Assembly (NCBI GenBank): GCA_964424785.1
Contig: CAYRKA010000001.1
Span: 33,416-97,415 of the forward strand
Length of the DNA stretch: 64,000 bases
Direction of reading: 5' to 3'
Origin: an uncultured Lachnospiraceae bacterium
Lineage (GTDB): Bacteria > Bacillota > Clostridia > Lachnospirales > Lachnospiraceae
Shown here: piece by piece, positions 1 to 64,000 of the stretch
Position numbering within the stretch: position 1 is the stretch's first letter
Layout: each line of letters begins with the position of its first letter
The notes under the pieces: model-generated
The model's input: the letters and a program-made list of their open reading frames with translations, nothing else
Databases searched by the model: none
What the model was told of the DNA's origin: nothing
Translations under genes and position numbers: made by a program

Positions 1-43
1 GGAATGGTTGGCACATCACGAATAAGCAGGGAAGGGTTTACTT

Positions 44-1813
44 ATGGGAAAGATAACTGCGGCGGTTCGCGCGTGGAACCGCAGGATTGACAGGATATGG
101 GAGGAGGAAGCATTCGGACGTGAGTCCGGGAAGCCGTCCACAGGCGTAAACGTCAGGCGCAAGCGGCTGGCAGCCTTTGTCCGGGCGCACCGATGGGAGC
201 TTTTGTTTGTCCTCTTCATGGGATGCGTGATTTTTGCGATTGCGTGGATCCTGCCCTTTAATGAGGCGCCAGACGAGGAGATGCGCTACATGGTGCCGAC
301 CTACATATACCGGCATGGCACGCTGCCTGCGGGGTATGACCCGGAGATCCGCGACCAGATCTGGGGCATTTCCTATGGCTTCCATCCGATCCTGCCTTAT
401 ATTTTCGGCGGGTATCTGATGAGACTGGTCGGGATTTTCAATTCGTCGGACAAGGCGCTCCTGATGGCAGCTCGATTTATCAATGTGCTGATCGGGATGG
501 GCTTTTACTGGTATGTGCTCCAGATTGCGAAAAAGCTGTTCCGCAGGCGCCTGTTCCGGGCATATTTTGTCGCGCTGCTGGCGCTGCTGCCGCAGCTTCT
601 GTACCTGTTTGCGTATGTCAATACGGACGCGATCGCGGTGTTTTCCGGCGCGATGCTGATCTATTACTGGCTGCAGGGGCTGGAGCGGAAATGGGATCGG
701 GGATCGTGTACGGGGCTTGCGGTCGGCGTTTCGGTCTGTGCGCTTTCCTATTTTAATGCGTATGGGTATGCGCTTTTTTCTGTGATTGTTTTTGTGGCGT
801 CGCTGCTGGCGCGGTATGCCCGCAGGGGAGTGAAGTTCTGCACTGCCGTGATTTTGAAGCGCGGGATTTATATCACTGTGATCGTGTTTCTGCTGACGGG
901 CTGGTGGTTCATCCGCTGCGCGATCCTGTATGACGGGGATTTCCTTGGCCTGTATGCGCCGGACAAATACGGGGAACTGTACGCGATGGAGGAGTTCAAG
1001 CCATCTGTGAAGCAGTCGCTGGCAGAGGAAGGAGTGCCGCTCGATGAGATGCTGCGCTCTGAGGATCAGGGCGGCATGGATTGGATCCGGACGACGTACC
1101 GGAGCACGATCGGATATTTCGGATATCTGGAAGAACCGCTGGGCATCGATATCTATGAGATCCATAAGAGGCTGCTGGGGCTCGGCGCGTTGGGGATGCT
1201 GCTGTGTATCCTGCTGTCAGCAGGGAGATGGTGCCTGCGGTTCGTTTGCAGGCATACAGGCGCAGGCAGGAAATTGCCCTTTCTGCAAAGCCTGCGGACA
1301 TATTGCGCTGTCCCCGGAGGGCAGGGAGCATATGGCGCGTCGGGAGACCATGGACAGCCACGGCCCGGCCTGCAGGGGAGCGCCTGCATCGCTGATCCGG
1401 AGATGGGTGATCCCCGGGCCTGCAGCTGCAAAATCAGTACGTTTGAGTTCCTGCTCTTGCAGTTTTCGTTTGGTTGCTGTATCATAATACCAGTGCTGCT
1501 GTCTCTGTATTATTCGTATTTCACGGATTTCCAGCCGCAGGGACGCTACATCATGCCATTGATCGTTCCGCTTATGTATTTCGTGGCGAGGGGGACGGAG
1601 CGGTTTATCACGCTGTTTTTCCACAAATGGATGGTGTATGTGATGATGATCCCGCAATTCTGGGCGGTGCTCCACGTATTCCTGGGGGCGTATGTGTCGG
1701 TGTTCCTGCCGGCGTATGTGTCGGAGCTTGCGTCCCTCGCGGATGTGCGCTTCACGTGGCTCAGCAATGTCGTGCCGCTGATGCGGATCATCCGGATGCT
1801 GATCCCAGGATGA
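44..1813 (+). CDS. Polytopic membrane glycosyltransferase, GT-C fold (DUF2142/GT39/ArnT-like)
   Basis: 589 aa with about 11-12 hydrophobic helices; acidic PFNEAPDE motif after TM1, typical of GT-C enzymes; lies in a polysaccharide cluster. Confidence 0.65.
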   Translation: MGKITAAVRAWNRRIDRIWEEEAFGRESGKPSTGVNVRRKRLAAFVRAHRWELLFVLFMGCVIFAIAWILPFNEAPDEEMRYMVPTYIYRHGTLPAGYDPEIRDQIWGISYGFHPILPYIFGGYLMRLVGIFNSSDKALLMAARFINVLIGMGFYWYVLQIAKKLFRRRLFRAYFVALLALLPQLLYLFAYVNTDAIAVFSGAMLIYYWLQGLERKWDRGSCTGLAVGVSVCALSYFNAYGYALFSVIVFVASLLARYARRGVKFCTAVILKRGIYITVIVFLLTGWWFIRCAILYDGDFLGLYAPDKYGELYAMEEFKPSVKQSLAEEGVPLDEMLRSEDQGGMDWIRTTYRSTIGYFGYLEEPLGIDIYEIHKRLLGLGALGMLLCILLSAGRWCLRFVCRHTGAGRKLPFLQSLRTYCAVPGGQGAYGASGDHGQPRPGLQGSACIADPEMGDPRACSCKISTFEFLLLQFSFGCCIIIPVLLSLYYSYFTDFQPQGRYIMPLIVPLMYFVARGTERFITLFFHKWMVYVMMIPQFWAVLHVFLGAYVSVFLPAYVSELASLADVRFTWLSNVVPLMRIIRMLIPG

Positions 1814-1931
1814 CAGGGATGCTGAATCTGGAGCATTCAGACGCTGGTTCCGGGATAATATGGAGGAGGCTGCGGGACTGCCGGCGAATACGCTTCACCG
1901 ACCGGGATACAGCAAAAGAGAGGGAAAGGAA

Positions 1932-3077
1932 ATGATTGATTTTAACAGGCCGCCGTACATTGGTACGGAGCTCGGATATATCGAGGAGGCTGTCCGCAAT
2001 TCAAAGCTCTGCGGGGACGGCCCGTTCACGAAGAAATGCTCGCAGCTGATGCAGGAGCGGTTCGGCGCGAACCATGTGCTGCTGACGACATCCTGCACGC
2101 ACGCGCTTGAGATGGCCGCGTTCCTGTGCGACCTGCAGCCGGGGGATGAAGTGATCATGCCTGCGTACACGTTTGTGTCGACGGCGGACGCATTTGTACT
2201 GCAGGGCGCGAAGATCGTGTTTGTGGACATCCGGCCCGACACGATGAATATCGATGAGACGAAGATTGAGGCTGCGATTACGGAGCGGACGCGCGTGATC
2301 GTCCCGGTGCATTATGCCGGGGTGGCGTGCGAGATGGACACGATCATGGCGCTCGCGGCAAAGTACCATCTGAAGGTGGTCGAGGATGCGGCGCAGGGCG
2401 TACACGCTTCCTACAAGGGGCGTGCTCTTGGCACGATCGGGGATTTCGGCTGCTACAGCTTCCACGAGACGAAGAATTACACGATGGGAGAGGGCGGCGC
2501 GCTCGTCTTCCAGGATCCGGCGTATCTCGAGCGCGCGGAGATCCTGCGCGAGAAGGGGACGAACCGCAGCAAGTTTTTCCGCGGGCAGATTGACAAATAT
2601 ACCTGGGTAAACTATGGGTCTTCTTATTTGCCGAGCGACCTGAACGCGGCGTATCTCTATGCGCAGCTGCTGGCGATGGATGAGATCGACGCGAAGCGCA
2701 GGCAGATTTATGAGTATTACCATGAGCGTCTTGCCCCACTTGAGGAGCGGGGGCTGATTGAGCGGCCTGTTGTGCCGGAGGGCGCCGTACACAATGCGCA
2801 TATGTACTATATTAAAGTGAAGAACCTTGCGGTGAGGAGCGCGCTGATTTCATACATGAGAGAGCGGGATGTGCAGTGTGTCTTCCATTATATCCCGCTC
2901 CATACGTCCCCGGCAGGGCTGCGCTTCGGCAGATTCCACGGGGAGGACAGATATACGACGTGTGAGAGCGAGCGCCTGATGCGCCTGCCGATGTTTTACA
3001 GCCTGACATTGGAGGAGGCGAAGCAGGTGACGGAAGGCCTGCTGGAGTTCTCCGGGTACCAGGAGACAGAGGGATGA
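1932..3077 (+). CDS. rffA: dTDP-4-amino-4,6-dideoxygalactose transaminase (DegT/DnrJ/EryC1/StrS family, WecE/RffA type)
   Basis: MIDFNRPP start after GGAAAGGA SD; SCTHALEMAA and EDAAQG motifs; PLP lysine motif SFHETKN; start trimmed from ORF 1860. Confidence 0.85.
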   Translation: MIDFNRPPYIGTELGYIEEAVRNSKLCGDGPFTKKCSQLMQERFGANHVLLTTSCTHALEMAAFLCDLQPGDEVIMPAYTFVSTADAFVLQGAKIVFVDIRPDTMNIDETKIEAAITERTRVIVPVHYAGVACEMDTIMALAAKYHLKVVEDAAQGVHASYKGRALGTIGDFGCYSFHETKNYTMGEGGALVFQDPAYLERAEILREKGTNRSKFFRGQIDKYTWVNYGSSYLPSDLNAAYLYAQLLAMDEIDAKRRQIYEYYHERLAPLEERGLIERPVVPEGAVHNAHMYYIKVKNLAVRSALISYMRERDVQCVFHYIPLHTSPAGLRFGRFHGEDRYTTCESERLMRLPMFYSLTLEEAKQVTEGLLEFSGYQETEG

Positions 3078-3219
3078 TCCGGGCGACTGAGCCGCGAAAT
3101 AATTTGTGGCGGGTAGCACACTCCTGTTTCATGAGGAGATGTCCGCAGACTGCGCCTGGGCTGCGGCAGGGTGCGCATGCTCTGACAAATCATCGATATC
3201 GGTCGACAGGAGGCAGTAC

Positions 3220-5046
3220 ATGCCGGCAACTAAGATTACGAATTTCATCAAAAAGCTGACGCCCTACAATATCGTGAAAGGCGTGCGGTATCTGCGCCAC
3301 TTCGGCCCGAGGGAATTCCTGATTCGGCTGAATGACAGGATTGAGCCGGACGAGGTACCTTACGGACCGTGGTATGAGCAGCACAGGGCCGGTGAGGAGC
3401 AGCTCTCTGCGCAGAGGGCGCGCAGGTGGGGCAGCCCGGTCGTCTTCAGCATCGCGGTTCCGCTGTACCGGACGCCGGAGCGGTATCTGCGGGAGATGCT
3501 GGATTCCGTGATTGCGCAGACGTACCCGCACTGGGAGCTCTGCCTTGCAAACGGCAGCCCGGAGGACGAGGCGCTGTGCCGTGTGCTTGAGGAGTATACG
3601 GCGAAGGACGGCAGGATCCGCGTGAAAGCGCTTGCGCATAACGGCGGGATCTCGGAGAATACGAACGCGGCGCTTGGGATGGCGGCAGGCGCGTATATCG
3701 GGCTGCTTGACCATGATGACCTGCTTGCCCCGGATGCGCTGTATGAGGCTGCTGCGGCGCTTGAGGAAGCGGGAGGGCTCCCGGAGCTCCTCTACACGGA
3801 CGAGGATAAGATAAACAGCGACGGCACGGAGCATTTCCAGCCGAACCTGAAGCCGGATTTCAACCCGGATCTGCTGCGCTCGAACAATTATATCTGCCAT
3901 TTCCTGATCGTCGCGCGTGCGCTTTATGAGCGTGTCGGCGGGATGGACAGCCGGTATGACGGCGCGCAGGACTATGACTTTATTCTACGATGTACGGAGC
4001 AGGCGCGTGGGATCGTGCATATTCCCCGCATCCTGTACCACTGGCGCACACACGCACAGTCGACTGCGGACAATCCGATCAGCAAGCAACATGCCTATGA
4101 CGCGGGACAGCGCGCGATAGCGGCGCAGCTGGCACGCCTGGGGCTCGTCGGCGAGGTGGAGCAGAAGAAGGATTTCGGCTTTTACCGCGTGAAGTATTAT
4201 GTGCAGGGGGAGCCTCTGGTGTCCGTCATCATCCCGAACAAGGACGAGAAGGAGACGCTGGAGAAGTGCCTGCGGTCAGTTTGGGAGCGCACGATTTATC
4301 GGAATTATGAAATTATTATTGTCGAAAATAACAGTGAAACACAGGAAATTTTAGATTATTATGAAGAAATAGATGGACGAAACGGGGTTCATGTTGTATA
4401 TTGGGACAGAGAGTTTAATTATTCGGCAATCAACAATTTCGGCGTCCGCCACGCGAAGGGGCAGTACCTGCTGTTCCTGAACAACGACATGGAGGTCATT
4501 GGCGGAGACTGGATGGGCGAGCTGCTCGCCCATTGCCAGCGCCCTGATACGGGTGCGGCCGGTGCGAGGCTGTATTATCCCGACGATACCGTGCAGCATG
4601 CGGGGATTATTGTAGGGCTAGGTGGGATTGCCGGGAATCTTTTTGTCGGCCTGAAGCGGTATCACAGCGGCTATATGCACAGGGAATCGCTGCAGCAGGA
4701 TCTGAGCGCTGTCACGGCGGCATGCATGATGGTGAAGCGGGAGGCATTTGAGGCGGTCGGGGGCTTCGAGGAGAGGCTTGCGGTTGCGTTTAACGATGTC
4801 GACCTCTGCCTGAAAATGGGAGAGAAGGGATACCGTATCGTCTACGATCCGTACGCGGAGCTGTACCATTATGAGTCGAAGACGCGGGGAGCGGAGGATA
4901 CCAGACGGAAGGTGCGCCGGTTCCAACGCGAGATTGAGTATATGCGTACCCGCTGGATCGGGATACTGAAGGACGGGGATCCCTGTTACAATCGGAACCT
5001 TTCACTTGGCAAGTGGAATTGTTCGCTTCGCGTCCCGGAGAAATAA
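3220..5046 (+). CDS. Two-domain glycosyltransferase family 2
   Basis: Two GT-A domains (FSIAVPLYRT...LLDHDD; VSVIIPNKD...LFLNND); AGGAGG SD before ATG 3220. Confidence 0.9.
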   Translation: MPATKITNFIKKLTPYNIVKGVRYLRHFGPREFLIRLNDRIEPDEVPYGPWYEQHRAGEEQLSAQRARRWGSPVVFSIAVPLYRTPERYLREMLDSVIAQTYPHWELCLANGSPEDEALCRVLEEYTAKDGRIRVKALAHNGGISENTNAALGMAAGAYIGLLDHDDLLAPDALYEAAAALEEAGGLPELLYTDEDKINSDGTEHFQPNLKPDFNPDLLRSNNYICHFLIVARALYERVGGMDSRYDGAQDYDFILRCTEQARGIVHIPRILYHWRTHAQSTADNPISKQHAYDAGQRAIAAQLARLGLVGEVEQKKDFGFYRVKYYVQGEPLVSVIIPNKDEKETLEKCLRSVWERTIYRNYEIIIVENNSETQEILDYYEEIDGRNGVHVVYWDREFNYSAINNFGVRHAKGQYLLFLNNDMEVIGGDWMGELLAHCQRPDTGAAGARLYYPDDTVQHAGIIVGLGGIAGNLFVGLKRYHSGYMHRESLQQDLSAVTAACMMVKREAFEAVGGFEERLAVAFNDVDLCLKMGEKGYRIVYDPYAELYHYESKTRGAEDTRRKVRRFQREIEYMRTRWIGILKDGDPCYNRNLSLGKWNCSLRVPEK

Positions 5047-5133
5047 GAGGGTTTGCAGGGGCTGTTGGCCGCAAAAGGGCAACGGCAAGGAAAGCTGCGG
5101 ATGGCAGTTGGATCTGCGGTACTGAGGTTAAAT

Positions 5134-6093
5134 ATGCAAATAGCAACAGTTGTCATACCGAACCTGAACGGAAGACAGTATCTGGAGGTATGCCTTGATT
5201 CGCTGCGTCGGCAGACGAGGCAGGACTTTTCCGTGATCCTGATCGACAACGGTTCGGAGGACGGGAGCGCGGATTATGTCGAAACGCACTACCCGGAGGT
5301 GCTGGTAAAGCGTTTTTCCAAAAATGAAGGCTTCTGCCGCGCGGCCAATGAAGGGATCCGCATGGCCGGGACGAAATACGTCGTTCTCCTGAATAATGAC
5401 ACGGCCTGTGAGGCATCCTTTATTGAGGAGCTTGTGCGGGCGATGGAGGAGGATGAACGTGCGTTTTCGGGCGCGGCACGGATGGTGCAGATGCACGATC
5501 CTGCCAGGATGGATGACGGCGGTGACTATTACTGTGCGCTCGGCTGGGCGTACGCCTTAGGCAAGGGCAAGCCGGCCGCCAATTATACGAAGAAGCGCGA
5601 GATTTTTTCCGCGTGTGCCGCCGGGGCGATCTACCGCAGGGAGGTTTTTGACGAGATCGGCCTGTTTGATGAGGCGCATTTCGCCTACCTTGAGGATATT
5701 GACATTGCGTGGCGGGCGAAGATCGCGGGGTACCGCAACCTCTACCTGCCGGATGCGGTTATGCGCCATGTGGGCAGCGCGACGAGCGGATCCGTCTATA
5801 ATGATTTCAAGATCCGCCATTCGTCCCGGAACAGCATTTACCTGGTCTACAAGAATATGCCGCTCTTGCAGATCCTGGTGAATCTGCCGTTCCTTGCAGT
5901 GGGGTTTCTGATAAAAGCAATCTTTTTTGCGCATATGGGCTACGGATATGAGTACAGGACGGGGCTGTTAAAGGGTGCGGCCCTGTGTAAAAGGAGCAGG
6001 AAGGTGAGGTTTCGCCGGGAGAATCTTCCTCATTATTTCAAGATACAGTGGGAGCTGTGGGTAAACGTAGTCCGGAGACTGTCTGATTTCTAG
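5134..6093 (+). CDS. Glycosyltransferase family 2
   Basis: TVVIPNLNG, LIDNGSED, LLNND, YLEDIDIAWRA motifs; start trimmed from ORF 5053. Confidence 0.9.
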   Translation: MQIATVVIPNLNGRQYLEVCLDSLRRQTRQDFSVILIDNGSEDGSADYVETHYPEVLVKRFSKNEGFCRAANEGIRMAGTKYVVLLNNDTACEASFIEELVRAMEEDERAFSGAARMVQMHDPARMDDGGDYYCALGWAYALGKGKPAANYTKKREIFSACAAGAIYRREVFDEIGLFDEAHFAYLEDIDIAWRAKIAGYRNLYLPDAVMRHVGSATSGSVYNDFKIRHSSRNSIYLVYKNMPLLQILVNLPFLAVGFLIKAIFFAHMGYGYEYRTGLLKGAALCKRSRKVRFRRENLPHYFKIQWELWVNVVRRLSDF

Positions 6094-6151
6094 CGGGAAT
6101 GTGTGCGGTACATTCCGTTTACAAGGGGGAGACAGTTAGGGGTGAGGTACA

Positions 6152-7549
6152 TTGATCAAGGATAACCAGAAATATTTCAACCGTCTCCAGGTTGTGCTGG
6201 ATGCGATCGTCATTATCGTGTCCTATCTCATCGCATGGTATGTGATGATGGGCTCTCTGGCGGAAGAGGCAGGCGTCCTGCCGCCTGAAATCTATATGAT
6301 GGCACTCGTGCTTCTTGTGCCATTTTTTTTGCTGCTGTACTATGCGTGTAATCTTTATACGCCGAAACGGGTACAGGGCAGGCGGCTGGAGGGCGCGAAT
6401 ATATTAAGGGCCAACGCGATCGGCGGGATGGCGTTCATGGCTGTCCTGTTCCTGATCAGGCAGGTCGATGCCTCACGTCTGCTGCTATTGATTTTCCTGA
6501 CGCTGAATGTGACGCTGACCTTCATTGAGCGCAACATCGTGCGCCTGATACTGATGAACGTGCGCAGGATCGGGCTGAACCAGAAGCATATCATCCTGGT
6601 CGGATACAGCCGGGCTGCAGAGGAATATATAGACCGTATTGTCCAGAATCCCCAGTGGGGCTACAAGGTCATGGGCATTCTCGATGACAACGTGCCGACC
6701 GGGACGCTGTACCGCGGCACGGAGGTGCTCGGCGGGATGGAGAACCTCAGTTATATCCTGGAGGGCAACAAGCCGGATGAGATCGCAATCACGCTGGGGC
6801 TGGACGAATACGACAAGCTGGAGCGTATCGTTTCGATGTGCGAGAAATCCGGCGTGCACACGAAGTTCATCCCGGATTACAGCAATATCATCCCGACGAA
6901 GCCGTACACGGAGGACCTGCTGGGACTGCCGGTCATCAATATCCGTCATGTCCCGCTGTCAAACACGTTTAACATGATGGTGAAGCGTGCGATGGATGTG
7001 GCTGGCTCACTGGTCTGTATTGTTCTTTTTTCCCCGGTCATGCTGGTCACGGCAATCCTTGTGAAGCTGACGTCCAGAGGCCCGCTGATTTATACGCAGG
7101 AGCGCGTGGGACTGCACAATGAGCCGTTTCAAATGTATAAGTTCCGTTCGATGTCGGTTCAGACGAAAGCGGCGGAGAGCAGGTGCTGGACGGTACAGAA
7201 TGACCCTCGGGTGACGGCGGTCGGGCGCGTCATCCGTAAGCTGAGCATCGATGAGATGCCGCAGTTTTTCAACGTCTTAAAGGGGGATATGAGCCTGGTC
7301 GGGCCGCGCCCCGAGCGGCCGCAGTTTGTGGAGAAGTTCCGCGAGGAGATTCCGCGCTACATGGTCAAGCATCAGGTCAGGCCGGGGATGACCGGCTGGG
7401 CGCAGGTCAACGGCTACCGGGGCAATACCTCGATCAAGAAGCGGATCGACTGCGACCTTTATTATATTGAGAACTGGACGGTCGGGCTGGATATCAAAAT
7501 CCTGTTCCTGACCGTATTTAAGGGATTTATCAATAAAAACGCGTATTAG
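6152..7549 (+). CDS. Undecaprenyl-phosphate sugar phosphotransferase (WcaJ/CpsE type priming glycosyltransferase)
   Basis: 4 N-terminal TM helices, CoA-binding-like middle domain, C-terminal bacterial sugar transferase domain ([39 protein letters not shown]); TTG start. Confidence 0.9.
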
Positions 7550-7569
7550 CAAGGAAGTGAGGGGATATT

Positions 7570-8916
7570 ATGGGAAAAAAGACGAAGACAGGCAAAGGGG
7601 AGTACAGGAGCCGCCGGGATTATTACGGCGGGCAGGGCGGATATGACGCGGACGGGCAGCCGTATTACGGACAGGGCGGATACGACGAGAATGGGCAGCC
7701 GTATTACGGCCAGAATGGATATGATGCGAACGGGCAGCCGTACGGCCGGAATGGATACGACGCGGACGGGCAGCCGTATTACGGACAGGGCGGATATGAC
7801 GCGGACGGGCAGCCGTATTACGGCCGGAATGGATATGGCGCGGACGGGCAGTCGTATTACGGGCAGGGTGGATATGGCGCGAACGGCCGGCCGGATGGCG
7901 GGGAAGGACGCAAACCAAAGAAGAAAAAGAAACACCGCAAGCTGGTTTTTGCGCTTGAGCTTGTTGTGCTTGTGCTTCTCGCGGGCGGCCTGTTTGTACT
8001 GGCACAGCTCAACCGTATGGACAGGACGAAGCTGGAGGATATCCTGGTAAATGCCGGGATCAGCAAATCGGGCTACCGCAATATTGCCCTGTTTGGCGTT
8101 GATTCGAGGGAGGGACAGCTTGAGAGCGGGACAAACAGCGATACAATCATGATCGCGAGTATCAATGAGAAGACAGGTGATGTGAAGCTCGTCTCGGTCT
8201 ACCGCGACACATACCTCGATAATACGAACGGGGAATACCGCAAGGCAACCGAGTGCTATGCGGGAGGCGGAGCCGAGCGCTCCATCAATATGCTGAACAA
8301 GAACCTGGATCTCGATATCGAGGATTTTGTGACAGTCGATTTTGAGGCGATCATAGAAGCGGTCGACCTGCTAGGCGGCGTGGAGGTTGACGTCACGGAG
8401 GAGGAACGCCAGTGGCTCAACGGTTATCTGGTCGAGACGTCGCAGGTGACCGGCCGTGATTATACAGAGGTCGGTTCGTCTGGCCTGCAGACGCTGACCG
8501 GCATTCAGGCGATGGCATATTGCAGGATCCGCTATACGGAGGGCTGGGATTACAAGCGTACCGAGCGCCAGAGGACTGTACTTGAACAGATTTTCTCCAA
8601 AGCGAAGCAGCAGGGTGTGACCGGCCTGGTGGGGATGGTCAATTCGATGATCGATTATATATCGACGAGCCTGTCGAATGCGGAGCTTGTGAGCCTTGCA
8701 ACGGGGATCTCCAGATATAACATTGTGGACACGACGGGCTTCCCGTTTGAGAAAGAGGCGGCGAATATTTCCGCAGGCGACTGCGTCGTGCCGGTGAACC
8801 TCGCGCAGAATGTCCGGGAGCTGCACGCGTGGATGTTCGGAGACGAGAGCTATGAGCCGTCGCAGGCTGTGCAGGAGATCAGCGACCAGATTATCAGTTC
8901 GACGGGAATTCAGTGA
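7570..8916 (+). CDS. LCP (LytR-CpsA-Psr) family protein with N-terminal GY-rich repeats
   Basis: NIALFGVDSR, NSDTIMI, VSVYRDTY, AMAYCRIR, RTERQR motifs after a single TM helix. Confidence 0.9.
   Translation: MGKKTKTGKGEYRSRRDYYGGQGGYDADGQPYYGQGGYDENGQPYYGQNGYDANGQPYGRNGYDADGQPYYGQGGYDADGQPYYGRNGYGADGQSYYGQGGYGANGRPDGGEGRKPKKKKKHRKLVFALELVVLVLLAGGLFVLAQLNRMDRTKLEDILVNAGISKSGYRNIALFGVDSREGQLESGTNSDTIMIASINEKTGDVKLVSVYRDTYLDNTNGEYRKATECYAGGGAERSINMLNKNLDLDIEDFVTVDFEAIIEAVDLLGGVEVDVTEEERQWLNGYLVETSQVTGRDYTEVGSSGLQTLTGIQAMAYCRIRYTEGWDYKRTERQRTVLEQIFSKAKQQGVTGLVGMVNSMIDYISTSLSNAELVSLATGISRYNIVDTTGFPFEKEAANISAGDCVVPVNLAQNVRELHAWMFGDESYEPSQAVQEISDQIISSTGIQ
7621..7893 (+). repeat. In-frame tandem repeat, 7 units of about 39 bp (YYGQGGYDADGQP)
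   Basis: Units at 7621 (42 bp), 7663, 7702, 7741 (36 bp), 7777, 7816, 7855; consensus tattacggacagggcggatatgacgcggacgggcagccg. Confidence 0.95.
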
Positions 8917-8938
8917 TGAGAAATACGCGGAGGGCAGG

Positions 8939-9880
8939 ATGGCAGGGACAGGAATAGATGTGGTGATTCCCGTGTACCGCCCGGGGAAGGAGCTTCGCAC
9001 GCTGCTGCAGAGGCTTCAGGAGCAGACGGTCCGGCCGGACCGGATCCTGCTCGTCAATACGCAGCAGGAACTGTTTGACGGCGGACTGGCAGACGGAATC
9101 GGCGGCGTCACGGTAGTCCATATCACGAAACGCGAGTTTGACCACGGCGGCACGCGGCATATGGCGGCGGAGCTGCTGGATGGGGAATTCTTCCTGTGCA
9201 TGACGCAGGACTGCATCCCGGCTGACTCCGGGATGGTCGGGGCGCTGCGAGCGGCTTTCGGGGATCCGCAGGTCGCCGCGGCGTATGCGAGACAGCTGCC
9301 GAAGCCGGATTGTGGCGTGCTGGAGCGCTATACGCGCAGCTTTAATTATGGAGAGGAGAGCAGGATCAAGACGGAGGCTGACCTGCCGGAGCTTGGGATC
9401 AAGACATTTTTCTGCTCGAATGTATGCGCGATGTACCGCCGGGGCGATTATGAGACACTAGGCGGCTTCGAGCGCCATACAATATTTAATGAAGATATGA
9501 TTTTTGCCGGCAGGCTGATTCTCTCGGGGAGAGCGGTGGCATACTGCGCGGATGCGCGCGTGCTCCACTCGCACAATTACAGCGCCCTGCAGCAGTTTCA
9601 TCGCAATTTTGACCTCGGCGTTTCGCAGGCCGACCATCCTGAGATTTTCGGGAGGGCGCGTTCCGAGAACGAGGGTGTGCGGATGGTGAAGCAGTGTGCA
9701 GGGTATCTGCTGAAAACAGGGAAGCCGTATCTGCTCCCGAAGCTTGTCTGGCAGAGCGGATGGAAATTCCTCGGATACAGGCTCGGCAGGCGGTATCAGA
9801 AGCTGCCGCGGCATCTGATACTCGCATGTACGATGAACAGGGCGTACTGGGAGTCGTGCAGTGCCGGAGAGCGGGGTTAG
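8939..9880 (+). CDS. Glycosyltransferase family 2, rhamnosyltransferase-like
   Basis: IDVVIPVYRPG, FDHGGTRH, MTQDCIP, AYARQLP, FNEDMIFA motifs; start trimmed from ORF 8810. Confidence 0.85.
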   Translation: MAGTGIDVVIPVYRPGKELRTLLQRLQEQTVRPDRILLVNTQQELFDGGLADGIGGVTVVHITKREFDHGGTRHMAAELLDGEFFLCMTQDCIPADSGMVGALRAAFGDPQVAAAYARQLPKPDCGVLERYTRSFNYGEESRIKTEADLPELGIKTFFCSNVCAMYRRGDYETLGGFERHTIFNEDMIFAGRLILSGRAVAYCADARVLHSHNYSALQQFHRNFDLGVSQADHPEIFGRARSENEGVRMVKQCAGYLLKTGKPYLLPKLVWQSGWKFLGYRLGRRYQKLPRHLILACTMNRAYWESCSAGERG

Positions 9881-9948
9881 GCTGTGGCCGGCCGGGAGAC
9901 AAGGTGGATAATGCGGCGGGAATGAGAAGTGTGACAGGAGGAGATAGT

Positions 9949-11775
<1,827 letters not shown>

Positions 11776-11890
11776 GTGCACACACAATTTTCACAGGTTA
11801 CTGCTACACTGTCGGAGAAATACAGGGGGGCGCTGGCTGGTACGTCTCTGTAAAAGGGAAGCACAGCAAATCGAACGGTGGGAGTACAAA

Positions 11891-13492
11891 ATGGAAGATA
11901 AGAGATACGATGATAAAGCAGGAGAATACGAAAGATTCTGTATGCTCTGCCGCAGGCCGGAGAGCCAGACAGGCAAAATGATTGAGATGCCGGGCAAGCT
12001 GTGCATCTGCGTCGACTGTCTGCAAAAAACGATCAACTCGATGCAGCATATGGATATTCCCTTCCAGAATATGTTTGGCTTTCCGGTACCCGGTTTGACG
12101 CCGGAGGGCGGAGACCCGGGTGCGGACGGGCAGACGGGCGACGGGGATCCGCAGTCAGGCACGGACGGGCAGCCGGAAGAGGCTGCCGGAAGCCGGACAG
12201 GAGATGTTGTCCCGGCGCAGACTCCGGGGAACAGGCAGGCAGGTTCCGGAACCGGACAGCGTACCGGGGGCGAGGCGGAACCGGATACGGGCAGGCCGCA
12301 CGGCATGAATATCAGCATGATCAATCTCGGCGATATCTTCGGCGGGATGGGGATCCGGCCGCAGCAGGTGAAAAAGAAGCGGCCGAAGGATGAGAAGATT
12401 AAGCCGGTTTTCGACATCAAAAAGATCCCCGCTCCCCACAAAATCAAGGCGGGCCTTGATGAGTATGTGGTCGGGCAGGAGTATGCGAAGAAAGTGATTT
12501 CTGTCGCGATCTATAATCACTATAAACGGATTGCGGCAGGCGGGGACGACGTCGAGATCGAGAAGTCTAATATGCTGATGCTCGGGCCGACCGGCTGCGG
12601 CAAGACTTACCTGGTCAGGACGCTTGCGCGGCTCCTGGACGTGCCGCTCGCGATCGCGGACGCTACGTCCCTGACTGAGGCCGGATATATCGGCGATGAT
12701 ATAGAGAGTGTGGTATCCAGGCTGCTGGCTGCGGCTGACAACGATGTTGACCGCGCGGAGCAGGGGATTATCTTTATTGACGAGATTGACAAGATCGCGA
12801 AGAAGAAAAATACAAACCAGCGGGATGTGAGCGGCGAGGCCGTGCAGCAGGGAATGCTGAAGCTGCTTGAGGGGAGTGAGGTCGAGGTGCCGGTCGGGGC
12901 CGCGAGCAAAAATGCGATGGTGCCGATGACGACAGTCAATACGAAGAATATCCTGTTCATCTGCGGCGGCGCGTTTCCCGGTCTGGAGGATATCATTAAG
13001 GAGAGACTGAACAGGCAGGCCGCGATTGGCTTCATGGGGGATCTGAAGGATAAATATGACGATGACCCTGACCTGCTGATGCGCGTGACTGTCGAGGATC
13101 TGCGCTCGTTCGGCATGATACCGGAGTTCATAGGGAGGCTTCCGATCATCTTTTCCCTGCAGGTACTGACGAAGGATATGCTGGTACGCATCCTGAAAGA
13201 GCCCCGCAACGCTATCATACGGCAGTATCAGAAATTGCTTGCGCTTGATGAGGTGCAGCTGGAGATCGATGACGGAGCGTTGGAGGTGATCGCGGAAAAG
13301 GCGTTGGAGAAAAAGACAGGGGCACGTGCGCTGCGCGCGATTATCGAGGAATTCATGCTGGATATTATGTATGAGATCCCGAAGGACGACAATATCGGGA
13401 GTGTGCGCATCACGCGCGAGTATATTGAGCATACGGGCGGACCCATCATTTCCATGCGCAGCGCGGCGCCGATGCAGCTGGAAAGTAAGTAA
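11891..13492 (+). CDS. clpX: ATP-dependent Clp protease ATP-binding subunit ClpX, with long linker after the zinc finger
   Basis: CxxC..CxxC N-terminus, Walker A GPTGCGKT, GYIG pore loop, FIDEIDKI, IGF loop (AAIGFMG), GARALR; no adjacent clpP. Confidence 0.9.
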   Translation: MEDKRYDDKAGEYERFCMLCRRPESQTGKMIEMPGKLCICVDCLQKTINSMQHMDIPFQNMFGFPVPGLTPEGGDPGADGQTGDGDPQSGTDGQPEEAAGSRTGDVVPAQTPGNRQAGSGTGQRTGGEAEPDTGRPHGMNISMINLGDIFGGMGIRPQQVKKKRPKDEKIKPVFDIKKIPAPHKIKAGLDEYVVGQEYAKKVISVAIYNHYKRIAAGGDDVEIEKSNMLMLGPTGCGKTYLVRTLARLLDVPLAIADATSLTEAGYIGDDIESVVSRLLAAADNDVDRAEQGIIFIDEIDKIAKKKNTNQRDVSGEAVQQGMLKLLEGSEVEVPVGAASKNAMVPMTTVNTKNILFICGGAFPGLEDIIKERLNRQAAIGFMGDLKDKYDDDPDLLMRVTVEDLRSFGMIPEFIGRLPIIFSLQVLTKDMLVRILKEPRNAIIRQYQKLLALDEVQLEIDDGALEVIAEKALEKKTGARALRAIIEEFMLDIMYEIPKDDNIGSVRITREYIEHTGGPIISMRSAAPMQLESK

Positions 13493-13530
13493 TGTGTTAC
13501 TGGTTTCTTTTGGCAAATGGTGTGCAGGCG

Positions 13531-13559
13531 TTGACAGCGTTTGACAAAAATGTTATGTT
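13531..13559 (+). promoter_or_regulatory. Sigma70-type promoter of the RpoD-type sigma gene
   Basis: TTGACA-N17-TATGTT. Confidence 0.55.
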
Positions 13560-13591
13560 AAAAGAACGATAGTGATGAGGAGAGTGTATTG

Positions 13592-14737
13592 ATGAACGAA
13601 GCACAGGAGCAGTTTTTAAAGACTCTGGAAAGCCTGAAAGCGTTGGCCAGGACTAAGAAAAATACGCTTGAATATGAAGAGATCCAGAATGCTTTCAATG
13701 GTACGGGGATCGAGCTGACAGAGGACAAGATTGATATGGTTCTGGAGTACCTTGAGAAGAACCATGTCGATATCCTGCAGGGCAAGTCCCCGGATGATGG
13801 CGCGGATGACAGCGCGGATGATCTGCTTCTGGAATCAGAAGAGGATGTCCTGCTGTCGGATCATGAGGAGATTGAGATCATCAACGATGCCGATATCCTG
13901 GAGGGTGTCAGCACCGAGGACCCGGTACGTATGTATCTCAAGGAGATCGGAAATGTACCGCTTTTGTCCGGCGAAGAGGAGGTAGAGCTGGCCCGCAGGG
14001 TTGAAGCAGGGGATGAGGAAGCGAAGAAGAAGCTGACCGAGGCGAATCTTCGCCTTGTCGTGAGCATTGCCAAAAAGTACGTCGGCCGCGGTATGCCGTT
14101 CCTGGACCTGATCCAGGAGGGCAACATGGGCCTGATGAAAGCAGTGGACAAATTTGATTACACAAAGGGATATAAATTCAGCACGTACGCGACATGGTGG
14201 ATCCGCCAGGCGATTACGCGCGGCATTGCGGATACGGGCAGGACGATCCGTGTCCCGGTACATATGGTCGAGACGATCAACAAGACGCTGCGCATGACGA
14301 GGACGCTCCTGCAGGAGCTTGGACGTGAGCCGACTCCGGATGAGGTCGCTGAGCGGCTGAACGTCCCGGTCAGCCGCGTGCGGGAGGTCCTGAAGATCTC
14401 GCGTGACCCGGTATCGCTCGACACGCCGATCGGAGAGGAGGATGATTCCCACCTTGGCGATTTCATTGAGGACGATACGGCTCTTTCACCTGCTGATTCC
14501 GCCGCGTTTTCGATGCTGCGCGAGGAGCTGAGCACGGCGCTCGAGTCCCTGACCGACCGCGAGCGGCAGGTGGTGCGCCTGCGCTTCGGCCTCGAGGACG
14601 GCAGGGCCCGTACGCTCGAGGAGGTCGGCAAGGAGTTCAACGTAACGCGTGAGCGTATCCGCCAGATCGAGGCAAAGGCGCTGCGCAAGCTGAGGCATCC
14701 GTCAAGAAGCAAGAGGCTCAAGGACTTCCTGACGTGA
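13592..14737 (+). CDS. rpoD: RNA polymerase sigma factor, RpoD/SigA type (not linked to dnaG)
   Basis: [67 protein letters not shown]. Confidence 0.9.
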
Positions 14738-14802
14738 TACGGATCGCGCAGGGACTGTGAATAGAAACATCGCTGCAGCTGGGTCGCAATAAGGAGGACA
14801 AT

Positions 14803-15741
14803 ATGTTTATTACAGTGCTACTATTTGTGATCGGACTTGCCATCATCTGTGTCGGCGGGGACAAATTTGTAGACAATGCGGTTGAGGTGGCGAAGAAGCT
14901 TGGCATGTCGGAGATTATGATCGGCGCTACGATCGTCAGCATCGGCACGACGCTGCCGGAGGTGCTTGTCTCGACGACAGCGGCGTTTGAGGGCTCGACC
15001 GCGGTCTGCGCCGGCAATGCGTACGGTTCGGTGATTTGCAACACGGCGCTGATTGCCGGGATCGGTCAGCTCTGCCGCCCGTCATCCGGTGTAGATGGGA
15101 AGTCGATGACATGGAATACGACACTGTTCTTTGCTTTCGGCGCGGTTCTGTGTGCGCTGCAGCTTTCGATGGGGTATGTGCCGCGTTTGATGGGATTTGC
15201 CTTGCTTGCCGGGTTTGTTGTGTATACGGTTGGCTATGTGCAGATCATGCGTACAAAGGAGCAGCCAGAGCACCCGGAGCCGGATACGCAGGGCTCTGTT
15301 GTAAAGCCGCTGCTTCTGATGGCGGTGTTTGCCGTGGCGCTGTTCGCAGGCGCCCGCCTGCTGGTGGATAACGGCATCCTGATTGCGCAGGCTGCAGGTG
15401 TGCCGGAGCGTGTCATCGCCGTGACCTTTATCGCGCTCGGGACTTCCCTGCCGGAGCTTGTGACGACGGTTTCGGCGCTGGTCAAGGGCCGTTCGAGCCT
15501 CGGCATCGGCAATGTGCTGGGCGCGAACCTGCTGAACCTGCTGCTCGTCATCGGCATCCCGGCAGCCCTTACAAACGGGATTTCCATTGAGCGCAGCACG
15601 GCTGTCCTGGACACGTCGTTTGCATTGTTTGTCATGCTGATCCTTGTCGTGCCGTTCCTGGTCAGGAAGCGCGGCAGCCGCATTCAGGGCGCGCTGCTTG
15701 TCGCGGTCTATGTGGCGTACTGCGCGTACAACTTTATATAA
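14803..15741 (+). CDS. Calcium/sodium antiporter (YrbG/CaCA family)
   Basis: Duplicated alpha-repeat motifs GTTLPE and GTSLPE, GNVLGAN; 10 TM helices. Confidence 0.9.
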   Translation: MFITVLLFVIGLAIICVGGDKFVDNAVEVAKKLGMSEIMIGATIVSIGTTLPEVLVSTTAAFEGSTAVCAGNAYGSVICNTALIAGIGQLCRPSSGVDGKSMTWNTTLFFAFGAVLCALQLSMGYVPRLMGFALLAGFVVYTVGYVQIMRTKEQPEHPEPDTQGSVVKPLLLMAVFAVALFAGARLLVDNGILIAQAAGVPERVIAVTFIALGTSLPELVTTVSALVKGRSSLGIGNVLGANLLNLLLVIGIPAALTNGISIERSTAVLDTSFALFVMLILVVPFLVRKRGSRIQGALLVAVYVAYCAYNFI

Positions 15742-15849
15742 AGCTGCCGCAGGCAAAAGACCGGGTGCCGTTTGAAATAACTGAAGGAGGGAAACACGGT
15801 GGATATTGAGGTATTGAGAAAATAATTTTTTTTGAGGAGGGGTTCACAA

Positions 15850-16962
15850 ATGACTGAGACAAGGCCATTTATTCCGTGGGAGACGGCGCGCGGTTTTATG
15901 AACGCCGTATTCGAGAAGGAGGGCGTACCGGCACAGGACGCAAAGGTCTGCACTGAGGTGCTGCTGGAGAGCGACCGCCGCGGTATCGAGAGCCACGGCT
16001 GCAACCGCTTCAAGCCGATCTACATTGACAGGATCGATGCAGGTATCCTCAACCCGGTGACGGAATTTGAGGTGGTACGCGAGACGGCGACGACTGCTGT
16101 AGTCGACGGGCACAACGGCATGGGTATGGTGACAGGCACGCGCTCCATGCAGATGGCGATTGACAAGGCGAAAAAGTACGGCATGGGTATGGTCGCGGCG
16201 CGCAATTCGACGCACTACGGCATCGCGGGATACTATGCGACGATGGCGACGCAGAACAACATGATCGGCATCACCGGCACGAACGCCAGGCCGTCGATCG
16301 CCCCGACCTTTGGCGTTGAAAATATGCTTGGGACGAACCCGCTGACATTCGGTATGCCGACCGACGAGCCATTCCCTTTCGTGCTTGACTGCGCGACGTC
16401 GATCTCACAGCGCGGCAAGATCGAGTTCTATGCGCGTTCCGGCAAGGATACCCCTGCCGGGATGGTGATCGGCCGCGACGGCAAGCCGATGACAGACAGT
16501 GAGGATATCCTGAAGGCGCTCAACGAGAAGCGGGCGGCGCTCGCTCCGCTCGGCGGCATCGGCGAGGAGCTCGCAGGCTACAAGGGCTACGGCTATGCGA
16601 CGGTGGTCGAGATCCTCTCAGCCGCGCTCCAGGCTGGCAGCTACCTGAAGATGCTCTCCGGCCTTGACGCGGACGGCAACAAGATTCCGTATCCGCTCGG
16701 CCATTTCTTCATCGCGATTGACACGGAGGCATTCATGGGCGCTGACGTCTTCAAGAAGACGGCGGGCGACATCCTGCGCGAGCTGCGCGCGTCGCAGAAG
16801 GCTCCTGGGCACGACCGCATTTACACGGCGGGCGAGAAGGAATACGAGATCTGGCAGTTCCGCAAGGACAAGGGCGTCCCGGTAGGAGAGGCCGTCCAGA
16901 AAGAGTTCATCGGGCTGCGCGACCGCTTCGGCCTGGGCCAGTTCCGGTTCCCGTTTGAATAA
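15850..16962 (+). CDS. Ldh_2 family (malate/L-lactate dehydrogenase-like) oxidoreductase
   Basis: DRRGIESHG, VDGHNGMG, RNSTHYGIAGYY, GTNP, DCATS, YKGYG motifs. Confidence 0.85.
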   Translation: MTETRPFIPWETARGFMNAVFEKEGVPAQDAKVCTEVLLESDRRGIESHGCNRFKPIYIDRIDAGILNPVTEFEVVRETATTAVVDGHNGMGMVTGTRSMQMAIDKAKKYGMGMVAARNSTHYGIAGYYATMATQNNMIGITGTNARPSIAPTFGVENMLGTNPLTFGMPTDEPFPFVLDCATSISQRGKIEFYARSGKDTPAGMVIGRDGKPMTDSEDILKALNEKRAALAPLGGIGEELAGYKGYGYATVVEILSAALQAGSYLKMLSGLDADGNKIPYPLGHFFIAIDTEAFMGADVFKKTAGDILRELRASQKAPGHDRIYTAGEKEYEIWQFRKDKGVPVGEAVQKEFIGLRDRFGLGQFRFPFE

Positions 16963-17015
16963 AGGATGGATCAGGTGAATACGGATCATCCCCGGTAGAT
17001 AGTCGAAATTGTAAA

Positions 17016-17044
17016 TTGACAGCCTCTATGTGAGCAGCTATAAT
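17016..17044 (+). promoter_or_regulatory. Consensus sigma70 promoter of the aminotransferase-trkA-trkH unit
   Basis: Perfect TTGACA-N17-TATAAT. Confidence 0.85.
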
Positions 17045-17162
17045 GAAACCGTATTTACCCGGTAAAAAGTGTCTGACGGTCTGCCTGACAGCCGGAGGCA
17101 TTTTTTAGTGTATAAAAATCTGTGTGCTCCTGTGCACGACCAAAGAAGACGAGAGGGAAATT

Positions 17163-18365
17163 ATGATAGCGAAAAAGATGAAACCCTACCTCACGAACAA
17201 TTCCGCGATCCGCGCTATGTTCGAGGAGGGGAAGCAGATGGCGGAAAAATACGGGAAGGACAAGGTCTACGATTTCAGCCTTGGCAATCCGAACGTCCCG
17301 GCCCCGGCGGCGATCCGGGAGGCGATTGTCAGCATACTTGACGAGGAGGATCCTGTGTTCGTACACGGTTACATGAGCAACGCGGGCTTCCCGCACGTGC
17401 GCGCCGCGATCGCCGCGAACCTGAATGAGCGGTTCGGCACCGCGTTTTCCGAAAACAATCTGATCATGACTGTCGGAGCGGGCAGCGGCCTGAACGTCTG
17501 CCTGAAGACACTCGTTGACCCGGGGGATGAGGTCATCGTGTTTGCACCGTATTTCCTGGAGTATGGCTCCTATGTGCGCAACTACGACGGCGTGCTGGTC
17601 GAGGTTGCCCCGGACATGGATACGTTCCGGCTCAACCTTGCCGATTTCGAGGCGAAGCTCTCGCCGCGCACCAAGGCTGTGATCATCAACAACCCGCACA
17701 ACCCGACGGGTGTTGTTTTCCCGGAGGATACGATCCGGCAGCTCGCCGCAATCATGGAGCGCAAACAGCAGGAGTATGGACATACCGTCTACCTGATCTC
17801 GGACGAGCCGTACCGGGAGCTGGCGTTTGACGGGGTGCAGGTGCCGTTTGTCACGAACTACTACGCCAATACGATGGTGGTCTATTCCTACAGCAAGTCG
17901 CTGTCCCTGCCGGGAGAGCGTATCGGCTATGTCGTGATCCCGGACGAGTTGGAGGACAGCGCGGACACAGTCGCCGCCGCGACGATCGCGAACCGTATCA
18001 GCGGCTGTGTCAATGCCCCGTCCCTGATCCAGCTTGCCGTGGCGAGATGTGTTGACGCACAGGTGGACATTGACTTTTATGACCGGAACCGCCGGGCGCT
18101 GTACGAAGGGCTGACGGATCTCGGATTCACGTGTGTGAAACCGGAAGGGGCTTTCTATCTGTGGCTGAAGTCCCCGGTGCCGGACGAGAAGGAATTCGTC
18201 CAGGCAGGCAAGAAGTACCATATCCTGATGGTTCCGGGTTCCTCCTTTGCGTGCCCGGGCTATGTGAGGCTTGCATACTGTGTTTCTTATGAAACGATAA
18301 AGAATTCGCTGCCTGAATTTGCAAAGCTTGCCGGAGAGTACTCTCAGAGGGGACAGGACAAATGA
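17163..18365 (+). CDS. PLP-dependent aminotransferase class I/II (aspartate aminotransferase-like)
   Basis: DFSLGNP, INNPHNPTG, ISDEPY, SYSKSLSLPGERIGY motifs. Confidence 0.9.
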   Translation: MIAKKMKPYLTNNSAIRAMFEEGKQMAEKYGKDKVYDFSLGNPNVPAPAAIREAIVSILDEEDPVFVHGYMSNAGFPHVRAAIAANLNERFGTAFSENNLIMTVGAGSGLNVCLKTLVDPGDEVIVFAPYFLEYGSYVRNYDGVLVEVAPDMDTFRLNLADFEAKLSPRTKAVIINNPHNPTGVVFPEDTIRQLAAIMERKQQEYGHTVYLISDEPYRELAFDGVQVPFVTNYYANTMVVYSYSKSLSLPGERIGYVVIPDELEDSADTVAAATIANRISGCVNAPSLIQLAVARCVDAQVDIDFYDRNRRALYEGLTDLGFTCVKPEGAFYLWLKSPVPDEKEFVQAGKKYHILMVPGSSFACPGYVRLAYCVSYETIKNSLPEFAKLAGEYSQRGQDK

Positions 18366-19732
18366 AAATCATTATTGTTGGCCTCGGCAAGGTAGGCCAG
18401 ACATTGGCTGTGGAGCTGAGCAGGGAAGACAATGACATTACGGTAATTGATAAGAACGAGACGAAGATTGAGGAGTTTTCGAGTCAGTATGACCTGATGG
18501 GGATTGTCGGGAACGGCTCGAGTCATCTGACGCAGGTGGAGGCTGGTATTGAGACGGCGGATCTGCTGATTGCGGTGACAGCGTCCGATGAGCTGAACCT
18601 GCTCTGCTGCCTGATCGCAAAGAAAGCCGGCAACTGCCATACGATTGCCCGTGTGCGCAATCCCGCGTACAATGCGGAGGTCGGCTTTATCAAGGAAGAG
18701 CTTGGCCTGGCCATGATCATCAACCCGGAGCTTGCCGCCGCGCAGGAGATTGCGCGGATCCTGAAGTTCCCGTCGGCGATCGACGTCGATTCCTTTGCAA
18801 AGAGCCGCGTGGACCTGTTGAAGTTCCGTGTGCCGGAGGATTCTGCACTGGACGGCAAGCGTATCTCCGACCTGCCGCCGCGCATCCGGGGGCGTATCCT
18901 GATCTGCGCTGTGGAGCGCGGGGATGAGCTGATCATACCGGATGGCAACTGTGTCCTGCGTGCACGTGACCGTGTGTCGATTGTAGGTGGCACGAACGAC
19001 GCAAATGAATTTTTCCGGCAGGCCGGCATTGTATCGAACCGTGTCAAAAATATTATGATCATCGGGGGCGGTTCGGTCGCGTTTTATCTGGCGAATATGC
19101 TGATTGCGGCGGGGATCCGCGTCAAGCTGATTGAGAAGGATGAGAAGCACTGCGAGACATTGTCCGAGCTGCTGCCGAAGGCGACGGTGATCTGCGGGGA
19201 CGGCACGGACAAGGAGCTGCTTGCGGAAGAGGGGCTTGAACGGACGGAGAGCTTTGCGGCGCTCACGAATATTGATGAGGAGAATATCCTGCTCTCACTT
19301 TACGCCAAAAAGGTGGCGAATACAAAGGTGATCACGAAGGTCAACCGGATCACGTTCGAGGAGGTCATCCGCGACCTTGATCTCGATACGGTAATCCATC
19401 CGAAGGAAATCACCTCGGAGCATATCATCACTTATGTGCGTTCCATGAAGAATTCCCTCGGCAGCAATGTCGAGACGCTGCACAAGATCATTGACAATAA
19501 GGCTGAGGCCCTGGAATTCATTATCAGGAGCCATTCGCGCGTGGTCGATGTGCCGCTGCAGGATCTGAAAATCCGCAAGGGCATCCTGGTGGCATGTATC
19601 AGCCGGAAAGGCAAGGTAATCATCCCGCGCGGCTCCGATACGATGCGGATTGGCGATACTGCCGTTATCGTTACGCAGCATAAGGGTCTGGGCGATATAG
19701 AGGATATTCTTGAAAAGCAGGGCAGGCAATGA
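18362..19732 (+). CDS. trkA: Trk system potassium uptake NAD-binding subunit
   Basis: Two RCK domains with GLGKVG and GGGSV; overlaps the neighbouring start/stop codons. Confidence 0.93.
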   Translation: MKIIIVGLGKVGQTLAVELSREDNDITVIDKNETKIEEFSSQYDLMGIVGNGSSHLTQVEAGIETADLLIAVTASDELNLLCCLIAKKAGNCHTIARVRNPAYNAEVGFIKEELGLAMIINPELAAAQEIARILKFPSAIDVDSFAKSRVDLLKFRVPEDSALDGKRISDLPPRIRGRILICAVERGDELIIPDGNCVLRARDRVSIVGGTNDANEFFRQAGIVSNRVKNIMIIGGGSVAFYLANMLIAAGIRVKLIEKDEKHCETLSELLPKATVICGDGTDKELLAEEGLERTESFAALTNIDEENILLSLYAKKVANTKVITKVNRITFEEVIRDLDLDTVIHPKEITSEHIITYVRSMKNSLGSNVETLHKIIDNKAEALEFIIRSHSRVVDVPLQDLKIRKGILVACISRKGKVIIPRGSDTMRIGDTAVIVTQHKGLGDIEDILEKQGRQ

Positions 19733-21168
19733 ATTACAGAATAATCAGGTTCATAATCGGATGGGTTTTGATTTTTGAGGCGGTGTTCATTGCCCCGTCT
19801 ATTGTGGTGGCCGTGATTTACCGGGAGCAGGCAGGCTTCTCGCTTCTGGCCACCGCGCTTCTGTGCCTGACGGCAGGCTTCCTGCTGTCGCGCCGGGGGA
19901 AAAACCGGGATAAGGGAATGTATGCGAGGGAGGGCTTCGTGGCAGTTGCGCTGTGCTGGCTGGTGCTCAGCGCATTCGGCGCGTTGCCGTTCGTGATGTC
20001 AGGCGTGATCCCTTCTTATATTGATGCGCTTTTCGAGGTGGTGTCAGGCTTTACGACGACAGGCTCCAGTATCCTGCCGGAGGTCGAATCTATGCCGCGT
20101 TGCCTGCAGTTCTGGCGCAGCTTTACGCACTGGGTGGGCGGAATGGGTGTGCTTGTGTTTGTGATGGCGATACTCCCGCTGGCGGGCGGTACGAATATGT
20201 ATCTGATGAAAGCGGAGAGTCCCGGTCCGTCGGTCGGCAAGCTGGTCCCGAAGGTGAAAAGCACTGCGACTTTGCTGTACGGTATGTATGTCGGGCTGAG
20301 CGTTCTGCAGCTTTTCTTCCTGCTCATTGGGAGGATGCCGCTGTTCGACTCGCTCGTCACGGTGTTTGGTACTGCCGGTACAGGAGGCTTCGGCATCAAA
20401 AACGACAGTATCGGCGGCTACAGCCCATATCTTCAGATAGTCATCACTGTGTTCATGATTCTGTTCGGAGTAAATTTTAACGTATATTTTCTGCTGCTCC
20501 GCCGCAAGGTGCGGGCTGCGGCTAGTTTTGTGGAGGTGCGCGCGTACCTGGCCATCATTGCGGTCTCGATTGTGCTGATCACTGCCAATATCTCCGGGAT
20601 GTTCCCGAATGTGTGGACTGCGCTGCGCCATGCGGCGTTCCAGGTCGGGTCGATTATTACGACGACCGGCTTTGCGACGACGGATTTCGATTTGTGGCCA
20701 TCGTTCTCGAAGACGCTGCTAGTCATGCTGATGTTTATCGGCGCGTGCGCCGGAAGCACGGGCGGCGGCATCAAGGTGTCGCGCATCGTGATCCTCTTCA
20801 AATCGATCCTGAAGGAGATCGATGTGATTGCACATCCCCGCAATGTGCGCAAGCTGAAGATGGACGGGCGGCTGATCGAGCATGCGGTCGTGCGCTCAGT
20901 CAACGTATTCCTCGCGTCGTATTTGATGATTTTTGCGCTGTCGGTACTCCTGATCTCGCTTGACAACTTCGATTTCACAACGAATTTCACGGCTGTGGCG
21001 GCGACGATCAACAATATCGGGCCGGGCCTTGCGCTCGTGGGGCCGACACAGAATTTCGGGATATATTCGGATTTCTCAAAGCTGGTGCTGACGTTTGATA
21101 TGCTGGCAGGCAGGCTGGAGCTGTTCCCGCTGCTGGTGCTGTTTGCGAAGAATACATGGAGAAAATAG
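19729..21168 (+). CDS. trkH: Trk/Ktr potassium uptake membrane subunit
   Basis: Pore-loop glycine motifs SGFTTTG, GTGGF, TTTGF, NNIGPG; GRLE near the C-terminus. Confidence 0.92.
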   Translation: MNYRIIRFIIGWVLIFEAVFIAPSIVVAVIYREQAGFSLLATALLCLTAGFLLSRRGKNRDKGMYAREGFVAVALCWLVLSAFGALPFVMSGVIPSYIDALFEVVSGFTTTGSSILPEVESMPRCLQFWRSFTHWVGGMGVLVFVMAILPLAGGTNMYLMKAESPGPSVGKLVPKVKSTATLLYGMYVGLSVLQLFFLLIGRMPLFDSLVTVFGTAGTGGFGIKNDSIGGYSPYLQIVITVFMILFGVNFNVYFLLLRRKVRAAASFVEVRAYLAIIAVSIVLITANISGMFPNVWTALRHAAFQVGSIITTTGFATTDFDLWPSFSKTLLVMLMFIGACAGSTGGGIKVSRIVILFKSILKEIDVIAHPRNVRKLKMDGRLIEHAVVRSVNVFLASYLMIFALSVLLISLDNFDFTTNFTAVAATINNIGPGLALVGPTQNFGIYSDFSKLVLTFDMLAGRLELFPLLVLFAKNTWRK

Positions 21169-21265
21169 AAGGTTTGCAACTGTGAAGGCCTGGGCAGTTA
21201 CGGGAGTTTCACAGATTCGACACAGTTTTTTCATCCTTTTGGACGGTTTGTTTGCGCAGGGAAAC

Positions 21266-21294
21266 TTTACAATCCCCTCCCGGTGTGCTAAAAT
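21266..21294 (+). promoter_or_regulatory. Sigma70 promoter (extended -10) of the NlpC/P60 gene
   Basis: TTTACA-N17-TAAAAT with TG at the extended -10 position. Confidence 0.65.
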
Positions 21295-21307
21295 AAACAA
21301 ATCGGAG

Positions 21308-21405
21308 TTTTATGCGACCCGCCACGGAGAAATATTGCTGCTGGCGCAGCACGCGGGCCGCGCAGCGGGCAGGCCGGATGGATTGTATCTTCCCTGCCCG
21401 GTTGA
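21308..21405 (+). repeat. Dispersed two-hairpin element, diverged full copy in the NlpC/P60 leader
   Basis: Starts tttatgcg; hairpin 1 tgctgc/gcagca; hairpin 2 cgggcagg/cctgcccg; aligns with the copy at 60565-60658 and shares 22/23 nt with the reverse complement of 47517-47539. Confidence 0.65.
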
Positions 21406-21438
21406 TCAGGATGTGCGTGGAGAACAAGGAGTATTAAA

Positions 21439-23190
21439 ATGCGCAGAAAGAGACTGATGACAGCCGCATTGTGTGCGGTGCTGGTGATGGCATCACCGGT
21501 ATGCGACAGCGCTTTTGGCAATATATCAGCTATACAAGCGGCAGACATAAAGCAGGATGAGGCCGCACAGGCCGAAGGAGAGCGTACGCTGAAGGCAGAG
21601 GAGTCATCTTCCGCTGCGGAAGCTGCCCAGGCGGATACATCAGCGCCAGAGGCCGAGACGAGCGCACCGGCGACAGAGGCGCCGCAGACGAGCGCACCGG
21701 CGACGGAGGCGCCGCAGACGAGCGCACCGGCGACGGAGGCGCCGCAGACGAGCGCACCGGCGACAGAGGCGCCGCAGACAAGCGCACCGGTGACAGAGAC
21801 GCCGCAGACAAGCGCACCGGCGACAGAGACCCAGACGGGCACGTCTTCCACAGAACCGTCAGGCGGGCAGGCGACAGAGACCCAGAGTGAGCTGCCGGAA
21901 GAGACGCAGACGACAGAGCTTTCGAGTGAGCATATGACGGAGCCGTCAGCGACGCCCTCTACAGAGATGGCCGGGACGGAGACACTGCCGTCCGATCCGG
22001 CACAGGCAGAGACGGCAGAGCCGGAATCAGAGACGGCAGATGCGACGGAGGCGGAGTCCGATTCGGAGAGTGAGGAAGAGTCGGAGTCGGAGACTTCCGA
22101 GTACGCGACAAACGAGGAGTTGATTGCACATCAGAATATTGTGATTCCCCCGGACATTCAATTGGAGTTCCGCTTTACGAAGGTGGAGGAACGTGCCGCG
22201 ATCGTCCGGAAGAAAGAGGGAGCCTCTGTGTACGAGGAGAATGCCGAGACGGCACGTGAAGTCGGGAGGCTTTCTTATTATGGTTTGTGCTATATCCTCG
22301 AAGATAAGGGCGACGGGTGGTATTATGTGGAGTCCAATAATGTCCGCGGTTTCATAAAGGCGGATGATGTCGTGACCGATGACGTTGCGCAGCGGATTAT
22401 TTCGGTGAAAGGCATGGAAGAGCTTCCGGCGGCGAGGCTGCTGATTGCGCGGAATGAAAACAATGCGTTTTGCCATACATACACCACGGTTCAGGAGGTT
22501 ATTGCAGAGAAGAAATACGCATTGGCCTCTAAGGATGCGGTGGAGATCCATGAGCAGAAGAAAGAGGATTCCCGTGTAACCGGGACACTTGGGAAGGATG
22601 CCCTGTGTTACATTCTCGCGGATGAAGAGCAGGAGTGGGTATTTGTCGAGTCCGGGGATGCGCGCGGCTTTGTGCGGAAGGATGAATTGACGACAGGAGC
22701 CGGGGCTTCCGAACTGGTCGCCGATCTCGGAGAGGATAATATGGCACTTGCTGAGGTCCAGGTCGAGCCGGAAGACAACAAGTCGTGCTACTATACGCTG
22801 ACGTCTGTCAAGGAAGCCTCTGAATCGGCGCACCTGCGCGAAGAGATTGTGAATTTTGCGCTGCAGTTCCTGGGGAATCCTTATGTCTGGGGCGGTACAA
22901 GCCTCACGAACGGGGCGGATTGCTCGGGATTTGTCCAGAGCGTCTACGCTCAATTCGGTTATTCGCTGCCACGGGTTGCCTGTGACCAGGCCTGCTACGG
23001 GATGCAGATCCCGATCGACCATGCGGAGCCTGGCGACCTGATTTTCTATGCGCGTAACGGCTATGTCTATCATGTCAGTATGTACATTGGCAATGGCCAG
23101 GTAATACATGCGGCAGGGAGAAAGGTCGGCATCATCACATCAGGCATCGCCGGGAATGCGGTCTGGGCGACGCGGGTTATTGCAGATTAG
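21439..23190 (+). CDS. Secreted NlpC/P60 (C40) cell-wall peptidase with SH3-like domains and a T/S/P/E-rich N-terminal linker
   Basis: Signal peptide; C-terminal QFLGNPYVWGG..ADCSGFV..HV..Y.G.G.VIHA catalytic Cys-His-His. Confidence 0.9.
   Translation: MRRKRLMTAALCAVLVMASPVCDSAFGNISAIQAADIKQDEAAQAEGERTLKAEESSSAAEAAQADTSAPEAETSAPATEAPQTSAPATEAPQTSAPATEAPQTSAPATEAPQTSAPVTETPQTSAPATETQTGTSSTEPSGGQATETQSELPEETQTTELSSEHMTEPSATPSTEMAGTETLPSDPAQAETAEPESETADATEAESDSESEEESESETSEYATNEELIAHQNIVIPPDIQLEFRFTKVEERAAIVRKKEGASVYEENAETAREVGRLSYYGLCYILEDKGDGWYYVESNNVRGFIKADDVVTDDVAQRIISVKGMEELPAARLLIARNENNAFCHTYTTVQEVIAEKKYALASKDAVEIHEQKKEDSRVTGTLGKDALCYILADEEQEWVFVESGDARGFVRKDELTTGAGASELVADLGEDNMALAEVQVEPEDNKSCYYTLTSVKEASESAHLREEIVNFALQFLGNPYVWGGTSLTNGADCSGFVQSVYAQFGYSLPRVACDQACYGMQIPIDHAEPGDLIFYARNGYVYHVSMYIGNGQVIHAAGRKVGIITSGIAGNAVWATRVIAD
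21658..21837 (+). repeat. In-frame tandem repeat, 6 x 30 bp (TSAPATEAPQ)
   Basis: acgagcgcaccggcgacagaggcgccgcag units at 21658, 21688, 21718, 21748, 21778, 21808. Confidence 0.95.
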
Positions 23191-23196
23191 GCTGTT

Positions 23197-24480
23197 TCAG
23201 CTGGCGTCCTGCACTTTGTCAGTGCCCGGTTTCGGGAGGAGCAGGCGCACTGTCTCGATTCGGTTGCCCGATATTTTTGTGACGGCCAATGTGATGCCGT
23301 CCTCTGTGTAGACGGTCTCACCCGCCGTTGGGAGATGATCCAGCTTCTCGATGATCAATCCGCCGATGGAGTCGTATTCCTCAGAGGAAAGCGCGAGGCC
23401 AAGCGCGTCGTTGATGTCGTCGAGCTTCACGGATCCTTCGATTGTATATTCGCGCTCGCCTGTTTTTTGGATCAGATCCTTTTCATCCTCATCATATTCA
23501 TCGCGGATCTCACCGACAATCTCTTCGAGCAGGTCCTCGAGGGAGACCATGCCGACAGACGCGCCGTACTCGTCAAGCACGATCGAGACGCTGACTGAAT
23601 TTTTCTGCATTTCCATCAGCAGCTCGGAGGTTTTTTTGAATTCATATGTGAAATATGGTTCATACATAACGTCGGTTACGTGGAATGTATCGGATCCCTT
23701 GCAGAAAAAGAAATCCTTGATGTTGAGGATGCCCGTGATGTTCGTACGGTCGCCCCGATAGACAGGGAGACGCGTATACTTCTGTTCCCGGAATACCTCT
23801 CCGACCTCTGCATATGTGGCGTCTTCGCTGATCATGACCATATCGGCGCGCGGCACCATGACGTCTTTGGCCTGGGAATCGCCGAAATCTACTACATTGT
23901 AAATCATCTGGCGTTCTTCCTTCTCGATAACCCCCTCTTTGTGGCTGACATCCACGATTGTGCGCAGCTCCCTCTCGGTCATGGTATTCAGCGGGCTGTC
24001 TGTATCAATGCGGAGCAGCTTCAGCAGGAAACGGCAGATTGCGTTGATGATAAAAATAACAGGCGTCATCAGCTTCATGAGAAACAGGATGATGGAGGCA
24101 TAAGCCAGAGCCATCCGTTCGGAATTCACAGTCGCATATGTCTTGGGGGTGATCTCGCCGAAAACGAGGATAATAATCGTCAGGGCGGTGGTCGCAATAC
24201 CGACAGCACTGTTTCCGAGGAAGCGGATCGCGAGCGCTGTGGCGAGCGCTGCGGAAAAATTGTTGACGATGTTATTGCCGATCAGGATCGTACTGAGCAT
24301 TTTTGAGGAATGTCCGGTGGCTCTAAGGACAAGCTTCGCACGTTTGTCCCCATCGTCTGCGAGCGCCTGCATACGGATTTTGTTGACTGTGGTGAGCGAT
24401 GTCTCCGCCGAGGAAAAAAAGGCGGAGAGCACAACAAGGATCAACAGTATGAATAGTTGTATGGCGTCATCCGAGGCCAA
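23197..24480 (-). CDS. HlyC/CorC family protein (CNNM-CBS-CBS-CorC)
   Basis: SAFFSSAETSL, VFGEITPK, DVMVPR, YTRLPVY, LDEYG, EDLLEEIVGEIRDE; TTG start with GAAGGAG SD. Confidence 0.92.
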   Translation of the reverse strand: MASDDAIQLFILLILVVLSAFFSSAETSLTTVNKIRMQALADDGDKRAKLVLRATGHSSKMLSTILIGNNIVNNFSAALATALAIRFLGNSAVGIATTALTIIILVFGEITPKTYATVNSERMALAYASIILFLMKLMTPVIFIINAICRFLLKLLRIDTDSPLNTMTERELRTIVDVSHKEGVIEKEERQMIYNVVDFGDSQAKDVMVPRADMVMISEDATYAEVGEVFREQKYTRLPVYRGDRTNITGILNIKDFFFCKGSDTFHVTDVMYEPYFTYEFKKTSELLMEMQKNSVSVSIVLDEYGASVGMVSLEDLLEEIVGEIRDEYDEDEKDLIQKTGEREYTIEGSVKLDDINDALGLALSSEEYDSIGGLIIEKLDHLPTAGETVYTEDGITLAVTKISGNRIETVRLLLPKPGTDKVQDAS

Positions 24481-24711
24481 AAGATCATCTCCTTCTACAT
24501 GGTTTCGTTCGGTCGTTATTGAGAATGATACAATAAAACAATATGAAATGCAATGTAAAGTTGCGAATATTGGGCGGATTGTCGGGGCGCGAAGCGCGGA
24601 ACCATCCGGAAATCAGCTTTTGACGGGTCAATCATTTTATGATTATTCAGGTTCCTGCAGCCGGTGGCGCATATTTTGCGCCGCGCCGCATATGTATGGA
24701 AAGGAGGGGGG

Positions 24712-25092
24712 ATGCTTGTGGGATGGTTGATGGGGAAAAAGGGCGTGGCCGGGAACCTGATAAAAGCGCTGGCCCTGGCATTTCTGACGACGGTTGTGCT
24801 GCTGCTGGTCCTGGCATTTCTGCTGCTGAAGCTGCGGCTGGACGTCGGCAAAACGGAAATCGGGATCCTTGTCACGTATGTGCTGTCATGCTTTGCGGGA
24901 GGCCGGCACTGCGGACGCATGGCGGGCCGGAAACGCTTCCTGTGGGGCGCAGCTGTGGGAATGCTCTATTTCCTGATTCTGCTCCTGGTTTCCGGCATGA
25001 GCGACCGGGCATTCCGGTCGGGCCTGACGGAAAGCCTTGCAGCATTCGCGCTCTGTGCCGGGGCAGGAATGCTGGGCGGGATGGTGTCGTGA
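24712..25092 (+). CDS. TIGR04086 family small membrane protein
   Basis: About 126 aa, 4 TM helices, GxxxGRKRFLWG and terminal GMLGGMVS pattern; start uncertain (24712 or 24730). Confidence 0.7.
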   Translation: MLVGWLMGKKGVAGNLIKALALAFLTTVVLLLVLAFLLLKLRLDVGKTEIGILVTYVLSCFAGGRHCGRMAGRKRFLWGAAVGMLYFLILLLVSGMSDRAFRSGLTESLAAFALCAGAGMLGGMVS

Positions 25093-25093
25093 A

Positions 25094-25155
25094 CACACAG
25101 GGCGGCAAGAGGATTTCAGCGGCGGAGCCGCTGCCGCCCTGGCGTGAGCGGTATA
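25094..25155 (+). repeat. Dispersed two-hairpin element, left-module copy
   Basis: cacacagggcggcaagaggatttcagcggcggagccgctgccgccctggcg closely matches the reverse complement of 57183-57233. Confidence 0.8.
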
Positions 25156-25329
25156 AATTGGGGCTTTTCATCGGTGATTTTTTGTGATATAGTAAAAATG
25201 TGTCACATACATGAATAATAGAACTGCGGCATTGTGCAATCCGGACAGGCTGCAGATTTTCTGTCGGTTCAGACATTCTTCCCGGTAAATTATTTGCCAG
25301 AGTATAATTTGTGAAATGAAGAGGTGTAT

Positions 25330-27087
25330 ATGAGAGAAAAATATGAGTCCCTGTCACTTGCAGTTCTGAAAGAACTTGCCAAAGCAAGAGGCATGAGGGG
25401 AGTTTCGACGTTCAAAAAAAGCAGGTTAATTGAAGCAATGCTTGAGCAGGATGAAAAGGACCGGCAGTCAGAAAATGCCGGGACATTGCGGCAGGCAGGC
25501 AACGGAGCGGAGGCACATCAGCCAGAACATGGGAATACGGCGGAGCCCCGTGATTATGACGGGGCGGTGAGAGAGCGCGCTGCATGGCGCGCGGAGAGCG
25601 GCGAAGCAGCGCCTCAGACGGAGACAAAGGGCGCAGCGGGACCCGGGGAGGGCAGCAAAGCAGCGCCACAGGCAGCAGGCGTACAGGCTGAACAGAATCC
25701 AAGACGGCGCAGCACAGGTGTGAGACAACCGCAGGGAAGCAGGCGGACGGCCGGAAGAGATTATCCAAATGGCAGTGCGCAGCAGGAGCAAGGTGCATTT
25801 TCGGAATCCGCCACGGAATACAGGGGTACGCCGGCGCGCCAGCGTCAGATGCGTCCTGCCAGTGATGAGGCGCATGTGCGCAGGACAGGCGCGGACGGCA
25901 GCGATACGCGGCAGCGCCCCGAGAACATAGACAGGCCGCCCGCGGAGCTTTCACAGCTTGACAGCGGCCAGACCGTCTCAGGTATCCTGGAGGTAATGTC
26001 GGACGGCTATGGCTTCATCAGAAGCGCGAATTACCTGCCGGGCGACAATGATGTCTATGTCTCTCCGTCCCAGATACGCCGCTTCAATCTGAAGACAGGG
26101 GATATTATTTGCGGCAACACACGTATCAAGTCACAGCAGGAGAAGTTCAGCGCGCTCTTATATCTGAAGACGATCAACGACAAGACTCCCTCCGAATCAA
26201 TGAAACGATGGAATTTTGAGGATATGACACCGGTCTTCCCGAACGAGCGGATGCGTATGGAGCGCGGCTCGCGGGCGTTGGCGATGAGGATTGTCGACCT
26301 GTTTTCCCCGATTGGAAAGGGACAGCGCGGTATGATTGTTTCGCCGCCGAAAGCAGGCAAGACGACACTTTTGAAGGATATCGCCCGGTCGATTCTGGAG
26401 AATGATCCGAATATGAAGCTCCTGATCCTGCTGATCGATGAGCGGCCCGAGGAGGTCACGGATATCAAGGAGGCGATCTGCGGCGAGAATGTCGAGGTCA
26501 TCTATTCTACGTTTGATGAACTGCCGGAGCATCACAAGCGCGTGTCGGAGATGGTTATCGAGCGAGCGAAGCGCCTGGTTGAGCAGAATGAGGATGTGAC
26601 GATCCTGCTTGACAGCATTACGCGCCTTGCAAGGGCATACAACCTGACGGTCCCGCCCAGCGGCCGCACGCTCTCCGGCGGACTTGACCCGGCTGCGCTG
26701 CATATGCCGAAACGCTTCTTCGGCGCGGCCCGCAAAATGCGCGAGGGCGGCAGCCTCACGATCCTTGCCACAGCGCTTGTCGACACCGGCAGCAAGATGG
26801 ACGACGTCGTCTATGAGGAATTCAAGGGTACCGGCAACATGGAGCTCGTGCTTGACCGCAAGCTCTCCGAGAAGCGTGTTTTCCCGGCGATCGATATCCC
26901 GAAGTCAGGGACGAGGCGGGAGGACCTGCTGCTTGACCGCGATGAACAGGAAGCGATGTACATCATGCGCCGGGCACTCAATGGCATGAAGTCGGACGAG
27001 GCTGTCGAGAATATCCTGAATACGTTCGTCCATACGAGGGACAACCACGAGCTCGTACAAAGGGTCCGCAGACAGAAATATGTGTAA
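25330..27087 (+). CDS. rho: Transcription termination factor Rho with long low-complexity N-terminal insertion
   Basis: Rho_N helix (LKELAKARG), GILEV..DGYGFIR RNA-binding domain, PIGKGQR, PPKAGKT, LLDSITRLARAYN, FKGTGNMEL. Confidence 0.97.
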   Translation: MREKYESLSLAVLKELAKARGMRGVSTFKKSRLIEAMLEQDEKDRQSENAGTLRQAGNGAEAHQPEHGNTAEPRDYDGAVRERAAWRAESGEAAPQTETKGAAGPGEGSKAAPQAAGVQAEQNPRRRSTGVRQPQGSRRTAGRDYPNGSAQQEQGAFSESATEYRGTPARQRQMRPASDEAHVRRTGADGSDTRQRPENIDRPPAELSQLDSGQTVSGILEVMSDGYGFIRSANYLPGDNDVYVSPSQIRRFNLKTGDIICGNTRIKSQQEKFSALLYLKTINDKTPSESMKRWNFEDMTPVFPNERMRMERGSRALAMRIVDLFSPIGKGQRGMIVSPPKAGKTTLLKDIARSILENDPNMKLLILLIDERPEEVTDIKEAICGENVEVIYSTFDELPEHHKRVSEMVIERAKRLVEQNEDVTILLDSITRLARAYNLTVPPSGRTLSGGLDPAALHMPKRFFGAARKMREGGSLTILATALVDTGSKMDDVVYEEFKGTGNMELVLDRKLSEKRVFPAIDIPKSGTRREDLLLDRDEQEAMYIMRRALNGMKSDEAVENILNTFVHTRDNHELVQRVRRQKYV

Positions 27088-27141
27088 GGGCTGATTCCTT
27101 TGAAGCTAGAGAATTCTTTTTTTGAAATCTTTGCAAACCAG

Positions 27142-27170
27142 TTGCATTTTGATCCGGCTTGTGTTATGAT
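27142..27170 (+). promoter_or_regulatory. Sigma70 promoter of rpmE
   Basis: TTGCAT-N17-TATGAT with extended TG. Confidence 0.65.
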
Positions 27171-27328
27171 ACCAGTGCTGTTTTTTTGGAGGCATAACTG
27201 CAGGGACTTGCAGGGATAGTCCGGGACATCTGCTGTGGTTACTATGAGCGGCATTGACCGGAAAGAGGATTCCGGCGGTACACCGTCGGGACAAGCAGTT
27301 CACAATCAAAGAAGAAGAGGTGAAAATC

Positions 27329-27535
27329 ATGAAGGAAGGAATCCATCCGAAGTACTATCAGGCGACTGTGACATGCAACTGCGGCAATACATTCGTGACA
27401 GGCTCCACAAAGCAGGACATTCACGTTGAAGTTTGCTCCAAGTGCCATCCATTCTACACAGGCCAGCAGAAGGCTACGGCAGCCCGCGGACGTATCGAGA
27501 GATTCAACAAGAAGTACGGCATTGAATCCAAATAA
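27329..27535 (+). CDS. rpmE: 50S ribosomal protein L31 (zinc-binding type)
   Basis: [34 protein letters not shown]; GAGGTG SD. Confidence 0.97.
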
Positions 27536-27549
27536 GGCTTGAAAAGATA

Positions 27550-27581
27550 GGGATGAGATTGTAAAATCTCATCCTGTTTTT
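27550..27581 (+). terminator. Intrinsic terminator after rpmE
   Basis: ggatgagatt-gtaa-aatctcatcc followed by a T-tract. Confidence 0.75.
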
Positions 27582-27622
27582 AAATAATGACGAAGTGGAT
27601 TGAACAAAGGAAAGGATAACAT

Positions 27623-28741
27623 ATGAAACCATCCGGTATTGGTGGGCAGGCGGTGATCGAGGGCGTCATGATGCGAAATGGCGGCAAATATGCCGTGGCT
27701 GTCCGTACGGCTGAGGGTGAGATTGTGGTGGATGTCCAGAATTGCAGCAGCAGCCGGATTCAAGACAAGAAAATTACAAAGCTGCCGATTATCCGCGGCG
27801 TGGTCAATTTCTTTGACTCCCTGATCCTGGGCATGAAATCCCTGATGTATTCGGCGTCCCTGTTTGCGGAGGAGACGGAGGAGGAGCGCGCCGAGCGCGA
27901 GGGCAAGGAGCGGAAGAAAGCGTCTGCTAAGGCAGAGAAGCTGAGAAAACAGGGGAAGGAGCAGGAGGCGGAGCGCGTCCTGCAAAGGTGCGAGGAGAAG
28001 CTCGCGAAGGAAGCGGGAGGCCAGGCCTCATCCGGCAAGGATGACAACAAAGACGATGACTGGCTGATGACGCTGACTGTGATTTTTTCCCTTGTGTTTT
28101 CGGTCGTCCTGTTTATGATGCTGCCGTATTTTATCTCGCGGTGGCTGCGTAAGCTTGTGACGTCCGAAATGCTGATCCTGATTGTAGAGGGCATAGTCAA
28201 GCTCGTTATTTTCTTTGGTTACCTTGCACTGGTTTCACGCATGAAGGATATCCAGCGTACTTTTATGTATCATGGGGCGGAGCACAAATGCATCAATTGT
28301 ATCGAGCACGGCCTGGAGCTGAATGTCGCGAATGTACGTGTGAGCTCGCGTGAGCACAAGCGGTGCGGTACGAGCTTCCTGTTTATTGTCATGTTTATCA
28401 GTATTGTATTTATTATGGTGTTCAGTATCCCGCTGTTTGCGGTGCTGAATGTCAATACGTCGTTCTGGCGCATTGTCCTGCGCCTCGCGCTGCTGCCGTT
28501 GATCGCGGGCGTATCGTATGAGTTTATCCGCCTTGCAGGCAGCTCCGACAGCAAGCTTGTCAACGCCCTGAGCCGTCCGGGCATGATGCTCCAGCATATG
28601 ACGACGAAGGAGCCGGACGATTCGATGATCGAGGTCGCGATCGCGTCGGTTGAGGCAGTGTTTGACTGGAGGAAATTCGAGAACGAGCAGTTCGGCACGA
28701 AGTATGAGCTGAAGGCGGAGTGCGAAGATGCAGCCGTCTGA
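27623..28741 (+). CDS. DUF1385 domain membrane protein
   Basis: GGQAVIEGVMM, YHGAEHKCI, HKRCGTSF, TTKEPDD; conserved position between rpmE and prmC. Confidence 0.9.
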   Translation: MKPSGIGGQAVIEGVMMRNGGKYAVAVRTAEGEIVVDVQNCSSSRIQDKKITKLPIIRGVVNFFDSLILGMKSLMYSASLFAEETEEERAEREGKERKKASAKAEKLRKQGKEQEAERVLQRCEEKLAKEAGGQASSGKDDNKDDDWLMTLTVIFSLVFSVVLFMMLPYFISRWLRKLVTSEMLILIVEGIVKLVIFFGYLALVSRMKDIQRTFMYHGAEHKCINCIEHGLELNVANVRVSSREHKRCGTSFLFIVMFISIVFIMVFSIPLFAVLNVNTSFWRIVLRLALLPLIAGVSYEFIRLAGSSDSKLVNALSRPGMMLQHMTTKEPDDSMIEVAIASVEAVFDWRKFENEQFGTKYELKAECEDAAV

Positions 28742-29816
28742 TCCGGAGCGCCTGGTTGACGATCGTGCCGCCAGCGGCAGGCAGAGGCCGAAGCTGCAGG
28801 AGAATGAACTGGGGAGGCTTGACGGCGCCCGCATCACCTGCGGCGAGGCGCTGTACATTGGAGAAGCATATCTGCGCGGCTGTGGGATCAGAGATGCAGC
28901 GGCGGATGCATGGCTTTTGTTTGAATTTGTGACAGGGATGAGCCGGGCGCATTTCCTTGCGGATCGGAGTGTGCCATTCGGGGAGGGCGTCCGTCGCGAA
29001 GCGAACCAAAATGGCGGCTGCGGCCGGCTGCCGAACGAATGTGAAGGGGCGTCACCTGCTAAGGCCGCTGCGATCCGTTATCGGAGCCTCCTGCAGCGGC
29101 GCGGCGCACATACCCCGCTGCAGCATCTGACCGGAGAGCAGGAGTTCATGGGCTTTCCGTTCTATGTGGATGAGCATGTGCTGGTCCCGCGGCAGGATAC
29201 AGAGGTGCTTGTGGAGGAAGCGCTGAGGCTACTGGGCGCAGGATGTCTTGCAGGGCAGTCCGGGATGACGCCTGAGGTCTGCCGTCAAACGGGTGCGGGG
29301 GCGTGCCGTCTTCGGATATTGGATTTGTGTACGGGGTCGGGATGTATCGCGGTGAGCCTCGCGAAGCTGGGGCCGGATGGCCTGTTGATTGACGCATCTG
29401 ACGTTTCGGCGGCTGCGCTTGCGGTTGCACGCAGGAATGTAGGGCGAAATCATGCCGCGGTACACCTGATCTGCAGTGATTTGTTTGACCATATTACCGG
29501 TATGTATGACATGATTGTATCGAATCCGCCATATATCTGTACGGAGGGGATCGCAGGGCTGGACGAGGAGGTCCGGCTGCATGAGCCGAGGCTCTCGCTG
29601 GACGGGCATGAGGACGGACTGTATTTTTACCGCAGGATAGCAGCGGAGGGCGGTGCGTTCCTGAAAGACGGGGGGTTCCTGCTGCTGGAGATCGGATATG
29701 ACCAGGCAGAGGCGGTCGAGGCATTGCTCCGGGAAGCCGGATTTGAGGAGACCGCGACGGTGAAGGATCTCGCCGGTCTTGACCGTGTCGTATGTGCGCG
29801 GAAGCCCTGTGCGTAA
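28728..29816 (+). CDS. prmC: Release factor glutamine methyltransferase PrmC/HemK
   Basis: PLQHLTG, VLVPRQDTE, LDLCTGSGCIA, SNPPY, EPRLSLDG; directly upstream of prfA. Confidence 0.93.
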   Translation: MQPSDPERLVDDRAASGRQRPKLQENELGRLDGARITCGEALYIGEAYLRGCGIRDAAADAWLLFEFVTGMSRAHFLADRSVPFGEGVRREANQNGGCGRLPNECEGASPAKAAAIRYRSLLQRRGAHTPLQHLTGEQEFMGFPFYVDEHVLVPRQDTEVLVEEALRLLGAGCLAGQSGMTPEVCRQTGAGACRLRILDLCTGSGCIAVSLAKLGPDGLLIDASDVSAAALAVARRNVGRNHAAVHLICSDLFDHITGMYDMIVSNPPYICTEGIAGLDEEVRLHEPRLSLDGHEDGLYFYRRIAAEGGAFLKDGGFLLLEIGYDQAEAVEALLREAGFEETATVKDLAGLDRVVCARKPCA

Positions 29817-29952
29817 TGCCATGCGCAGAAGAGATGGATTGCGTTGTGCGCGGAAACGCTGCGCGTGATGCCATGCAAATGCAGAGCTTTCGTGTGGCCC
29901 CGGATAATGAATGGACAGAGAGATGCGGCGCTGCGAGCCGCTGGAGGTAAGC

Positions 29953-31029
29953 ATGTTTGACAAACTTGAAGATTTACTGATGCGTTTTGACGAGCTGCTG
30001 AATCTGCTCAATGACCCGTCCGTGATCGCGGACCAGTCGCGGTTCCAGAAGTTGATGAAGGAACAGGGCAGCCTGCAGCCGATTGTCGACACATACAGGG
30101 AATACAAAAAATGTAAGGAGACGATCGAGGACAGCCTTGCGATGCTGGATGAGGAATCCGATGAGGAGATGCGCGAGATGCTCAAGGAAGAGCTCTCCGG
30201 GGCGCGCAGCCGGACGGAGGAGCTTGAACGCAGGCTGAAGATTCTGCTGCTCCCGAAGGATCCGAATGACGATAAAAATGTGATCATCGAGATCCGGGCC
30301 GGGGCGGGCGGGGATGAGGCGGCGCTGTTTGCGGCGGAGATTTACCGTATGTATGTGCATTACGCGGAGAGCCAGCACTGGAGAGTCGAGACGATGGACG
30401 TCGAAGAGATCGGGATCGGCGGGATGAAGTATGTCAGCTTCATGGTGACAGGCCAGGGGGCGTACTCAAAGCTGAAATATGAGTCGGGAGTACACCGTGT
30501 CCAGCGCGTGCCGGAGACCGAGTCGGGCGGCAGGATCCACACGTCGACGGTCACGGTCGCGATCATGCCGGAGGCTGAGGAGGTCGATGTCCAGATTGAC
30601 CTGAACGACTGCCGATTTGATGTGTTCCGCGCATCCGGCAACGGCGGACAGTGTGTCAACACGACGGATTCGGCTGTGCGCCTGACGCATATTCCGACCG
30701 GGATCGTGATTTCGTGCCAGGATGAGAAGTCGCAGCTCAAGAATAAGGACAAGGCGCTCAGGGTGCTGCGCGCGAAGCTGTACGACCTGGAACAGCAGAA
30801 GGCGCATGACGCCGAGGCTGAGGCAAGGAGGAGCCAGGTCGGGACGGGGGACCGCTCTGAGAAGATACGGACGTACAATTTCCCGCAGGGACGTGTGACG
30901 GACCACCGCATCAACCTGACGCTGTACCGCCTCGAGAAGATTCTCGACGGTGACCTGCAGGAGATTATTGATAGCTGCATTGCGGCGGACCAGGCCGCGA
31001 AGCTCGCGAAGATGAATGAAGCTGTTTAA
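29953..31029 (+). CDS. prfA: Peptide chain release factor 1
   Basis: [22 protein letters not shown] motif (GNGGQCVN), [15 protein letters not shown]; GGAGG SD. Confidence 0.97.
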
Positions 31030-31063
31030 TAGATAAATAACCTGATCATTTGAGGAGACAATT

Positions 31064-32407
31064 ATGGGAAAATATTTTGGAACAGACGGCTTCCGCGGAG
31101 AGGCCAATGTAGGGCTGACGGTTGAGCATGCATTCAAGGTGGGACGGTACCTTGGCTGGTACTACGGCCAGGATTACAAGGCGCGTATCGTGATCGGCAA
31201 GGATACGAGGCGGTCGAGCTATATGTTTGAGTATGCGCTTGCGGCGGGGCTGACAGCTTCCGGCGCAGATGCGTTCCTGCTTCACGTGACGACGACGCCG
31301 AGCGTATCATTTGTCGTACGGACCGAGGATTTTGACTGCGGTATCATGATCTCGGCGAGCCACAACCCGTATTATGACAACGGGATCAAGATCATCAGCG
31401 GCAGCGGCAAGAAGATCGGGGCCGAGATCGAGGACCGGATTGAGGATTATATTGACGGGAAGATCGGGGAGCTTCCGCTTGCGACAGGGACGAAGATCGG
31501 GCGCACGGTCGACTATGTGGCGGGCCGTAACCGCTATATCGGCCATCTGATCGCGATGGCGACGCGCTCATTCAAAAATACAAAGGTCGGCCTCGACTGT
31601 TCAAACGGAAGCGCTTCCTCGATCGCGAAGAGCGTGTTCGACGCGCTGGGCGCGAAGACCTATGTGATCCACAATGAGCCGGACGGCACGAACATCAATG
31701 AGGGCTGCGGTTCTACCCATATCGAGGAGCTGCGCAAATTCGTGATGGAGAAAGGGCTGGACGTCGGCTTTGCGTACGACGGGGACGCGGACCGCTGCAT
31801 TGCGGTCGATGAGAATGGCAGGATTATTGACGGAGACCTGATCCTCTATATCTGTGGCAAATACATGAAGGAGGAGGGCAAGCTGACGAACAATACGGTT
31901 GTCACGACGATCATGTCGAACCTCGGGCTGTATAAAGCGTTTGACAAAGCCGGGATCTCCTACGAGAAGACGGCGGTTGGCGACAAGTACGTTTATGCGA
32001 ATATGTGCGAGAATGGCCATTGCCTGGGTGGTGAGCAGTCGGGCCATATCATTTTCTCAAAATACGCGACGACCGGGGATGGCATCCTGACGTCCCTGAT
32101 GGTCATGGGCGTCATGATGGATAAGAAGACGACGCTTGCGGCGCTTGCTTCTGAGGTAAAGATTTATCCGCAGCTCCTGAAAAATGTCCGCGTGGCGGAT
32201 AAGAAGGCAGTCCGGGATAATGAGGCCGTGCAGGCGAAGGTCGCAAGCGTGGGAGAGCAGCTCGGCGAGGATGGCAGGGTTCTCGTGCGCGAGAGCGGCA
32301 CGGAGCCGGTGATCCGCGTCATGGTCGAGGCGGAGAGCGACGAAATCTGCGCAAAATATGTCAGTGAAATCGTCGAGGTGATGAAGGAGCAGGGTCTGAC
32401 CACGTAA
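31064..32407 (+). CDS. glmM: Phosphoglucosamine mutase
   Basis: YFGTDGFRG, MISASHNP, YDGDADR, GGEQSGH, VRESGTEPVIRVM. Confidence 0.95.
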   Translation: MGKYFGTDGFRGEANVGLTVEHAFKVGRYLGWYYGQDYKARIVIGKDTRRSSYMFEYALAAGLTASGADAFLLHVTTTPSVSFVVRTEDFDCGIMISASHNPYYDNGIKIISGSGKKIGAEIEDRIEDYIDGKIGELPLATGTKIGRTVDYVAGRNRYIGHLIAMATRSFKNTKVGLDCSNGSASSIAKSVFDALGAKTYVIHNEPDGTNINEGCGSTHIEELRKFVMEKGLDVGFAYDGDADRCIAVDENGRIIDGDLILYICGKYMKEEGKLTNNTVVTTIMSNLGLYKAFDKAGISYEKTAVGDKYVYANMCENGHCLGGEQSGHIIFSKYATTGDGILTSLMVMGVMMDKKTTLAALASEVKIYPQLLKNVRVADKKAVRDNEAVQAKVASVGEQLGEDGRVLVRESGTEPVIRVMVEAESDEICAKYVSEIVEVMKEQGLTT

Positions 32408-32513
32408 TTGTGGATGAGCCTGCCTGCGTGGCGCGGGGATATCGATGAAAGGACAGAGAATGGCCGCCTGTACGTATCTATGCGTATGGCGGCCTCACTG
32501 TCCGGGAGGAAAC

Positions 32514-34238
32514 ATGGAGCACAAGTGGAAGCGGCTTATCGGTTACTATAAGCCGTACAGGAAATTATTCATTACAGATCTGTTTTTTGCGATCCTCGGG
32601 GCAGCGGTCACGCTTGTGATCCCGTTGATCGTGCGTTATATCACGACGAATGTAATCGTCTTGCCGGGAGAGGAGGCGTTTCAGAGTATCCTGAGGCTGG
32701 GTGTGCTGATGGTCGGCCTTGTTGCGGTTGAATGCTTCTGCAATTTTTACATTGCCTATTTCGGGCATTTGATGGGCGCGAAAATGGAACATGATATGCG
32801 CAATGAGATTTTTGCGCATTATCAGCGCCTCTCGTTCGCGTTCTATGACAACCAGAAGGTCGGGCAGCTCCTGTCGCGTATTACGTCGGATCTGTTTGAT
32901 ATCAGCGAGCTGCTGCATCACGGACCGGAGGACGTCGTGATCTCCCTGATCAAGTTTATCGGGTCGTTTGTCATTCTGTGCAGCATCAACACGGCGCTGA
33001 CCATGACGGCATTTGCGTTCCTGCCTGTGATTGTGCTGTACGCGTTCTGGCTCAACCGCAAAATGAAGCGGGCGTTCAAGCAGAACCGTGCGCGCATCGC
33101 CGACATCAACAGCCAGATTGAGGACAGCCTCTCCGGCATCCGCGCGGTCAAATCGTTTTCCAATGAAGCGATTGAAATGGAAAAGTTCCGTGAGGGGAAC
33201 GAGCGGTTTGTCGAGTCGAAGCGCAGGAGCTACTGGTATATGGGCTGGTACAATTCTGGGCTCGGCGCGCTGACGACGCTTGTGACGATCGCTGTACTTG
33301 TGGTGGGTGCGGCCCTGATCACAGGGGCACATATGGAGGTGTCCGATCTTGTCACATTCCTGCTCTACATCAACAATTTCACGGAGCCGGTGAAGAAGCT
33401 GATCAGCTTTACCGAGCAGTTCCAGAATGGTTATACCGGGTATGAACGTTTCCTTGAGATTATGGATGTGCAGCCGGATATCGAGGATGCGCCGGACGCC
33501 ATCGCGTTGGAGAAGGCAAAGGGCGACATCCGGTTCGACAATGTCTCATTTAAATATGAAGAAAACCAGGACACGGTGCTCAGCCATATCGACCTTCATG
33601 TGAATGCGGGCGATTATCTCGCGATCGTCGGCTCGTCCGGCGGCGGCAAGACAACACTGTGCAGCCTGATCCCACGTTTCTACGATGTGGACGGCGGGAG
33701 GATCCTGCTCGACGGTATCGACATCCGCAGGATCCGGATTGAAGATCTGAGGAAACAGATCGGTATTGTGCAGCAGGACGTCTATCTGTTCGCGGAGAAT
33801 ATTATGGAGAATATCCGTTATGGCAGGCCGGATGCGACGGATGAGGAGGTCATTGCGGCGGCGCGGCTGGCGAACGCGCATGAATTTATCTCGCAGCTGC
33901 CGGACGGATACCTGACCGACATCGGACAGCGCGGCGTCAAGCTCTCCGGCGGGCAGAAGCAGCGCATTTCGATTGCACGTGTATTTTTGAAAAATCCGGC
34001 AATCCTGATCTTTGATGAGGCGACGTCGGCGCTCGACAATGAGAGCGAGAAGATTGTGCAGAAATCGATGGAGTCGCTCGCGAAGGGCCGGACGACGTTT
34101 GTGATCGCGCACCGCCTGTCGACGATCCGCAACGCGCAGAAGATCCTTGTGCTGACGGAGAACGGGATCGAGGAGCAGGGGACGCATGACGAGCTGCTGG
34201 CGCTGGACGGGATCTACGCGAAGCTGTATCGCGGGTGA
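32514..34238 (+). CDS. ABC half-transporter (fused permease/ATPase, exporter type)
   Basis: N-terminal TM domain; [34 protein letters not shown]. Confidence 0.92.
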   Translation: MEHKWKRLIGYYKPYRKLFITDLFFAILGAAVTLVIPLIVRYITTNVIVLPGEEAFQSILRLGVLMVGLVAVECFCNFYIAYFGHLMGAKMEHDMRNEIFAHYQRLSFAFYDNQKVGQLLSRITSDLFDISELLHHGPEDVVISLIKFIGSFVILCSINTALTMTAFAFLPVIVLYAFWLNRKMKRAFKQNRARIADINSQIEDSLSGIRAVKSFSNEAIEMEKFREGNERFVESKRRSYWYMGWYNSGLGALTTLVTIAVLVVGAALITGAHMEVSDLVTFLLYINNFTEPVKKLISFTEQFQNGYTGYERFLEIMDVQPDIEDAPDAIALEKAKGDIRFDNVSFKYEENQDTVLSHIDLHVNAGDYLAIVGSSGGGKTTLCSLIPRFYDVDGGRILLDGIDIRRIRIEDLRKQIGIVQQDVYLFAENIMENIRYGRPDATDEEVIAAARLANAHEFISQLPDGYLTDIGQRGVKLSGGQKQRISIARVFLKNPAILIFDEATSALDNESEKIVQKSMESLAKGRTTFVIAHRLSTIRNAQKILVLTENGIEEQGTHDELLALDGIYAKLYRG

Positions 34239-34264
34239 AGCGGGAAGGCCGCCAAAGGCAACAC

Positions 34265-34319
34265 GCCCTGGCGCGGGCGGACAGGGTCGATGATAGGGCC
34301 GATGACTCTCCCCTATCCG
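34265..34319 (+). repeat. Dispersed two-hairpin element, right-module copy with an internal 12-nt duplication
   Basis: gccctggcgcgggcggacagggtcgatga[tagggccgatga]ctctcccctatccg. Confidence 0.8.
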
Positions 34320-34347
34320 GTTGGATCAGACAGTGAGGAGCAGAATT

Positions 34348-35403
34348 ATGGAAAAATGGGAAGAAAATGTGCGCACGGTAGTCCCATATGTGCCGGGTGA
34401 GCAGCCAAAGCGCAGAGATATCATCAAGCTGAATACCAATGAGAATCCGTACCCGCCATCTCCAAAAGTGGCGGAGGCACTTGCCCGGATGGATACAGAG
34501 AGTATGCGCAGGTATCCGGATCCGGCAGCAGGCCGTCTCGTCTCGGCTATTGCGTCGCTCCATGGCTTGCCGAAGGAGCAGGTGTTTGTCGGTGTGGGTT
34601 CAGACGATGTGCTTGCAATGTCGTTCCTGGCATTTTTTAACAGTGGGCGGCCGATTCTGTTCCCGGACATCACATATTCGTTTTATGATGTCTGGGCGGA
34701 CGTGTTCCGGATTCCATATGAGTGCCAGCCACTGGACGCGTCATTTCAGATCGTAAAAGAGGATTATTATAAGGAAAACGGAGGTGTCGTCTTCCCGAAT
34801 CCGAATGCGCCGACGGGAGCCCTGCTGCCGCTCAGTGCGGTAGAGGATATCATCGCGCACAATCAGGATGTGGTCGTGATTGTGGATGAGGCGTACATAG
34901 ATTTCGGCGGGACCACGGCTGCGGGGCTGATTGGCAAATATGAAAATCTCCTGGTTGTGCGGACTTTTTCCAAGTCCCGCTCCTTGGCCGGGATGCGGAT
35001 CGGATATGCACTCGGCAGCAGGAAGCTGATCGGATATCTGAGTGATGTGAAATATTCGTTCAATTCCTACACGATGAATGAGGCGGCGCTGGTGCTCGGC
35101 GAGGCTGCGGCGCTTGACCGTCCGTATTTTGAAGAGACTTGCGCCAGGATTATTGCGACGCGGGAGCGCGCGAAGAAGGAATTTGCGGCACTCGGCTTCT
35201 CGTTTGCAGATTCGCAGGCGAATTTCCTGTTCGTGACGCATGAGGTATGCCCTGCGGCGGAGCTGTTCGCGGCGCTGAAGGAGGCGGGGATCTATGTGCG
35301 CTATTTCAAAAAACCGCGCATTGACAATTATCTCCGCATCACGGTCGGGACAGACGAGGAGATGGAGACGCTGTTCCGCTTCCTGAGGTCATATCTCAGG
35401 TAA
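34348..35403 (+). CDS. hisC: Histidinol-phosphate aminotransferase
   Basis: KLNTNENPY, RRYPD, NPNAPTG, VDEAY, RTFSKSRSLAGMRIGY, LRITVGT. Confidence 0.92.
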   Translation: MEKWEENVRTVVPYVPGEQPKRRDIIKLNTNENPYPPSPKVAEALARMDTESMRRYPDPAAGRLVSAIASLHGLPKEQVFVGVGSDDVLAMSFLAFFNSGRPILFPDITYSFYDVWADVFRIPYECQPLDASFQIVKEDYYKENGGVVFPNPNAPTGALLPLSAVEDIIAHNQDVVVIVDEAYIDFGGTTAAGLIGKYENLLVVRTFSKSRSLAGMRIGYALGSRKLIGYLSDVKYSFNSYTMNEAALVLGEAAALDRPYFEETCARIIATRERAKKEFAALGFSFADSQANFLFVTHEVCPAAELFAALKEAGIYVRYFKKPRIDNYLRITVGTDEEMETLFRFLRSYLR

Positions 35404-35487
35404 GGGACTGTGCGGCGCAGGATGCAGACATCCGGGAAAACAGATACCTTTGACGATACGTCTCCAAAGAAAGGAAGCGGGAGGAAG

Positions 35488-36252
35488 ATGGCCTCGTACG
35501 AAAGCTTTGCTGAGGTCTATGACGTGTTCATGGACAATATTCCCTATGAAGAATGGTGCGCATATCTGCACGGCCTCCTCACCGAATACCATGTGGAGGA
35601 CGGGCTGGTGCTGGAGCTCGGCTGCGGGACCGGCTCTATGACGGAGCTGCTGGCGGACAATGGATATGACATGATCGGGCTGGACAATTCCATCGGGATG
35701 CTTGAGGCCGCGCAGCAGAAAAAGGAGAAGTCCGGCCATGATATCCTGTATTTGCTGCAGGATATGCGCGAATTTGAGCTGTACGGGACGGTCCGCGCTA
35801 TCGTGAGCGTCTGTGATTCCATGAATTACATGACGGATGAGGAGGACCTGCTGGCTGTGTTCCGGCTTGCCGATAATTACCTTGATCCGGGCGGGATTTT
35901 TATCTTTGATATGAATACGGTGTATAAGTACCGTGCGCTCGGCGAGAGCGTGATTGCCGAGAACCGGGACGAGGGCAGCTTTATCTGGGAAAACTGGTAC
36001 GATGAGGAGACGAAGATCAACGAGTACGACCTGACACTCTTTCTCCGCGAAAAAGGCGGGCTCTACCGGAAACATGAGGAGACTCACTGCCAGAGGGCAT
36101 GGGAGCCACGGGAGATCCGGAAGCTGCTTGCCGAGGCTGGGCTTGAGTTTCTCGCGGTCTATGATGCTTTCACACATGAGCCGCCCCGCCCGGACAGCGG
36201 GCGCGTGTACTTTATTGCAAAGGAATGCAGGAAAGGCCGGGAGCCGGGCTGA
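35488..36252 (+). CDS. Class I SAM-dependent methyltransferase
   Basis: VLELGCGTG, GLDNSIGML, QDMREFEL, CDSMNY, PGGIFIFD. Confidence 0.9.
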   Translation: MASYESFAEVYDVFMDNIPYEEWCAYLHGLLTEYHVEDGLVLELGCGTGSMTELLADNGYDMIGLDNSIGMLEAAQQKKEKSGHDILYLLQDMREFELYGTVRAIVSVCDSMNYMTDEEDLLAVFRLADNYLDPGGIFIFDMNTVYKYRALGESVIAENRDEGSFIWENWYDEETKINEYDLTLFLREKGGLYRKHEETHCQRAWEPREIRKLLAEAGLEFLAVYDAFTHEPPRPDSGRVYFIAKECRKGREPG

Positions 36253-36276
36253 CCAGGTACGGCCTGCAGGAGGCCG

Positions 36277-36771
36277 TCATTCTGCTTTGGGCGTCTCGTA
36301 TGTTTCATTGTAATTCAATTCTTCTGATACGATGTCAGTGATCACGCCATCCTCCCAGTCAAAGACCAGATATCGGTAGACCACGTCATGGGAACGCAGA
36401 TACTCATGAGAACTCATCAGGGCGTACAGCTCCGATTCGCTGATATTGTTTTCCGCGCAGAGCGTTGCGTACGAAACAGGCTCCCCGTCGACAAAAAAGT
36501 TCGCGATCATGGTTGAGATCGGATCGTCGTACGGGATGCGGCTGATGGACATAGTCATATAATCTGAGGCGGCATCGCGGTACGCGACCTGAACGGTGTA
36601 GCTGCGGTATGCATTGATAAAGGCATTCTTCCCATCGCCGACGGAAACACCGTCTGCGGTCACCCCGCCCTCCACCCGGAAGAGGGAGGCGGGCGCGATC
36701 CCCGACGTATTTTTCTCGCAACCTGACAAAAGCAGGGCCGCGGACAGGATTAAAAACAGCAATTTTTTCAT
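36277..36771 (-). CDS. Hypothetical lipoprotein
   Basis: MKK, hydrophobic stretch and LSGC lipobox; AGGGGG SD upstream. Confidence 0.7.
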   Translation of the reverse strand: MKKLLFLILSAALLLSGCEKNTSGIAPASLFRVEGGVTADGVSVGDGKNAFINAYRSYTVQVAYRDAASDYMTMSISRIPYDDPISTMIANFFVDGEPVSYATLCAENNISESELYALMSSHEYLRSHDVVYRYLVFDWEDGVITDIVSEELNYNETYETPKAE

Positions 36772-36919
36772 AAATCATCGGCCCCCTTTGCTTTTCGTTT
36801 CTTATAAATTATCATACTATGCAAAAAGAATCCAGTAAAATTTAAGCGGTATTTGAGAATGAATTGTTTTAAGAATATGGAAAGAAAGTGAACAAAACCT
36901 TAAATTTGAAAGAAAGCAG

Positions 36920-36948
36920 TTGACTTTTTAAGGGATTTAGATTACTCT
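36920..36948 (+). promoter_or_regulatory. Candidate sigma70 promoter of the LTA synthase family gene
   Basis: TTGACT-N17-TACTCT in an AT-rich context; weak -10. Confidence 0.4.
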
Positions 36949-37151
36949 TGCAAATGAATTTTCAGGATTATTACAAGACATTACAGGCAGCCGGGCTGCC
37001 GTAGAGCGTGAAACGACCATAACAAGAGGTACCCAGCAGTTACAGGTAATGAAAAGTGACAGTTCCGCAAGGACTTTCACTTTGCCGCAAAGTCTGCGAG
37101 GGCACATAAATTCTGCCAATGAAAAGCAAGAGACAGGGGCGTGTTGATAAT

Positions 37152-39374
37152 ATGAAGAGTGAGAGAAGACAGAGAGCGATAGCGGTGCTGAACCGATATT
37201 CCCTGCTGTTCCATGTTGTGCTGGCATGTGGGGTCTGCTTTTTGATCGAATGGATTTCGAGACATTCGTTCTTTGAGGCGTGTCAGTTCGCGGTGGACCG
37301 CAATCTTGTATTTCTGTACAATTCTTTGATTGTGTATGCATCGTTGATGCTGGTGTACATAGTGAAGCGCAGGACGGCGGTCCGCGTCATGATTTCCGCA
37401 TTCTGGCTGTTCCTCGGGACGATCAACGGCTGTGTGCTGGCGAAGCGGGTATCACCGTTCAGCTTTACCGACCTCAAGATGGTCAGCGACCTTTTCACCA
37501 TGAAAAGCAATTATTTCACGGCAACGGAAGCGGCGCTCGTAATTGCGGGCGTTTCGGCGGTGGTCATCCTGCTCGCGGTATTCTGGTTCAAGGGGCCGAA
37601 GTTCAGGGGCAAGGTCCACAGATGGGTCGGCGTGCTGATGACGTTTGCTGTTGCATTGATGATCCCGGGCGTGACGGATGCGGCGGTGAGCAACAATGTC
37701 CTGACGGCATATTTTGAGAATCTGGCGCAGGGCTACAAGGACTACGGCTTTGTGTACAGCTTTTCGGCCAGCGTGCTCGACCGGGGCATGAGCGAGCCGG
37801 ACAATTATTCAGAGGAGTCAGTCGAGGCGGTGCTTGCCAGGATACGGGAGGATACGGAAGGCGCAGGCAGCGGCCGGCAGACGGCGGACACCTCGCCTGT
37901 GCCGCAGACCGGAGCAGATGAGGACGCATCCGGGCGGCAGGACAGCGGTGCGGTGATGACGGCGCAGCAGATGTCACGAACGACGTCGGCTGACGTTGCG
38001 CAGCCGGATGCCGTATCGGCAGAAGATGCGCAGCAGGGAGAACAGGAGATTCCAGAGGATGGAGACGATGCGGATCAGGAGTATCCGAACATTATCTGTG
38101 TCCTTCTGGAATCTTTTATTGACCCCGGATTAGTCAATTTTCTGGAGCTCAGCGAAGACCCGATCCCGAATTTCCATGAACTGTACAGCAGCTATACTTC
38201 GGGTTATCTTGAGGTGCCGGTCGTCGGCGCCGGGACCGCGAATACAGAGTTTGAGGTGCTGACCGGGATGGGGATGCAGTTCTTCGGGCTCGGTGAGTAC
38301 CCGTACAAGACGATCCTGAAGGAGACGAACTGCGAGAGCATCGCCTCGGATCTGCACACGCTCGGTTACGGGACGCATGCCGTCCATAACAATGGCGGCA
38401 ATTTCTACAGCCGCAGGAATGCTTTTTCCATGATGGGCTTTGACACCTTCACCTGCAAGGAAATGATGGATATCCAGGACTACACGCCGCTTGGGACGTG
38501 GCCGACGGACGACATCCTGATCGGGGAGGTCGAGAAGTCGCTTGATTATACGCCCGGCCGGCAGGATTTTGTCTATACGATCACGGTAGAGGCACATGGT
38601 GACTATCCGAAGGAGAAGGTACTCGAGGATCCGGCAATCAAGGTCAGCGGCGTTGAGGATGAGGGGATGACGTATGCGTGGGAGTACTATGTGAACCAGC
38701 TCCATGAGGTAGATGATTTCATCGGCAAGCTGATCGAGATGCTGGAGCAGCGTGACGAAAAGACGTTCGTCGTGATGTTTGGCGACCACCTGCCGACGAT
38801 GGGGCTGACCGAGGAGGACATGGCTACGGGCAGCCTGTTCAAGACGCAGTATGTGACGTGGAATAATTTCGGTCTGGAGAAGCAGGATGCCGATATGAGG
38901 TCATACCAGCTGCTCGCGGATGTGACGGACTGGCTCGGTATCCACAATGGTACGATGTTTACCTTCCACCAGGACCGGGAGAGCTATGCGACGGAGGAGG
39001 AGTACCAGGAGAGCATGGAGCTGCTCCAGTATGACATCCTCTACGGGGAACACTATGTATATGGCGGCGGCAACCCGTATCCCGCATCAGATCTCAGGAT
39101 GGGTACGCAGGATATTGTGATTGACCGGTTGATGGAAACCGACAAATACTATTATATCATAGGAGAGAATTTCACGAAGTGGAGCCGGGTCTATGTGAAC
39201 GATGAGAAGGTCAGCACGGGATATATTTCCTCGAAGCTGCTGCGCATCAAGAAGAAGCTGATCGGTACGGGTTCCAACCATATCGTTGTGAACCAGGTGG
39301 GCTCGTCGGATACGGTTTTCCGCAGTTCCAATGAGGTACTGCTGTTGAGGGCGGAGGAAACGGAAAAGGAGTAG
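37152..39374 (+). CDS. LTA synthase family protein (sulfatase/alkaline phosphatase superfamily)
   Basis: 5 N-terminal TM helices; NII.VLLESF, GAGTANTEFE (catalytic Thr), EAHGDY, FGDHLP. Confidence 0.9.
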   Translation: MKSERRQRAIAVLNRYSLLFHVVLACGVCFLIEWISRHSFFEACQFAVDRNLVFLYNSLIVYASLMLVYIVKRRTAVRVMISAFWLFLGTINGCVLAKRVSPFSFTDLKMVSDLFTMKSNYFTATEAALVIAGVSAVVILLAVFWFKGPKFRGKVHRWVGVLMTFAVALMIPGVTDAAVSNNVLTAYFENLAQGYKDYGFVYSFSASVLDRGMSEPDNYSEESVEAVLARIREDTEGAGSGRQTADTSPVPQTGADEDASGRQDSGAVMTAQQMSRTTSADVAQPDAVSAEDAQQGEQEIPEDGDDADQEYPNIICVLLESFIDPGLVNFLELSEDPIPNFHELYSSYTSGYLEVPVVGAGTANTEFEVLTGMGMQFFGLGEYPYKTILKETNCESIASDLHTLGYGTHAVHNNGGNFYSRRNAFSMMGFDTFTCKEMMDIQDYTPLGTWPTDDILIGEVEKSLDYTPGRQDFVYTITVEAHGDYPKEKVLEDPAIKVSGVEDEGMTYAWEYYVNQLHEVDDFIGKLIEMLEQRDEKTFVVMFGDHLPTMGLTEEDMATGSLFKTQYVTWNNFGLEKQDADMRSYQLLADVTDWLGIHNGTMFTFHQDRESYATEEEYQESMELLQYDILYGEHYVYGGGNPYPASDLRMGTQDIVIDRLMETDKYYYIIGENFTKWSRVYVNDEKVSTGYISSKLLRIKKKLIGTGSNHIVVNQVGSSDTVFRSSNEVLLLRAEETEKE

Positions 39375-39383
39375 AGTGGTATC

Positions 39384-39411
39384 GGCGGGGATGCTTTTCT
39401 CCCCGCTTTTG
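39384..39411 (+). terminator. Intrinsic terminator after the LTA synthase gene
   Basis: gcgggga/tccccgc stem followed by a T-tract. Confidence 0.7.
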
Positions 39412-39433
39412 TGTTGTCAGGAACTCCGAAAAC

Positions 39434-39815
39434 GCTTATAATGAAAACATCTGGCGAAGGAGGATGGGCGAGCTTGAAGAGTTCCTCTCCTACATTGCCT
39501 GTCTGCGAACTGCGTGCTGTGATCAAGGAGGACCGCGCCAGCCTGATGGGTGAGTTCTGCAGGGGCTGCGGTTACTGTATGCCGTGCCCGGCCGGGATCG
39601 AGATCAACAACTGCGTGCGCATATCACTGATGATCCGCCGTGCACCGTCCGCTGCACAGCTCACGCTAGGGATGCAGGCGAAGATGATGAAGATCGAAGA
39701 ATGCCTGCACTGCAACCAGTGCATGAAGAAATGCCCATATCATCTGAACACGCCGGAGCTGCTCGCGAAGAACCTGAAGGATTACAAGGAGATCCTCGCG
39801 GGGAAGGAATACTAA
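39434..39815 (+). pseudogene. 3' remnant of an aldo/keto reductase with a C-terminal 4Fe-4S dicluster; 5' part lost, frameshifted
   Basis: FCRGCGYCMPCP..CLHCNQCMKKCPY in one frame; NIW..ELEEFLSYIA in another frame at 39446-39499; the catalytic barrel is missing. Confidence 0.8.
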
Positions 39816-39893
39816 AGCGGTTATTGTTCATGGCTGACATTTACTCATATTGTTACAGCTCAGCCAACCACGATCAGAGTACTCAAAAAACAC

Positions 39894-39922
39894 TTGATTT
39901 TTCATATGGATAGGTATAAGAT
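39894..39922 (+). promoter_or_regulatory. Sigma70 promoter of the amino-acid ABC/DDAH operon
   Basis: TTGATT-N17-TAAGAT. Confidence 0.55.
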
Positions 39923-39926
39923 CAAA

Positions 39927-39940
39927 TGCATAAATATGCA
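39927..39940. promoter_or_regulatory. ArgR/AhrC-like ARG box
   Basis: Palindrome TGCATA-AA-TATGCA matching the TGMATWWWWATKCA consensus, just downstream of the -10. Confidence 0.65.
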
Positions 39941-39967
39941 GGATGCTGCAAGAAGGAGGAGTTTATT

Positions 39968-40852
39968 ATGAAAAAAATGATTTCCTGTTGCGTGGTGCTT
40001 TCCATGATCCTGTGCCTGATGACGGGATTCACGGGCATGGCCGATGACCAGACAGCGCTGGAGAGGGTCCAGGAGAGCGGCAAGCTGATCGTTGCGACGG
40101 ATGCCGCATGGCCGCCGTTTGAGTACATGGAGGGTGAGGATGTAGTAGGCGTTGATCTGGATATCGCGGCTGATATCGCCGAGAGCCTTGGTGTAGAGCT
40201 TGAGATTATCAATGTAGCGTTCGATTCCCTGTCGATGTACCTGCAGAACGGGGAGGCCGACCTGGCGCTTGCCGCGATCACAGTGACAGAGGATCGCAAG
40301 GAGACGATGGAGTTCTCGGAGCCGTACTGTGACGCGTGCCAGTACATCATTGTCCGGGAGGACGATGAGAATGTCAGCACGATCGAGGATCTGGCAGGCT
40401 ACATCATCGGTGTACATCTCGGGACGACAGGAGACTTCCTCGCATCCGATGAGGTGAATATGGGTACGCTGGTGGGCACCGGAGCCTCTGTCCAGCAGTA
40501 CAAGGATCTGTCGATCGCAGCCATGGGGCTCAATGCCGGTGACGTGCAGGCGATCGTGTGCGACAAGATCCTTGCGGAGAATCTCTGCACGGTCAATGAG
40601 GGTCTGAAGTGCTTCGAGGCTGTCTATGCGGACGGCAGCTCCACGCTGGAGCAGTATGCGGTGGCCGCAGCCAAGGGAGAGACGGATCTGATTGCGAAGG
40701 TGAATGAGGTAGTCGTACCGGAGAAAGAGGATGGCACGATCGACCAGTATATCATTGACCAGAGCGCGAGGGCGACTCTTGTAGACGATGAGGCTGAGAG
40801 TGAGACCGAAGCTGTTGAGGCAGGGACCGAGGCTGCTACGGAAGCGGAATAG
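39968..40852 (+). CDS. Polar amino-acid ABC transporter substrate-binding protein (SBP family 3)
   Basis: PPFEY, VGVDLDIA, ADLALAAITVTEDRK, FSEPY; acidic C-terminal tail. Confidence 0.9.
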   Translation: MKKMISCCVVLSMILCLMTGFTGMADDQTALERVQESGKLIVATDAAWPPFEYMEGEDVVGVDLDIAADIAESLGVELEIINVAFDSLSMYLQNGEADLALAAITVTEDRKETMEFSEPYCDACQYIIVREDDENVSTIEDLAGYIIGVHLGTTGDFLASDEVNMGTLVGTGASVQQYKDLSIAAMGLNAGDVQAIVCDKILAENLCTVNEGLKCFEAVYADGSSTLEQYAVAAAKGETDLIAKVNEVVVPEKEDGTIDQYIIDQSARATLVDDEAESETEAVEAGTEAATEAE

Positions 40853-40885
40853 GAACAGGAGATTTTTATAGTCCGGCCAGAGCCG

Positions 40886-40919
40886 TAAAGAGCGGCAGAG
40901 AATTCCCTGCCGCTCTTTA
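40886..40919. terminator. 13-bp perfect hairpin between SBP and permease genes (partial terminator or mRNA stabiliser)
   Basis: taaagagcggcag-agaattcc-ctgccgctcttta. Confidence 0.65.
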
Positions 40920-41015
40920 TCGTGTCACGGGAGACGAAGTCCCCTATGCCGCAGGCGACTGCGCACGGCGTGGGAATGCGCATAGCACGTTCCTGTTTCA
41001 GGAAAGGGAAAAGAT

Positions 41016-41756
41016 ATGGGATGGATGGAGAGCCTGAGCGCGGAGTTCGAGAAAACCTTTATCCGCGACGACCGTTACAAGGTTTTCGTCACCGGCTTCA
41101 AGAATACGATTATCATTACCATCGTCGCGCTGCTCGTCGGCCTGGCCGGCGGTACGCTGATCGCGATGTTCCGATATGGTTTTACACAGATGAAAAAAAA
41201 GAAGGCGGTTACGCTTCCGGCGAAGCTGCTCTATGTGGTGCTCTGGGTGATCGATAAGGTGCTGGCGCTGTATGTCGCCGTGATGCGCGGCGTGCCGCTC
41301 GTCGTCCAGCTCCTGATCATGGCCTTTGTCGTGATGGCAGGCTTCCCGAACAAGCTCGTGGTCTGCTGCATCGCGATGGGGCTCAATTCGGCAGCATATG
41401 TCTCTGAGGTCGTGCGTGGCGGGATCAACGCCGTGGACGCGGGGCAGATGGAGGCCGGGCGTTCGCTCGGGCTTGGCGCTGCGGTGACGATTCTGTATAT
41501 TATCCTGCCGCAGGCGTTCAAGTCTGCGCTCCCGGCGCTCTGCAACGAGGGGATTGCGGTGCTCAAGGAGACGTCGGTGGTCGGCTACATCGCGGTCGTT
41601 GACCTGACGCGTGCATCGGACCTGGTGCGGAGCCGCACGATGTCGCCGCTGATGCCGCTGATGTTTATCGCGCTTGTTTATTTTGTCTGCGTTATGCTCC
41701 TGTCCTGGGGCGTAAGCATTCTGGAGAGGAGGCTGAAGCAGGGTGATCGAGGTTAA
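41016..41756 (+). CDS. Polar amino-acid ABC transporter permease
   Basis: [33 protein letters not shown] (EAA loop), LKETS. Confidence 0.92.
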
Positions 41757-42465
41757 AGGGCTAAAAAAAGATTTCGATGGGCTCCAGGTCTTAAACGGAA
41801 TCGACTATACGATCAACCAGGGGGAGAAGATCGTCGTGGTCGGGCCAAGCGGATCCGGCAAGAGCACATTCCTGCGCTGCCTGAACCTGCTCGAGGAGCC
41901 GACAGGCGGGGAGGTCTGGTTCGACGGCATCAATATCACGGATCCGAAGAATGACATCAACAAGATGCGCCAGAAGATGGGGATGGTGTTCCAGCATTTC
42001 AACCTGTTCCCGCATATGACGGTTCTGGACAATATCACGTTTGCCCCGGTAAAGCTGAAGCTGCAGACGAAGACGGAGGCGGAGGAGAACGCGATGCGCC
42101 TCCTGAAACGCATCGGTCTGGAGGAGAAGGCAAGCGAATATCCGAACAGGCTTTCCGGCGGCCAGAAGCAGCGTATCGCGATCGTGCGCTCGCTTGCGAT
42201 GAACCCGGAGGTCATGCTTTTTGACGAGCCGACGTCGGCGCTCGACCCGGAGATGGTCGGTGAGGTGCTCGATCTGATCAGGGAGCTCGCGAAGGAGGGT
42301 ATGACGATGGTGATCGTCACGCACGAGATGGGCTTCGCGCGGGAGGTCGGCACGAAGGTGCTGTTTATCGACGATGGCGTGATCAAGGAAGAGAACACGC
42401 CGAAGGAATTCTTTGAGCACCCGCAGAATAAGAGGCTGCAGGAGTTTTTGTCGAAGGTATTGTAA
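41743..42465 (+). CDS. Polar amino-acid ABC transporter ATP-binding protein (GlnQ type)
   Basis: [39 protein letters not shown]; GTG start. Confidence 0.95.
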
Positions 42466-42503
42466 ATAAATAGAATGATTAAGACAGATGAGGAGACAGA
42501 CTT

Positions 42504-43274
42504 ATGTTTCAGAATGTAATTGTAAAGAGGCCATGCACCAGGATCACAGACGGCATCACTTCGGCCCCGGAGCTCGGCAAGCCGGATTATGAGCTTGCGC
42601 TCCGCCAGCACGACGCCTACATCAGGGCGCTTGAGAGCTGCGGCGTGCAGGTGACGGTGCTCCCGGCAGATGAGGCTTTCCCGGACTCCTGCTTTGTGGA
42701 GGATACGGCGGTGCTGACACGCAAATGCGCGGTTATCACGAACCCAGGCGCCCCGTCCCGCAACAAAGAGGCAGAGGCCATGATCCCGGTGATTAGACAA
42801 TTCTACAGTGAGGACTGCATCGAGTACATCAAGGCTCCGGGTACGCTCGAGGGCGGCGATGTCATGATGGTGGGTGACCACTTCTACGTGGGGCGCTCCG
42901 CGCGCACGAACGGGGAGGGCATCCGCCAGTTCATCGCGATCCTGGGGAAATACGGCCTGACCGGCTCGGAGGTGCCGCTCGAGAAAGTGCTTCACCTGAA
43001 GACCGGCGTCAACTACATCGAGAACAACAATATGCTCGTATCCGGCGAGTTCATCGACAAGCCGGACTTCGCGAAATATAATAAGTACGTGATCCCGGAG
43101 GACGAAGCGTACGCGGCAAACTGCATCTGGGTGAACGGCCATGTGATCGTCCCGGCGGGCTTTCCGAAGGTGGAGCAGATCGTGAAGGATGCGGGCTACG
43201 ACGTGATCCTCGTGGATACGTCGGAGTACCGCAAGATAGACGGGGGCCTGAGCTGCCTGAGCCTGAGATTCTAG
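42504..43274 (+). CDS. Dimethylarginine dimethylaminohydrolase (DDAH, amidinotransferase superfamily)
   Basis: FPDSCFVEDTAV, LEGGD, HLKTG, GGLSCLSLRF: intact Asp/His/Cys triad as in bacterial DDAH. Confidence 0.88.
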   Translation: MFQNVIVKRPCTRITDGITSAPELGKPDYELALRQHDAYIRALESCGVQVTVLPADEAFPDSCFVEDTAVLTRKCAVITNPGAPSRNKEAEAMIPVIRQFYSEDCIEYIKAPGTLEGGDVMMVGDHFYVGRSARTNGEGIRQFIAILGKYGLTGSEVPLEKVLHLKTGVNYIENNNMLVSGEFIDKPDFAKYNKYVIPEDEAYAANCIWVNGHVIVPAGFPKVEQIVKDAGYDVILVDTSEYRKIDGGLSCLSLRF

Positions 43275-43319
43275 TACATCGGAAATTAGATAACTGGTCA
43301 GATGACGCAGGATATATTT

Positions 43320-43387
43320 CTGAGAGCACCTATCAAAAAACGGAGGCATAGCGGGCTACGCTGAGTATTTTTGATAGGTGCTCTCAG
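43320..43387. repeat. Perfect 20-bp inverted repeat with a 28-nt spacer
   Basis: ctgagagcacctatcaaaaa (43320-43339) / tttttgataggtgctctcag (43368-43387). Confidence 0.9.
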
Positions 43388-43493
43388 GGAAATAGGCAAG
43401 TCATATGTGCCAGTTATTTTGTTTTCGATGTACTAGGATATTCTGTAGCCTGGGCGGCAGGGCCGTGGGCAGAGGACAGACAGGAGAGGGATC

Positions 43494-44864
43494 ATGCAGA
43501 TAAGGTTGGAAACGGTTTTGGGGTTGGGAGAATATGGGTTGAAGTATGACTGGTATCAGCTTCTGTGGCTGTTTCTGGTTTACTCAGTGCTGGGCTGGTG
43601 CGCGGGCGTCGCGTCAGCGGCTGTCAAACGTAAAAGGTTTATCAATACGGGTGTGCTGAACCTGCCGCTATGCCCGGTCTACGGCATTGCGGCGGTCAGC
43701 TACAGCATTTTTTTAAATGAGTTGAAGGACAGGCCGGTGTTCCTGTTCCTGGGCGGCATGGTGATCACGTCGTTCCTGATGGTCATCACAGGCGTCGTGC
43801 TGGAGCATATTTTCCACCGCAAGTGGTGGGATTACAGCGGGCGCCGCTTCGGCTTCGGCCAGTACATAACAGCGCCGCTGCTCGTATGCTACGGCGCAGG
43901 GACGATTTTCGTGCTGTGGCTCGGCAATCCACTGATCCTCAACATTGTAGCCCTGATCCCGCGCAGTGTCGGGCGCATCGTGGTGCTCGTCGTGGCTGCC
44001 TTTGTGCTCATCGACCTTTCAGGCGTGCTCGCCGTCGTCTGGAAATGGAGGCGGCATATCAAAAGGGTCGCTGAGCTGACCGACAATATGCAGCAGCTCT
44101 CTGTGACCTTCGGCAATGCGATTACGAATGCGATCCGCCGGAGGCTTGAGCATTCCTATTCCAACATTGAGACAAAGAAGCTTCTCGAGGCGAAGCCCAG
44201 GGAACAGGAACAGGAGCAGGGGAAATTCGCGGAAGGCTGGTGCTTTTACAAGTTCTTCGCGCTGTTCTTCATTGGTGCGTTCCTGGGTGACGTAGTCGAG
44301 ACAGTGTTTTGCCGTATCACGATGGGCTGGTGGATGAGCCGCAGCAGCGTTGTATATGGGCCGTTCAGCATCGTGTGGGGCCTGGGCTGTGCGATGCTGA
44401 CGGCATTCCTGTACCGCTACCGAGACAGGAGCGATGGCGCGATCTTTCTGTATGGGACGGTCGTCGGCGGCACCTACGAGTATTTGTGCAGTGTATTTAC
44501 GGAGATTGTGTTCGGTACGGTATTCTGGAGTTACAAGCATATCCCGTTCAATCTGGGCGGCAGGATCAATCTGCTGTTCTGCTTTTTCTGGGGCATTGTC
44601 GCGGTCGTGTGGCTGAAATATGTCTACCCGTTCCTGTCAAACAGGATCGAGAAAATACCGAAGAAGATCGGGAAGGCTCTGACCTGGGTACTGTTGGTGT
44701 TCATGATCTTTGACGCAGCGGTTTCTTCCCTCGCACTCGGGCGTTATTCGCAGAGGCAGAGGGGAGTGGAGGCGTCAACGCAGCTTGAGCAGGTGCTTGA
44801 CGAGCATTTCCCGGATGAGCGGATGGCAGAGATCTATCCGAAAGCGCAGCTTGTCAGGAAATGA
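43494..44864 (+). CDS. Putative ABC transporter permease (DUF1113/CmpB-like), two-domain membrane protein
   Basis: Duplicated pattern (YS.LGW..G..LCPVYG..KWWDYS; GAFLG..E..GPFS.VWG..FWSY...FNL.GRI). Confidence 0.75.
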   Translation: MQIRLETVLGLGEYGLKYDWYQLLWLFLVYSVLGWCAGVASAAVKRKRFINTGVLNLPLCPVYGIAAVSYSIFLNELKDRPVFLFLGGMVITSFLMVITGVVLEHIFHRKWWDYSGRRFGFGQYITAPLLVCYGAGTIFVLWLGNPLILNIVALIPRSVGRIVVLVVAAFVLIDLSGVLAVVWKWRRHIKRVAELTDNMQQLSVTFGNAITNAIRRRLEHSYSNIETKKLLEAKPREQEQEQGKFAEGWCFYKFFALFFIGAFLGDVVETVFCRITMGWWMSRSSVVYGPFSIVWGLGCAMLTAFLYRYRDRSDGAIFLYGTVVGGTYEYLCSVFTEIVFGTVFWSYKHIPFNLGGRINLLFCFFWGIVAVVWLKYVYPFLSNRIEKIPKKIGKALTWVLLVFMIFDAAVSSLALGRYSQRQRGVEASTQLEQVLDEHFPDERMAEIYPKAQLVRK

Positions 44865-44893
44865 CGGGCGGATAGGATCGATCTCCCCTGCCG
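44865..44893 (+). repeat. Dispersed two-hairpin element, truncated right module
   Basis: cgggcggataggatcgatctcccctgccg, immediately after the stop codon. Confidence 0.6.
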
Positions 44894-44920
44894 GCCGTCT
44901 GTAGAAAGGGGCGAAGTGTT

Positions 44921-46156
44921 ATGGATGGAAAACCAGGAAAAGAGGGCGGAGGAAAGCGGGATCTGAATGCGGATCTGACCCGCTGTGTCGCAGTATACAG
45001 CGTCCTTTCCGTGCATTTCCTGCTGAACAGCGGGTTTTACAGCGTGGCGGTTACGGGGGCGGATATGCTCATGATGTGCATGGTGCGCAGCCTGTTCATG
45101 ACTTGCGTGCCTCTTTTCCTTTTGCTGACCGGTTATCTGATGAGCCATAAGACGTTGTCGCGGCAATATTACAGAGGCATCCGGAAGACGGCCGAAATAT
45201 ATGTGCTCGCAAGCATCGCCTGCCTGCTGTTCAAAAAGTTCTGGCTTGAAAATGATGTGACGCTTAAGACGGCGGCGCTCGACATCCTTGATTATGACGG
45301 GGCAAATTATGCCTGGTATATTGAGATGTATATCGGCTTGTTCCTGATGATCCCGTTCCTGAATCTCGCGTACAACGGCCTGAAGTCAAAGCGGGAGAAG
45401 CAGGTGCTTGTGTGGACTATGATTGCAATCACGATGCTGCCGAAGCTGCTGAACAATTTTGACTTCCGCACGCCGGGCTGGTGGGGGAATCCTTCGTCAT
45501 CGACGAAGTATGACCCGCTCGTCCCCGGATTTTTCACGGCGATGTATCCGGTTACATATTATTTTATCGGTGCTTATCTGCGCGAATTCGGGTACGCCAG
45601 TGCAGCCGGAAGCCGGTTGACGGACGTGGGTTCCGGCTGCGTGCAGTTGCCGGAAAAAGAGGATGGCCGTCCGGGGGAGACAGAGGGCGGTACAGTACGG
45701 CATTCAGGCAGCGGAACGGAGAGGCTCTGGCTGCGCCGTACCGTGAATGTGCTCCTGTTCCTCCTTGCTGTGGCGGCATTTGGCTGCTACAATTTCTGGC
45801 GCAGCGATGGCGGTTCGTTCGTCTGGGCGGCGAACAGCACCTGGGGAGGGGAGAACCTGATCACGGCGTACCTGGAATTCTCGCTCCTGCTTTCCCTGCA
45901 CCCGGACAGGCTCCCGCGTGCACTGCAGGCTGTCATGATTTATATTTCGAAAATTTCCCTGGGCATCTACCTGGTTTCCTGGATTTTTGACAAGCTGATT
46001 TACGCACTGCTCAAGGCATACGTGCCGGCTGCGAATGACCGCTGGCCTTATTATTTCATCGTCGTGCCTGCTGTCTTTCTCTGTTCGGTGGCCGGTGCAT
46101 CGCTGCTGTATCTGATCCGGTTGCTGCTTGCAGGGCGGAGGGGCCATGAATTGTAA
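44921..46156 (+). CDS. Acyltransferase family 3 membrane protein
   Basis: DLTRCVA...VH, CVPLF.LLTGY, WYIEMYIGLF..IPFL, SLGIYL; about 10 TM helices. Confidence 0.85.
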   Translation: MDGKPGKEGGGKRDLNADLTRCVAVYSVLSVHFLLNSGFYSVAVTGADMLMMCMVRSLFMTCVPLFLLLTGYLMSHKTLSRQYYRGIRKTAEIYVLASIACLLFKKFWLENDVTLKTAALDILDYDGANYAWYIEMYIGLFLMIPFLNLAYNGLKSKREKQVLVWTMIAITMLPKLLNNFDFRTPGWWGNPSSSTKYDPLVPGFFTAMYPVTYYFIGAYLREFGYASAAGSRLTDVGSGCVQLPEKEDGRPGETEGGTVRHSGSGTERLWLRRTVNVLLFLLAVAAFGCYNFWRSDGGSFVWAANSTWGGENLITAYLEFSLLLSLHPDRLPRALQAVMIYISKISLGIYLVSWIFDKLIYALLKAYVPAANDRWPYYFIVVPAVFLCSVAGASLLYLIRLLLAGRRGHEL

Positions 46157-46179
46157 CAAGACTTTGGTTGTTTCCGGGT

Positions 46180-46208
46180 TTGACAAACAACGTATCATAC
46201 TGTATACT
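46180..46208 (+). promoter_or_regulatory. Sigma70 promoter of the cell-wall-binding SGNH gene
   Basis: TTGACA-N17-TATACT. Confidence 0.75.
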
Positions 46209-46248
46209 CATTCTGACGGATATTATATGAAACGGAAGGAGAACAGTT

Positions 46249-47499
46249 GTGATTCGTTACATAAAAAAATGTCTGCTTTTTTTTGCACTGATTTTGAGCG
46301 TATTTTGTATAACAGCCACGTCGGATGCGGCCGGGAGTACAGCTGTCGCCCAGGAGAGTGCATCTTCCGCCGGACAGACAGCGGACGGCAGATGGGTCAC
46401 TTCATCAAAGGGCAGGCGGTATCGTTTTCCCGATGGGACGTATGCGAAAAATATGTGGCTGCAGGTTGGAGGCGGCATATATCGCCTGGACAAGAAGGGA
46501 TATTGCCGGACAGGCTGGTTCACGCAGTCGAAGAAGCTATACTATGCGTCGAAGACAGGTAAGCTATATGTCAATCGTTTTCTTCAGGATGCGGACGGCA
46601 AATACTGGTTTGGGAGCACGGGAGTGTGCGCGCAGAAGCAGTGGGTTATCCGAAAGGGCAGGCGGTATTACGCGACAAAGAGCGGGAAGCTGGTTCTGAA
46701 TAAGATGTTTAAGATCGGAGGAAAGTATTATTATTTCAACAGCAAGGGCGTGATGGCGAAGTCCAGCTGGGTGACAGTCAGCGGTAAGAAATATTATTTC
46801 AACAAAAGTGGCGTGCGTGTGCAGAAGAGATGGCTGAAGCTCGGCGGGAAATATTATTATTTCAGCTCAGGCGGCGTGCTGCAGACGAACCGTTGGGTAG
46901 GCGACTATTACGTCGGAGCGGACGGGGCGCGGAAGACAAACTGCACGGTTGACGGCATTACGCTCGACGGGAATGGGAAGCCTGTGGAGGCCGGGGAGGG
47001 CGGCGATTACATTTTTGTCGGTGATTCCCGGATGGTCGGGATGAAGGCTGCGCGTCCGGAATCCAATACGGCTTATATCGCAGAGGTCGGGATGGGCTAC
47101 TCCTGGCTTACGTCGACAGCGCGCAGGAAGCTCGCATCGGGTCTTGCGGCGAAGCCGTATGCGACAGTTGTGCTTGCACTCGGTGTGAATGACCTGGGTA
47201 ACTGTACCAGATATATCGCATACTATAAGAAGTTGATCAGCAGTTATCCCAAAGCAACGTTTTATGTGCTGTCCGTGAACCCGGTCGACGAGAAAAAGGA
47301 AGCACAGTATGGTTACACAGTGAAGAATACCGATATCAAAGCCTTCAATAAGAAACTGAAGGCCGCTTTCGGTTCTTCCTATCTCAATTCTTACAGCTAT
47401 TTGAAGAAGCGTACGTTTAATTCGCGGGACGGAGTGCATTATACTACGGATGTCTACAGCGATTTGTATGACTTTATCCTGAATAAAATCAATTCATAA
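46249..47499 (+). CDS. Secreted protein with choline/cell-wall-binding repeats and a C-terminal SGNH/GDSL hydrolase domain
   Basis: Signal peptide; about 8 W....G..YYF repeats; GDSR, LGVND, SVNP, DGVHY motifs; GTG start. Confidence 0.85.
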   Translation: MIRYIKKCLLFFALILSVFCITATSDAAGSTAVAQESASSAGQTADGRWVTSSKGRRYRFPDGTYAKNMWLQVGGGIYRLDKKGYCRTGWFTQSKKLYYASKTGKLYVNRFLQDADGKYWFGSTGVCAQKQWVIRKGRRYYATKSGKLVLNKMFKIGGKYYYFNSKGVMAKSSWVTVSGKKYYFNKSGVRVQKRWLKLGGKYYYFSSGGVLQTNRWVGDYYVGADGARKTNCTVDGITLDGNGKPVEAGEGGDYIFVGDSRMVGMKAARPESNTAYIAEVGMGYSWLTSTARRKLASGLAAKPYATVVLALGVNDLGNCTRYIAYYKKLISSYPKATFYVLSVNPVDEKKEAQYGYTVKNTDIKAFNKKLKAAFGSSYLNSYSYLKKRTFNSRDGVHYTTDVYSDLYDFILNKINS

Positions 47500-47516
47500 C
47501 TGATCAGTAGCTTGTT

Positions 47517-47552
47517 TGCTGCGTCAGCAGCAATATTTCATTCATGGGCCGA
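47517..47552 (-). repeat. Dispersed two-hairpin element, left-hairpin copy
   Basis: Reverse complement gaaatattgctgctgacgcagca is 22/23 identical to 21329-21351. Confidence 0.7.
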
Positions 47553-47594
47553 CGCTGCAGGGAATGACGAAAGCCGTTTCCTGTAGCTGTGCCT

Positions 47595-48107
47595 TCAGAG
47601 CAGCTCTTTCATGACAAATTCATAGATCTGCTGGCATTTTTCTTTCCAGTTGCGGCAGACTGTCTTTGCCTGCGATTCATCCGGCACCGTGATGGTCAGG
47701 TCAATCGGGTTGGCATATTTTTCCTTGACGACACAGTGTACAGAATATTCATCCGCTGTATTTTTGTAATAATCGGCCAGTATAGAGACTTCATCTCGCA
47801 TACGCATCCTGTTTTCATCGATATACTCGTCAATTTCTTCGCGTATTTCATGTGAAATCCGATTCTGGAAATAGTGAAGTGCCTCCGCGCCGGAGTCCGT
47901 CAGTCTGTAGTAGGAACAGTTGCGGATAGTCTCCTGACGGATCATATTACCCTCAGAAAGTTCGGAAAATACGGATTGAAGCGTAAAATAGGTCGTATAG
48001 CCCCGATCCAGGATGAAAGCGGAAATCTGCGCGTTCGTAAGCGGAAAGTCAACCTTGTGCAGCATATAGAGCACGATCAGCTTGTAAAGAGTAAAAGGTT
48101 CGGGCAT
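47595..48107 (-). CDS. DUF4364 family protein
   Basis: LYKLIVLYML.KVDFPLTN.QI...YFTLQ..L; AAGGAGG SD. Confidence 0.85.
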   Translation of the reverse strand: MPEPFTLYKLIVLYMLHKVDFPLTNAQISAFILDRGYTTYFTLQSVFSELSEGNMIRQETIRNCSYYRLTDSGAEALHYFQNRISHEIREEIDEYIDENRMRMRDEVSILADYYKNTADEYSVHCVVKEKYANPIDLTITVPDESQAKTVCRNWKEKCQQIYEFVMKELL

Positions 48108-48249
48108 GAGGATTCCTCCTTAAGTATTATGTATGTTGTACCAGACGGATGCTGCCTCTGTGAAACGCGCTGGATTGAATATATGCGTATACCCAGGGGC
48201 ATTCGTGAATACATGCCCTGCGGGCGGGCGGACACTTCGTGTCCGATAA

Positions 48250-48278
48250 AGTATACCATTTTCGGCAATTTTAGTAAA
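48250..48278 (-). promoter_or_regulatory. Sigma70 promoter of the DUF4364 gene
   Basis: TTTACT-N17-TATACT with extended TG on the minus strand. Confidence 0.55.
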
Positions 48279-48411
48279 GCGGTCAGGAAACGGAAATGTA
48301 TACATATTTTTTTGGCGTGCTGTTAAAAATAAGAGAAACACAGGGCATTTGTGAAGCTGTCGGAACGACGAAAGACGTTTCCCGCACAATAAAAGACGAA
48401 GGAGAGCGGTC

Positions 48412-49365
48412 ATGATGGGCAATTTTCAGATACGGACGGATCTGGCGCTTGAGGCGCGTGAGAGCTGTGAGGCAGATCATGTAAGGATACGAGGTGTGAG
48501 AGTCAGGGAGGAGACCGACGAAAAGAGGGAGATCTTTACGACAACGGTTCTGATCGAGACGGAGAACGGCGCAAAGACGCTCGGAAAACCTGTCGGCACG
48601 TATATTACGATGGAGGCGCCGAATATGTCAACACCTGATGAGGGATACCACCGGGAAATATCGGAGGAGCTGGCCCGCCATCTCGGGAAGCTGATGGGGG
48701 AGAGGAGAAGCTCCGTCCTGGTGGTCGGGCTTGGGAACCGGGAGGTTACACCGGACGCGCTCGGGCCGGATGTCGTCAGTAACCTGCATATCACGAGGCA
48801 CATGATCCGGGAGTACGGGCGCGTCGGCGCACAGCTGGAGAAGGCAGGGGAGATCAGCGCGGTCGTTCCGGGGGTGATGGCGCAGACAGGGATGGAAACG
48901 CTCGAGATCATCAGGGGCGTTGTCCGGGAGACGAAGCCGGAGCAGGTGATCGCAATCGATGCGCTGGCTGCGCGCAGCACAAAGAGGCTGAACCGGACGA
49001 TCCAGATCACCGATACAGGGATCAACCCGGGTTCGGGCGTCGGCAACCACCGCCATGCGATTAATGAAGAAACGCTTGGCGTGCCGGTGATCGCGGTCGG
49101 TGTGCCGACTGTCGTAGATGCGGCAACGATTGTGAATGATACGCTTGAGGAGCTGGTCACAGAGATGGACAACTCCGAGAGGATGCAGCAGCTTGGCGGG
49201 ACACTTGGCACACTGAACCGGGCGGAGAAGCATCAAATGATACGGGAACTCATTTCACCGCATCTGAATACGATGTTTGTGACACCGAAGGATATCGACG
49301 AGACCGTCAAATACCTGAGCTATACAATTTCTGAGGGACTGAATCTGGCATTTTCAAGAGAATGA
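48412..49365 (+). CDS. gpr: Spore germination protease (GPR endopeptidase)
   Basis: RTDLALEA, VGLGNREVTPDALGP, IAIDALAARS, DTGINPGSGVGN, VGVPTVVDA, VTPKDID. Confidence 0.95.
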   Translation: MMGNFQIRTDLALEARESCEADHVRIRGVRVREETDEKREIFTTTVLIETENGAKTLGKPVGTYITMEAPNMSTPDEGYHREISEELARHLGKLMGERRSSVLVVGLGNREVTPDALGPDVVSNLHITRHMIREYGRVGAQLEKAGEISAVVPGVMAQTGMETLEIIRGVVRETKPEQVIAIDALAARSTKRLNRTIQITDTGINPGSGVGNHRHAINEETLGVPVIAVGVPTVVDAATIVNDTLEELVTEMDNSERMQQLGGTLGTLNRAEKHQMIRELISPHLNTMFVTPKDIDETVKYLSYTISEGLNLAFSRE

Positions 49366-49443
49366 GGAAAAGAAAGAGCAGGATAACCGTGAAGGGACCG
49401 AACAGCTACTGAGCAGGAATGAGTATGAGAAACTACAGGTTGT

Positions 49444-49474
49444 CCGCATAGACGGTTTGTTTACAGCATATAAT
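49444..49474 (+). promoter_or_regulatory. Candidate sporulation sigma (SigE-type) promoter of spoIIP
   Basis: ATA-N16-CATATAAT upstream of a mother-cell engulfment gene. Confidence 0.5.
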
Positions 49475-49538
49475 GATAGAAGCAGAAACCATTGGTATCA
49501 TGCAGACGCAAATATGGACGTAGAAAGGCGGGAGGCAT

Positions 49539-50777
49539 GTGCGCAGAGATGGCTGGCTGCAGAAGCTTCTGTATCGGATGATTGCGGCACTCGCATTTTA
49601 TATAGTGTGCAAAGGAATTTACCTGCTAGGCAACAGCAGCGGTGTGCAGGGTGTGCTGGATGACGGAACATTACAACGGTCGCTCGAGGATGCGGCAGTG
49701 CGCACGTGGGCTCCGGGTTATGCAGCTGCGGTAGAGAAACAGGAGCAGCCGGACTGGATGGCCATTTGGATGGAGCAGGTTGCGCCTGTAGCCAGCTATC
49801 TGGCAGTCGGACAGGCCGGGGAAACGGAGCAAATGCCTGATGAAACAGTGTCAGAGCAGACAGAGATCATACCGGATGACGCAGCATCGGAGCAGGCGGA
49901 GATAACGGCGGATGATACAGTATCAGAGCAGACAGAGACAATGCCGGATGATATCGTGTCAGCGCAGATGGAGACAGTACGTGAAGCTGTGTCTCATTCT
50001 GTGTCGGACGGGTTTCTGGCACAGCTTGAGGATTTTGAGTTTCTGCTGTCCAATTATTTTACGGTCGATCCGGGGACGACGGCGGACAGCGAACTGCTCG
50101 ATATTGATACATTGCTCGCGGAAGACCTGAGCATTGTACAGGATCCGCAGTCGCCGCAGATTCTGATTTATCATACACATTCCCAGGAAGCGTTCGCTGA
50201 TTCGCGGGAGGGCGTGACGGCAGACACGATTGTCGGGATGGGGGATGTACTCGCAGAGGAACTCGCTGCATATGGTTACAATGTCATTCATGATACCGGC
50301 GTATATGACCTTGTGGATGGAGAACTTGACCGCAGCGCGGCTTATGATTACGCGCGTGATGCCGTGAGCAGGATACTGGAGGAGCATCCGACAATTGAGG
50401 TGGTGATCGACCTGCACCGCGACGGCGTGGATGGGCAGAAGCTGGTGACGGAGATTGAAGGCAGGCCGACCTCAATGATCATGTTTTTCAACGGAATTTC
50501 ACGCAATAACCTGGACGAGCCGCTTCCGTGGCTGGAAAATCCATACATAAAACAGAACCTTGCATTTTCCATGCAGCTTGAACTGAAAGCGCGCGACCAG
50601 TATCCAGGCTTTACACGCAATATTTATCTGAAGGCGGAGCGGTTCAATCTGCATCTGCGGCCCCGCTCCCTATTGATCGAGGCAGGGACGCAGCTCAATA
50701 CGGTCGAAGAAGAAAAAAATGCGATGCCGCCGCTTGCTGATCTGCTGAATCAGGTACTAAGCGGCGCCAAAGAATGA
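49539..50777 (+). CDS. spoIIP: Stage II sporulation protein P
   Basis: ILIYHTHSQE, VIDLHRDG, RFNLHL.PRSLLIEAG; follows gpr. Confidence 0.93.
   Translation: MRRDGWLQKLLYRMIAALAFYIVCKGIYLLGNSSGVQGVLDDGTLQRSLEDAAVRTWAPGYAAAVEKQEQPDWMAIWMEQVAPVASYLAVGQAGETEQMPDETVSEQTEIIPDDAASEQAEITADDTVSEQTETMPDDIVSAQMETVREAVSHSVSDGFLAQLEDFEFLLSNYFTVDPGTTADSELLDIDTLLAEDLSIVQDPQSPQILIYHTHSQEAFADSREGVTADTIVGMGDVLAEELAAYGYNVIHDTGVYDLVDGELDRSAAYDYARDAVSRILEEHPTIEVVIDLHRDGVDGQKLVTEIEGRPTSMIMFFNGISRNNLDEPLPWLENPYIKQNLAFSMQLELKARDQYPGFTRNIYLKAERFNLHLRPRSLLIEAGTQLNTVEEEKNAMPPLADLLNQVLSGAKE
49833..49976 (+). repeat. In-frame degenerate tandem repeat, 4 x 36 bp (MPDETVSEQTEI-like)
   Basis: Units at 49833, 49869, 49905, 49941. 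Confidence 0.85.
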
Positions 50778-50895
50778 TCCAGCAGGCCTGGATTCAAAAA
50801 ACTATATTATTTTCTCCTTCTTCTGTTCGCAAATCTGCCTGTGTTGTGATATCATGTGAACTGACATTGTAATAAACAGAAGCAGGAGAATTAAA

Positions 50896-51117
50896 ATGCG
50901 CCGTACAGACAGAGAAGTAAAGGAATTCAAGGATATCGTATCGATTATGGAAAAATGCGATGTATGCAGGATTGCCCTGAATAATAACGGTTATCCGTAT
51001 ATTTTGCCGCTCAATTTTGGGATGTGTGTACAGGACGGCAGGATAGAACTGTATTTCCACGGGGCTATGTCTGGTATGAAGTATGATCTGATTGAAAAGG
51101 ATGCCCTTTACTACTGA
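50896..51117 (+). pseudogene. Truncated pyridoxamine 5'-phosphate oxidase/NimA-like gene (N-terminal half only)
   Basis: MRRTDRE..CRIAL...YPYILPLNFG..LYFHGA..G.KYDLI, ending abruptly in the 3' end of the opposing Rpn gene; good SD. Confidence 0.8.
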
Positions 51118-52139
51118 ACATTTTGAGGAAGACCGAGCCATCCATTCACTGTCTCTACGGTATAGCCTACTCCTTGCGCAATCTTTTCTACATCAATACC
51201 GAGCAAATATAAGTTTCTGGCTACCTCCTGGGATTTCTTTAAGGTACCCTTTTGTATGCCTTTTTGCAGTCCCCTTCGTTCCCCTGTCAATTCAGCTTTC
51301 ATTTTCATTTCCTGTATTGCCTGGCACATATCAACCATTTCCTCGCTTTCGCTATATTTTAAATCGGTGTGTGTGATTACCTTAATCACATCTGCGGCTC
51401 TTCGTTCTACTTCATGAAATCGTGTCTCTTTAGAATGCAGTATCTTGCTTAGATTTTCCTCATTTTTAGAATATTTGATGAAAAGCAGAACCTCCCGCAG
51501 GCTGGACCGGAATTTCATAATATCAGCTTCTTTCATATGCGCCGGGGCAATCAAATGAACCTGATAATTGTTGAGATATTGGAATAGCGCCGGGTCTTTT
51601 ATATCCATCATGTCAAACAGACTCAGTGGACCATCCCATCTATCCGCGCCAAAATAGAGAATGACCGTCACGGAAGGAATAAGGCGGTCGTTTTTCCAGA
51701 AACCGCTCAGATATTCCCCAGCGTTTGGTCTCCTCTGCATTGCTGAAGAATCTGATTCCGCCTGTCCTCTGTTTTGTTTCATCGCCCTGCGATGTGACCG
51801 CGCAGCTGCTTCAACCTGTCCGGCATATTCGATCGCATCGTATAGATTATTCTTTACTGCAGCCGCATAATGGATCTCGGACTGGGCTTCGATTCCATAA
51901 AGGATGTATTCAAATTTCCCGTCCGTCATGGCGGCATAAAGCTTCTGTACATCCCGGAATTTCTGAATCGGTATGGTTGTCTGGTCTGCTCCGTAAGGAA
52001 GGGCGATCTCGGTTGGATCCCGCTGTGCCAGATTCTCAGGATGAATAATCTGCGCTCCATCATGAATGTAATAATTAAACACATCGGCAAATATGCCTGC
52101 ATCTGATATGTAATCCTTTGTGATAGTATCCGCTCTCAA
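51111..52139 (-). mobile_element. Rpn/PD-(D/E)XK-family recombination-promoting nuclease or putative transposase
   Basis: FADVFN, RDVQK, ILYGIEAQSEIHY...YDAIEY, P.VTVILYFG..WDGP.SL, C-terminal G.QKG repeats; TTG start with AGGAAGGA SD; about 43% GC in a 120-nt sample; no terminal IRs seen. Confidence 0.8.
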
Positions 52140-52465
52140 TAATGCTTACATCCTTCCTATACTTTACTATATTTCCATATGTTTCGCAACTATATTATCA
52201 TATATTCATTATCATGTCAAACATTATGTTGCTGATAAACACGTTTATGATACAAAATAATGAAGCCATATAAAAGGATTCTATGGTTTTTTGCTTCGAC
52301 GCGGTCTGGACAGGAGCAGGTTTTATGTGATAAACTGTATCGCGGATATAGGACTGGCAGGCTATTGTTGCGACCGTGCCCGGTGCAGGAATGTGCGCAG
52401 CACATTCTTGTTACAAAGGGCGCGGAAAGGCTGCCGGAGAGCTTTGGCGGTGAGGAGGAACATAC

Positions 52466-54277
52466 GTGGCGATCGATCAGAGTAAAATCAGGAATTTTTG
52501 TATCATTGCGCATATCGACCATGGCAAGTCGACGCTGGCCGACCGCATCATTGAGATGACGGGGCTGCTGACGAGCCGTGAGATGCAGAATCAGGTGCTT
52601 GACAATATGGAGCTGGAGCGCGAGCGCGGCATTACGATCAAGTCCCAGGCGGTGCGCACCGTGTACAAGGCGGACGATGGGGAAGAGTATATTTTCAATC
52701 TGATCGACACGCCTGGGCATGTCGATTTCAATTATGAGGTATCGCGCAGCCTCGCTGCGTGCGACGGAGCGATCCTGGTTGTCGACGCGGCGCAGGGGAT
52801 CGAGGCACAGACGCTCGCAAATGTCTATCTGGCGCTCGACCATGACCTCGACGTGATGCCGGTTATCAACAAGATCGACCTGCCAAGTGCGGATCCGCGG
52901 CGCGTGATCCATGAGATCGAGGACGTGATCGGCCTCGAGGCGGAGGATGCCCCGCAGATTTCCGCGAAGACAGGACAGAATGTACATGAGGTGCTGGAGC
53001 AGATTGTGAGAAAGATCCCTGCGCCGGAGGGCGACCCGGATGCGCCGCTGCAGGCCCTGATTTTTGACTCGGTTTATGATTCCTACCGCGGCGTCATCGT
53101 GTTTATGCGGGTTATGAACGGCACGGTTGCGAAGGGACGGACGATCCGGATGATGGCGACCGGGGCGGAGGCCGAGGTCGTTGAGGTCGGATATTTCGGC
53201 GCGGGTCAGTTCATCCCATGTGACGAGCTGGCTGCCGGGATGGTCGGCTATCTGACCGCGAGCCTCAAGAACGTGCGCGATACGCGCGTCGGAGATACGG
53301 TGACGACGGCTGACCATCCTTGCGCAGAGCCGCTTCCGGGCTACAAGAAGGTGAACCCGATGGTCTACTGCGGTATGTATCCGGCGGACGGCGCGAAGTA
53401 CCCGGATCTGCGCGATGCGCTCGAGAAGCTGCAGCTCAATGACGCATCGCTGCATTTTGAGCCGGAGACGTCGGTTGCGCTGGGCTTCGGTTTCCGATGC
53501 GGTTTCCTGGGGCTTCTGCATCTGGAGATCATCCAGGAGAGGCTGGAGCGGGAGTACAGTCTCGATCTTGTCACGACTGCCCCGAGCGTTATCTACAAGG
53601 TACATAAGACGAATGGCGAGGTGATTGACCTGACGAACCCGACGAACCTGCCGGATCCGTCCGAGATCGAATACATGGAGGAGCCTGTCGTTGCCGCCGA
53701 GATCATGGTGACGACTGAGTATATCGGCCCGATCATGGAGCTGTGCCAGGAACGCCGCGGCATATACGAGGGCATGGAATATATGGAGGAGACGAGGGCG
53801 CTGCTGAAGTATACGCTGCCGCTCAACGAGATTATCTATGATTTCTTTGACGCGCTCAAATCGCGGTCGCGCGGCTATGCGTCATTTGATTACGAGATGA
53901 AGGGATATATGCGATCCGATCTCGTGAAGCTTGATATCCTCGTGAACCATGAGGAGGTTGACGCGCTCTCATTTATTGTCCACGGCGGGACTGCATATGA
54001 GCGCGGCCGGAAGATGTGCGAGAAGCTCAAGGAGGAGATCCCGCGCCAGCTTTTCGAGATCCCGATCCAGGCTGCGATCGGCAGCAAGATCATTGCGCGT
54101 GAGACCGTCCGTGCACTGCGCAAGGATGTGCTGGCCAAGTGCTACGGCGGCGATATCACGCGCAAGAAGAAGCTGCTCGAGAAGCAGAAGGAAGGCAAGA
54201 AGCGGATGCGCCAGGTCGGAAACGTGGAGATCCCGCAGAAAGCGTTTATGAGCGTGCTGAAGCTCGATGACAAATAA
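52466..54277 (+). CDS. lepA: Translation elongation factor 4
   Basis: [59 protein letters not shown]; GTG start. Confidence 0.98.
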
Positions 54278-54280
54278 AAA

Positions 54281-54303
54281 GTCATCACCCGCAAGGGTGA
54301 CGG
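54281..54303. terminator. Hairpin between convergent lepA and Arc-family genes
   Basis: tcaccc-gcaa-gggtga preceded by an A-tract. Confidence 0.5.
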
Positions 54304-54413
54304 TTGAGCTCAAAAAGCATGGCAATTTGCTGCATCAATTATTTTAAGCATGATCGATTCCTCCGCCCGGGACTTCGGGTTGTCTGGTTACTCAACAGCA
54401 TTGCGGCACTTCT

Positions 54414-54602
54414 TTATATCGTATCCCCATCGTCAGATCTCCGGGTCTTCCGGCGGTGGCGCACGCATTCCGTCAGGAGGTACTCAATCTGGCCGTTGAC
54501 CGAGCGGAAATCATCCTCAGCCCAGGCGGCAAGTTCATTGTAGAGCGAGGCGGAGAGGCGCAGGGGAACCTGCTTCTTCGCCTTTTCTTTTTTGGCATCC
54601 AT
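54414..54602 (-). CDS. Arc/ribbon-helix-helix DNA-binding protein
   Basis: [29 protein letters not shown]; typical partner of SPFH genes. Confidence 0.85.
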
Positions 54603-54675
54603 GTGAGAGCCCTCTTTCTAAAACGCGGTGAAACCCGCAGTAAAGTTGGTTACAGTTTTCCGAAAGCCAATGTCA

Positions 54676-54708
54676 GAGAAGTACCCAGGGCAGTCCTGGG
54701 TACTTCTC
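54676..54708. terminator. 14-bp perfect hairpin between SPFH and Arc genes
   Basis: gagaagtacccagg-gcagt-cctgggtacttctc. Confidence 0.6.
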
Positions 54709-54729
54709 GTCCGACTGACTTAACTATAA

Positions 54730-55707
54730 TTAGTAAATCGATCCGCTATTCACCACCGGCTGCGCATCCTTATTTCCGCACAGCACGACGAGCAGATTGC
54801 TGACCATCGCCGCCTTGCGCTCCTCGTCGAGCTCCACGATCCCGCCCTCACTTAACTTCGTCAGCGCCATGTCAACCATGCTGACCGCACCCTCGACAAT
54901 CTTCTGGCGGGCGTCGATGATCGCGGCGGCCTGCTGCCGCTGAAGCATTGCGGAGGCAATCTCCGGCGCGTATGACAGACGGGAGATGCGGACTTCGCGC
55001 ACTGTGATGCCGGCATCCCCGACCTTCTCCTGCAGTTGCTTTTTCAGAATCTCGGCGACCTCCTGTGTGCTGGCGCGCAGCGTCTTATCATCGTCGTCGC
55101 TTGTGTCATACGGATAACATCGTGCGATATGCCTCGTGATGGCGTCGCACTGGATCGAGAGATAGTTCTTGTAATTCTCGACATTGAGGACGGCCTTGGT
55201 CGGATTCGTGACCTGCCAGATCACGATCGTGCCGATCTCAATCGGGTTGCCGAGCTGGTCATTGACCTTCTGCTTCTCATTATTCAGCGTCATGATCTTT
55301 GTCGAGACCTTCTTGTTGAAGCCGGAGCCGAAAGAAACGGAGACATTTCCGCCTGATGTCACGGCAGTAGAAGCCTTGACAGTCGGGTTGAGCGCCGCAC
55401 AGAATGGATTCGTCCAGTAGAAGCCCGGCTTCTTCAGCGTGCCGTAATACCGGCCGAAAAGCGCAAGCACGAGCGCCTCATTCGGGTTGATGACGTGCAG
55501 GCCGCACAGAGTGAGAATGCCTGCGAGCACGAGCACAACGCCCAGCAGCTCGAAGAAGACGATCGCCGGAACCGGGAATCCGAGTACAGGAGCTGCGATG
55601 AATGACGGCAGCGACAGCAGGCACATCAGGAGCCCGAGCAGCAGCATCGGTATGCCGGATTGCACGGTGATTTCTTTTTCTTCTGTGATAAAGCTCTTTT
55701 CGTTCAT
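54730..55707 (-). CDS. SPFH (band 7/prohibitin) domain membrane protein
   Basis: 2 TM helices, [47 protein letters not shown]. Confidence 0.92.
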
Positions 55708-55724
55708 AATTTCCCCTCCTGGAT

Positions 55725-55757
55725 AAAATGATATTAAAATGATATCAAAATTATATC
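55725..55757. promoter_or_regulatory. Three tandem 11-bp direct repeats over the -10/TSS: candidate Arc operator
   Basis: aaaatgatatt / aaaatgatatc / aaaattatatc; contains the TGATATCA palindrome. Confidence 0.65.
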
Positions 55758-55778
55758 CGCAAACATGTGGGATGTCAA
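55750..55778 (-). promoter_or_regulatory. Consensus sigma70 promoter of the SPFH-Arc operon
   Basis: Perfect TTGACA-N17-TATAAT on the minus strand. Confidence 0.85.
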
Positions 55779-55975
55779 TAATAAATTCAAATGAAAAACG
55801 GAATGGGCTGCAGGGTTGGAGCTTGACTGACAGATGGCTTTATGGTAAAGTTTATTATATTTCGTGGGTCGATCCACGGAGAATTGAAACGCTCAGAGAT
55901 GCTCTGGCAGTCTGATTGCCGGGATATGCTGGCAGGAGGACCGCCGGGTGGCTGAAGCAGGGAGGGCCAGACAGC

Positions 55976-57139
55976 TTGCGTGAACTTGAATTGTACCTTC
56001 ATATCCCGTTTTGTGTCAGGAAATGCGCCTACTGTGATTTCCTGTCGGCTCCGGCCGGACGTGACGTGCAGCAGACGTATGTCGGGGCGCTGCAGCGGGA
56101 GATACGCGCGTTTGCCGGGAGGGCGGCGCAGGAATATTTCGTCACGACCGTCTTTTTCGGCGGCGGCACGCCGTCGGTTCTTCTGGCGTCAGAGATTGCC
56201 GCACTTATGGATGTGATGCGGGAAGGGTTTGTGTTTGCATCGGACGCGGAGGTCACGATTGAGTGCAATCCAGGCACGGCGGATCGGGAGAAGCTGCGGG
56301 TTTACCGTGACGCCGGGATCAACCGCCTGAGCCTCGGCCTGCAGTCCGCGGACGACAAGGAGCTCGCGATGCTTGGGCGCATCCACACATGGGCGGATTT
56401 CCTGAGGACGTATGAGGACGCGCGTGCGGCAGGGTTCGATAACATCAATGTGGATCTGATGTCTGCGCTTCCGGGGCAGACGGTTTCATCGTGGGAGCGC
56501 ACGCTGCGAAAAGTGCTTGCGCTCTCGCCGGAGCATATTTCCGCGTATAGTCTGATCATTGAGGAGGGTACGCCGTTCTACGAAAGATATCATGAGGATG
56601 ATGAGATCCGCAGGGATGGCGGCGTACCACACTTCCTGCCGTCGGAGGATGCGGAGCGCAGGATGTACGAGATGACGGAGGAGCTGCTCGGTGAGGCCGG
56701 GCTGTGCCGTTATGAGATCTCGAATTACGCGCGTCAGGATCGCGAATGCCGCCACAATATCGGATACTGGCGTGGGACCGAGTATATGGGATTTGGGCTT
56801 GGCGCGTCGTCGCTGGTAGACTGCAGTTCCGGGTATGCGCGTTTTCGCAACCCGGATGACCTGACGGCATATTTGCGCGGTGATTTTTCAGGGCGGGAAA
56901 TGCAGATGCTCACTGTGCAGGACCGCATGGAGGAATTCATGTTCCTCGGCCTGCGGCTGACGGACGGGATATCCGAGGCGGAATTTGCGCGCCGCTTTGG
57001 CTGCCCGATTGATAAAATATATGGGAAGGTATTGGAGGAGCAGCAGGGGCTTGGACTTCTCGCACGCCATGGGGGACGCGTCTTTCTGACGCCGCGCGGC
57101 ATTGATCTGAGCAATCTGGTTATGGCGGAGTTTCTGTAA
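55976..57139 (+). CDS. hemW: Radical SAM heme chaperone HemW (HemN-like)
   Basis: LYLHIPFCVRKCAYCDF, FFGGGTPS, NRLSLGLQS, HISAYSLIIEEGT, YEISNYA, CRHNIGYW; TTG start after GGAGGG. Confidence 0.92.
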   Translation: MRELELYLHIPFCVRKCAYCDFLSAPAGRDVQQTYVGALQREIRAFAGRAAQEYFVTTVFFGGGTPSVLLASEIAALMDVMREGFVFASDAEVTIECNPGTADREKLRVYRDAGINRLSLGLQSADDKELAMLGRIHTWADFLRTYEDARAAGFDNINVDLMSALPGQTVSSWERTLRKVLALSPEHISAYSLIIEEGTPFYERYHEDDEIRRDGGVPHFLPSEDAERRMYEMTEELLGEAGLCRYEISNYARQDRECRHNIGYWRGTEYMGFGLGASSLVDCSSGYARFRNPDDLTAYLRGDFSGREMQMLTVQDRMEEFMFLGLRLTDGISEAEFARRFGCPIDKIYGKVLEEQQGLGLLARHGGRVFLTPRGIDLSNLVMAEFL

Positions 57140-57143
57140 TGGC

Positions 57144-57240
57144 GCAATCGGATAGGGGAGATTTATCGACCCTATCCGCCGCGCCAGGGCGGCAGCGGCT
57201 TTGCCGCTGAAATTTCCTTGCCGACCTGTGTGCATAAAAA
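57144..57240 (-). repeat. Dispersed two-hairpin element, full reference copy (97 nt)
   Basis: Minus strand tttttatgcacacaggtcggcaaggaaatttcagcggcaaagccgctgccgccctggcgcggcggatagggtcgataaatctcccctatccgattgc; begins at the T-tract of the queT terminator. Confidence 0.85.
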
Positions 57241-57274
57241 ACAGCCCGGAGTCTGGAAACTGACCGGCTCCGGG
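57236..57274 (-). terminator. Intrinsic terminator after queT
   Basis: cccggag/ctccggg stem followed by ttttt on the minus strand. Confidence 0.6.
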
Positions 57275-57312
57275 TCGATTTTGCGTTTAGAGCAGAAAGT
57301 GTATGGATCCGT

Positions 57313-57804
57313 TTATAATGCCGCATTTCTGAAGAGGGACCCGCGGTACCGCTCCAGGGCGAACAGGAGGATCATTCCCATGACTCCGCAGGAGAGGACC
57401 TCTCCGATGCCGACTGTCAGCATCATAAAAGGAATGGGGAGCGGGACACCGTAGCCGTAGTGCAGGACAAATGGCACAATCAGCGCATTTGCCACAATCG
57501 GCGGAACCGGGGCGAGAAAACGGCGCTTCCTCAGCAGATAAGTGCCTGTCGCGGCAATCAGGGTGGCGAGGCTGCCGAAAATAATGTCAAGCGGAATCGA
57601 ACCGCCGAGCATATTGCCGATCAGACACCCGATAAAAAGACCTGGGATCGCTGCCGGTGTGAAATAGGGCAGGACCGTGAGTGCTTCTGAGACACGCAGC
57701 TGTACCTCGCCGAACCCGAAGGGGGCAAATGCGACGGTCAGCACGACGTAGATGGCAGCGATAGCTGCACCCTGGACAAGGAACGTTACTCTTTCATTTC
57801 TCAT
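57313..57804 (-). CDS. queT: QueT family queuosine-precursor transporter
   Basis: AAIAAIYVVLT...F.FG.VQLRVSEAL..LP.F.P.AIPGL.IGCLI.N; preQ1 riboswitch upstream. Confidence 0.9.
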   Translation of the reverse strand: MRNERVTFLVQGAAIAAIYVVLTVAFAPFGFGEVQLRVSEALTVLPYFTPAAIPGLFIGCLIGNMLGGSIPLDIIFGSLATLIAATGTYLLRKRRFLAPVPPIVANALIVPFVLHYGYGVPLPIPFMMLTVGIGEVLSCGVMGMILLFALERYRGSLFRNAAL

Positions 57805-57814
57805 ATTCTGTTTT

Positions 57815-57858
57815 CTCCTTTAGTTTTGTTTTACGTGTGGAAGGTCTCGAACACACGC
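57815..57858 (-). ncRNA. PreQ1-I riboswitch (translational, SD sequestering)
   Basis: gCGTGTG-ttcgagaccttc-CACACG-taaaacaaaactaaaGGAG: P1 stem, UUCG loop, A-rich tail and SD overlap, upstream of queT. Confidence 0.9.
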
Positions 57859-57970
57859 GCCTAAGCGGACATAAAAAGCTTCCAGTGGATGCTCTTATGT
57901 CATCCCGTAACGCCGGGAAACGGCTGCAAGCCCTGTCAGACCTTATTTTTGGGGGCTTGCAACGTGGATT

Positions 57971-57999
57971 AGTGTAGCATGAACCAGGTGGCAGGTCAA
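57971..57999 (-). promoter_or_regulatory. Sigma70 promoter of queT
   Basis: TTGACC-N17-TACACT with extended TG. Confidence 0.7.
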
Positions 58000-58035
58000 G
58001 AAAAAATCGGATCAAAATCGCTTCGCGATAGCTGC

Positions 58036-58944
58036 TCACACACTCTCTTCTTCCCTCGATTCGATCTGGCGTGCCGCGAAATTGTAGATCTTCTGATAAT
58101 CCTCCGCCGAATAGTGGACGCCGTCAATCGGCATGACCTGATCGATCATCAGGAGCGTGAAGCTGTCGATGTATGCGTCCGGGAAGGATTCCTTCAGGTG
58201 ACTGTTAAAGTCAGCAATCTGTTCGTTGGAAATGTTGGAGCAGAGTGTCGGCTCGATCGGGTTCACGGACAGGAAATAGAAATGTGTGTCCGGGTAAGCC
58301 GCGAGAAGCTCCGTGTACAGCGCCAGATAATTTGCAAGATTGTCGTAGTCATTGACCCCGAAGTTCAGCACGACCGGCGCGTCAGGCTGTGCCGCAATCG
58401 CGTCCGCAGTCAGTGCAAGCCCCTCATCCAGGAACCAGTTGTAGCCCTCGCCATCCTTGCCGATGTAAGTGTCAGTGGTATCAAGCGCACGCTCCATGCC
58501 GAGTGTCCTCGAATCGCCGACCCAGATGATCGGGAATGATACATCATATACCTCGAGCGGAACGAACTCTGTCTGTGCCTCTGTGCCGGACGTCTCAGGC
58601 TCTGCCTGAGGCGCATCCCCCTTCGCGTCAACATCCTTGCCTGTATCCGAAGCTCCGCTCCTGTCTGCGCCGGTGCCCCTGCCTGCTGCCGGAGTATCAG
58701 TCCCGTTCCTGTCAGTTTCCTCGTCCGTAGCCTGCGTTTCTGCCTCATCGCCTGTCTTCGGCCCGGATTCCGTGTCTGCCTGATACAATGCCCGGATAGC
58801 TGCGTCCGCCGCAATGGCCGCCTGCGTGTCGTCGTCGGAAAACGCGTCGTTATGGAACTGCCACGCGAGAAAAACTGCAAGCGCTGCCAGCAGGATAAGT
58901 GCAATGACAGAGCATACGATGCCAAGTATAGTCCCTTTTTTCAT
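58036..58944 (-). CDS. Membrane-anchored SGNH/GDSL-like hydrolase with a low-complexity linker
   Basis: N-terminal TM helix; WVGDSR, FGVND, LSVNP, DGVHY; start trimmed to MKKGTIL. Confidence 0.78.
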   Translation of the reverse strand: MKKGTILGIVCSVIALILLAALAVFLAWQFHNDAFSDDDTQAAIAADAAIRALYQADTESGPKTGDEAETQATDEETDRNGTDTPAAGRGTGADRSGASDTGKDVDAKGDAPQAEPETSGTEAQTEFVPLEVYDVSFPIIWVGDSRTLGMERALDTTDTYIGKDGEGYNWFLDEGLALTADAIAAQPDAPVVLNFGVNDYDNLANYLALYTELLAAYPDTHFYFLSVNPIEPTLCSNISNEQIADFNSHLKESFPDAYIDSFTLLMIDQVMPIDGVHYSAEDYQKIYNFAARQIESREEESV

Positions 58945-59186
58945 ACAGATCTCTCCAAATCCCTGCCCCCATATCCGTCGGGAAAGCAGATTTGCACTTA
59001 TCGTATAACAGACCGGGCAAAAAGTCAATCAAAGCGGACGAAAATTGCCCGCCTGAACTTTAACTATAGTAAACGACACAAATAATGTCGTTTCCTATAA
59101 CTGTATGTGCTTGTGTCACAGACGTAAAAACAAATGTCCGCTTCGGACGGGAAATTGTATTTTTTTTGTACAGCGAACAAAAGTCC

Positions 59187-59215
59187 TTGCAATACGGACA
59201 AAAGAGGTCTAAAAT
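59187..59215 (+). promoter_or_regulatory. Sigma70 promoter of the liv operon
   Basis: TTGCAA-N17-TAAAAT. Confidence 0.6.
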
Positions 59216-59288
59216 AGCCTTATGCGTTTAGTACTTTATCATGATGAAGTATTCAAACAGTAAAAAATATGAGACAGGAGGAAATGTT

Positions 59289-60449
59289 ATGAAAAAATTA
59301 GCAGCACTTGCAGTATGCACGGCGATGTGCCTGGCCAGCGTGATGAGCGTATCGGCGGCAGACACGGTAAAGATCGGCGTATTTGAGCCGGCATCAGGTG
59401 ATAACGGCGCGGGCGGCAAGCAGGAAACGCTTGGTATCCAGTACGCGAACAGTGTAGCCCCGACCGTGGAGATCGGCGGCACAGAGTACAATGTTGAGCT
59501 TGTGGTGGTGGACAATGAGTCCTCCGCAGAGAAAGCTCCGACGGCTGCGTCCCAGCTTGTCAGCGAGGGCGTTTCTGTAGTGCTTGGTACATACGGCTCC
59601 GGCGCGGCGATCGCGGCAGCTCCGACCTTTGAGCAGGCGGGCGTCCCGGCGATCGGCGTGACATGCACGAACCCGCAGGTGACAGAGGGCAATCCGCATT
59701 ACTTCCGTATCTGTTTCCTCGACCCGTTCCAGGGCACGGTCCTTGCGAACTTCGCGACAGAGAATTTCGAGGCGAAGAAAGCTTACGTGCTGACGAAGCT
59801 CGGCGACGACTATTCGGCTGGCCTTGGCTTCTACTTCTCAGAGGCGTTCAAGGAGCTGGGCGGTGAAGTGATCGAGGATACGTTCCCGGAGGGCAACGCA
59901 GACTTTACTTCCTATATTACTACGGCGATCAATGAGGGCGTTGACGTTATCTTCGCACCGACGTCGACAGAGGCGGCTCAGCTCATCATTGATACGGCAG
60001 CTTCGCAGGGTGCACAGATGCCTCTTCTGGCCGGCGATACATGGGATTCCAACGTGATCCTGAGCGCTGCGGAGGGCAAGGATGTCCAGATTTATGTTAC
60101 GACCTTCTATCAGGAGGGCGGCAACGAGGAATTTGATAATGGCATCAAGGAATGGATCAATGGCGACAGCACGAACCTGGCAAACAACGGCGGCAACGAT
60201 ACGATCGCGGCAGTGACGGCGATGGGATATGACGCATACTTTACAGCGCTTGAGGCTCTGAAGAATGCAGGCTCGACCGATCCGGCCGCAGTGACAGAGG
60301 CGCTTCCGGCCACTACTTACACAGGCGTTACAGGTGCGATCGCATTCGATGATGTGAACGGCGACGCCGTCCGTGATACCGCGTATGTGAAAGTGGCAAA
60401 TACCGAGACCGCTGCGTGGGATTTCGTGGCGGAGCAGGGTGTCAACTGA
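59289..60449 (+). CDS. Branched-chain amino-acid ABC transporter substrate-binding protein (LivJ/LivK-like)
   Basis: VKIGVFEP.SG, VVDNES, LGTYGSG, NPHYFRICFLDPFQG, GYDAY, TGAIAFD. Confidence 0.9.
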   Translation: MKKLAALAVCTAMCLASVMSVSAADTVKIGVFEPASGDNGAGGKQETLGIQYANSVAPTVEIGGTEYNVELVVVDNESSAEKAPTAASQLVSEGVSVVLGTYGSGAAIAAAPTFEQAGVPAIGVTCTNPQVTEGNPHYFRICFLDPFQGTVLANFATENFEAKKAYVLTKLGDDYSAGLGFYFSEAFKELGGEVIEDTFPEGNADFTSYITTAINEGVDVIFAPTSTEAAQLIIDTAASQGAQMPLLAGDTWDSNVILSAAEGKDVQIYVTTFYQEGGNEEFDNGIKEWINGDSTNLANNGGNDTIAAVTAMGYDAYFTALEALKNAGSTDPAAVTEALPATTYTGVTGAIAFDDVNGDAVRDTAYVKVANTETAAWDFVAEQGVN

Positions 60450-60530
60450 TAGGGAAAGAGTGGCGTTGCTGCCGCGCAGCCGTTATCAATTAAGAAGCGT
60501 GCCGCTGTGAACGGCAGCAAGCGTAGTCAG

Positions 60531-60568
60531 AGGTTGCCGCAGGGAGGAATGCCCTGCGGCAACCTTTT
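60531..60568 (+). terminator. 14-bp hairpin with T-tract after the SBP gene
   Basis: aggttgccgcaggg-aggaatg-ccctgcggcaacct-ttt. Confidence 0.7.
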
Positions 60569-60658
60569 ATGCGCAGGCTCACAAGAGGTATTTTGCTGCT
60601 TACGCAGTATGCGAGCCGCGCGGGCGGATAGGGTCGGTAAACTCCCCTATCCGATCGC
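60565..60658 (+). repeat. Dispersed two-hairpin element, full copy (94 nt)
   Basis: ttttatgcgcaggctcacaagaggtattttgctgcttacgcagtatgcgagccgcgcgggcggatagggtcggtaaactcccctatccgatcgc; begins at a terminator T-tract. Confidence 0.85.
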
Positions 60659-60707
60659 AGGCCGGGCTGCGTTTTCCCTGCCCACTCGTTAACGAAGGGA
60701 GTTCAAT

Positions 60708-61592
60708 ATGGATTTTATCAACAAAAATCTGCCATATCTCCTCGCCGGGATCTCTGTCGGCGGACAGTATGCGCTGATTGCGATCGGGTACACGATGGTG
60801 TATGGCATCCTGCGCCTGATTAACTTCGCGCACGGCGATATTTTTACGGTAGCTGCCCTGGTGCTTGTGTATTCGTCCACGGTGCTGCCGCTGTATCTTT
60901 CGATCCCGCTAACGCTCGTCGCGACAGTGGCGCTTGGCCTTGTGGTGGAGCGGGTCGCCTACAAGCCGCTGCGCAATGCGCCGCGTATGTCCGTCATGAT
61001 TTCGGCCATCGGCGTGTCCTATCTGCTGCAGAACCTGGCTCTCTACATAACCGGCGGTCTCGCGCAGACGTATCCGGCGATTCCGTTTATTTCTGATACG
61101 GTCAGGATCGGCCCGGCGACGACGAAGGTCGTCACGGTCGTGACCCCGGTGCTGACGATCGTGCTGGTCATTGCGCTGATGCAGCTCATCAACCACACAA
61201 AGATCGGTATGGCGATGCGGTCTGTCGCGAATGATTTCGAGACAAGCCGCCTCATGGGGATCAAGGTCGACAATGTCATCAGCATGACGTTTGTGATCGG
61301 CTCTTTCCTCGCCGCAGTCGGCTCGCTCCTGTACTTTACGAATTATGCGTCCGTTGTTCCGACATCCGGCGCGATGCCGGGGCTTAAGGCGTTTGTTGCG
61401 GCGGTATTCGGAGGGATCGGCTCGATTCCGGGAGCCGTGATCGGCGCGTTTATCATCGGTATCTGTGAAAATATCATCAAGGGTCTCGGCTGGACGACGT
61501 TCTCCGACGCGTTTACCTTCGCGCTGCTGATCGTGATCCTGATTGTCAAGCCGACCGGCCTGTTCGGTGAGAAAGCGACAGACAAGGTCTGA
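60708..61592 (+). CDS. livH: Branched-chain amino-acid ABC transporter permease
   Basis: YALIAIGYTMVYGILRLINFAHG, KIGMAMRSV, GLKAFVAAVFGGIGS. Confidence 0.92.
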   Translation: MDFINKNLPYLLAGISVGGQYALIAIGYTMVYGILRLINFAHGDIFTVAALVLVYSSTVLPLYLSIPLTLVATVALGLVVERVAYKPLRNAPRMSVMISAIGVSYLLQNLALYITGGLAQTYPAIPFISDTVRIGPATTKVVTVVTPVLTIVLVIALMQLINHTKIGMAMRSVANDFETSRLMGIKVDNVISMTFVIGSFLAAVGSLLYFTNYASVVPTSGAMPGLKAFVAAVFGGIGSIPGAVIGAFIIGICENIIKGLGWTTFSDAFTFALLIVILIVKPTGLFGEKATDKV

Positions 61593-61609
61593 GGAGGGGT
61601 GGCTGCGTT

Positions 61610-62680
61610 ATGGGCAAAAAGAAAAATATGATCATTTCAGCGCTTCTCTTTCTGGCGCTGCTCGCTGTAATTATGGTTCTGGAGCGGATCCTCCCGCCGA
61701 CGCACATTGCGCTGACGGTGCTGAAAAAAGGCTGCATTTATTCCCTGGTCGCCGTTTCCATGAATCTGCTGAACGGTTTTACGGGCCTGTTCTCCCTGGG
61801 TCAGGCGGGCTTCATGCTGATTGGGGCGTATACCTACGCTGTCCTGACGATCCCGGTAGCCGACAGGGCATCGGTGTACCAGTATTTCCATGGCGGCATT
61901 ATCCAGTTCTCGGCGCCGGTATTCGTCGGCCTGCTCGCCGCAGGTGTCCTCGCTGCGGTTTTCGCGTGGCTGATCGGCCTGCCGGTGCTCCGCCTGAAAA
62001 GTGATTACCTCGCGATCGCGACACTCGGCTTTGCCGAGATCATCCGCGCCTTTTTCCAGTGGGATGTGCTCGGGCCGGTGACGAACGGCTCGAATATGCT
62101 GCGCAAATATCCGAGCTTTACCTCGGTGACGTTCCCGTTCCTCGTGTGTGCGGCCTGTATTGCGGTCATGGTGCTCGTGATCAATTCCTCCTACGGCAGG
62201 GCGTTCAAGGCCATCCGCGACGACGAGGTCGCGGCTGAAGCGATGGGGATCAACCTCGCGAAGCACAAGAGGATGGCGTTCTGCATCTCGTCGTTTTTCG
62301 CTGGAGTGGGCGGAGGCCTGCTCGCGATGTACCAGTCGTCAATCCAGTCGCAGACGTTCAAGTCCGCGATGACGTATGAGATCCTGCTGATCGTCGTGAT
62401 CGGCGGCCTCGGCAGCGTGACGGGAAGCTGCATCGCGTCGTTCCTGTTTATCGCGTGCTCGGAGTGGTGGCTCCGTTTCCTCGATGTCGAGACGTATATC
62501 GGCGATTTCAAGGTGCCGTTCCTGCGCGCTGGTTTCCGCAAGGTCGTTTTCTCCATCATTATCATGGCGATCGTGCTGTTCGCGCGGCAGGGTCTGATGG
62601 GCAGCCGGGAATTTTCGATCGACGGCATCTGTAAATTTTTCAAAAAACGGTTCGGGAAAAAGAAGGAGGTGCGCTCATGA
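61610..62680 (+). CDS. livM: Branched-chain amino-acid ABC transporter permease
   Basis: NLLNGFTGLFSLGQAGF, LRLKSDYLAIATLGF, GRAFKAIRDDE, VVIGGLGS. Confidence 0.92.
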   Translation: MGKKKNMIISALLFLALLAVIMVLERILPPTHIALTVLKKGCIYSLVAVSMNLLNGFTGLFSLGQAGFMLIGAYTYAVLTIPVADRASVYQYFHGGIIQFSAPVFVGLLAAGVLAAVFAWLIGLPVLRLKSDYLAIATLGFAEIIRAFFQWDVLGPVTNGSNMLRKYPSFTSVTFPFLVCAACIAVMVLVINSSYGRAFKAIRDDEVAAEAMGINLAKHKRMAFCISSFFAGVGGGLLAMYQSSIQSQTFKSAMTYEILLIVVIGGLGSVTGSCIASFLFIACSEWWLRFLDVETYIGDFKVPFLRAGFRKVVFSIIIMAIVLFARQGLMGSREFSIDGICKFFKKRFGKKKEVRS

Positions 62681-63522
62681 GTGAGAATGTCCTCCGCGTA
62701 AGCGACATTACGATGCAGTTCGGCGGCGTCGTTGCCGTCGACAACCTTTCCCTTGAGGTGAACAAGGGCGAGATCGTCGCGCTGATCGGCCCGAACGGCG
62801 CCGGGAAGACGACGGCGTTCAACTGCATCACGGGCGTCTATGAACCGACCAACGGTTCCGTATCCTTTTATGGGAAAGAGCTCCTGGAGAGCTATCCGCG
62901 CGGCAAAATGAAAAAACTCTATAAGGGGGAGAATGCCGGCAAATACACGAAGCGTATCGTGCCGACTCCCGATAAGATCACCAAAGAGGGGATTGCGCGT
63001 ACCTTCCAGAATATCCGCCTGTTTTCCTCAATGACGGTTTTTGACAATGTGCTGATCGCAAAGCATATGCGCGCGAAGCAGAACCTGTTCACTGCGACCT
63101 TCCGCCTGAACCACGCGGAGGAGGAGCGGATGCGCCGCGAGACGATGGAGCTGCTTCAGATGCAGAACCTCGCGCATCTGAAGGATGAGATCGCAGGCTC
63201 GCTGCCGTACGGCATCCAGAGACGCCTTGAGATCGCGCGCGCCCTGGCGACGGGTCCGAAGCTTTTGCTGCTCGATGAGCCGGCTGCCGGCATGAATCCG
63301 CAGGAGACGCAGGAGCTGGCAAACTTCATCCGCCAGATCCGGGACGAATATAAGCTGACCATTTTTATCATTGAGCACCATATGGATCTGGTGATGCAGA
63401 TCTCAGACCGGGTGTACGTGCTGGACTTTGGCAGACTGCTTGCTTCCGGCACGCCGGAGGAGGTGCAGAACAATCCGCGCGTCGTGGAAGCATATCTGGG
63501 GGTGAGTGAAGAAGATGCTTAA
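62677..63522 (+). CDS. livG: Branched-chain amino-acid ABC transporter ATP-binding protein
   Basis: GPNGAGKTT, IARTFQNIRLF, LPYGIQRRLEIARAL, LLDEPAAG, IEHHM, VVEAYLG. Confidence 0.93.
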   Translation: MSENVLRVSDITMQFGGVVAVDNLSLEVNKGEIVALIGPNGAGKTTAFNCITGVYEPTNGSVSFYGKELLESYPRGKMKKLYKGENAGKYTKRIVPTPDKITKEGIARTFQNIRLFSSMTVFDNVLIAKHMRAKQNLFTATFRLNHAEEERMRRETMELLQMQNLAHLKDEIAGSLPYGIQRRLEIARALATGPKLLLLDEPAAGMNPQETQELANFIRQIRDEYKLTIFIIEHHMDLVMQISDRVYVLDFGRLLASGTPEEVQNNPRVVEAYLGVSEEDA

Positions 63523-64000
63523 GGTAAATGATCTGAAGGTAAATTACGGAGGCATTGAGGCCGTCAAGGGAATCAGCTTCGAGGTGCCCGAGAAGAGCAT
63601 CGTCACCCTGATCGGCGCAAACGGCGCCGGGAAATCAACGACGCTGCGCTCAATCGTCTCCCTCGTAAAGCCTGCTTCGGGGACGATCGAGTTCCTGAAT
63701 GAGAACATTACAGGCAAGGACACGAATGATATCGTTGCGCGCGGCATCACGCTGGTGCCGGAGGGCAGGAAGATCTTCCCGGATCTTACCGTGCTCGAGA
63801 ATCTCAAGGTTGGTGCATATATGCGCAAGGACAACCTGACCGATGACCTGAACTGGGTATTCGACCTGTTCCCGCGCCTCAAGGAGCGCCACTGGCAGGC
63901 CGGAGGCACGCTCTCAGGCGGCGAGCAGCAGATGCTGGCCGTGGCGCGCGCCCTGATGAGCCGCCCGAAGCTGATCATGATGGACGAACCGTCGCTTGGC
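63515..64000 (+). CDS. livF: Branched-chain amino-acid ABC transporter ATP-binding protein, 3' end outside the window
   Basis: Read by hand from ATG 63515: MLKVNDLKVNYGG..GANGAGKST..VPEGRKIF..GTLSGGEQQMLAVARALM..MDEPSLG; absent from the ORF track because it has no stop. Confidence 0.92.
   Translation, partial: MLKVNDLKVNYGGIEAVKGISFEVPEKSIVTLIGANGAGKSTTLRSIVSLVKPASGTIEFLNENITGKDTNDIVARGITLVPEGRKIFPDLTVLENLKVGAYMRKDNLTDDLNWVFDLFPRLKERHWQAGGTLSGGEQQMLAVARALMSRPKLIMMDEPSLG

Follow-up and report, generated by a model that had tools for sequence, protein, structure and literature searches.

Several families of small structured elements bear comparison with the repeat described here. bcr1, or group A 'bcr', of the B. 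cereus group is ~100-155 bp long, with two stem-loops described as 'cruciform-like' and with compensatory changes (PMC3184786, PMC6542083), and the UTRs of B. cereus transcripts include bcr elements (PMC3446304). REP palindromes carry a GTAG/CGTC tag at their foot (PMC3733652). The target of class C (IIC) group II introns is a terminator-like hairpin with a run of T's; they integrate immediately 3' of it and in the sense orientation (PMC1702495). In Streptococcus pneumoniae, SPRITE, BOX, and RUP are small structured repeats that are species-restricted and enriched 3' of genes, with a transposase that is unknown or acts in trans (PMC3049150). Here, we analyzed a 64,000-nt stretch of an uncultured Lachnospiraceae genome (the window), in which a small and apparently undescribed mobile element recurs.

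The unit of the repeat is 86-92 bp long, non-coding, and composed of two unlike hairpin modules joined by a GG linker. Module 1 is a 17-bp bipartite stem: invariant GCGC/GCGC feet and a bulged A are followed by P1b, a highly variable and freely covarying helix of 8-9 bp, then by an internal loop and a 5-bp tip, P2. The loop is one-sided, 11 nt long, and contains A(A/T)GGA(R), with the purine stretch (AAGGA) conserved on one strand only; the A(A/T)GGA sequence resembles a Shine-Dalgarno or CsrA motif. Module 2, a 9-10-bp hairpin, can be replaced whole by unrelated hairpins. The consensus ends, 5' GCGCAG and 3' CCGATT (individual units close with ..CCGAT(T)), are not inverted repeats, and conservation breaks off exactly at these ends. 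Units are arranged singly, as direct tandems (in L120, L149, and L009), or as module 1 alone. No conserved ORF was found, and indels shift the reading frame from copy to copy. This anatomy replaces the two simple hairpins proposed in a sequence-only reading of the window: its 'hairpin 1' (cagcggc/gccgctg or tgctgc/gcagca) is only the tip P2 of the bipartite stem, and the GCGC within its 'GC linker' pairs with the 5' GCGC of module 1.

Each copy folds singly into the common architecture. In a MAFFT alignment built independently of the structure, the full structure had 90.6% of its cells paired, and double-sided changes were found at 13 of 26 pairs (60 such cells). The observed pairing values were reached by none of 500 shuffles, and slid controls were 35-51% paired. 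For module 1 alone (30 sequences), double changes were present at 12 of 17 pairs. Covariation of the stems is thereby stronger than originally claimed. Stem maintenance relies almost entirely on Watson-Crick compensation: 601 of 657 pair cells were Watson-Crick, 15 were G·U, and 25 were A·C. Since the mismatches show no G·U excess, DNA-level hairpins are indicated, and the earlier suggestion of an RNA-functional repeat draws no support from these counts.

The window contains three full copies, two clear partial copies, one miniature variant, and two weak fragments. All are intergenic, as had been read, and seven of the eight have the same orientation as the upstream gene. The copy between livJ and livH has its first unit at 60571-60656 (+; R1 covariance model match 60567-60656, 91 bits, E 1e-15; R2, 57 bits). 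Its module 1 (60571-60621) comprises P1a GCGC/GCGC, the bulged A, P1b GGCTC/GAGCC, the internal loop, and P2 GCTGC-TTAC-GCAG, followed by the GG linker, the module 2 hairpin CGGATAGGG/CCCTATCCG, and a 3' GATC; as ssDNA, this copy folds at -21.2 kcal/mol (z -3.35). Reading of the sequence places a second tandem unit, degenerate and with an internal deletion, at 60657-60686 (+). Together with T60570, the two units form a 117-nt insert (60570-60686) that is missing in relatives. Outside the element lies its insertion target (60532-60569, +), the host livJ terminator hairpin (60532-60564) with the T-tract TTTTA; the upstream 50 nt fold at -30.3 kcal/mol, and relatives have this terminator but not the element. 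A second full copy, which belongs to the 'type B' subfamily (GCACACAGG.., P2 CAGCGGC/GCCGCTG), occupies 57146-57233 (-; R1 match 57146-57237, 70 bits, E 1e-11; ssDNA fold z -3.43), where queT and hemW converge. The target of this copy, the host queT terminator hairpin and TTTTTTAT (57234-57277, -; upstream fold -17.1 kcal/mol), is conserved in L294, a relative whose allele is empty (..gggctgTTCTTAT..). The third full copy, at 21314-21403 (+) between trkH and an NlpC/P60 gene, is diverged, with both P3 arms altered (CGGGCAGG/CCTGCCCG; R1 match 21310-21403, 47.5 bits, E 2e-7; R2, 44 bits). nhmmer agreed with the covariance model on all three, which had been recognized correctly from the letters.

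Four partial copies had also been proposed, of which two are clear and two are weak fragments. A clean module-1-only copy (P1/P2 hairpin) sits at the stop codon of a DUF3792 gene at 25093-25144 (+; R1 28 bits, E 1e-3; ssDNA fold z -4.28); CGTGA is repeated on either side of it (25088-92 and 25143-47), and it shares 88% identity over 51 nt with 57182-57232. At 34265-34322 (+), only the 3' part is present, GCCCTGGCGCGGGCGG plus module 2, ending in CCGGTT (R1 24.5 bits, E 5e-3; nhmmer E 8e-7), with a 12-nt internal duplication and an 88% match with 57145-57176. The fragment at 47517-47552 (-) consists of the internal loop and P2 only (nhmmer E 1e-3; R1 E 0.58; R2 E 0.064), with 23 nt at 96% identity to 21329-21351. 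The module-2-like fragment at 44865-44893 (+; CGGGCGGATAGGATCG..CCCCTGCCGG) is doubtful (nhmmer E 2e-3, no covariance model match) and is missing in relative L299, whose spacer here is unrelated. The original list of seven copies, sound for the full ones, had missed the second tandem unit and a miniature variant at 48187-48248 (+; R1 20 bits, E 0.03; ssDNA fold z -2.9). This variant is laid out as TATGCG.., a short P1 (CAGGGGCAT/ATGCCCTG), the conserved GCGGGCGGGCGG, a short hairpin (GGACAC/GTGTCC), and then GATA, and it occurs as a tandem duplicate in a relative. The 'decayed traces' suggested at 5075-5120 and 32418-32449 gave no match at E<=10 (R1) or E<=5 (R2).

Insertion of the repeat is precise, has a single orientation, and falls immediately downstream of the T-tract (TTTA/TTAT) in pre-existing intrinsic terminators. 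The element starts 4-13 nt past a host terminator hairpin and T-rich tail, in the terminator's orientation, in 22 of 27 copies, and the usual junction is TTTTAT|GCGC. The upstream 50 nt have a mean fold of -19.0 kcal/mol versus -9.7 kcal/mol for random 50-mers (Mann-Whitney p 2e-8), and the downstream flank is ordinary (mean fold -9.6 kcal/mol; Wilcoxon p 5e-5). Of the 21 full copies, 20 have ..TTAT directly upstream, and TTTTT, TAAC, or GATT stands before some copies. The TTTAT of TTTATGC, which had been taken as the start of the element, is host target found in empty sites and not element sequence. One copy lies directly 3' of the SAM-riboswitch terminator upstream of metK, in the metK 5' UTR, another behind the terminator of a tRNA operon, and others inside ABC operons, where they separate the binding-protein gene from the permease gene. 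About a quarter of the copies face convergent genes; antisense orientation to both neighbors is seen in a few. GC skew is positive over the whole window, and copies are found on both strands; the minus strand carries those at 57146-57233 and 47517-47552, whose orientation follows the local terminators. Copies on both strands under uniform skew argue against the replication-fork-coupled insertion typical of IS200/IS605. Insertion behind intrinsic terminators, the defining property of the repeat, went unmentioned in the sequence-only reading. Other small palindromic families (GATATAGGAAA.., TGTCATAGGAA..) fill the same post-terminator slots in these genomes.

The repeat is mobile, and its insertion sites vary between ~90% identical relatives. 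Empty orthologous sites, which had been named as a check on mobility, were found alongside filled ones at four or more loci. At livJ-livH, ~90% identical contigs in four public runs keep the hairpin, TTTTA, and CGTTAACG without the 117-nt insert. These contigs join 60543 to 60687 via 24 nt rebuilding the hairpin and TTTTA; both junctions are precise, and target duplication is absent. Among 80 livJ orthologous loci, only L176 and L177 are filled, and the five closest (91-95% aa) are empty. At queT/hemW, L294-L296 and an X1 contig show an empty site. L302 has a precise empty site for the module-1 insertion at 25093, where the copy shows a 3-5-nt duplication; in the slot of the 21314-21403 copy, L302 keeps the left junction TTTAT with unrelated sequence in place of the element. 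L304 is empty at a site that is filled in L003, and it carries a separate copy at L304:1398-1483 (69 bits), once more 3' of a terminator and flanked by genes for a binding protein and a permease. Relatives at ~90% identity hold copies at other loci. At two sites, the left-hand junction was cleaner than the right-hand one, and an assembly of the same strain breaks within the element.

A covariance-model search of relatives, as proposed earlier, recovered copies in 12 other genomes, and the evidence base amounts to about 35 copies, mostly from MAGs. These data support a lineage-specific dispersed repeat family in which pairing is kept under sequence drift. Copy density is ~1 per 13-19 kb of carrier DNA, which by extrapolation would give hundreds of copies per genome. 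Rfam 15 returned no match in the window at gathering thresholds, and for two copies a search at E<=10 gave chance-level matches only; in the DNA covered, neither an IS605-orfB nor an omega-RNA family (Rfam) matched. No match to the repeat was found in phages, plasmids, or viral contigs. Neither TnpA/TnpB nor RAYT genes lie near any of the about 35 copies, no RAYT gene is present in the 64-kb window (Pfam), and no recurring protein accompanies the copies in 20 loci. The window ORFs are housekeeping save one Rpn/YhgA-like Transposase_31 ORF at 51111-52139 (-), unflanked by copies; with this exception, the earlier statement that the window has no cognate transposase holds.

Orientation shared with the terminator in 22 of 27 copies and with the upstream gene in seven of the eight window copies, covarying stems, and a purine loop conserved on one strand only would also fit a cis-acting RNA module, kept or spread for a function in read-through transcripts. 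It might act as an mRNA 3'- or 5'-end stabilizer, as a back-up insulator, or in protein or ribosome docking via the A(A/T)GGA loop. Copies are tolerated in the metK 5' UTR and within ABC operons, the analogous bcr elements are transcribed within UTRs (PMC3446304), and the 5' half of one copy has a match in an 87-nt metatranscriptome contig, although this contig may stem from DNA carry-over. However, the element lies downstream of terminators, so most transcripts would stop before reaching it, and its presence or absence among close relatives shows that it is dispensable at each site. Moreover, G·U pairs are not in excess over A·C (15 versus 25), module 2 is swappable for unrelated hairpins, and the copies facing convergent genes (about a quarter) or antisense to both neighbors (a few) do not fit such a role. 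We therefore consider an RNA module fairly unlikely.

A retro-mobile or group-II-related origin, either as a mini IIC intron derivative or through an RT copy template-switched onto U-tract 3' ends, is very unlikely. Either route would place the element exactly behind terminators in the sense orientation, and the position and orientation rule is that of IIC introns; the 3' ..GAT fits an intron 3' AY, and the 5' GCGCA is loosely like GUGYG. Nonetheless, no group II intron or other ribozyme family (Rfam) matched in the window or in 18 loci, 90 nt is too short for either domain I or V, the copies have no RT gene in their vicinity, and template switching with subsequent illegitimate recombination would not readily yield the two precise junctions at livJ-livH. 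Stable predicted folds and an intergenic location could likewise reflect independent, multicopy trans-acting sRNA genes or chance GC-rich palindromes, but this is extremely unlikely: the copies have no conserved promoter and no Rfam match, their conservation ends at the element edges with a terminator as the 5' neighbor, and E-values as low as 1e-15, together with the copies in 12 other genomes, exclude chance.

The repeat is probably a lineage-restricted, non-autonomous, terminator-targeting mobile DNA element family of a narrow gut Lachnospiraceae clade. An enzyme encoded elsewhere in the genome would move it in trans, and this enzyme may recognize the folded single-stranded hairpin form by its shape and its conserved feet and loop, as well as the target, a hairpin and then a T-tract. 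The target might become accessible by extrusion or as the non-template strand of a pausing or terminating transcription complex. Among known enzymes, an HUH-type single-strand transposase is our best guess for the mobilizer. Once inserted, the element would ride in read-through transcripts as an extra stable structure; the copies in the metK 5' UTR and inside ABC operons indicate that it is tolerated there. Against a mobile element family, no mobilizing enzyme was found in the window and 20 loci, and pairing kept even in diverged copies, together with the one-strand AAGGA loop, could point to a host RNA- or protein-binding function. A more specific proposal, which we regard as unlikely, is an undescribed mobilization system that uses module 1 as a folded single-strand donor and targets the 3' edge of the terminator T-tract. 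If true, a DNA transposition pathway would be coupled to transcription termination and not to replication, and the same machinery may serve the other small palindromic families in post-terminator slots.

Like bcr1, the repeat is intergenic, resides in a Firmicute, has a strain-variable distribution and a TTTAT association, and has no transposase of its own (PMC3184786, PMC6542083). However, bcr1 has TTTAT as a 5-bp direct repeat on both sides, whereas the present repeat has TTTA/TTAT 5' only, with no duplication at the clean site. The present repeat also occurs in another host clade and is GC-rich; it is set apart from bcr1 by the latter's description, not by sequence. The strict post-terminator position belongs to the present repeat and is not reported for bcr1. 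Like REP, BIME, and REPIN sequences, it consists of extragenic GC-rich imperfect palindromes in mosaic or tandem arrangement, often 3' of genes, and is persistent and lineage-specific; those sequences, mobilized by RAYT (HUH Y1) transposases, are thought to be recognized as folded single strands (PMC2817692, PMC3116915). Nonetheless, its consensus has neither GTAG nor CGTC on either strand, its conserved feet being GCGC/GCGC and CGG/CCG. A REP unit is a single 20-40-bp palindrome, whereas the present unit spans 86-92 bp and two unlike modules; REP/BIME tandems alternate, whereas the present ones are direct; and REP hosts are mainly Proteobacteria, whereas the present host belongs to the Firmicutes.

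PATEs, which derive from IS200/IS605, likewise have no TIRs and a hairpin at each end. They insert strand-specifically next to a short T-rich motif and leave no target duplication; the present repeat mostly follows ..TTAT and shows no duplication at livJ-livH, but some copies follow other sequences and the module-1 copy has a 3-5-nt duplication. Unlike in PATEs, the end hairpins of the present repeat are dissimilar, its orientation follows the local terminator and not the replication direction, to which PATE orientation is tied through the lagging-strand template, and no full-length IS with matching ends or tnpA/tnpB was found in the window and 20 loci. Furthermore, the left hairpin begins right at the junction, which leaves no space for an IS608-style guide segment. 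The REP/BIME or IS200/IS605 (HUH) affiliation offered previously is consequently not established, given the missing GTAG/CGTC tag, the lack of RAYT and TnpA/TnpB near the copies, and an orientation independent of replication. The repeat is short, non-coding, multicopy, and presence/absence polymorphic between relatives, as MITEs are, but unlike a classical MITE, it is not bounded by TIRs, and the clean empty site shows no TSD. TIRs and TSDs are also features of BOX and RUP; SPRITE is AT-rich and terminator-like (18-bp stem plus U-rich tract), whereas the present repeat is not terminator-like and docks behind terminators. Integron attC sites, recognized as folded single strands, resemble it in conserved structure with free sequence, short end boxes, an extrahelical base, and a variable terminal structure. 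Unlike attC, its consensus contains no R''/R' boxes (RYYYAAC/GTTRRRY), no cassette array or integrase accompanies it, and the flanking genes are syntenic housekeeping genes. It follows the target rule of IIC introns but has no ribozyme domains I-VI or RT and measures ~90 nt versus 700 nt or more. Altogether, the repeat resembles REP, bcr1, and IS200/IS605-derived elements, yet it departs from each of them in the properties that define them.

The sequence-only reading had claimed a dispersed two-hairpin repeat with seven copies, and this family is real. On alignment, the resemblance of the three claimed full copies was evident; an nhmmer profile built from them recovered the four claimed partial copies (E values of 8e-7 to 0.06). 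We then scanned the window with a covariance model of the full element (R1), with filters off. The model matched all three full copies, at 60567-60656 (+; 91 bits, E = 1e-15), 57146-57237 (-; 70 bits, E = 1e-11), and 21310-21403 (+; 47.5 bits, E = 2e-7), as well as partial copies at 25091-25176 (+; 28 bits, E = 1e-3) and 34236-34322 (+; 24.5 bits, E = 5e-3). It also returned a miniature copy at 48187-48248 (+; 20 bits, E = 0.03), which the earlier list had missed, and a fragment at 47507-47553 (-; 13.8 bits, E = 0.58); another fragment at 44865-44893 was found by nhmmer only (E = 2e-3). The window therefore contains three full and two clear partial copies, one miniature variant, and two doubtful fragments, and all of them are intergenic, as had been stated. 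The supposed decayed traces at 5075-5120 and 32418-32449 were detected neither by R1 at an E value of ≤10 nor by a module-1-only covariance model (R2) at an E value of ≤5, and R2 revealed no additional copies in the window. In a relative with ~90% identity, the miniature variant (window 48197-48257) is tandemly duplicated, with contigs of public sequencing runs X1 and X12 "going back 61" nt.

Outside the window, pattern scans yielded full copies in 12 species-representative Lachnospiraceae/"Clostridiales" MAGs, sampled from rabbit, rodent, and other gut, in 2 metagenome contigs, and in 1 ENA assembly. The consensus begins with GCGC-A, P1b (8 to 9 bp, almost free in sequence), and a one-sided loop, C-A-(A/T)-G-G-A-(A/G)-T-T-T-T; it continues with P2 (GCNGC-tetraloop-GCNGC), P1b', and GCGC-GG and ends with P3, CGG(A/G)(T/C)AGG..loop..CCT(A/G)(T/C)CCG, and AT(T/C)-3'. 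RNAalifold independently predicted the same fold. Thus, the hairpin described first in the earlier layout exists as P2, but the aligned copies extend it into a larger stem, of which it is just the tip. In a MAFFT alignment made without reference to the structure, 90.6% of 572 cells were paired, and both-sided changes occurred in 13 of 26 pairs (60 cells); the observed values were reached by none of 500 shuffles, while sliding the partner by 1 to 3 columns left pairing at only 35 to 51%. The claim that pairing is kept while sequence drifts thus held up. For module 1 alone (n = 30 sequences), double changes were seen in 12 of 17 pairs, and P1b differs among all three full copies of the window (GGCTC/GAGCC, CAGG.CGGC/GCCG.CCTG, and CCCGC/GCGGG). 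Folded singly as single-stranded DNA, the copies each gave the same architecture, with z scores of -2.9 to -4.3, the exception being the diverged copy at 21314 (-1.4).

The two modules are separable. Unrelated hairpins replace module 2 in some copies (e.g., GAATGTGC/GCACATTC and AGTAAACG/CGTTTACT), and module 1 also occurs alone, at 25093-25144 in the window and at the tail of an array in L009 (L-numbers denote loci or contigs of related genomes). Direct tandem units are present in L120, L149, and L009, and a truncated second unit, such as that at 60657-60686, trails many "solo" copies. In one copy, L009:4041-4180 (-), a nested insertion of ~50 nt with another hairpin, GGATGTCCA..TGGACATCC, interrupts P1b on its 3' strand, and module 2 shows a double compensatory change, CGAGTAGGGG/CCCCTACTCG. 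A candidate pseudoknot of the T-tract or AAGGA loop with the module 2 loop paired inconsistently across subfamilies on inspection by eye. A hidden small open reading frame (ATG..TAA across the element) was rejected, being open in one copy (L010) but broken in others by 1-nt and non-triplet indels.

The copies lie behind transcription terminators. For 22 of 27 copies, a strong hairpin forms within the upstream 50 nt and ends 4 to 13 nt before the element, and the gap is a T-tract, usually ..TTTTAT|GCGC; the hairpin is missing in the other 5. Since a simple terminator scanner did not find the livJ and queT hairpins, whose loops are long, we used fold energies instead. The upstream mean was -19.0 kcal/mol versus -9.7 for random 50-mers from the same loci (Mann-Whitney P = 2e-8), whereas the downstream flank was ordinary (-9.6 kcal/mol; paired Wilcoxon P = 5e-5); the association is thus one-sided and orientation specific. 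The upstream hairpins differ in sequence from copy to copy and are present also in empty alleles; they are host terminators lying outside the element. In L002, where a SAM riboswitch precedes metK, the copy sits directly 3' of its expression-platform terminator and 5' of the metK ribosome-binding site, and another copy (L001) lies 3' of a tRNA-operon terminator, indicating that the target is the terminator and not merely a gene end. Moreover, the internal terminator of an ABC operon, in the gap between binding-protein and permease genes, precedes three independent copies (in the window, in L176/L177, and in L304). GC skew is positive over the entire window, yet the copies at 57146 and 47517 follow minus-strand genes and lie on the minus strand themselves, so orientation is set by the local terminator and not by the replication fork. 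A minority of copies (L070, L010b, L024b, and L120b) depart from this pattern, adjoining a divergent gene at its 5' end or lying antisense within an operon.

The element is mobile: empty orthologous sites were found at four or more loci. At livJ-livH (copy at 60571-60656, +), ~90% identical contigs from four public rodent-gut runs are continuous from livJ into livH and link 60543 to 60687 across a 24-nt stretch (AAAATGGCCTGCGGCAGCCTTTTA) in which the same terminator hairpin and TTTTA are completed. By comparison with this empty junction, the window holds a 117-nt insert (60570-60686) between TTTTA and CGTTAACG, composed of a T, unit 1, and a degenerate unit 2, with both flanks intact and target duplication absent. 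Among livJ orthologues, 2 of 80 GTDB-species loci are filled (L176 and L177; 82 to 83% amino acid identity); the five closest genomes (91 to 95%) are empty, as is L182, a near relative of L177. At queT/hemW (copy at 57146-57233, -), the spacer measures 95 nt rather than 173 nt in a relative whose HemW is 89% identical (L294-296), and an X1 contig has 43 nt against 112 nt in the window; the terminator and ..TTCTTAT are kept right to the junction in relatives. For the module 1 copy at 25093, which has CGTGA on both sides in the window, L302 provides the precise empty site (gtgtcgTGAgcgg). Finally, L003 is filled, and the same place reads ..AAAAC-GC-TCCGCGTGG in L304, itself a carrier at other loci, with a 69-bit copy (L304:1398-1483) directly behind a terminator and TTTTTAT. 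When the identical strain was assembled from short reads, a contig (Logan contig L298, 2970-2997) stopped within module 2, 34 nt downstream of hemW; this break is practical evidence for a multicopy element in that genome.

Around the 25093 copy (window 24664-25330 versus L302:7678-8300), synteny with the ~90% identical relative is lost just 3' of a DUF3792 gene, the window continuing into rho-prmC-prfA-glmM and L302 into a convergent DeoR regulator and pentose-phosphate genes. We rejected the idea that the half-copies at 25093 and 34265 are attL and attR of a 9-kb island: what lies between them is rho, prmC, prfA, glmM, and an ABC transporter, and the former copy has the empty site of its own in L302. 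In the two closest named relatives (L151 and L154, including "Bacterium 1XD42-54"), the livJ-livH spacer carries, from about 3730, an unrelated insert of ~75 nt in the livJ terminator loop.

In related genomes, these post-terminator slots are also taken by other small palindromic families. GATATAGGAAA..TTTCCTATATC follows ..CTTTAT in L155 (3725-3754) and stands directly after the element in L009 (4014-4040); TGTCATAGGAA..TCCTATGACA is found in L304 (7256-7282) and just upstream of the element in L003 (about 2060-2095, -); and several livJ-livH spacers (L156-L164) contain nested AAAGCCCGG..CCGGGCTTTT units. These common slots suggest a mosaic BIME-like repertoire, perhaps with a common insertion mechanism. 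Unrelated to the element is a large, AT-rich, cruciform-like structure at 43268-43439, in the spacer between a DDAH/ADI-like gene and a CmpB-like permease gene; it consists of nested inverted repeats with outer arms of 30 nt, spaced by 112 nt, and inner arms of 27 nt, spaced by 28 nt. The window also holds in-frame tandem repeats at 21626-21886 (30-nt period, ~7 units) in an NlpC/P60-SH3 cell-wall hydrolase gene and at 7590-7947 (39-nt period) at the start of a LytR-CpsA-Psr gene.

An RNA selected on the element strand is expected to show G·U pairs well above A·C. The 657 base-pair cells of 26 distinct copies comprised 601 Watson-Crick, 15 G·U, and 25 A·C cells; the similar, slightly reversed counts are the random-transition pattern of a structure that pairs as DNA, on either strand. 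Furthermore, sequence conservation stops exactly at the element boundaries, leaving no conserved promoter. Together with the post-terminator position and dispensability at each site, this argues for hairpins recognized as DNA during mobilization. The element may nonetheless have an RNA role within read-through transcripts: the A(A/T)GGA loop, Shine-Dalgarno- or CsrA-like, is conserved on one strand only, and an 87-nt metatranscriptome contig matches a copy. As for transcript data, the source genome was in no public run tested (shared words, ≤7%), and the metatranscriptome contigs at livJ-livH derive from a relative without the insert.

Non-seed copies occurred at ~1 per 19 kb of carrier loci, and the 64-kb window has 5 significant copies; by extrapolation only, a 3-Mb genome would carry 150 to 250. 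The family is narrow, since only 2 of 29 pattern matches in a metagenome scan were true copies. Blastn found no copies in phages or plasmids, and all 63 pattern matches in IMG/VR viral contigs were chance by nhmmer.

No cognate transposase is encoded in the window, as had been noted. Its ~50 open reading frames are housekeeping genes (capsule/glycosyltransferases, glmS, clpX, sigA, trkAH, rho, prmC, prfA, glmM, ABC transporters, gpr, spoIIP, lepA, hemW, queT, and livJHMGF), and the only transposase-like one, at 51111-52139 (-; 342 aa), is an Rpn/YhgA-like "Transposase_31" PD-(D/E)XK protein (PF04754; E = 9e-6; 25.8 bits versus a cutoff of 21) that is not flanked by copies. All-against-all BLASTP of 20 element-bearing loci found no protein recurring near copies other than the syntenic liv genes. 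The element would then be non-autonomous and moved in trans by a putative enzyme reading folded single strands, with a hairpin followed by a T-tract as its target; exactly such a target, in the orientation observed, would be presented by the non-template strand when a transcription complex pauses or terminates. A smaller probability goes to the reading in which the element is the sign of a new insertion mechanism coupled to termination.

For Proteobacteria (REP/RAYT) and a few Firmicute pathogens, small structured repeats have been studied in detail; Lachnospiraceae are a dominant family of the mammalian gut. The element is a clean natural case of terminator-directed insertion by a 90-bp unit. 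To our knowledge, IIC group II introns are the only elements with a post-terminator target rule, so the enzyme and its reading of the hairpin and T-tract are worth finding; if it proves to be a hairpin- and terminator-specific recombinase, it would also be of interest as a tool for site-directed insertion. In practice, contigs break at copies, copies in operons or behind riboswitches could be mistaken for regulatory RNAs in annotation, and insertion sites that vary between ~90% identical genomes offer a strain-level marker.

Terminator targeting and the empty sites go beyond what the sequence-only reading had described, while its copy list, layout, and suggested HUH affiliation are weaker. Rfam gave nothing relevant, either at the gathering threshold on the window and 18 loci or at an E value of ≤10 on two copies, and a literature search found no such repeat described for Lachnospiraceae. 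The element shares its hairpin logic with REP/BIME-RAYT systems and IS200/IS605 PATEs, but it failed the defining tests open to analysis, namely, those for the GTAG/CGTC tag, the unit size, an orientation linked to replication, and a cognate gene close by. It resembles HUH single-strand transposition in lacking terminal inverted repeats, in its hairpin ends and strand specificity, and in usually inserting 3' of a short T-rich motif, at livJ-livH without target duplication; however, three of its features are at odds with IS608-type rules: the hairpins at its two ends are dissimilar, no gap separates the left one from the junction, and its orientation does not depend on replication. bcr1 resembles the element in its pair of stem-loops, compensatory changes, association with TTTAT, variation of sites between strains, and lack of a transposase (PMC3184786, PMC6542083) but differs in having TTTAT duplicated on both sides. 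SPRITE mimics a terminator (PMC3049150), whereas the element docks behind one, and IIC group II introns have its target rule in common (PMC1702495) and nothing else. Thus, the element represents a new family. Its behavior is that of known small non-autonomous bacterial repeats, but its target is unusual and sharply defined.
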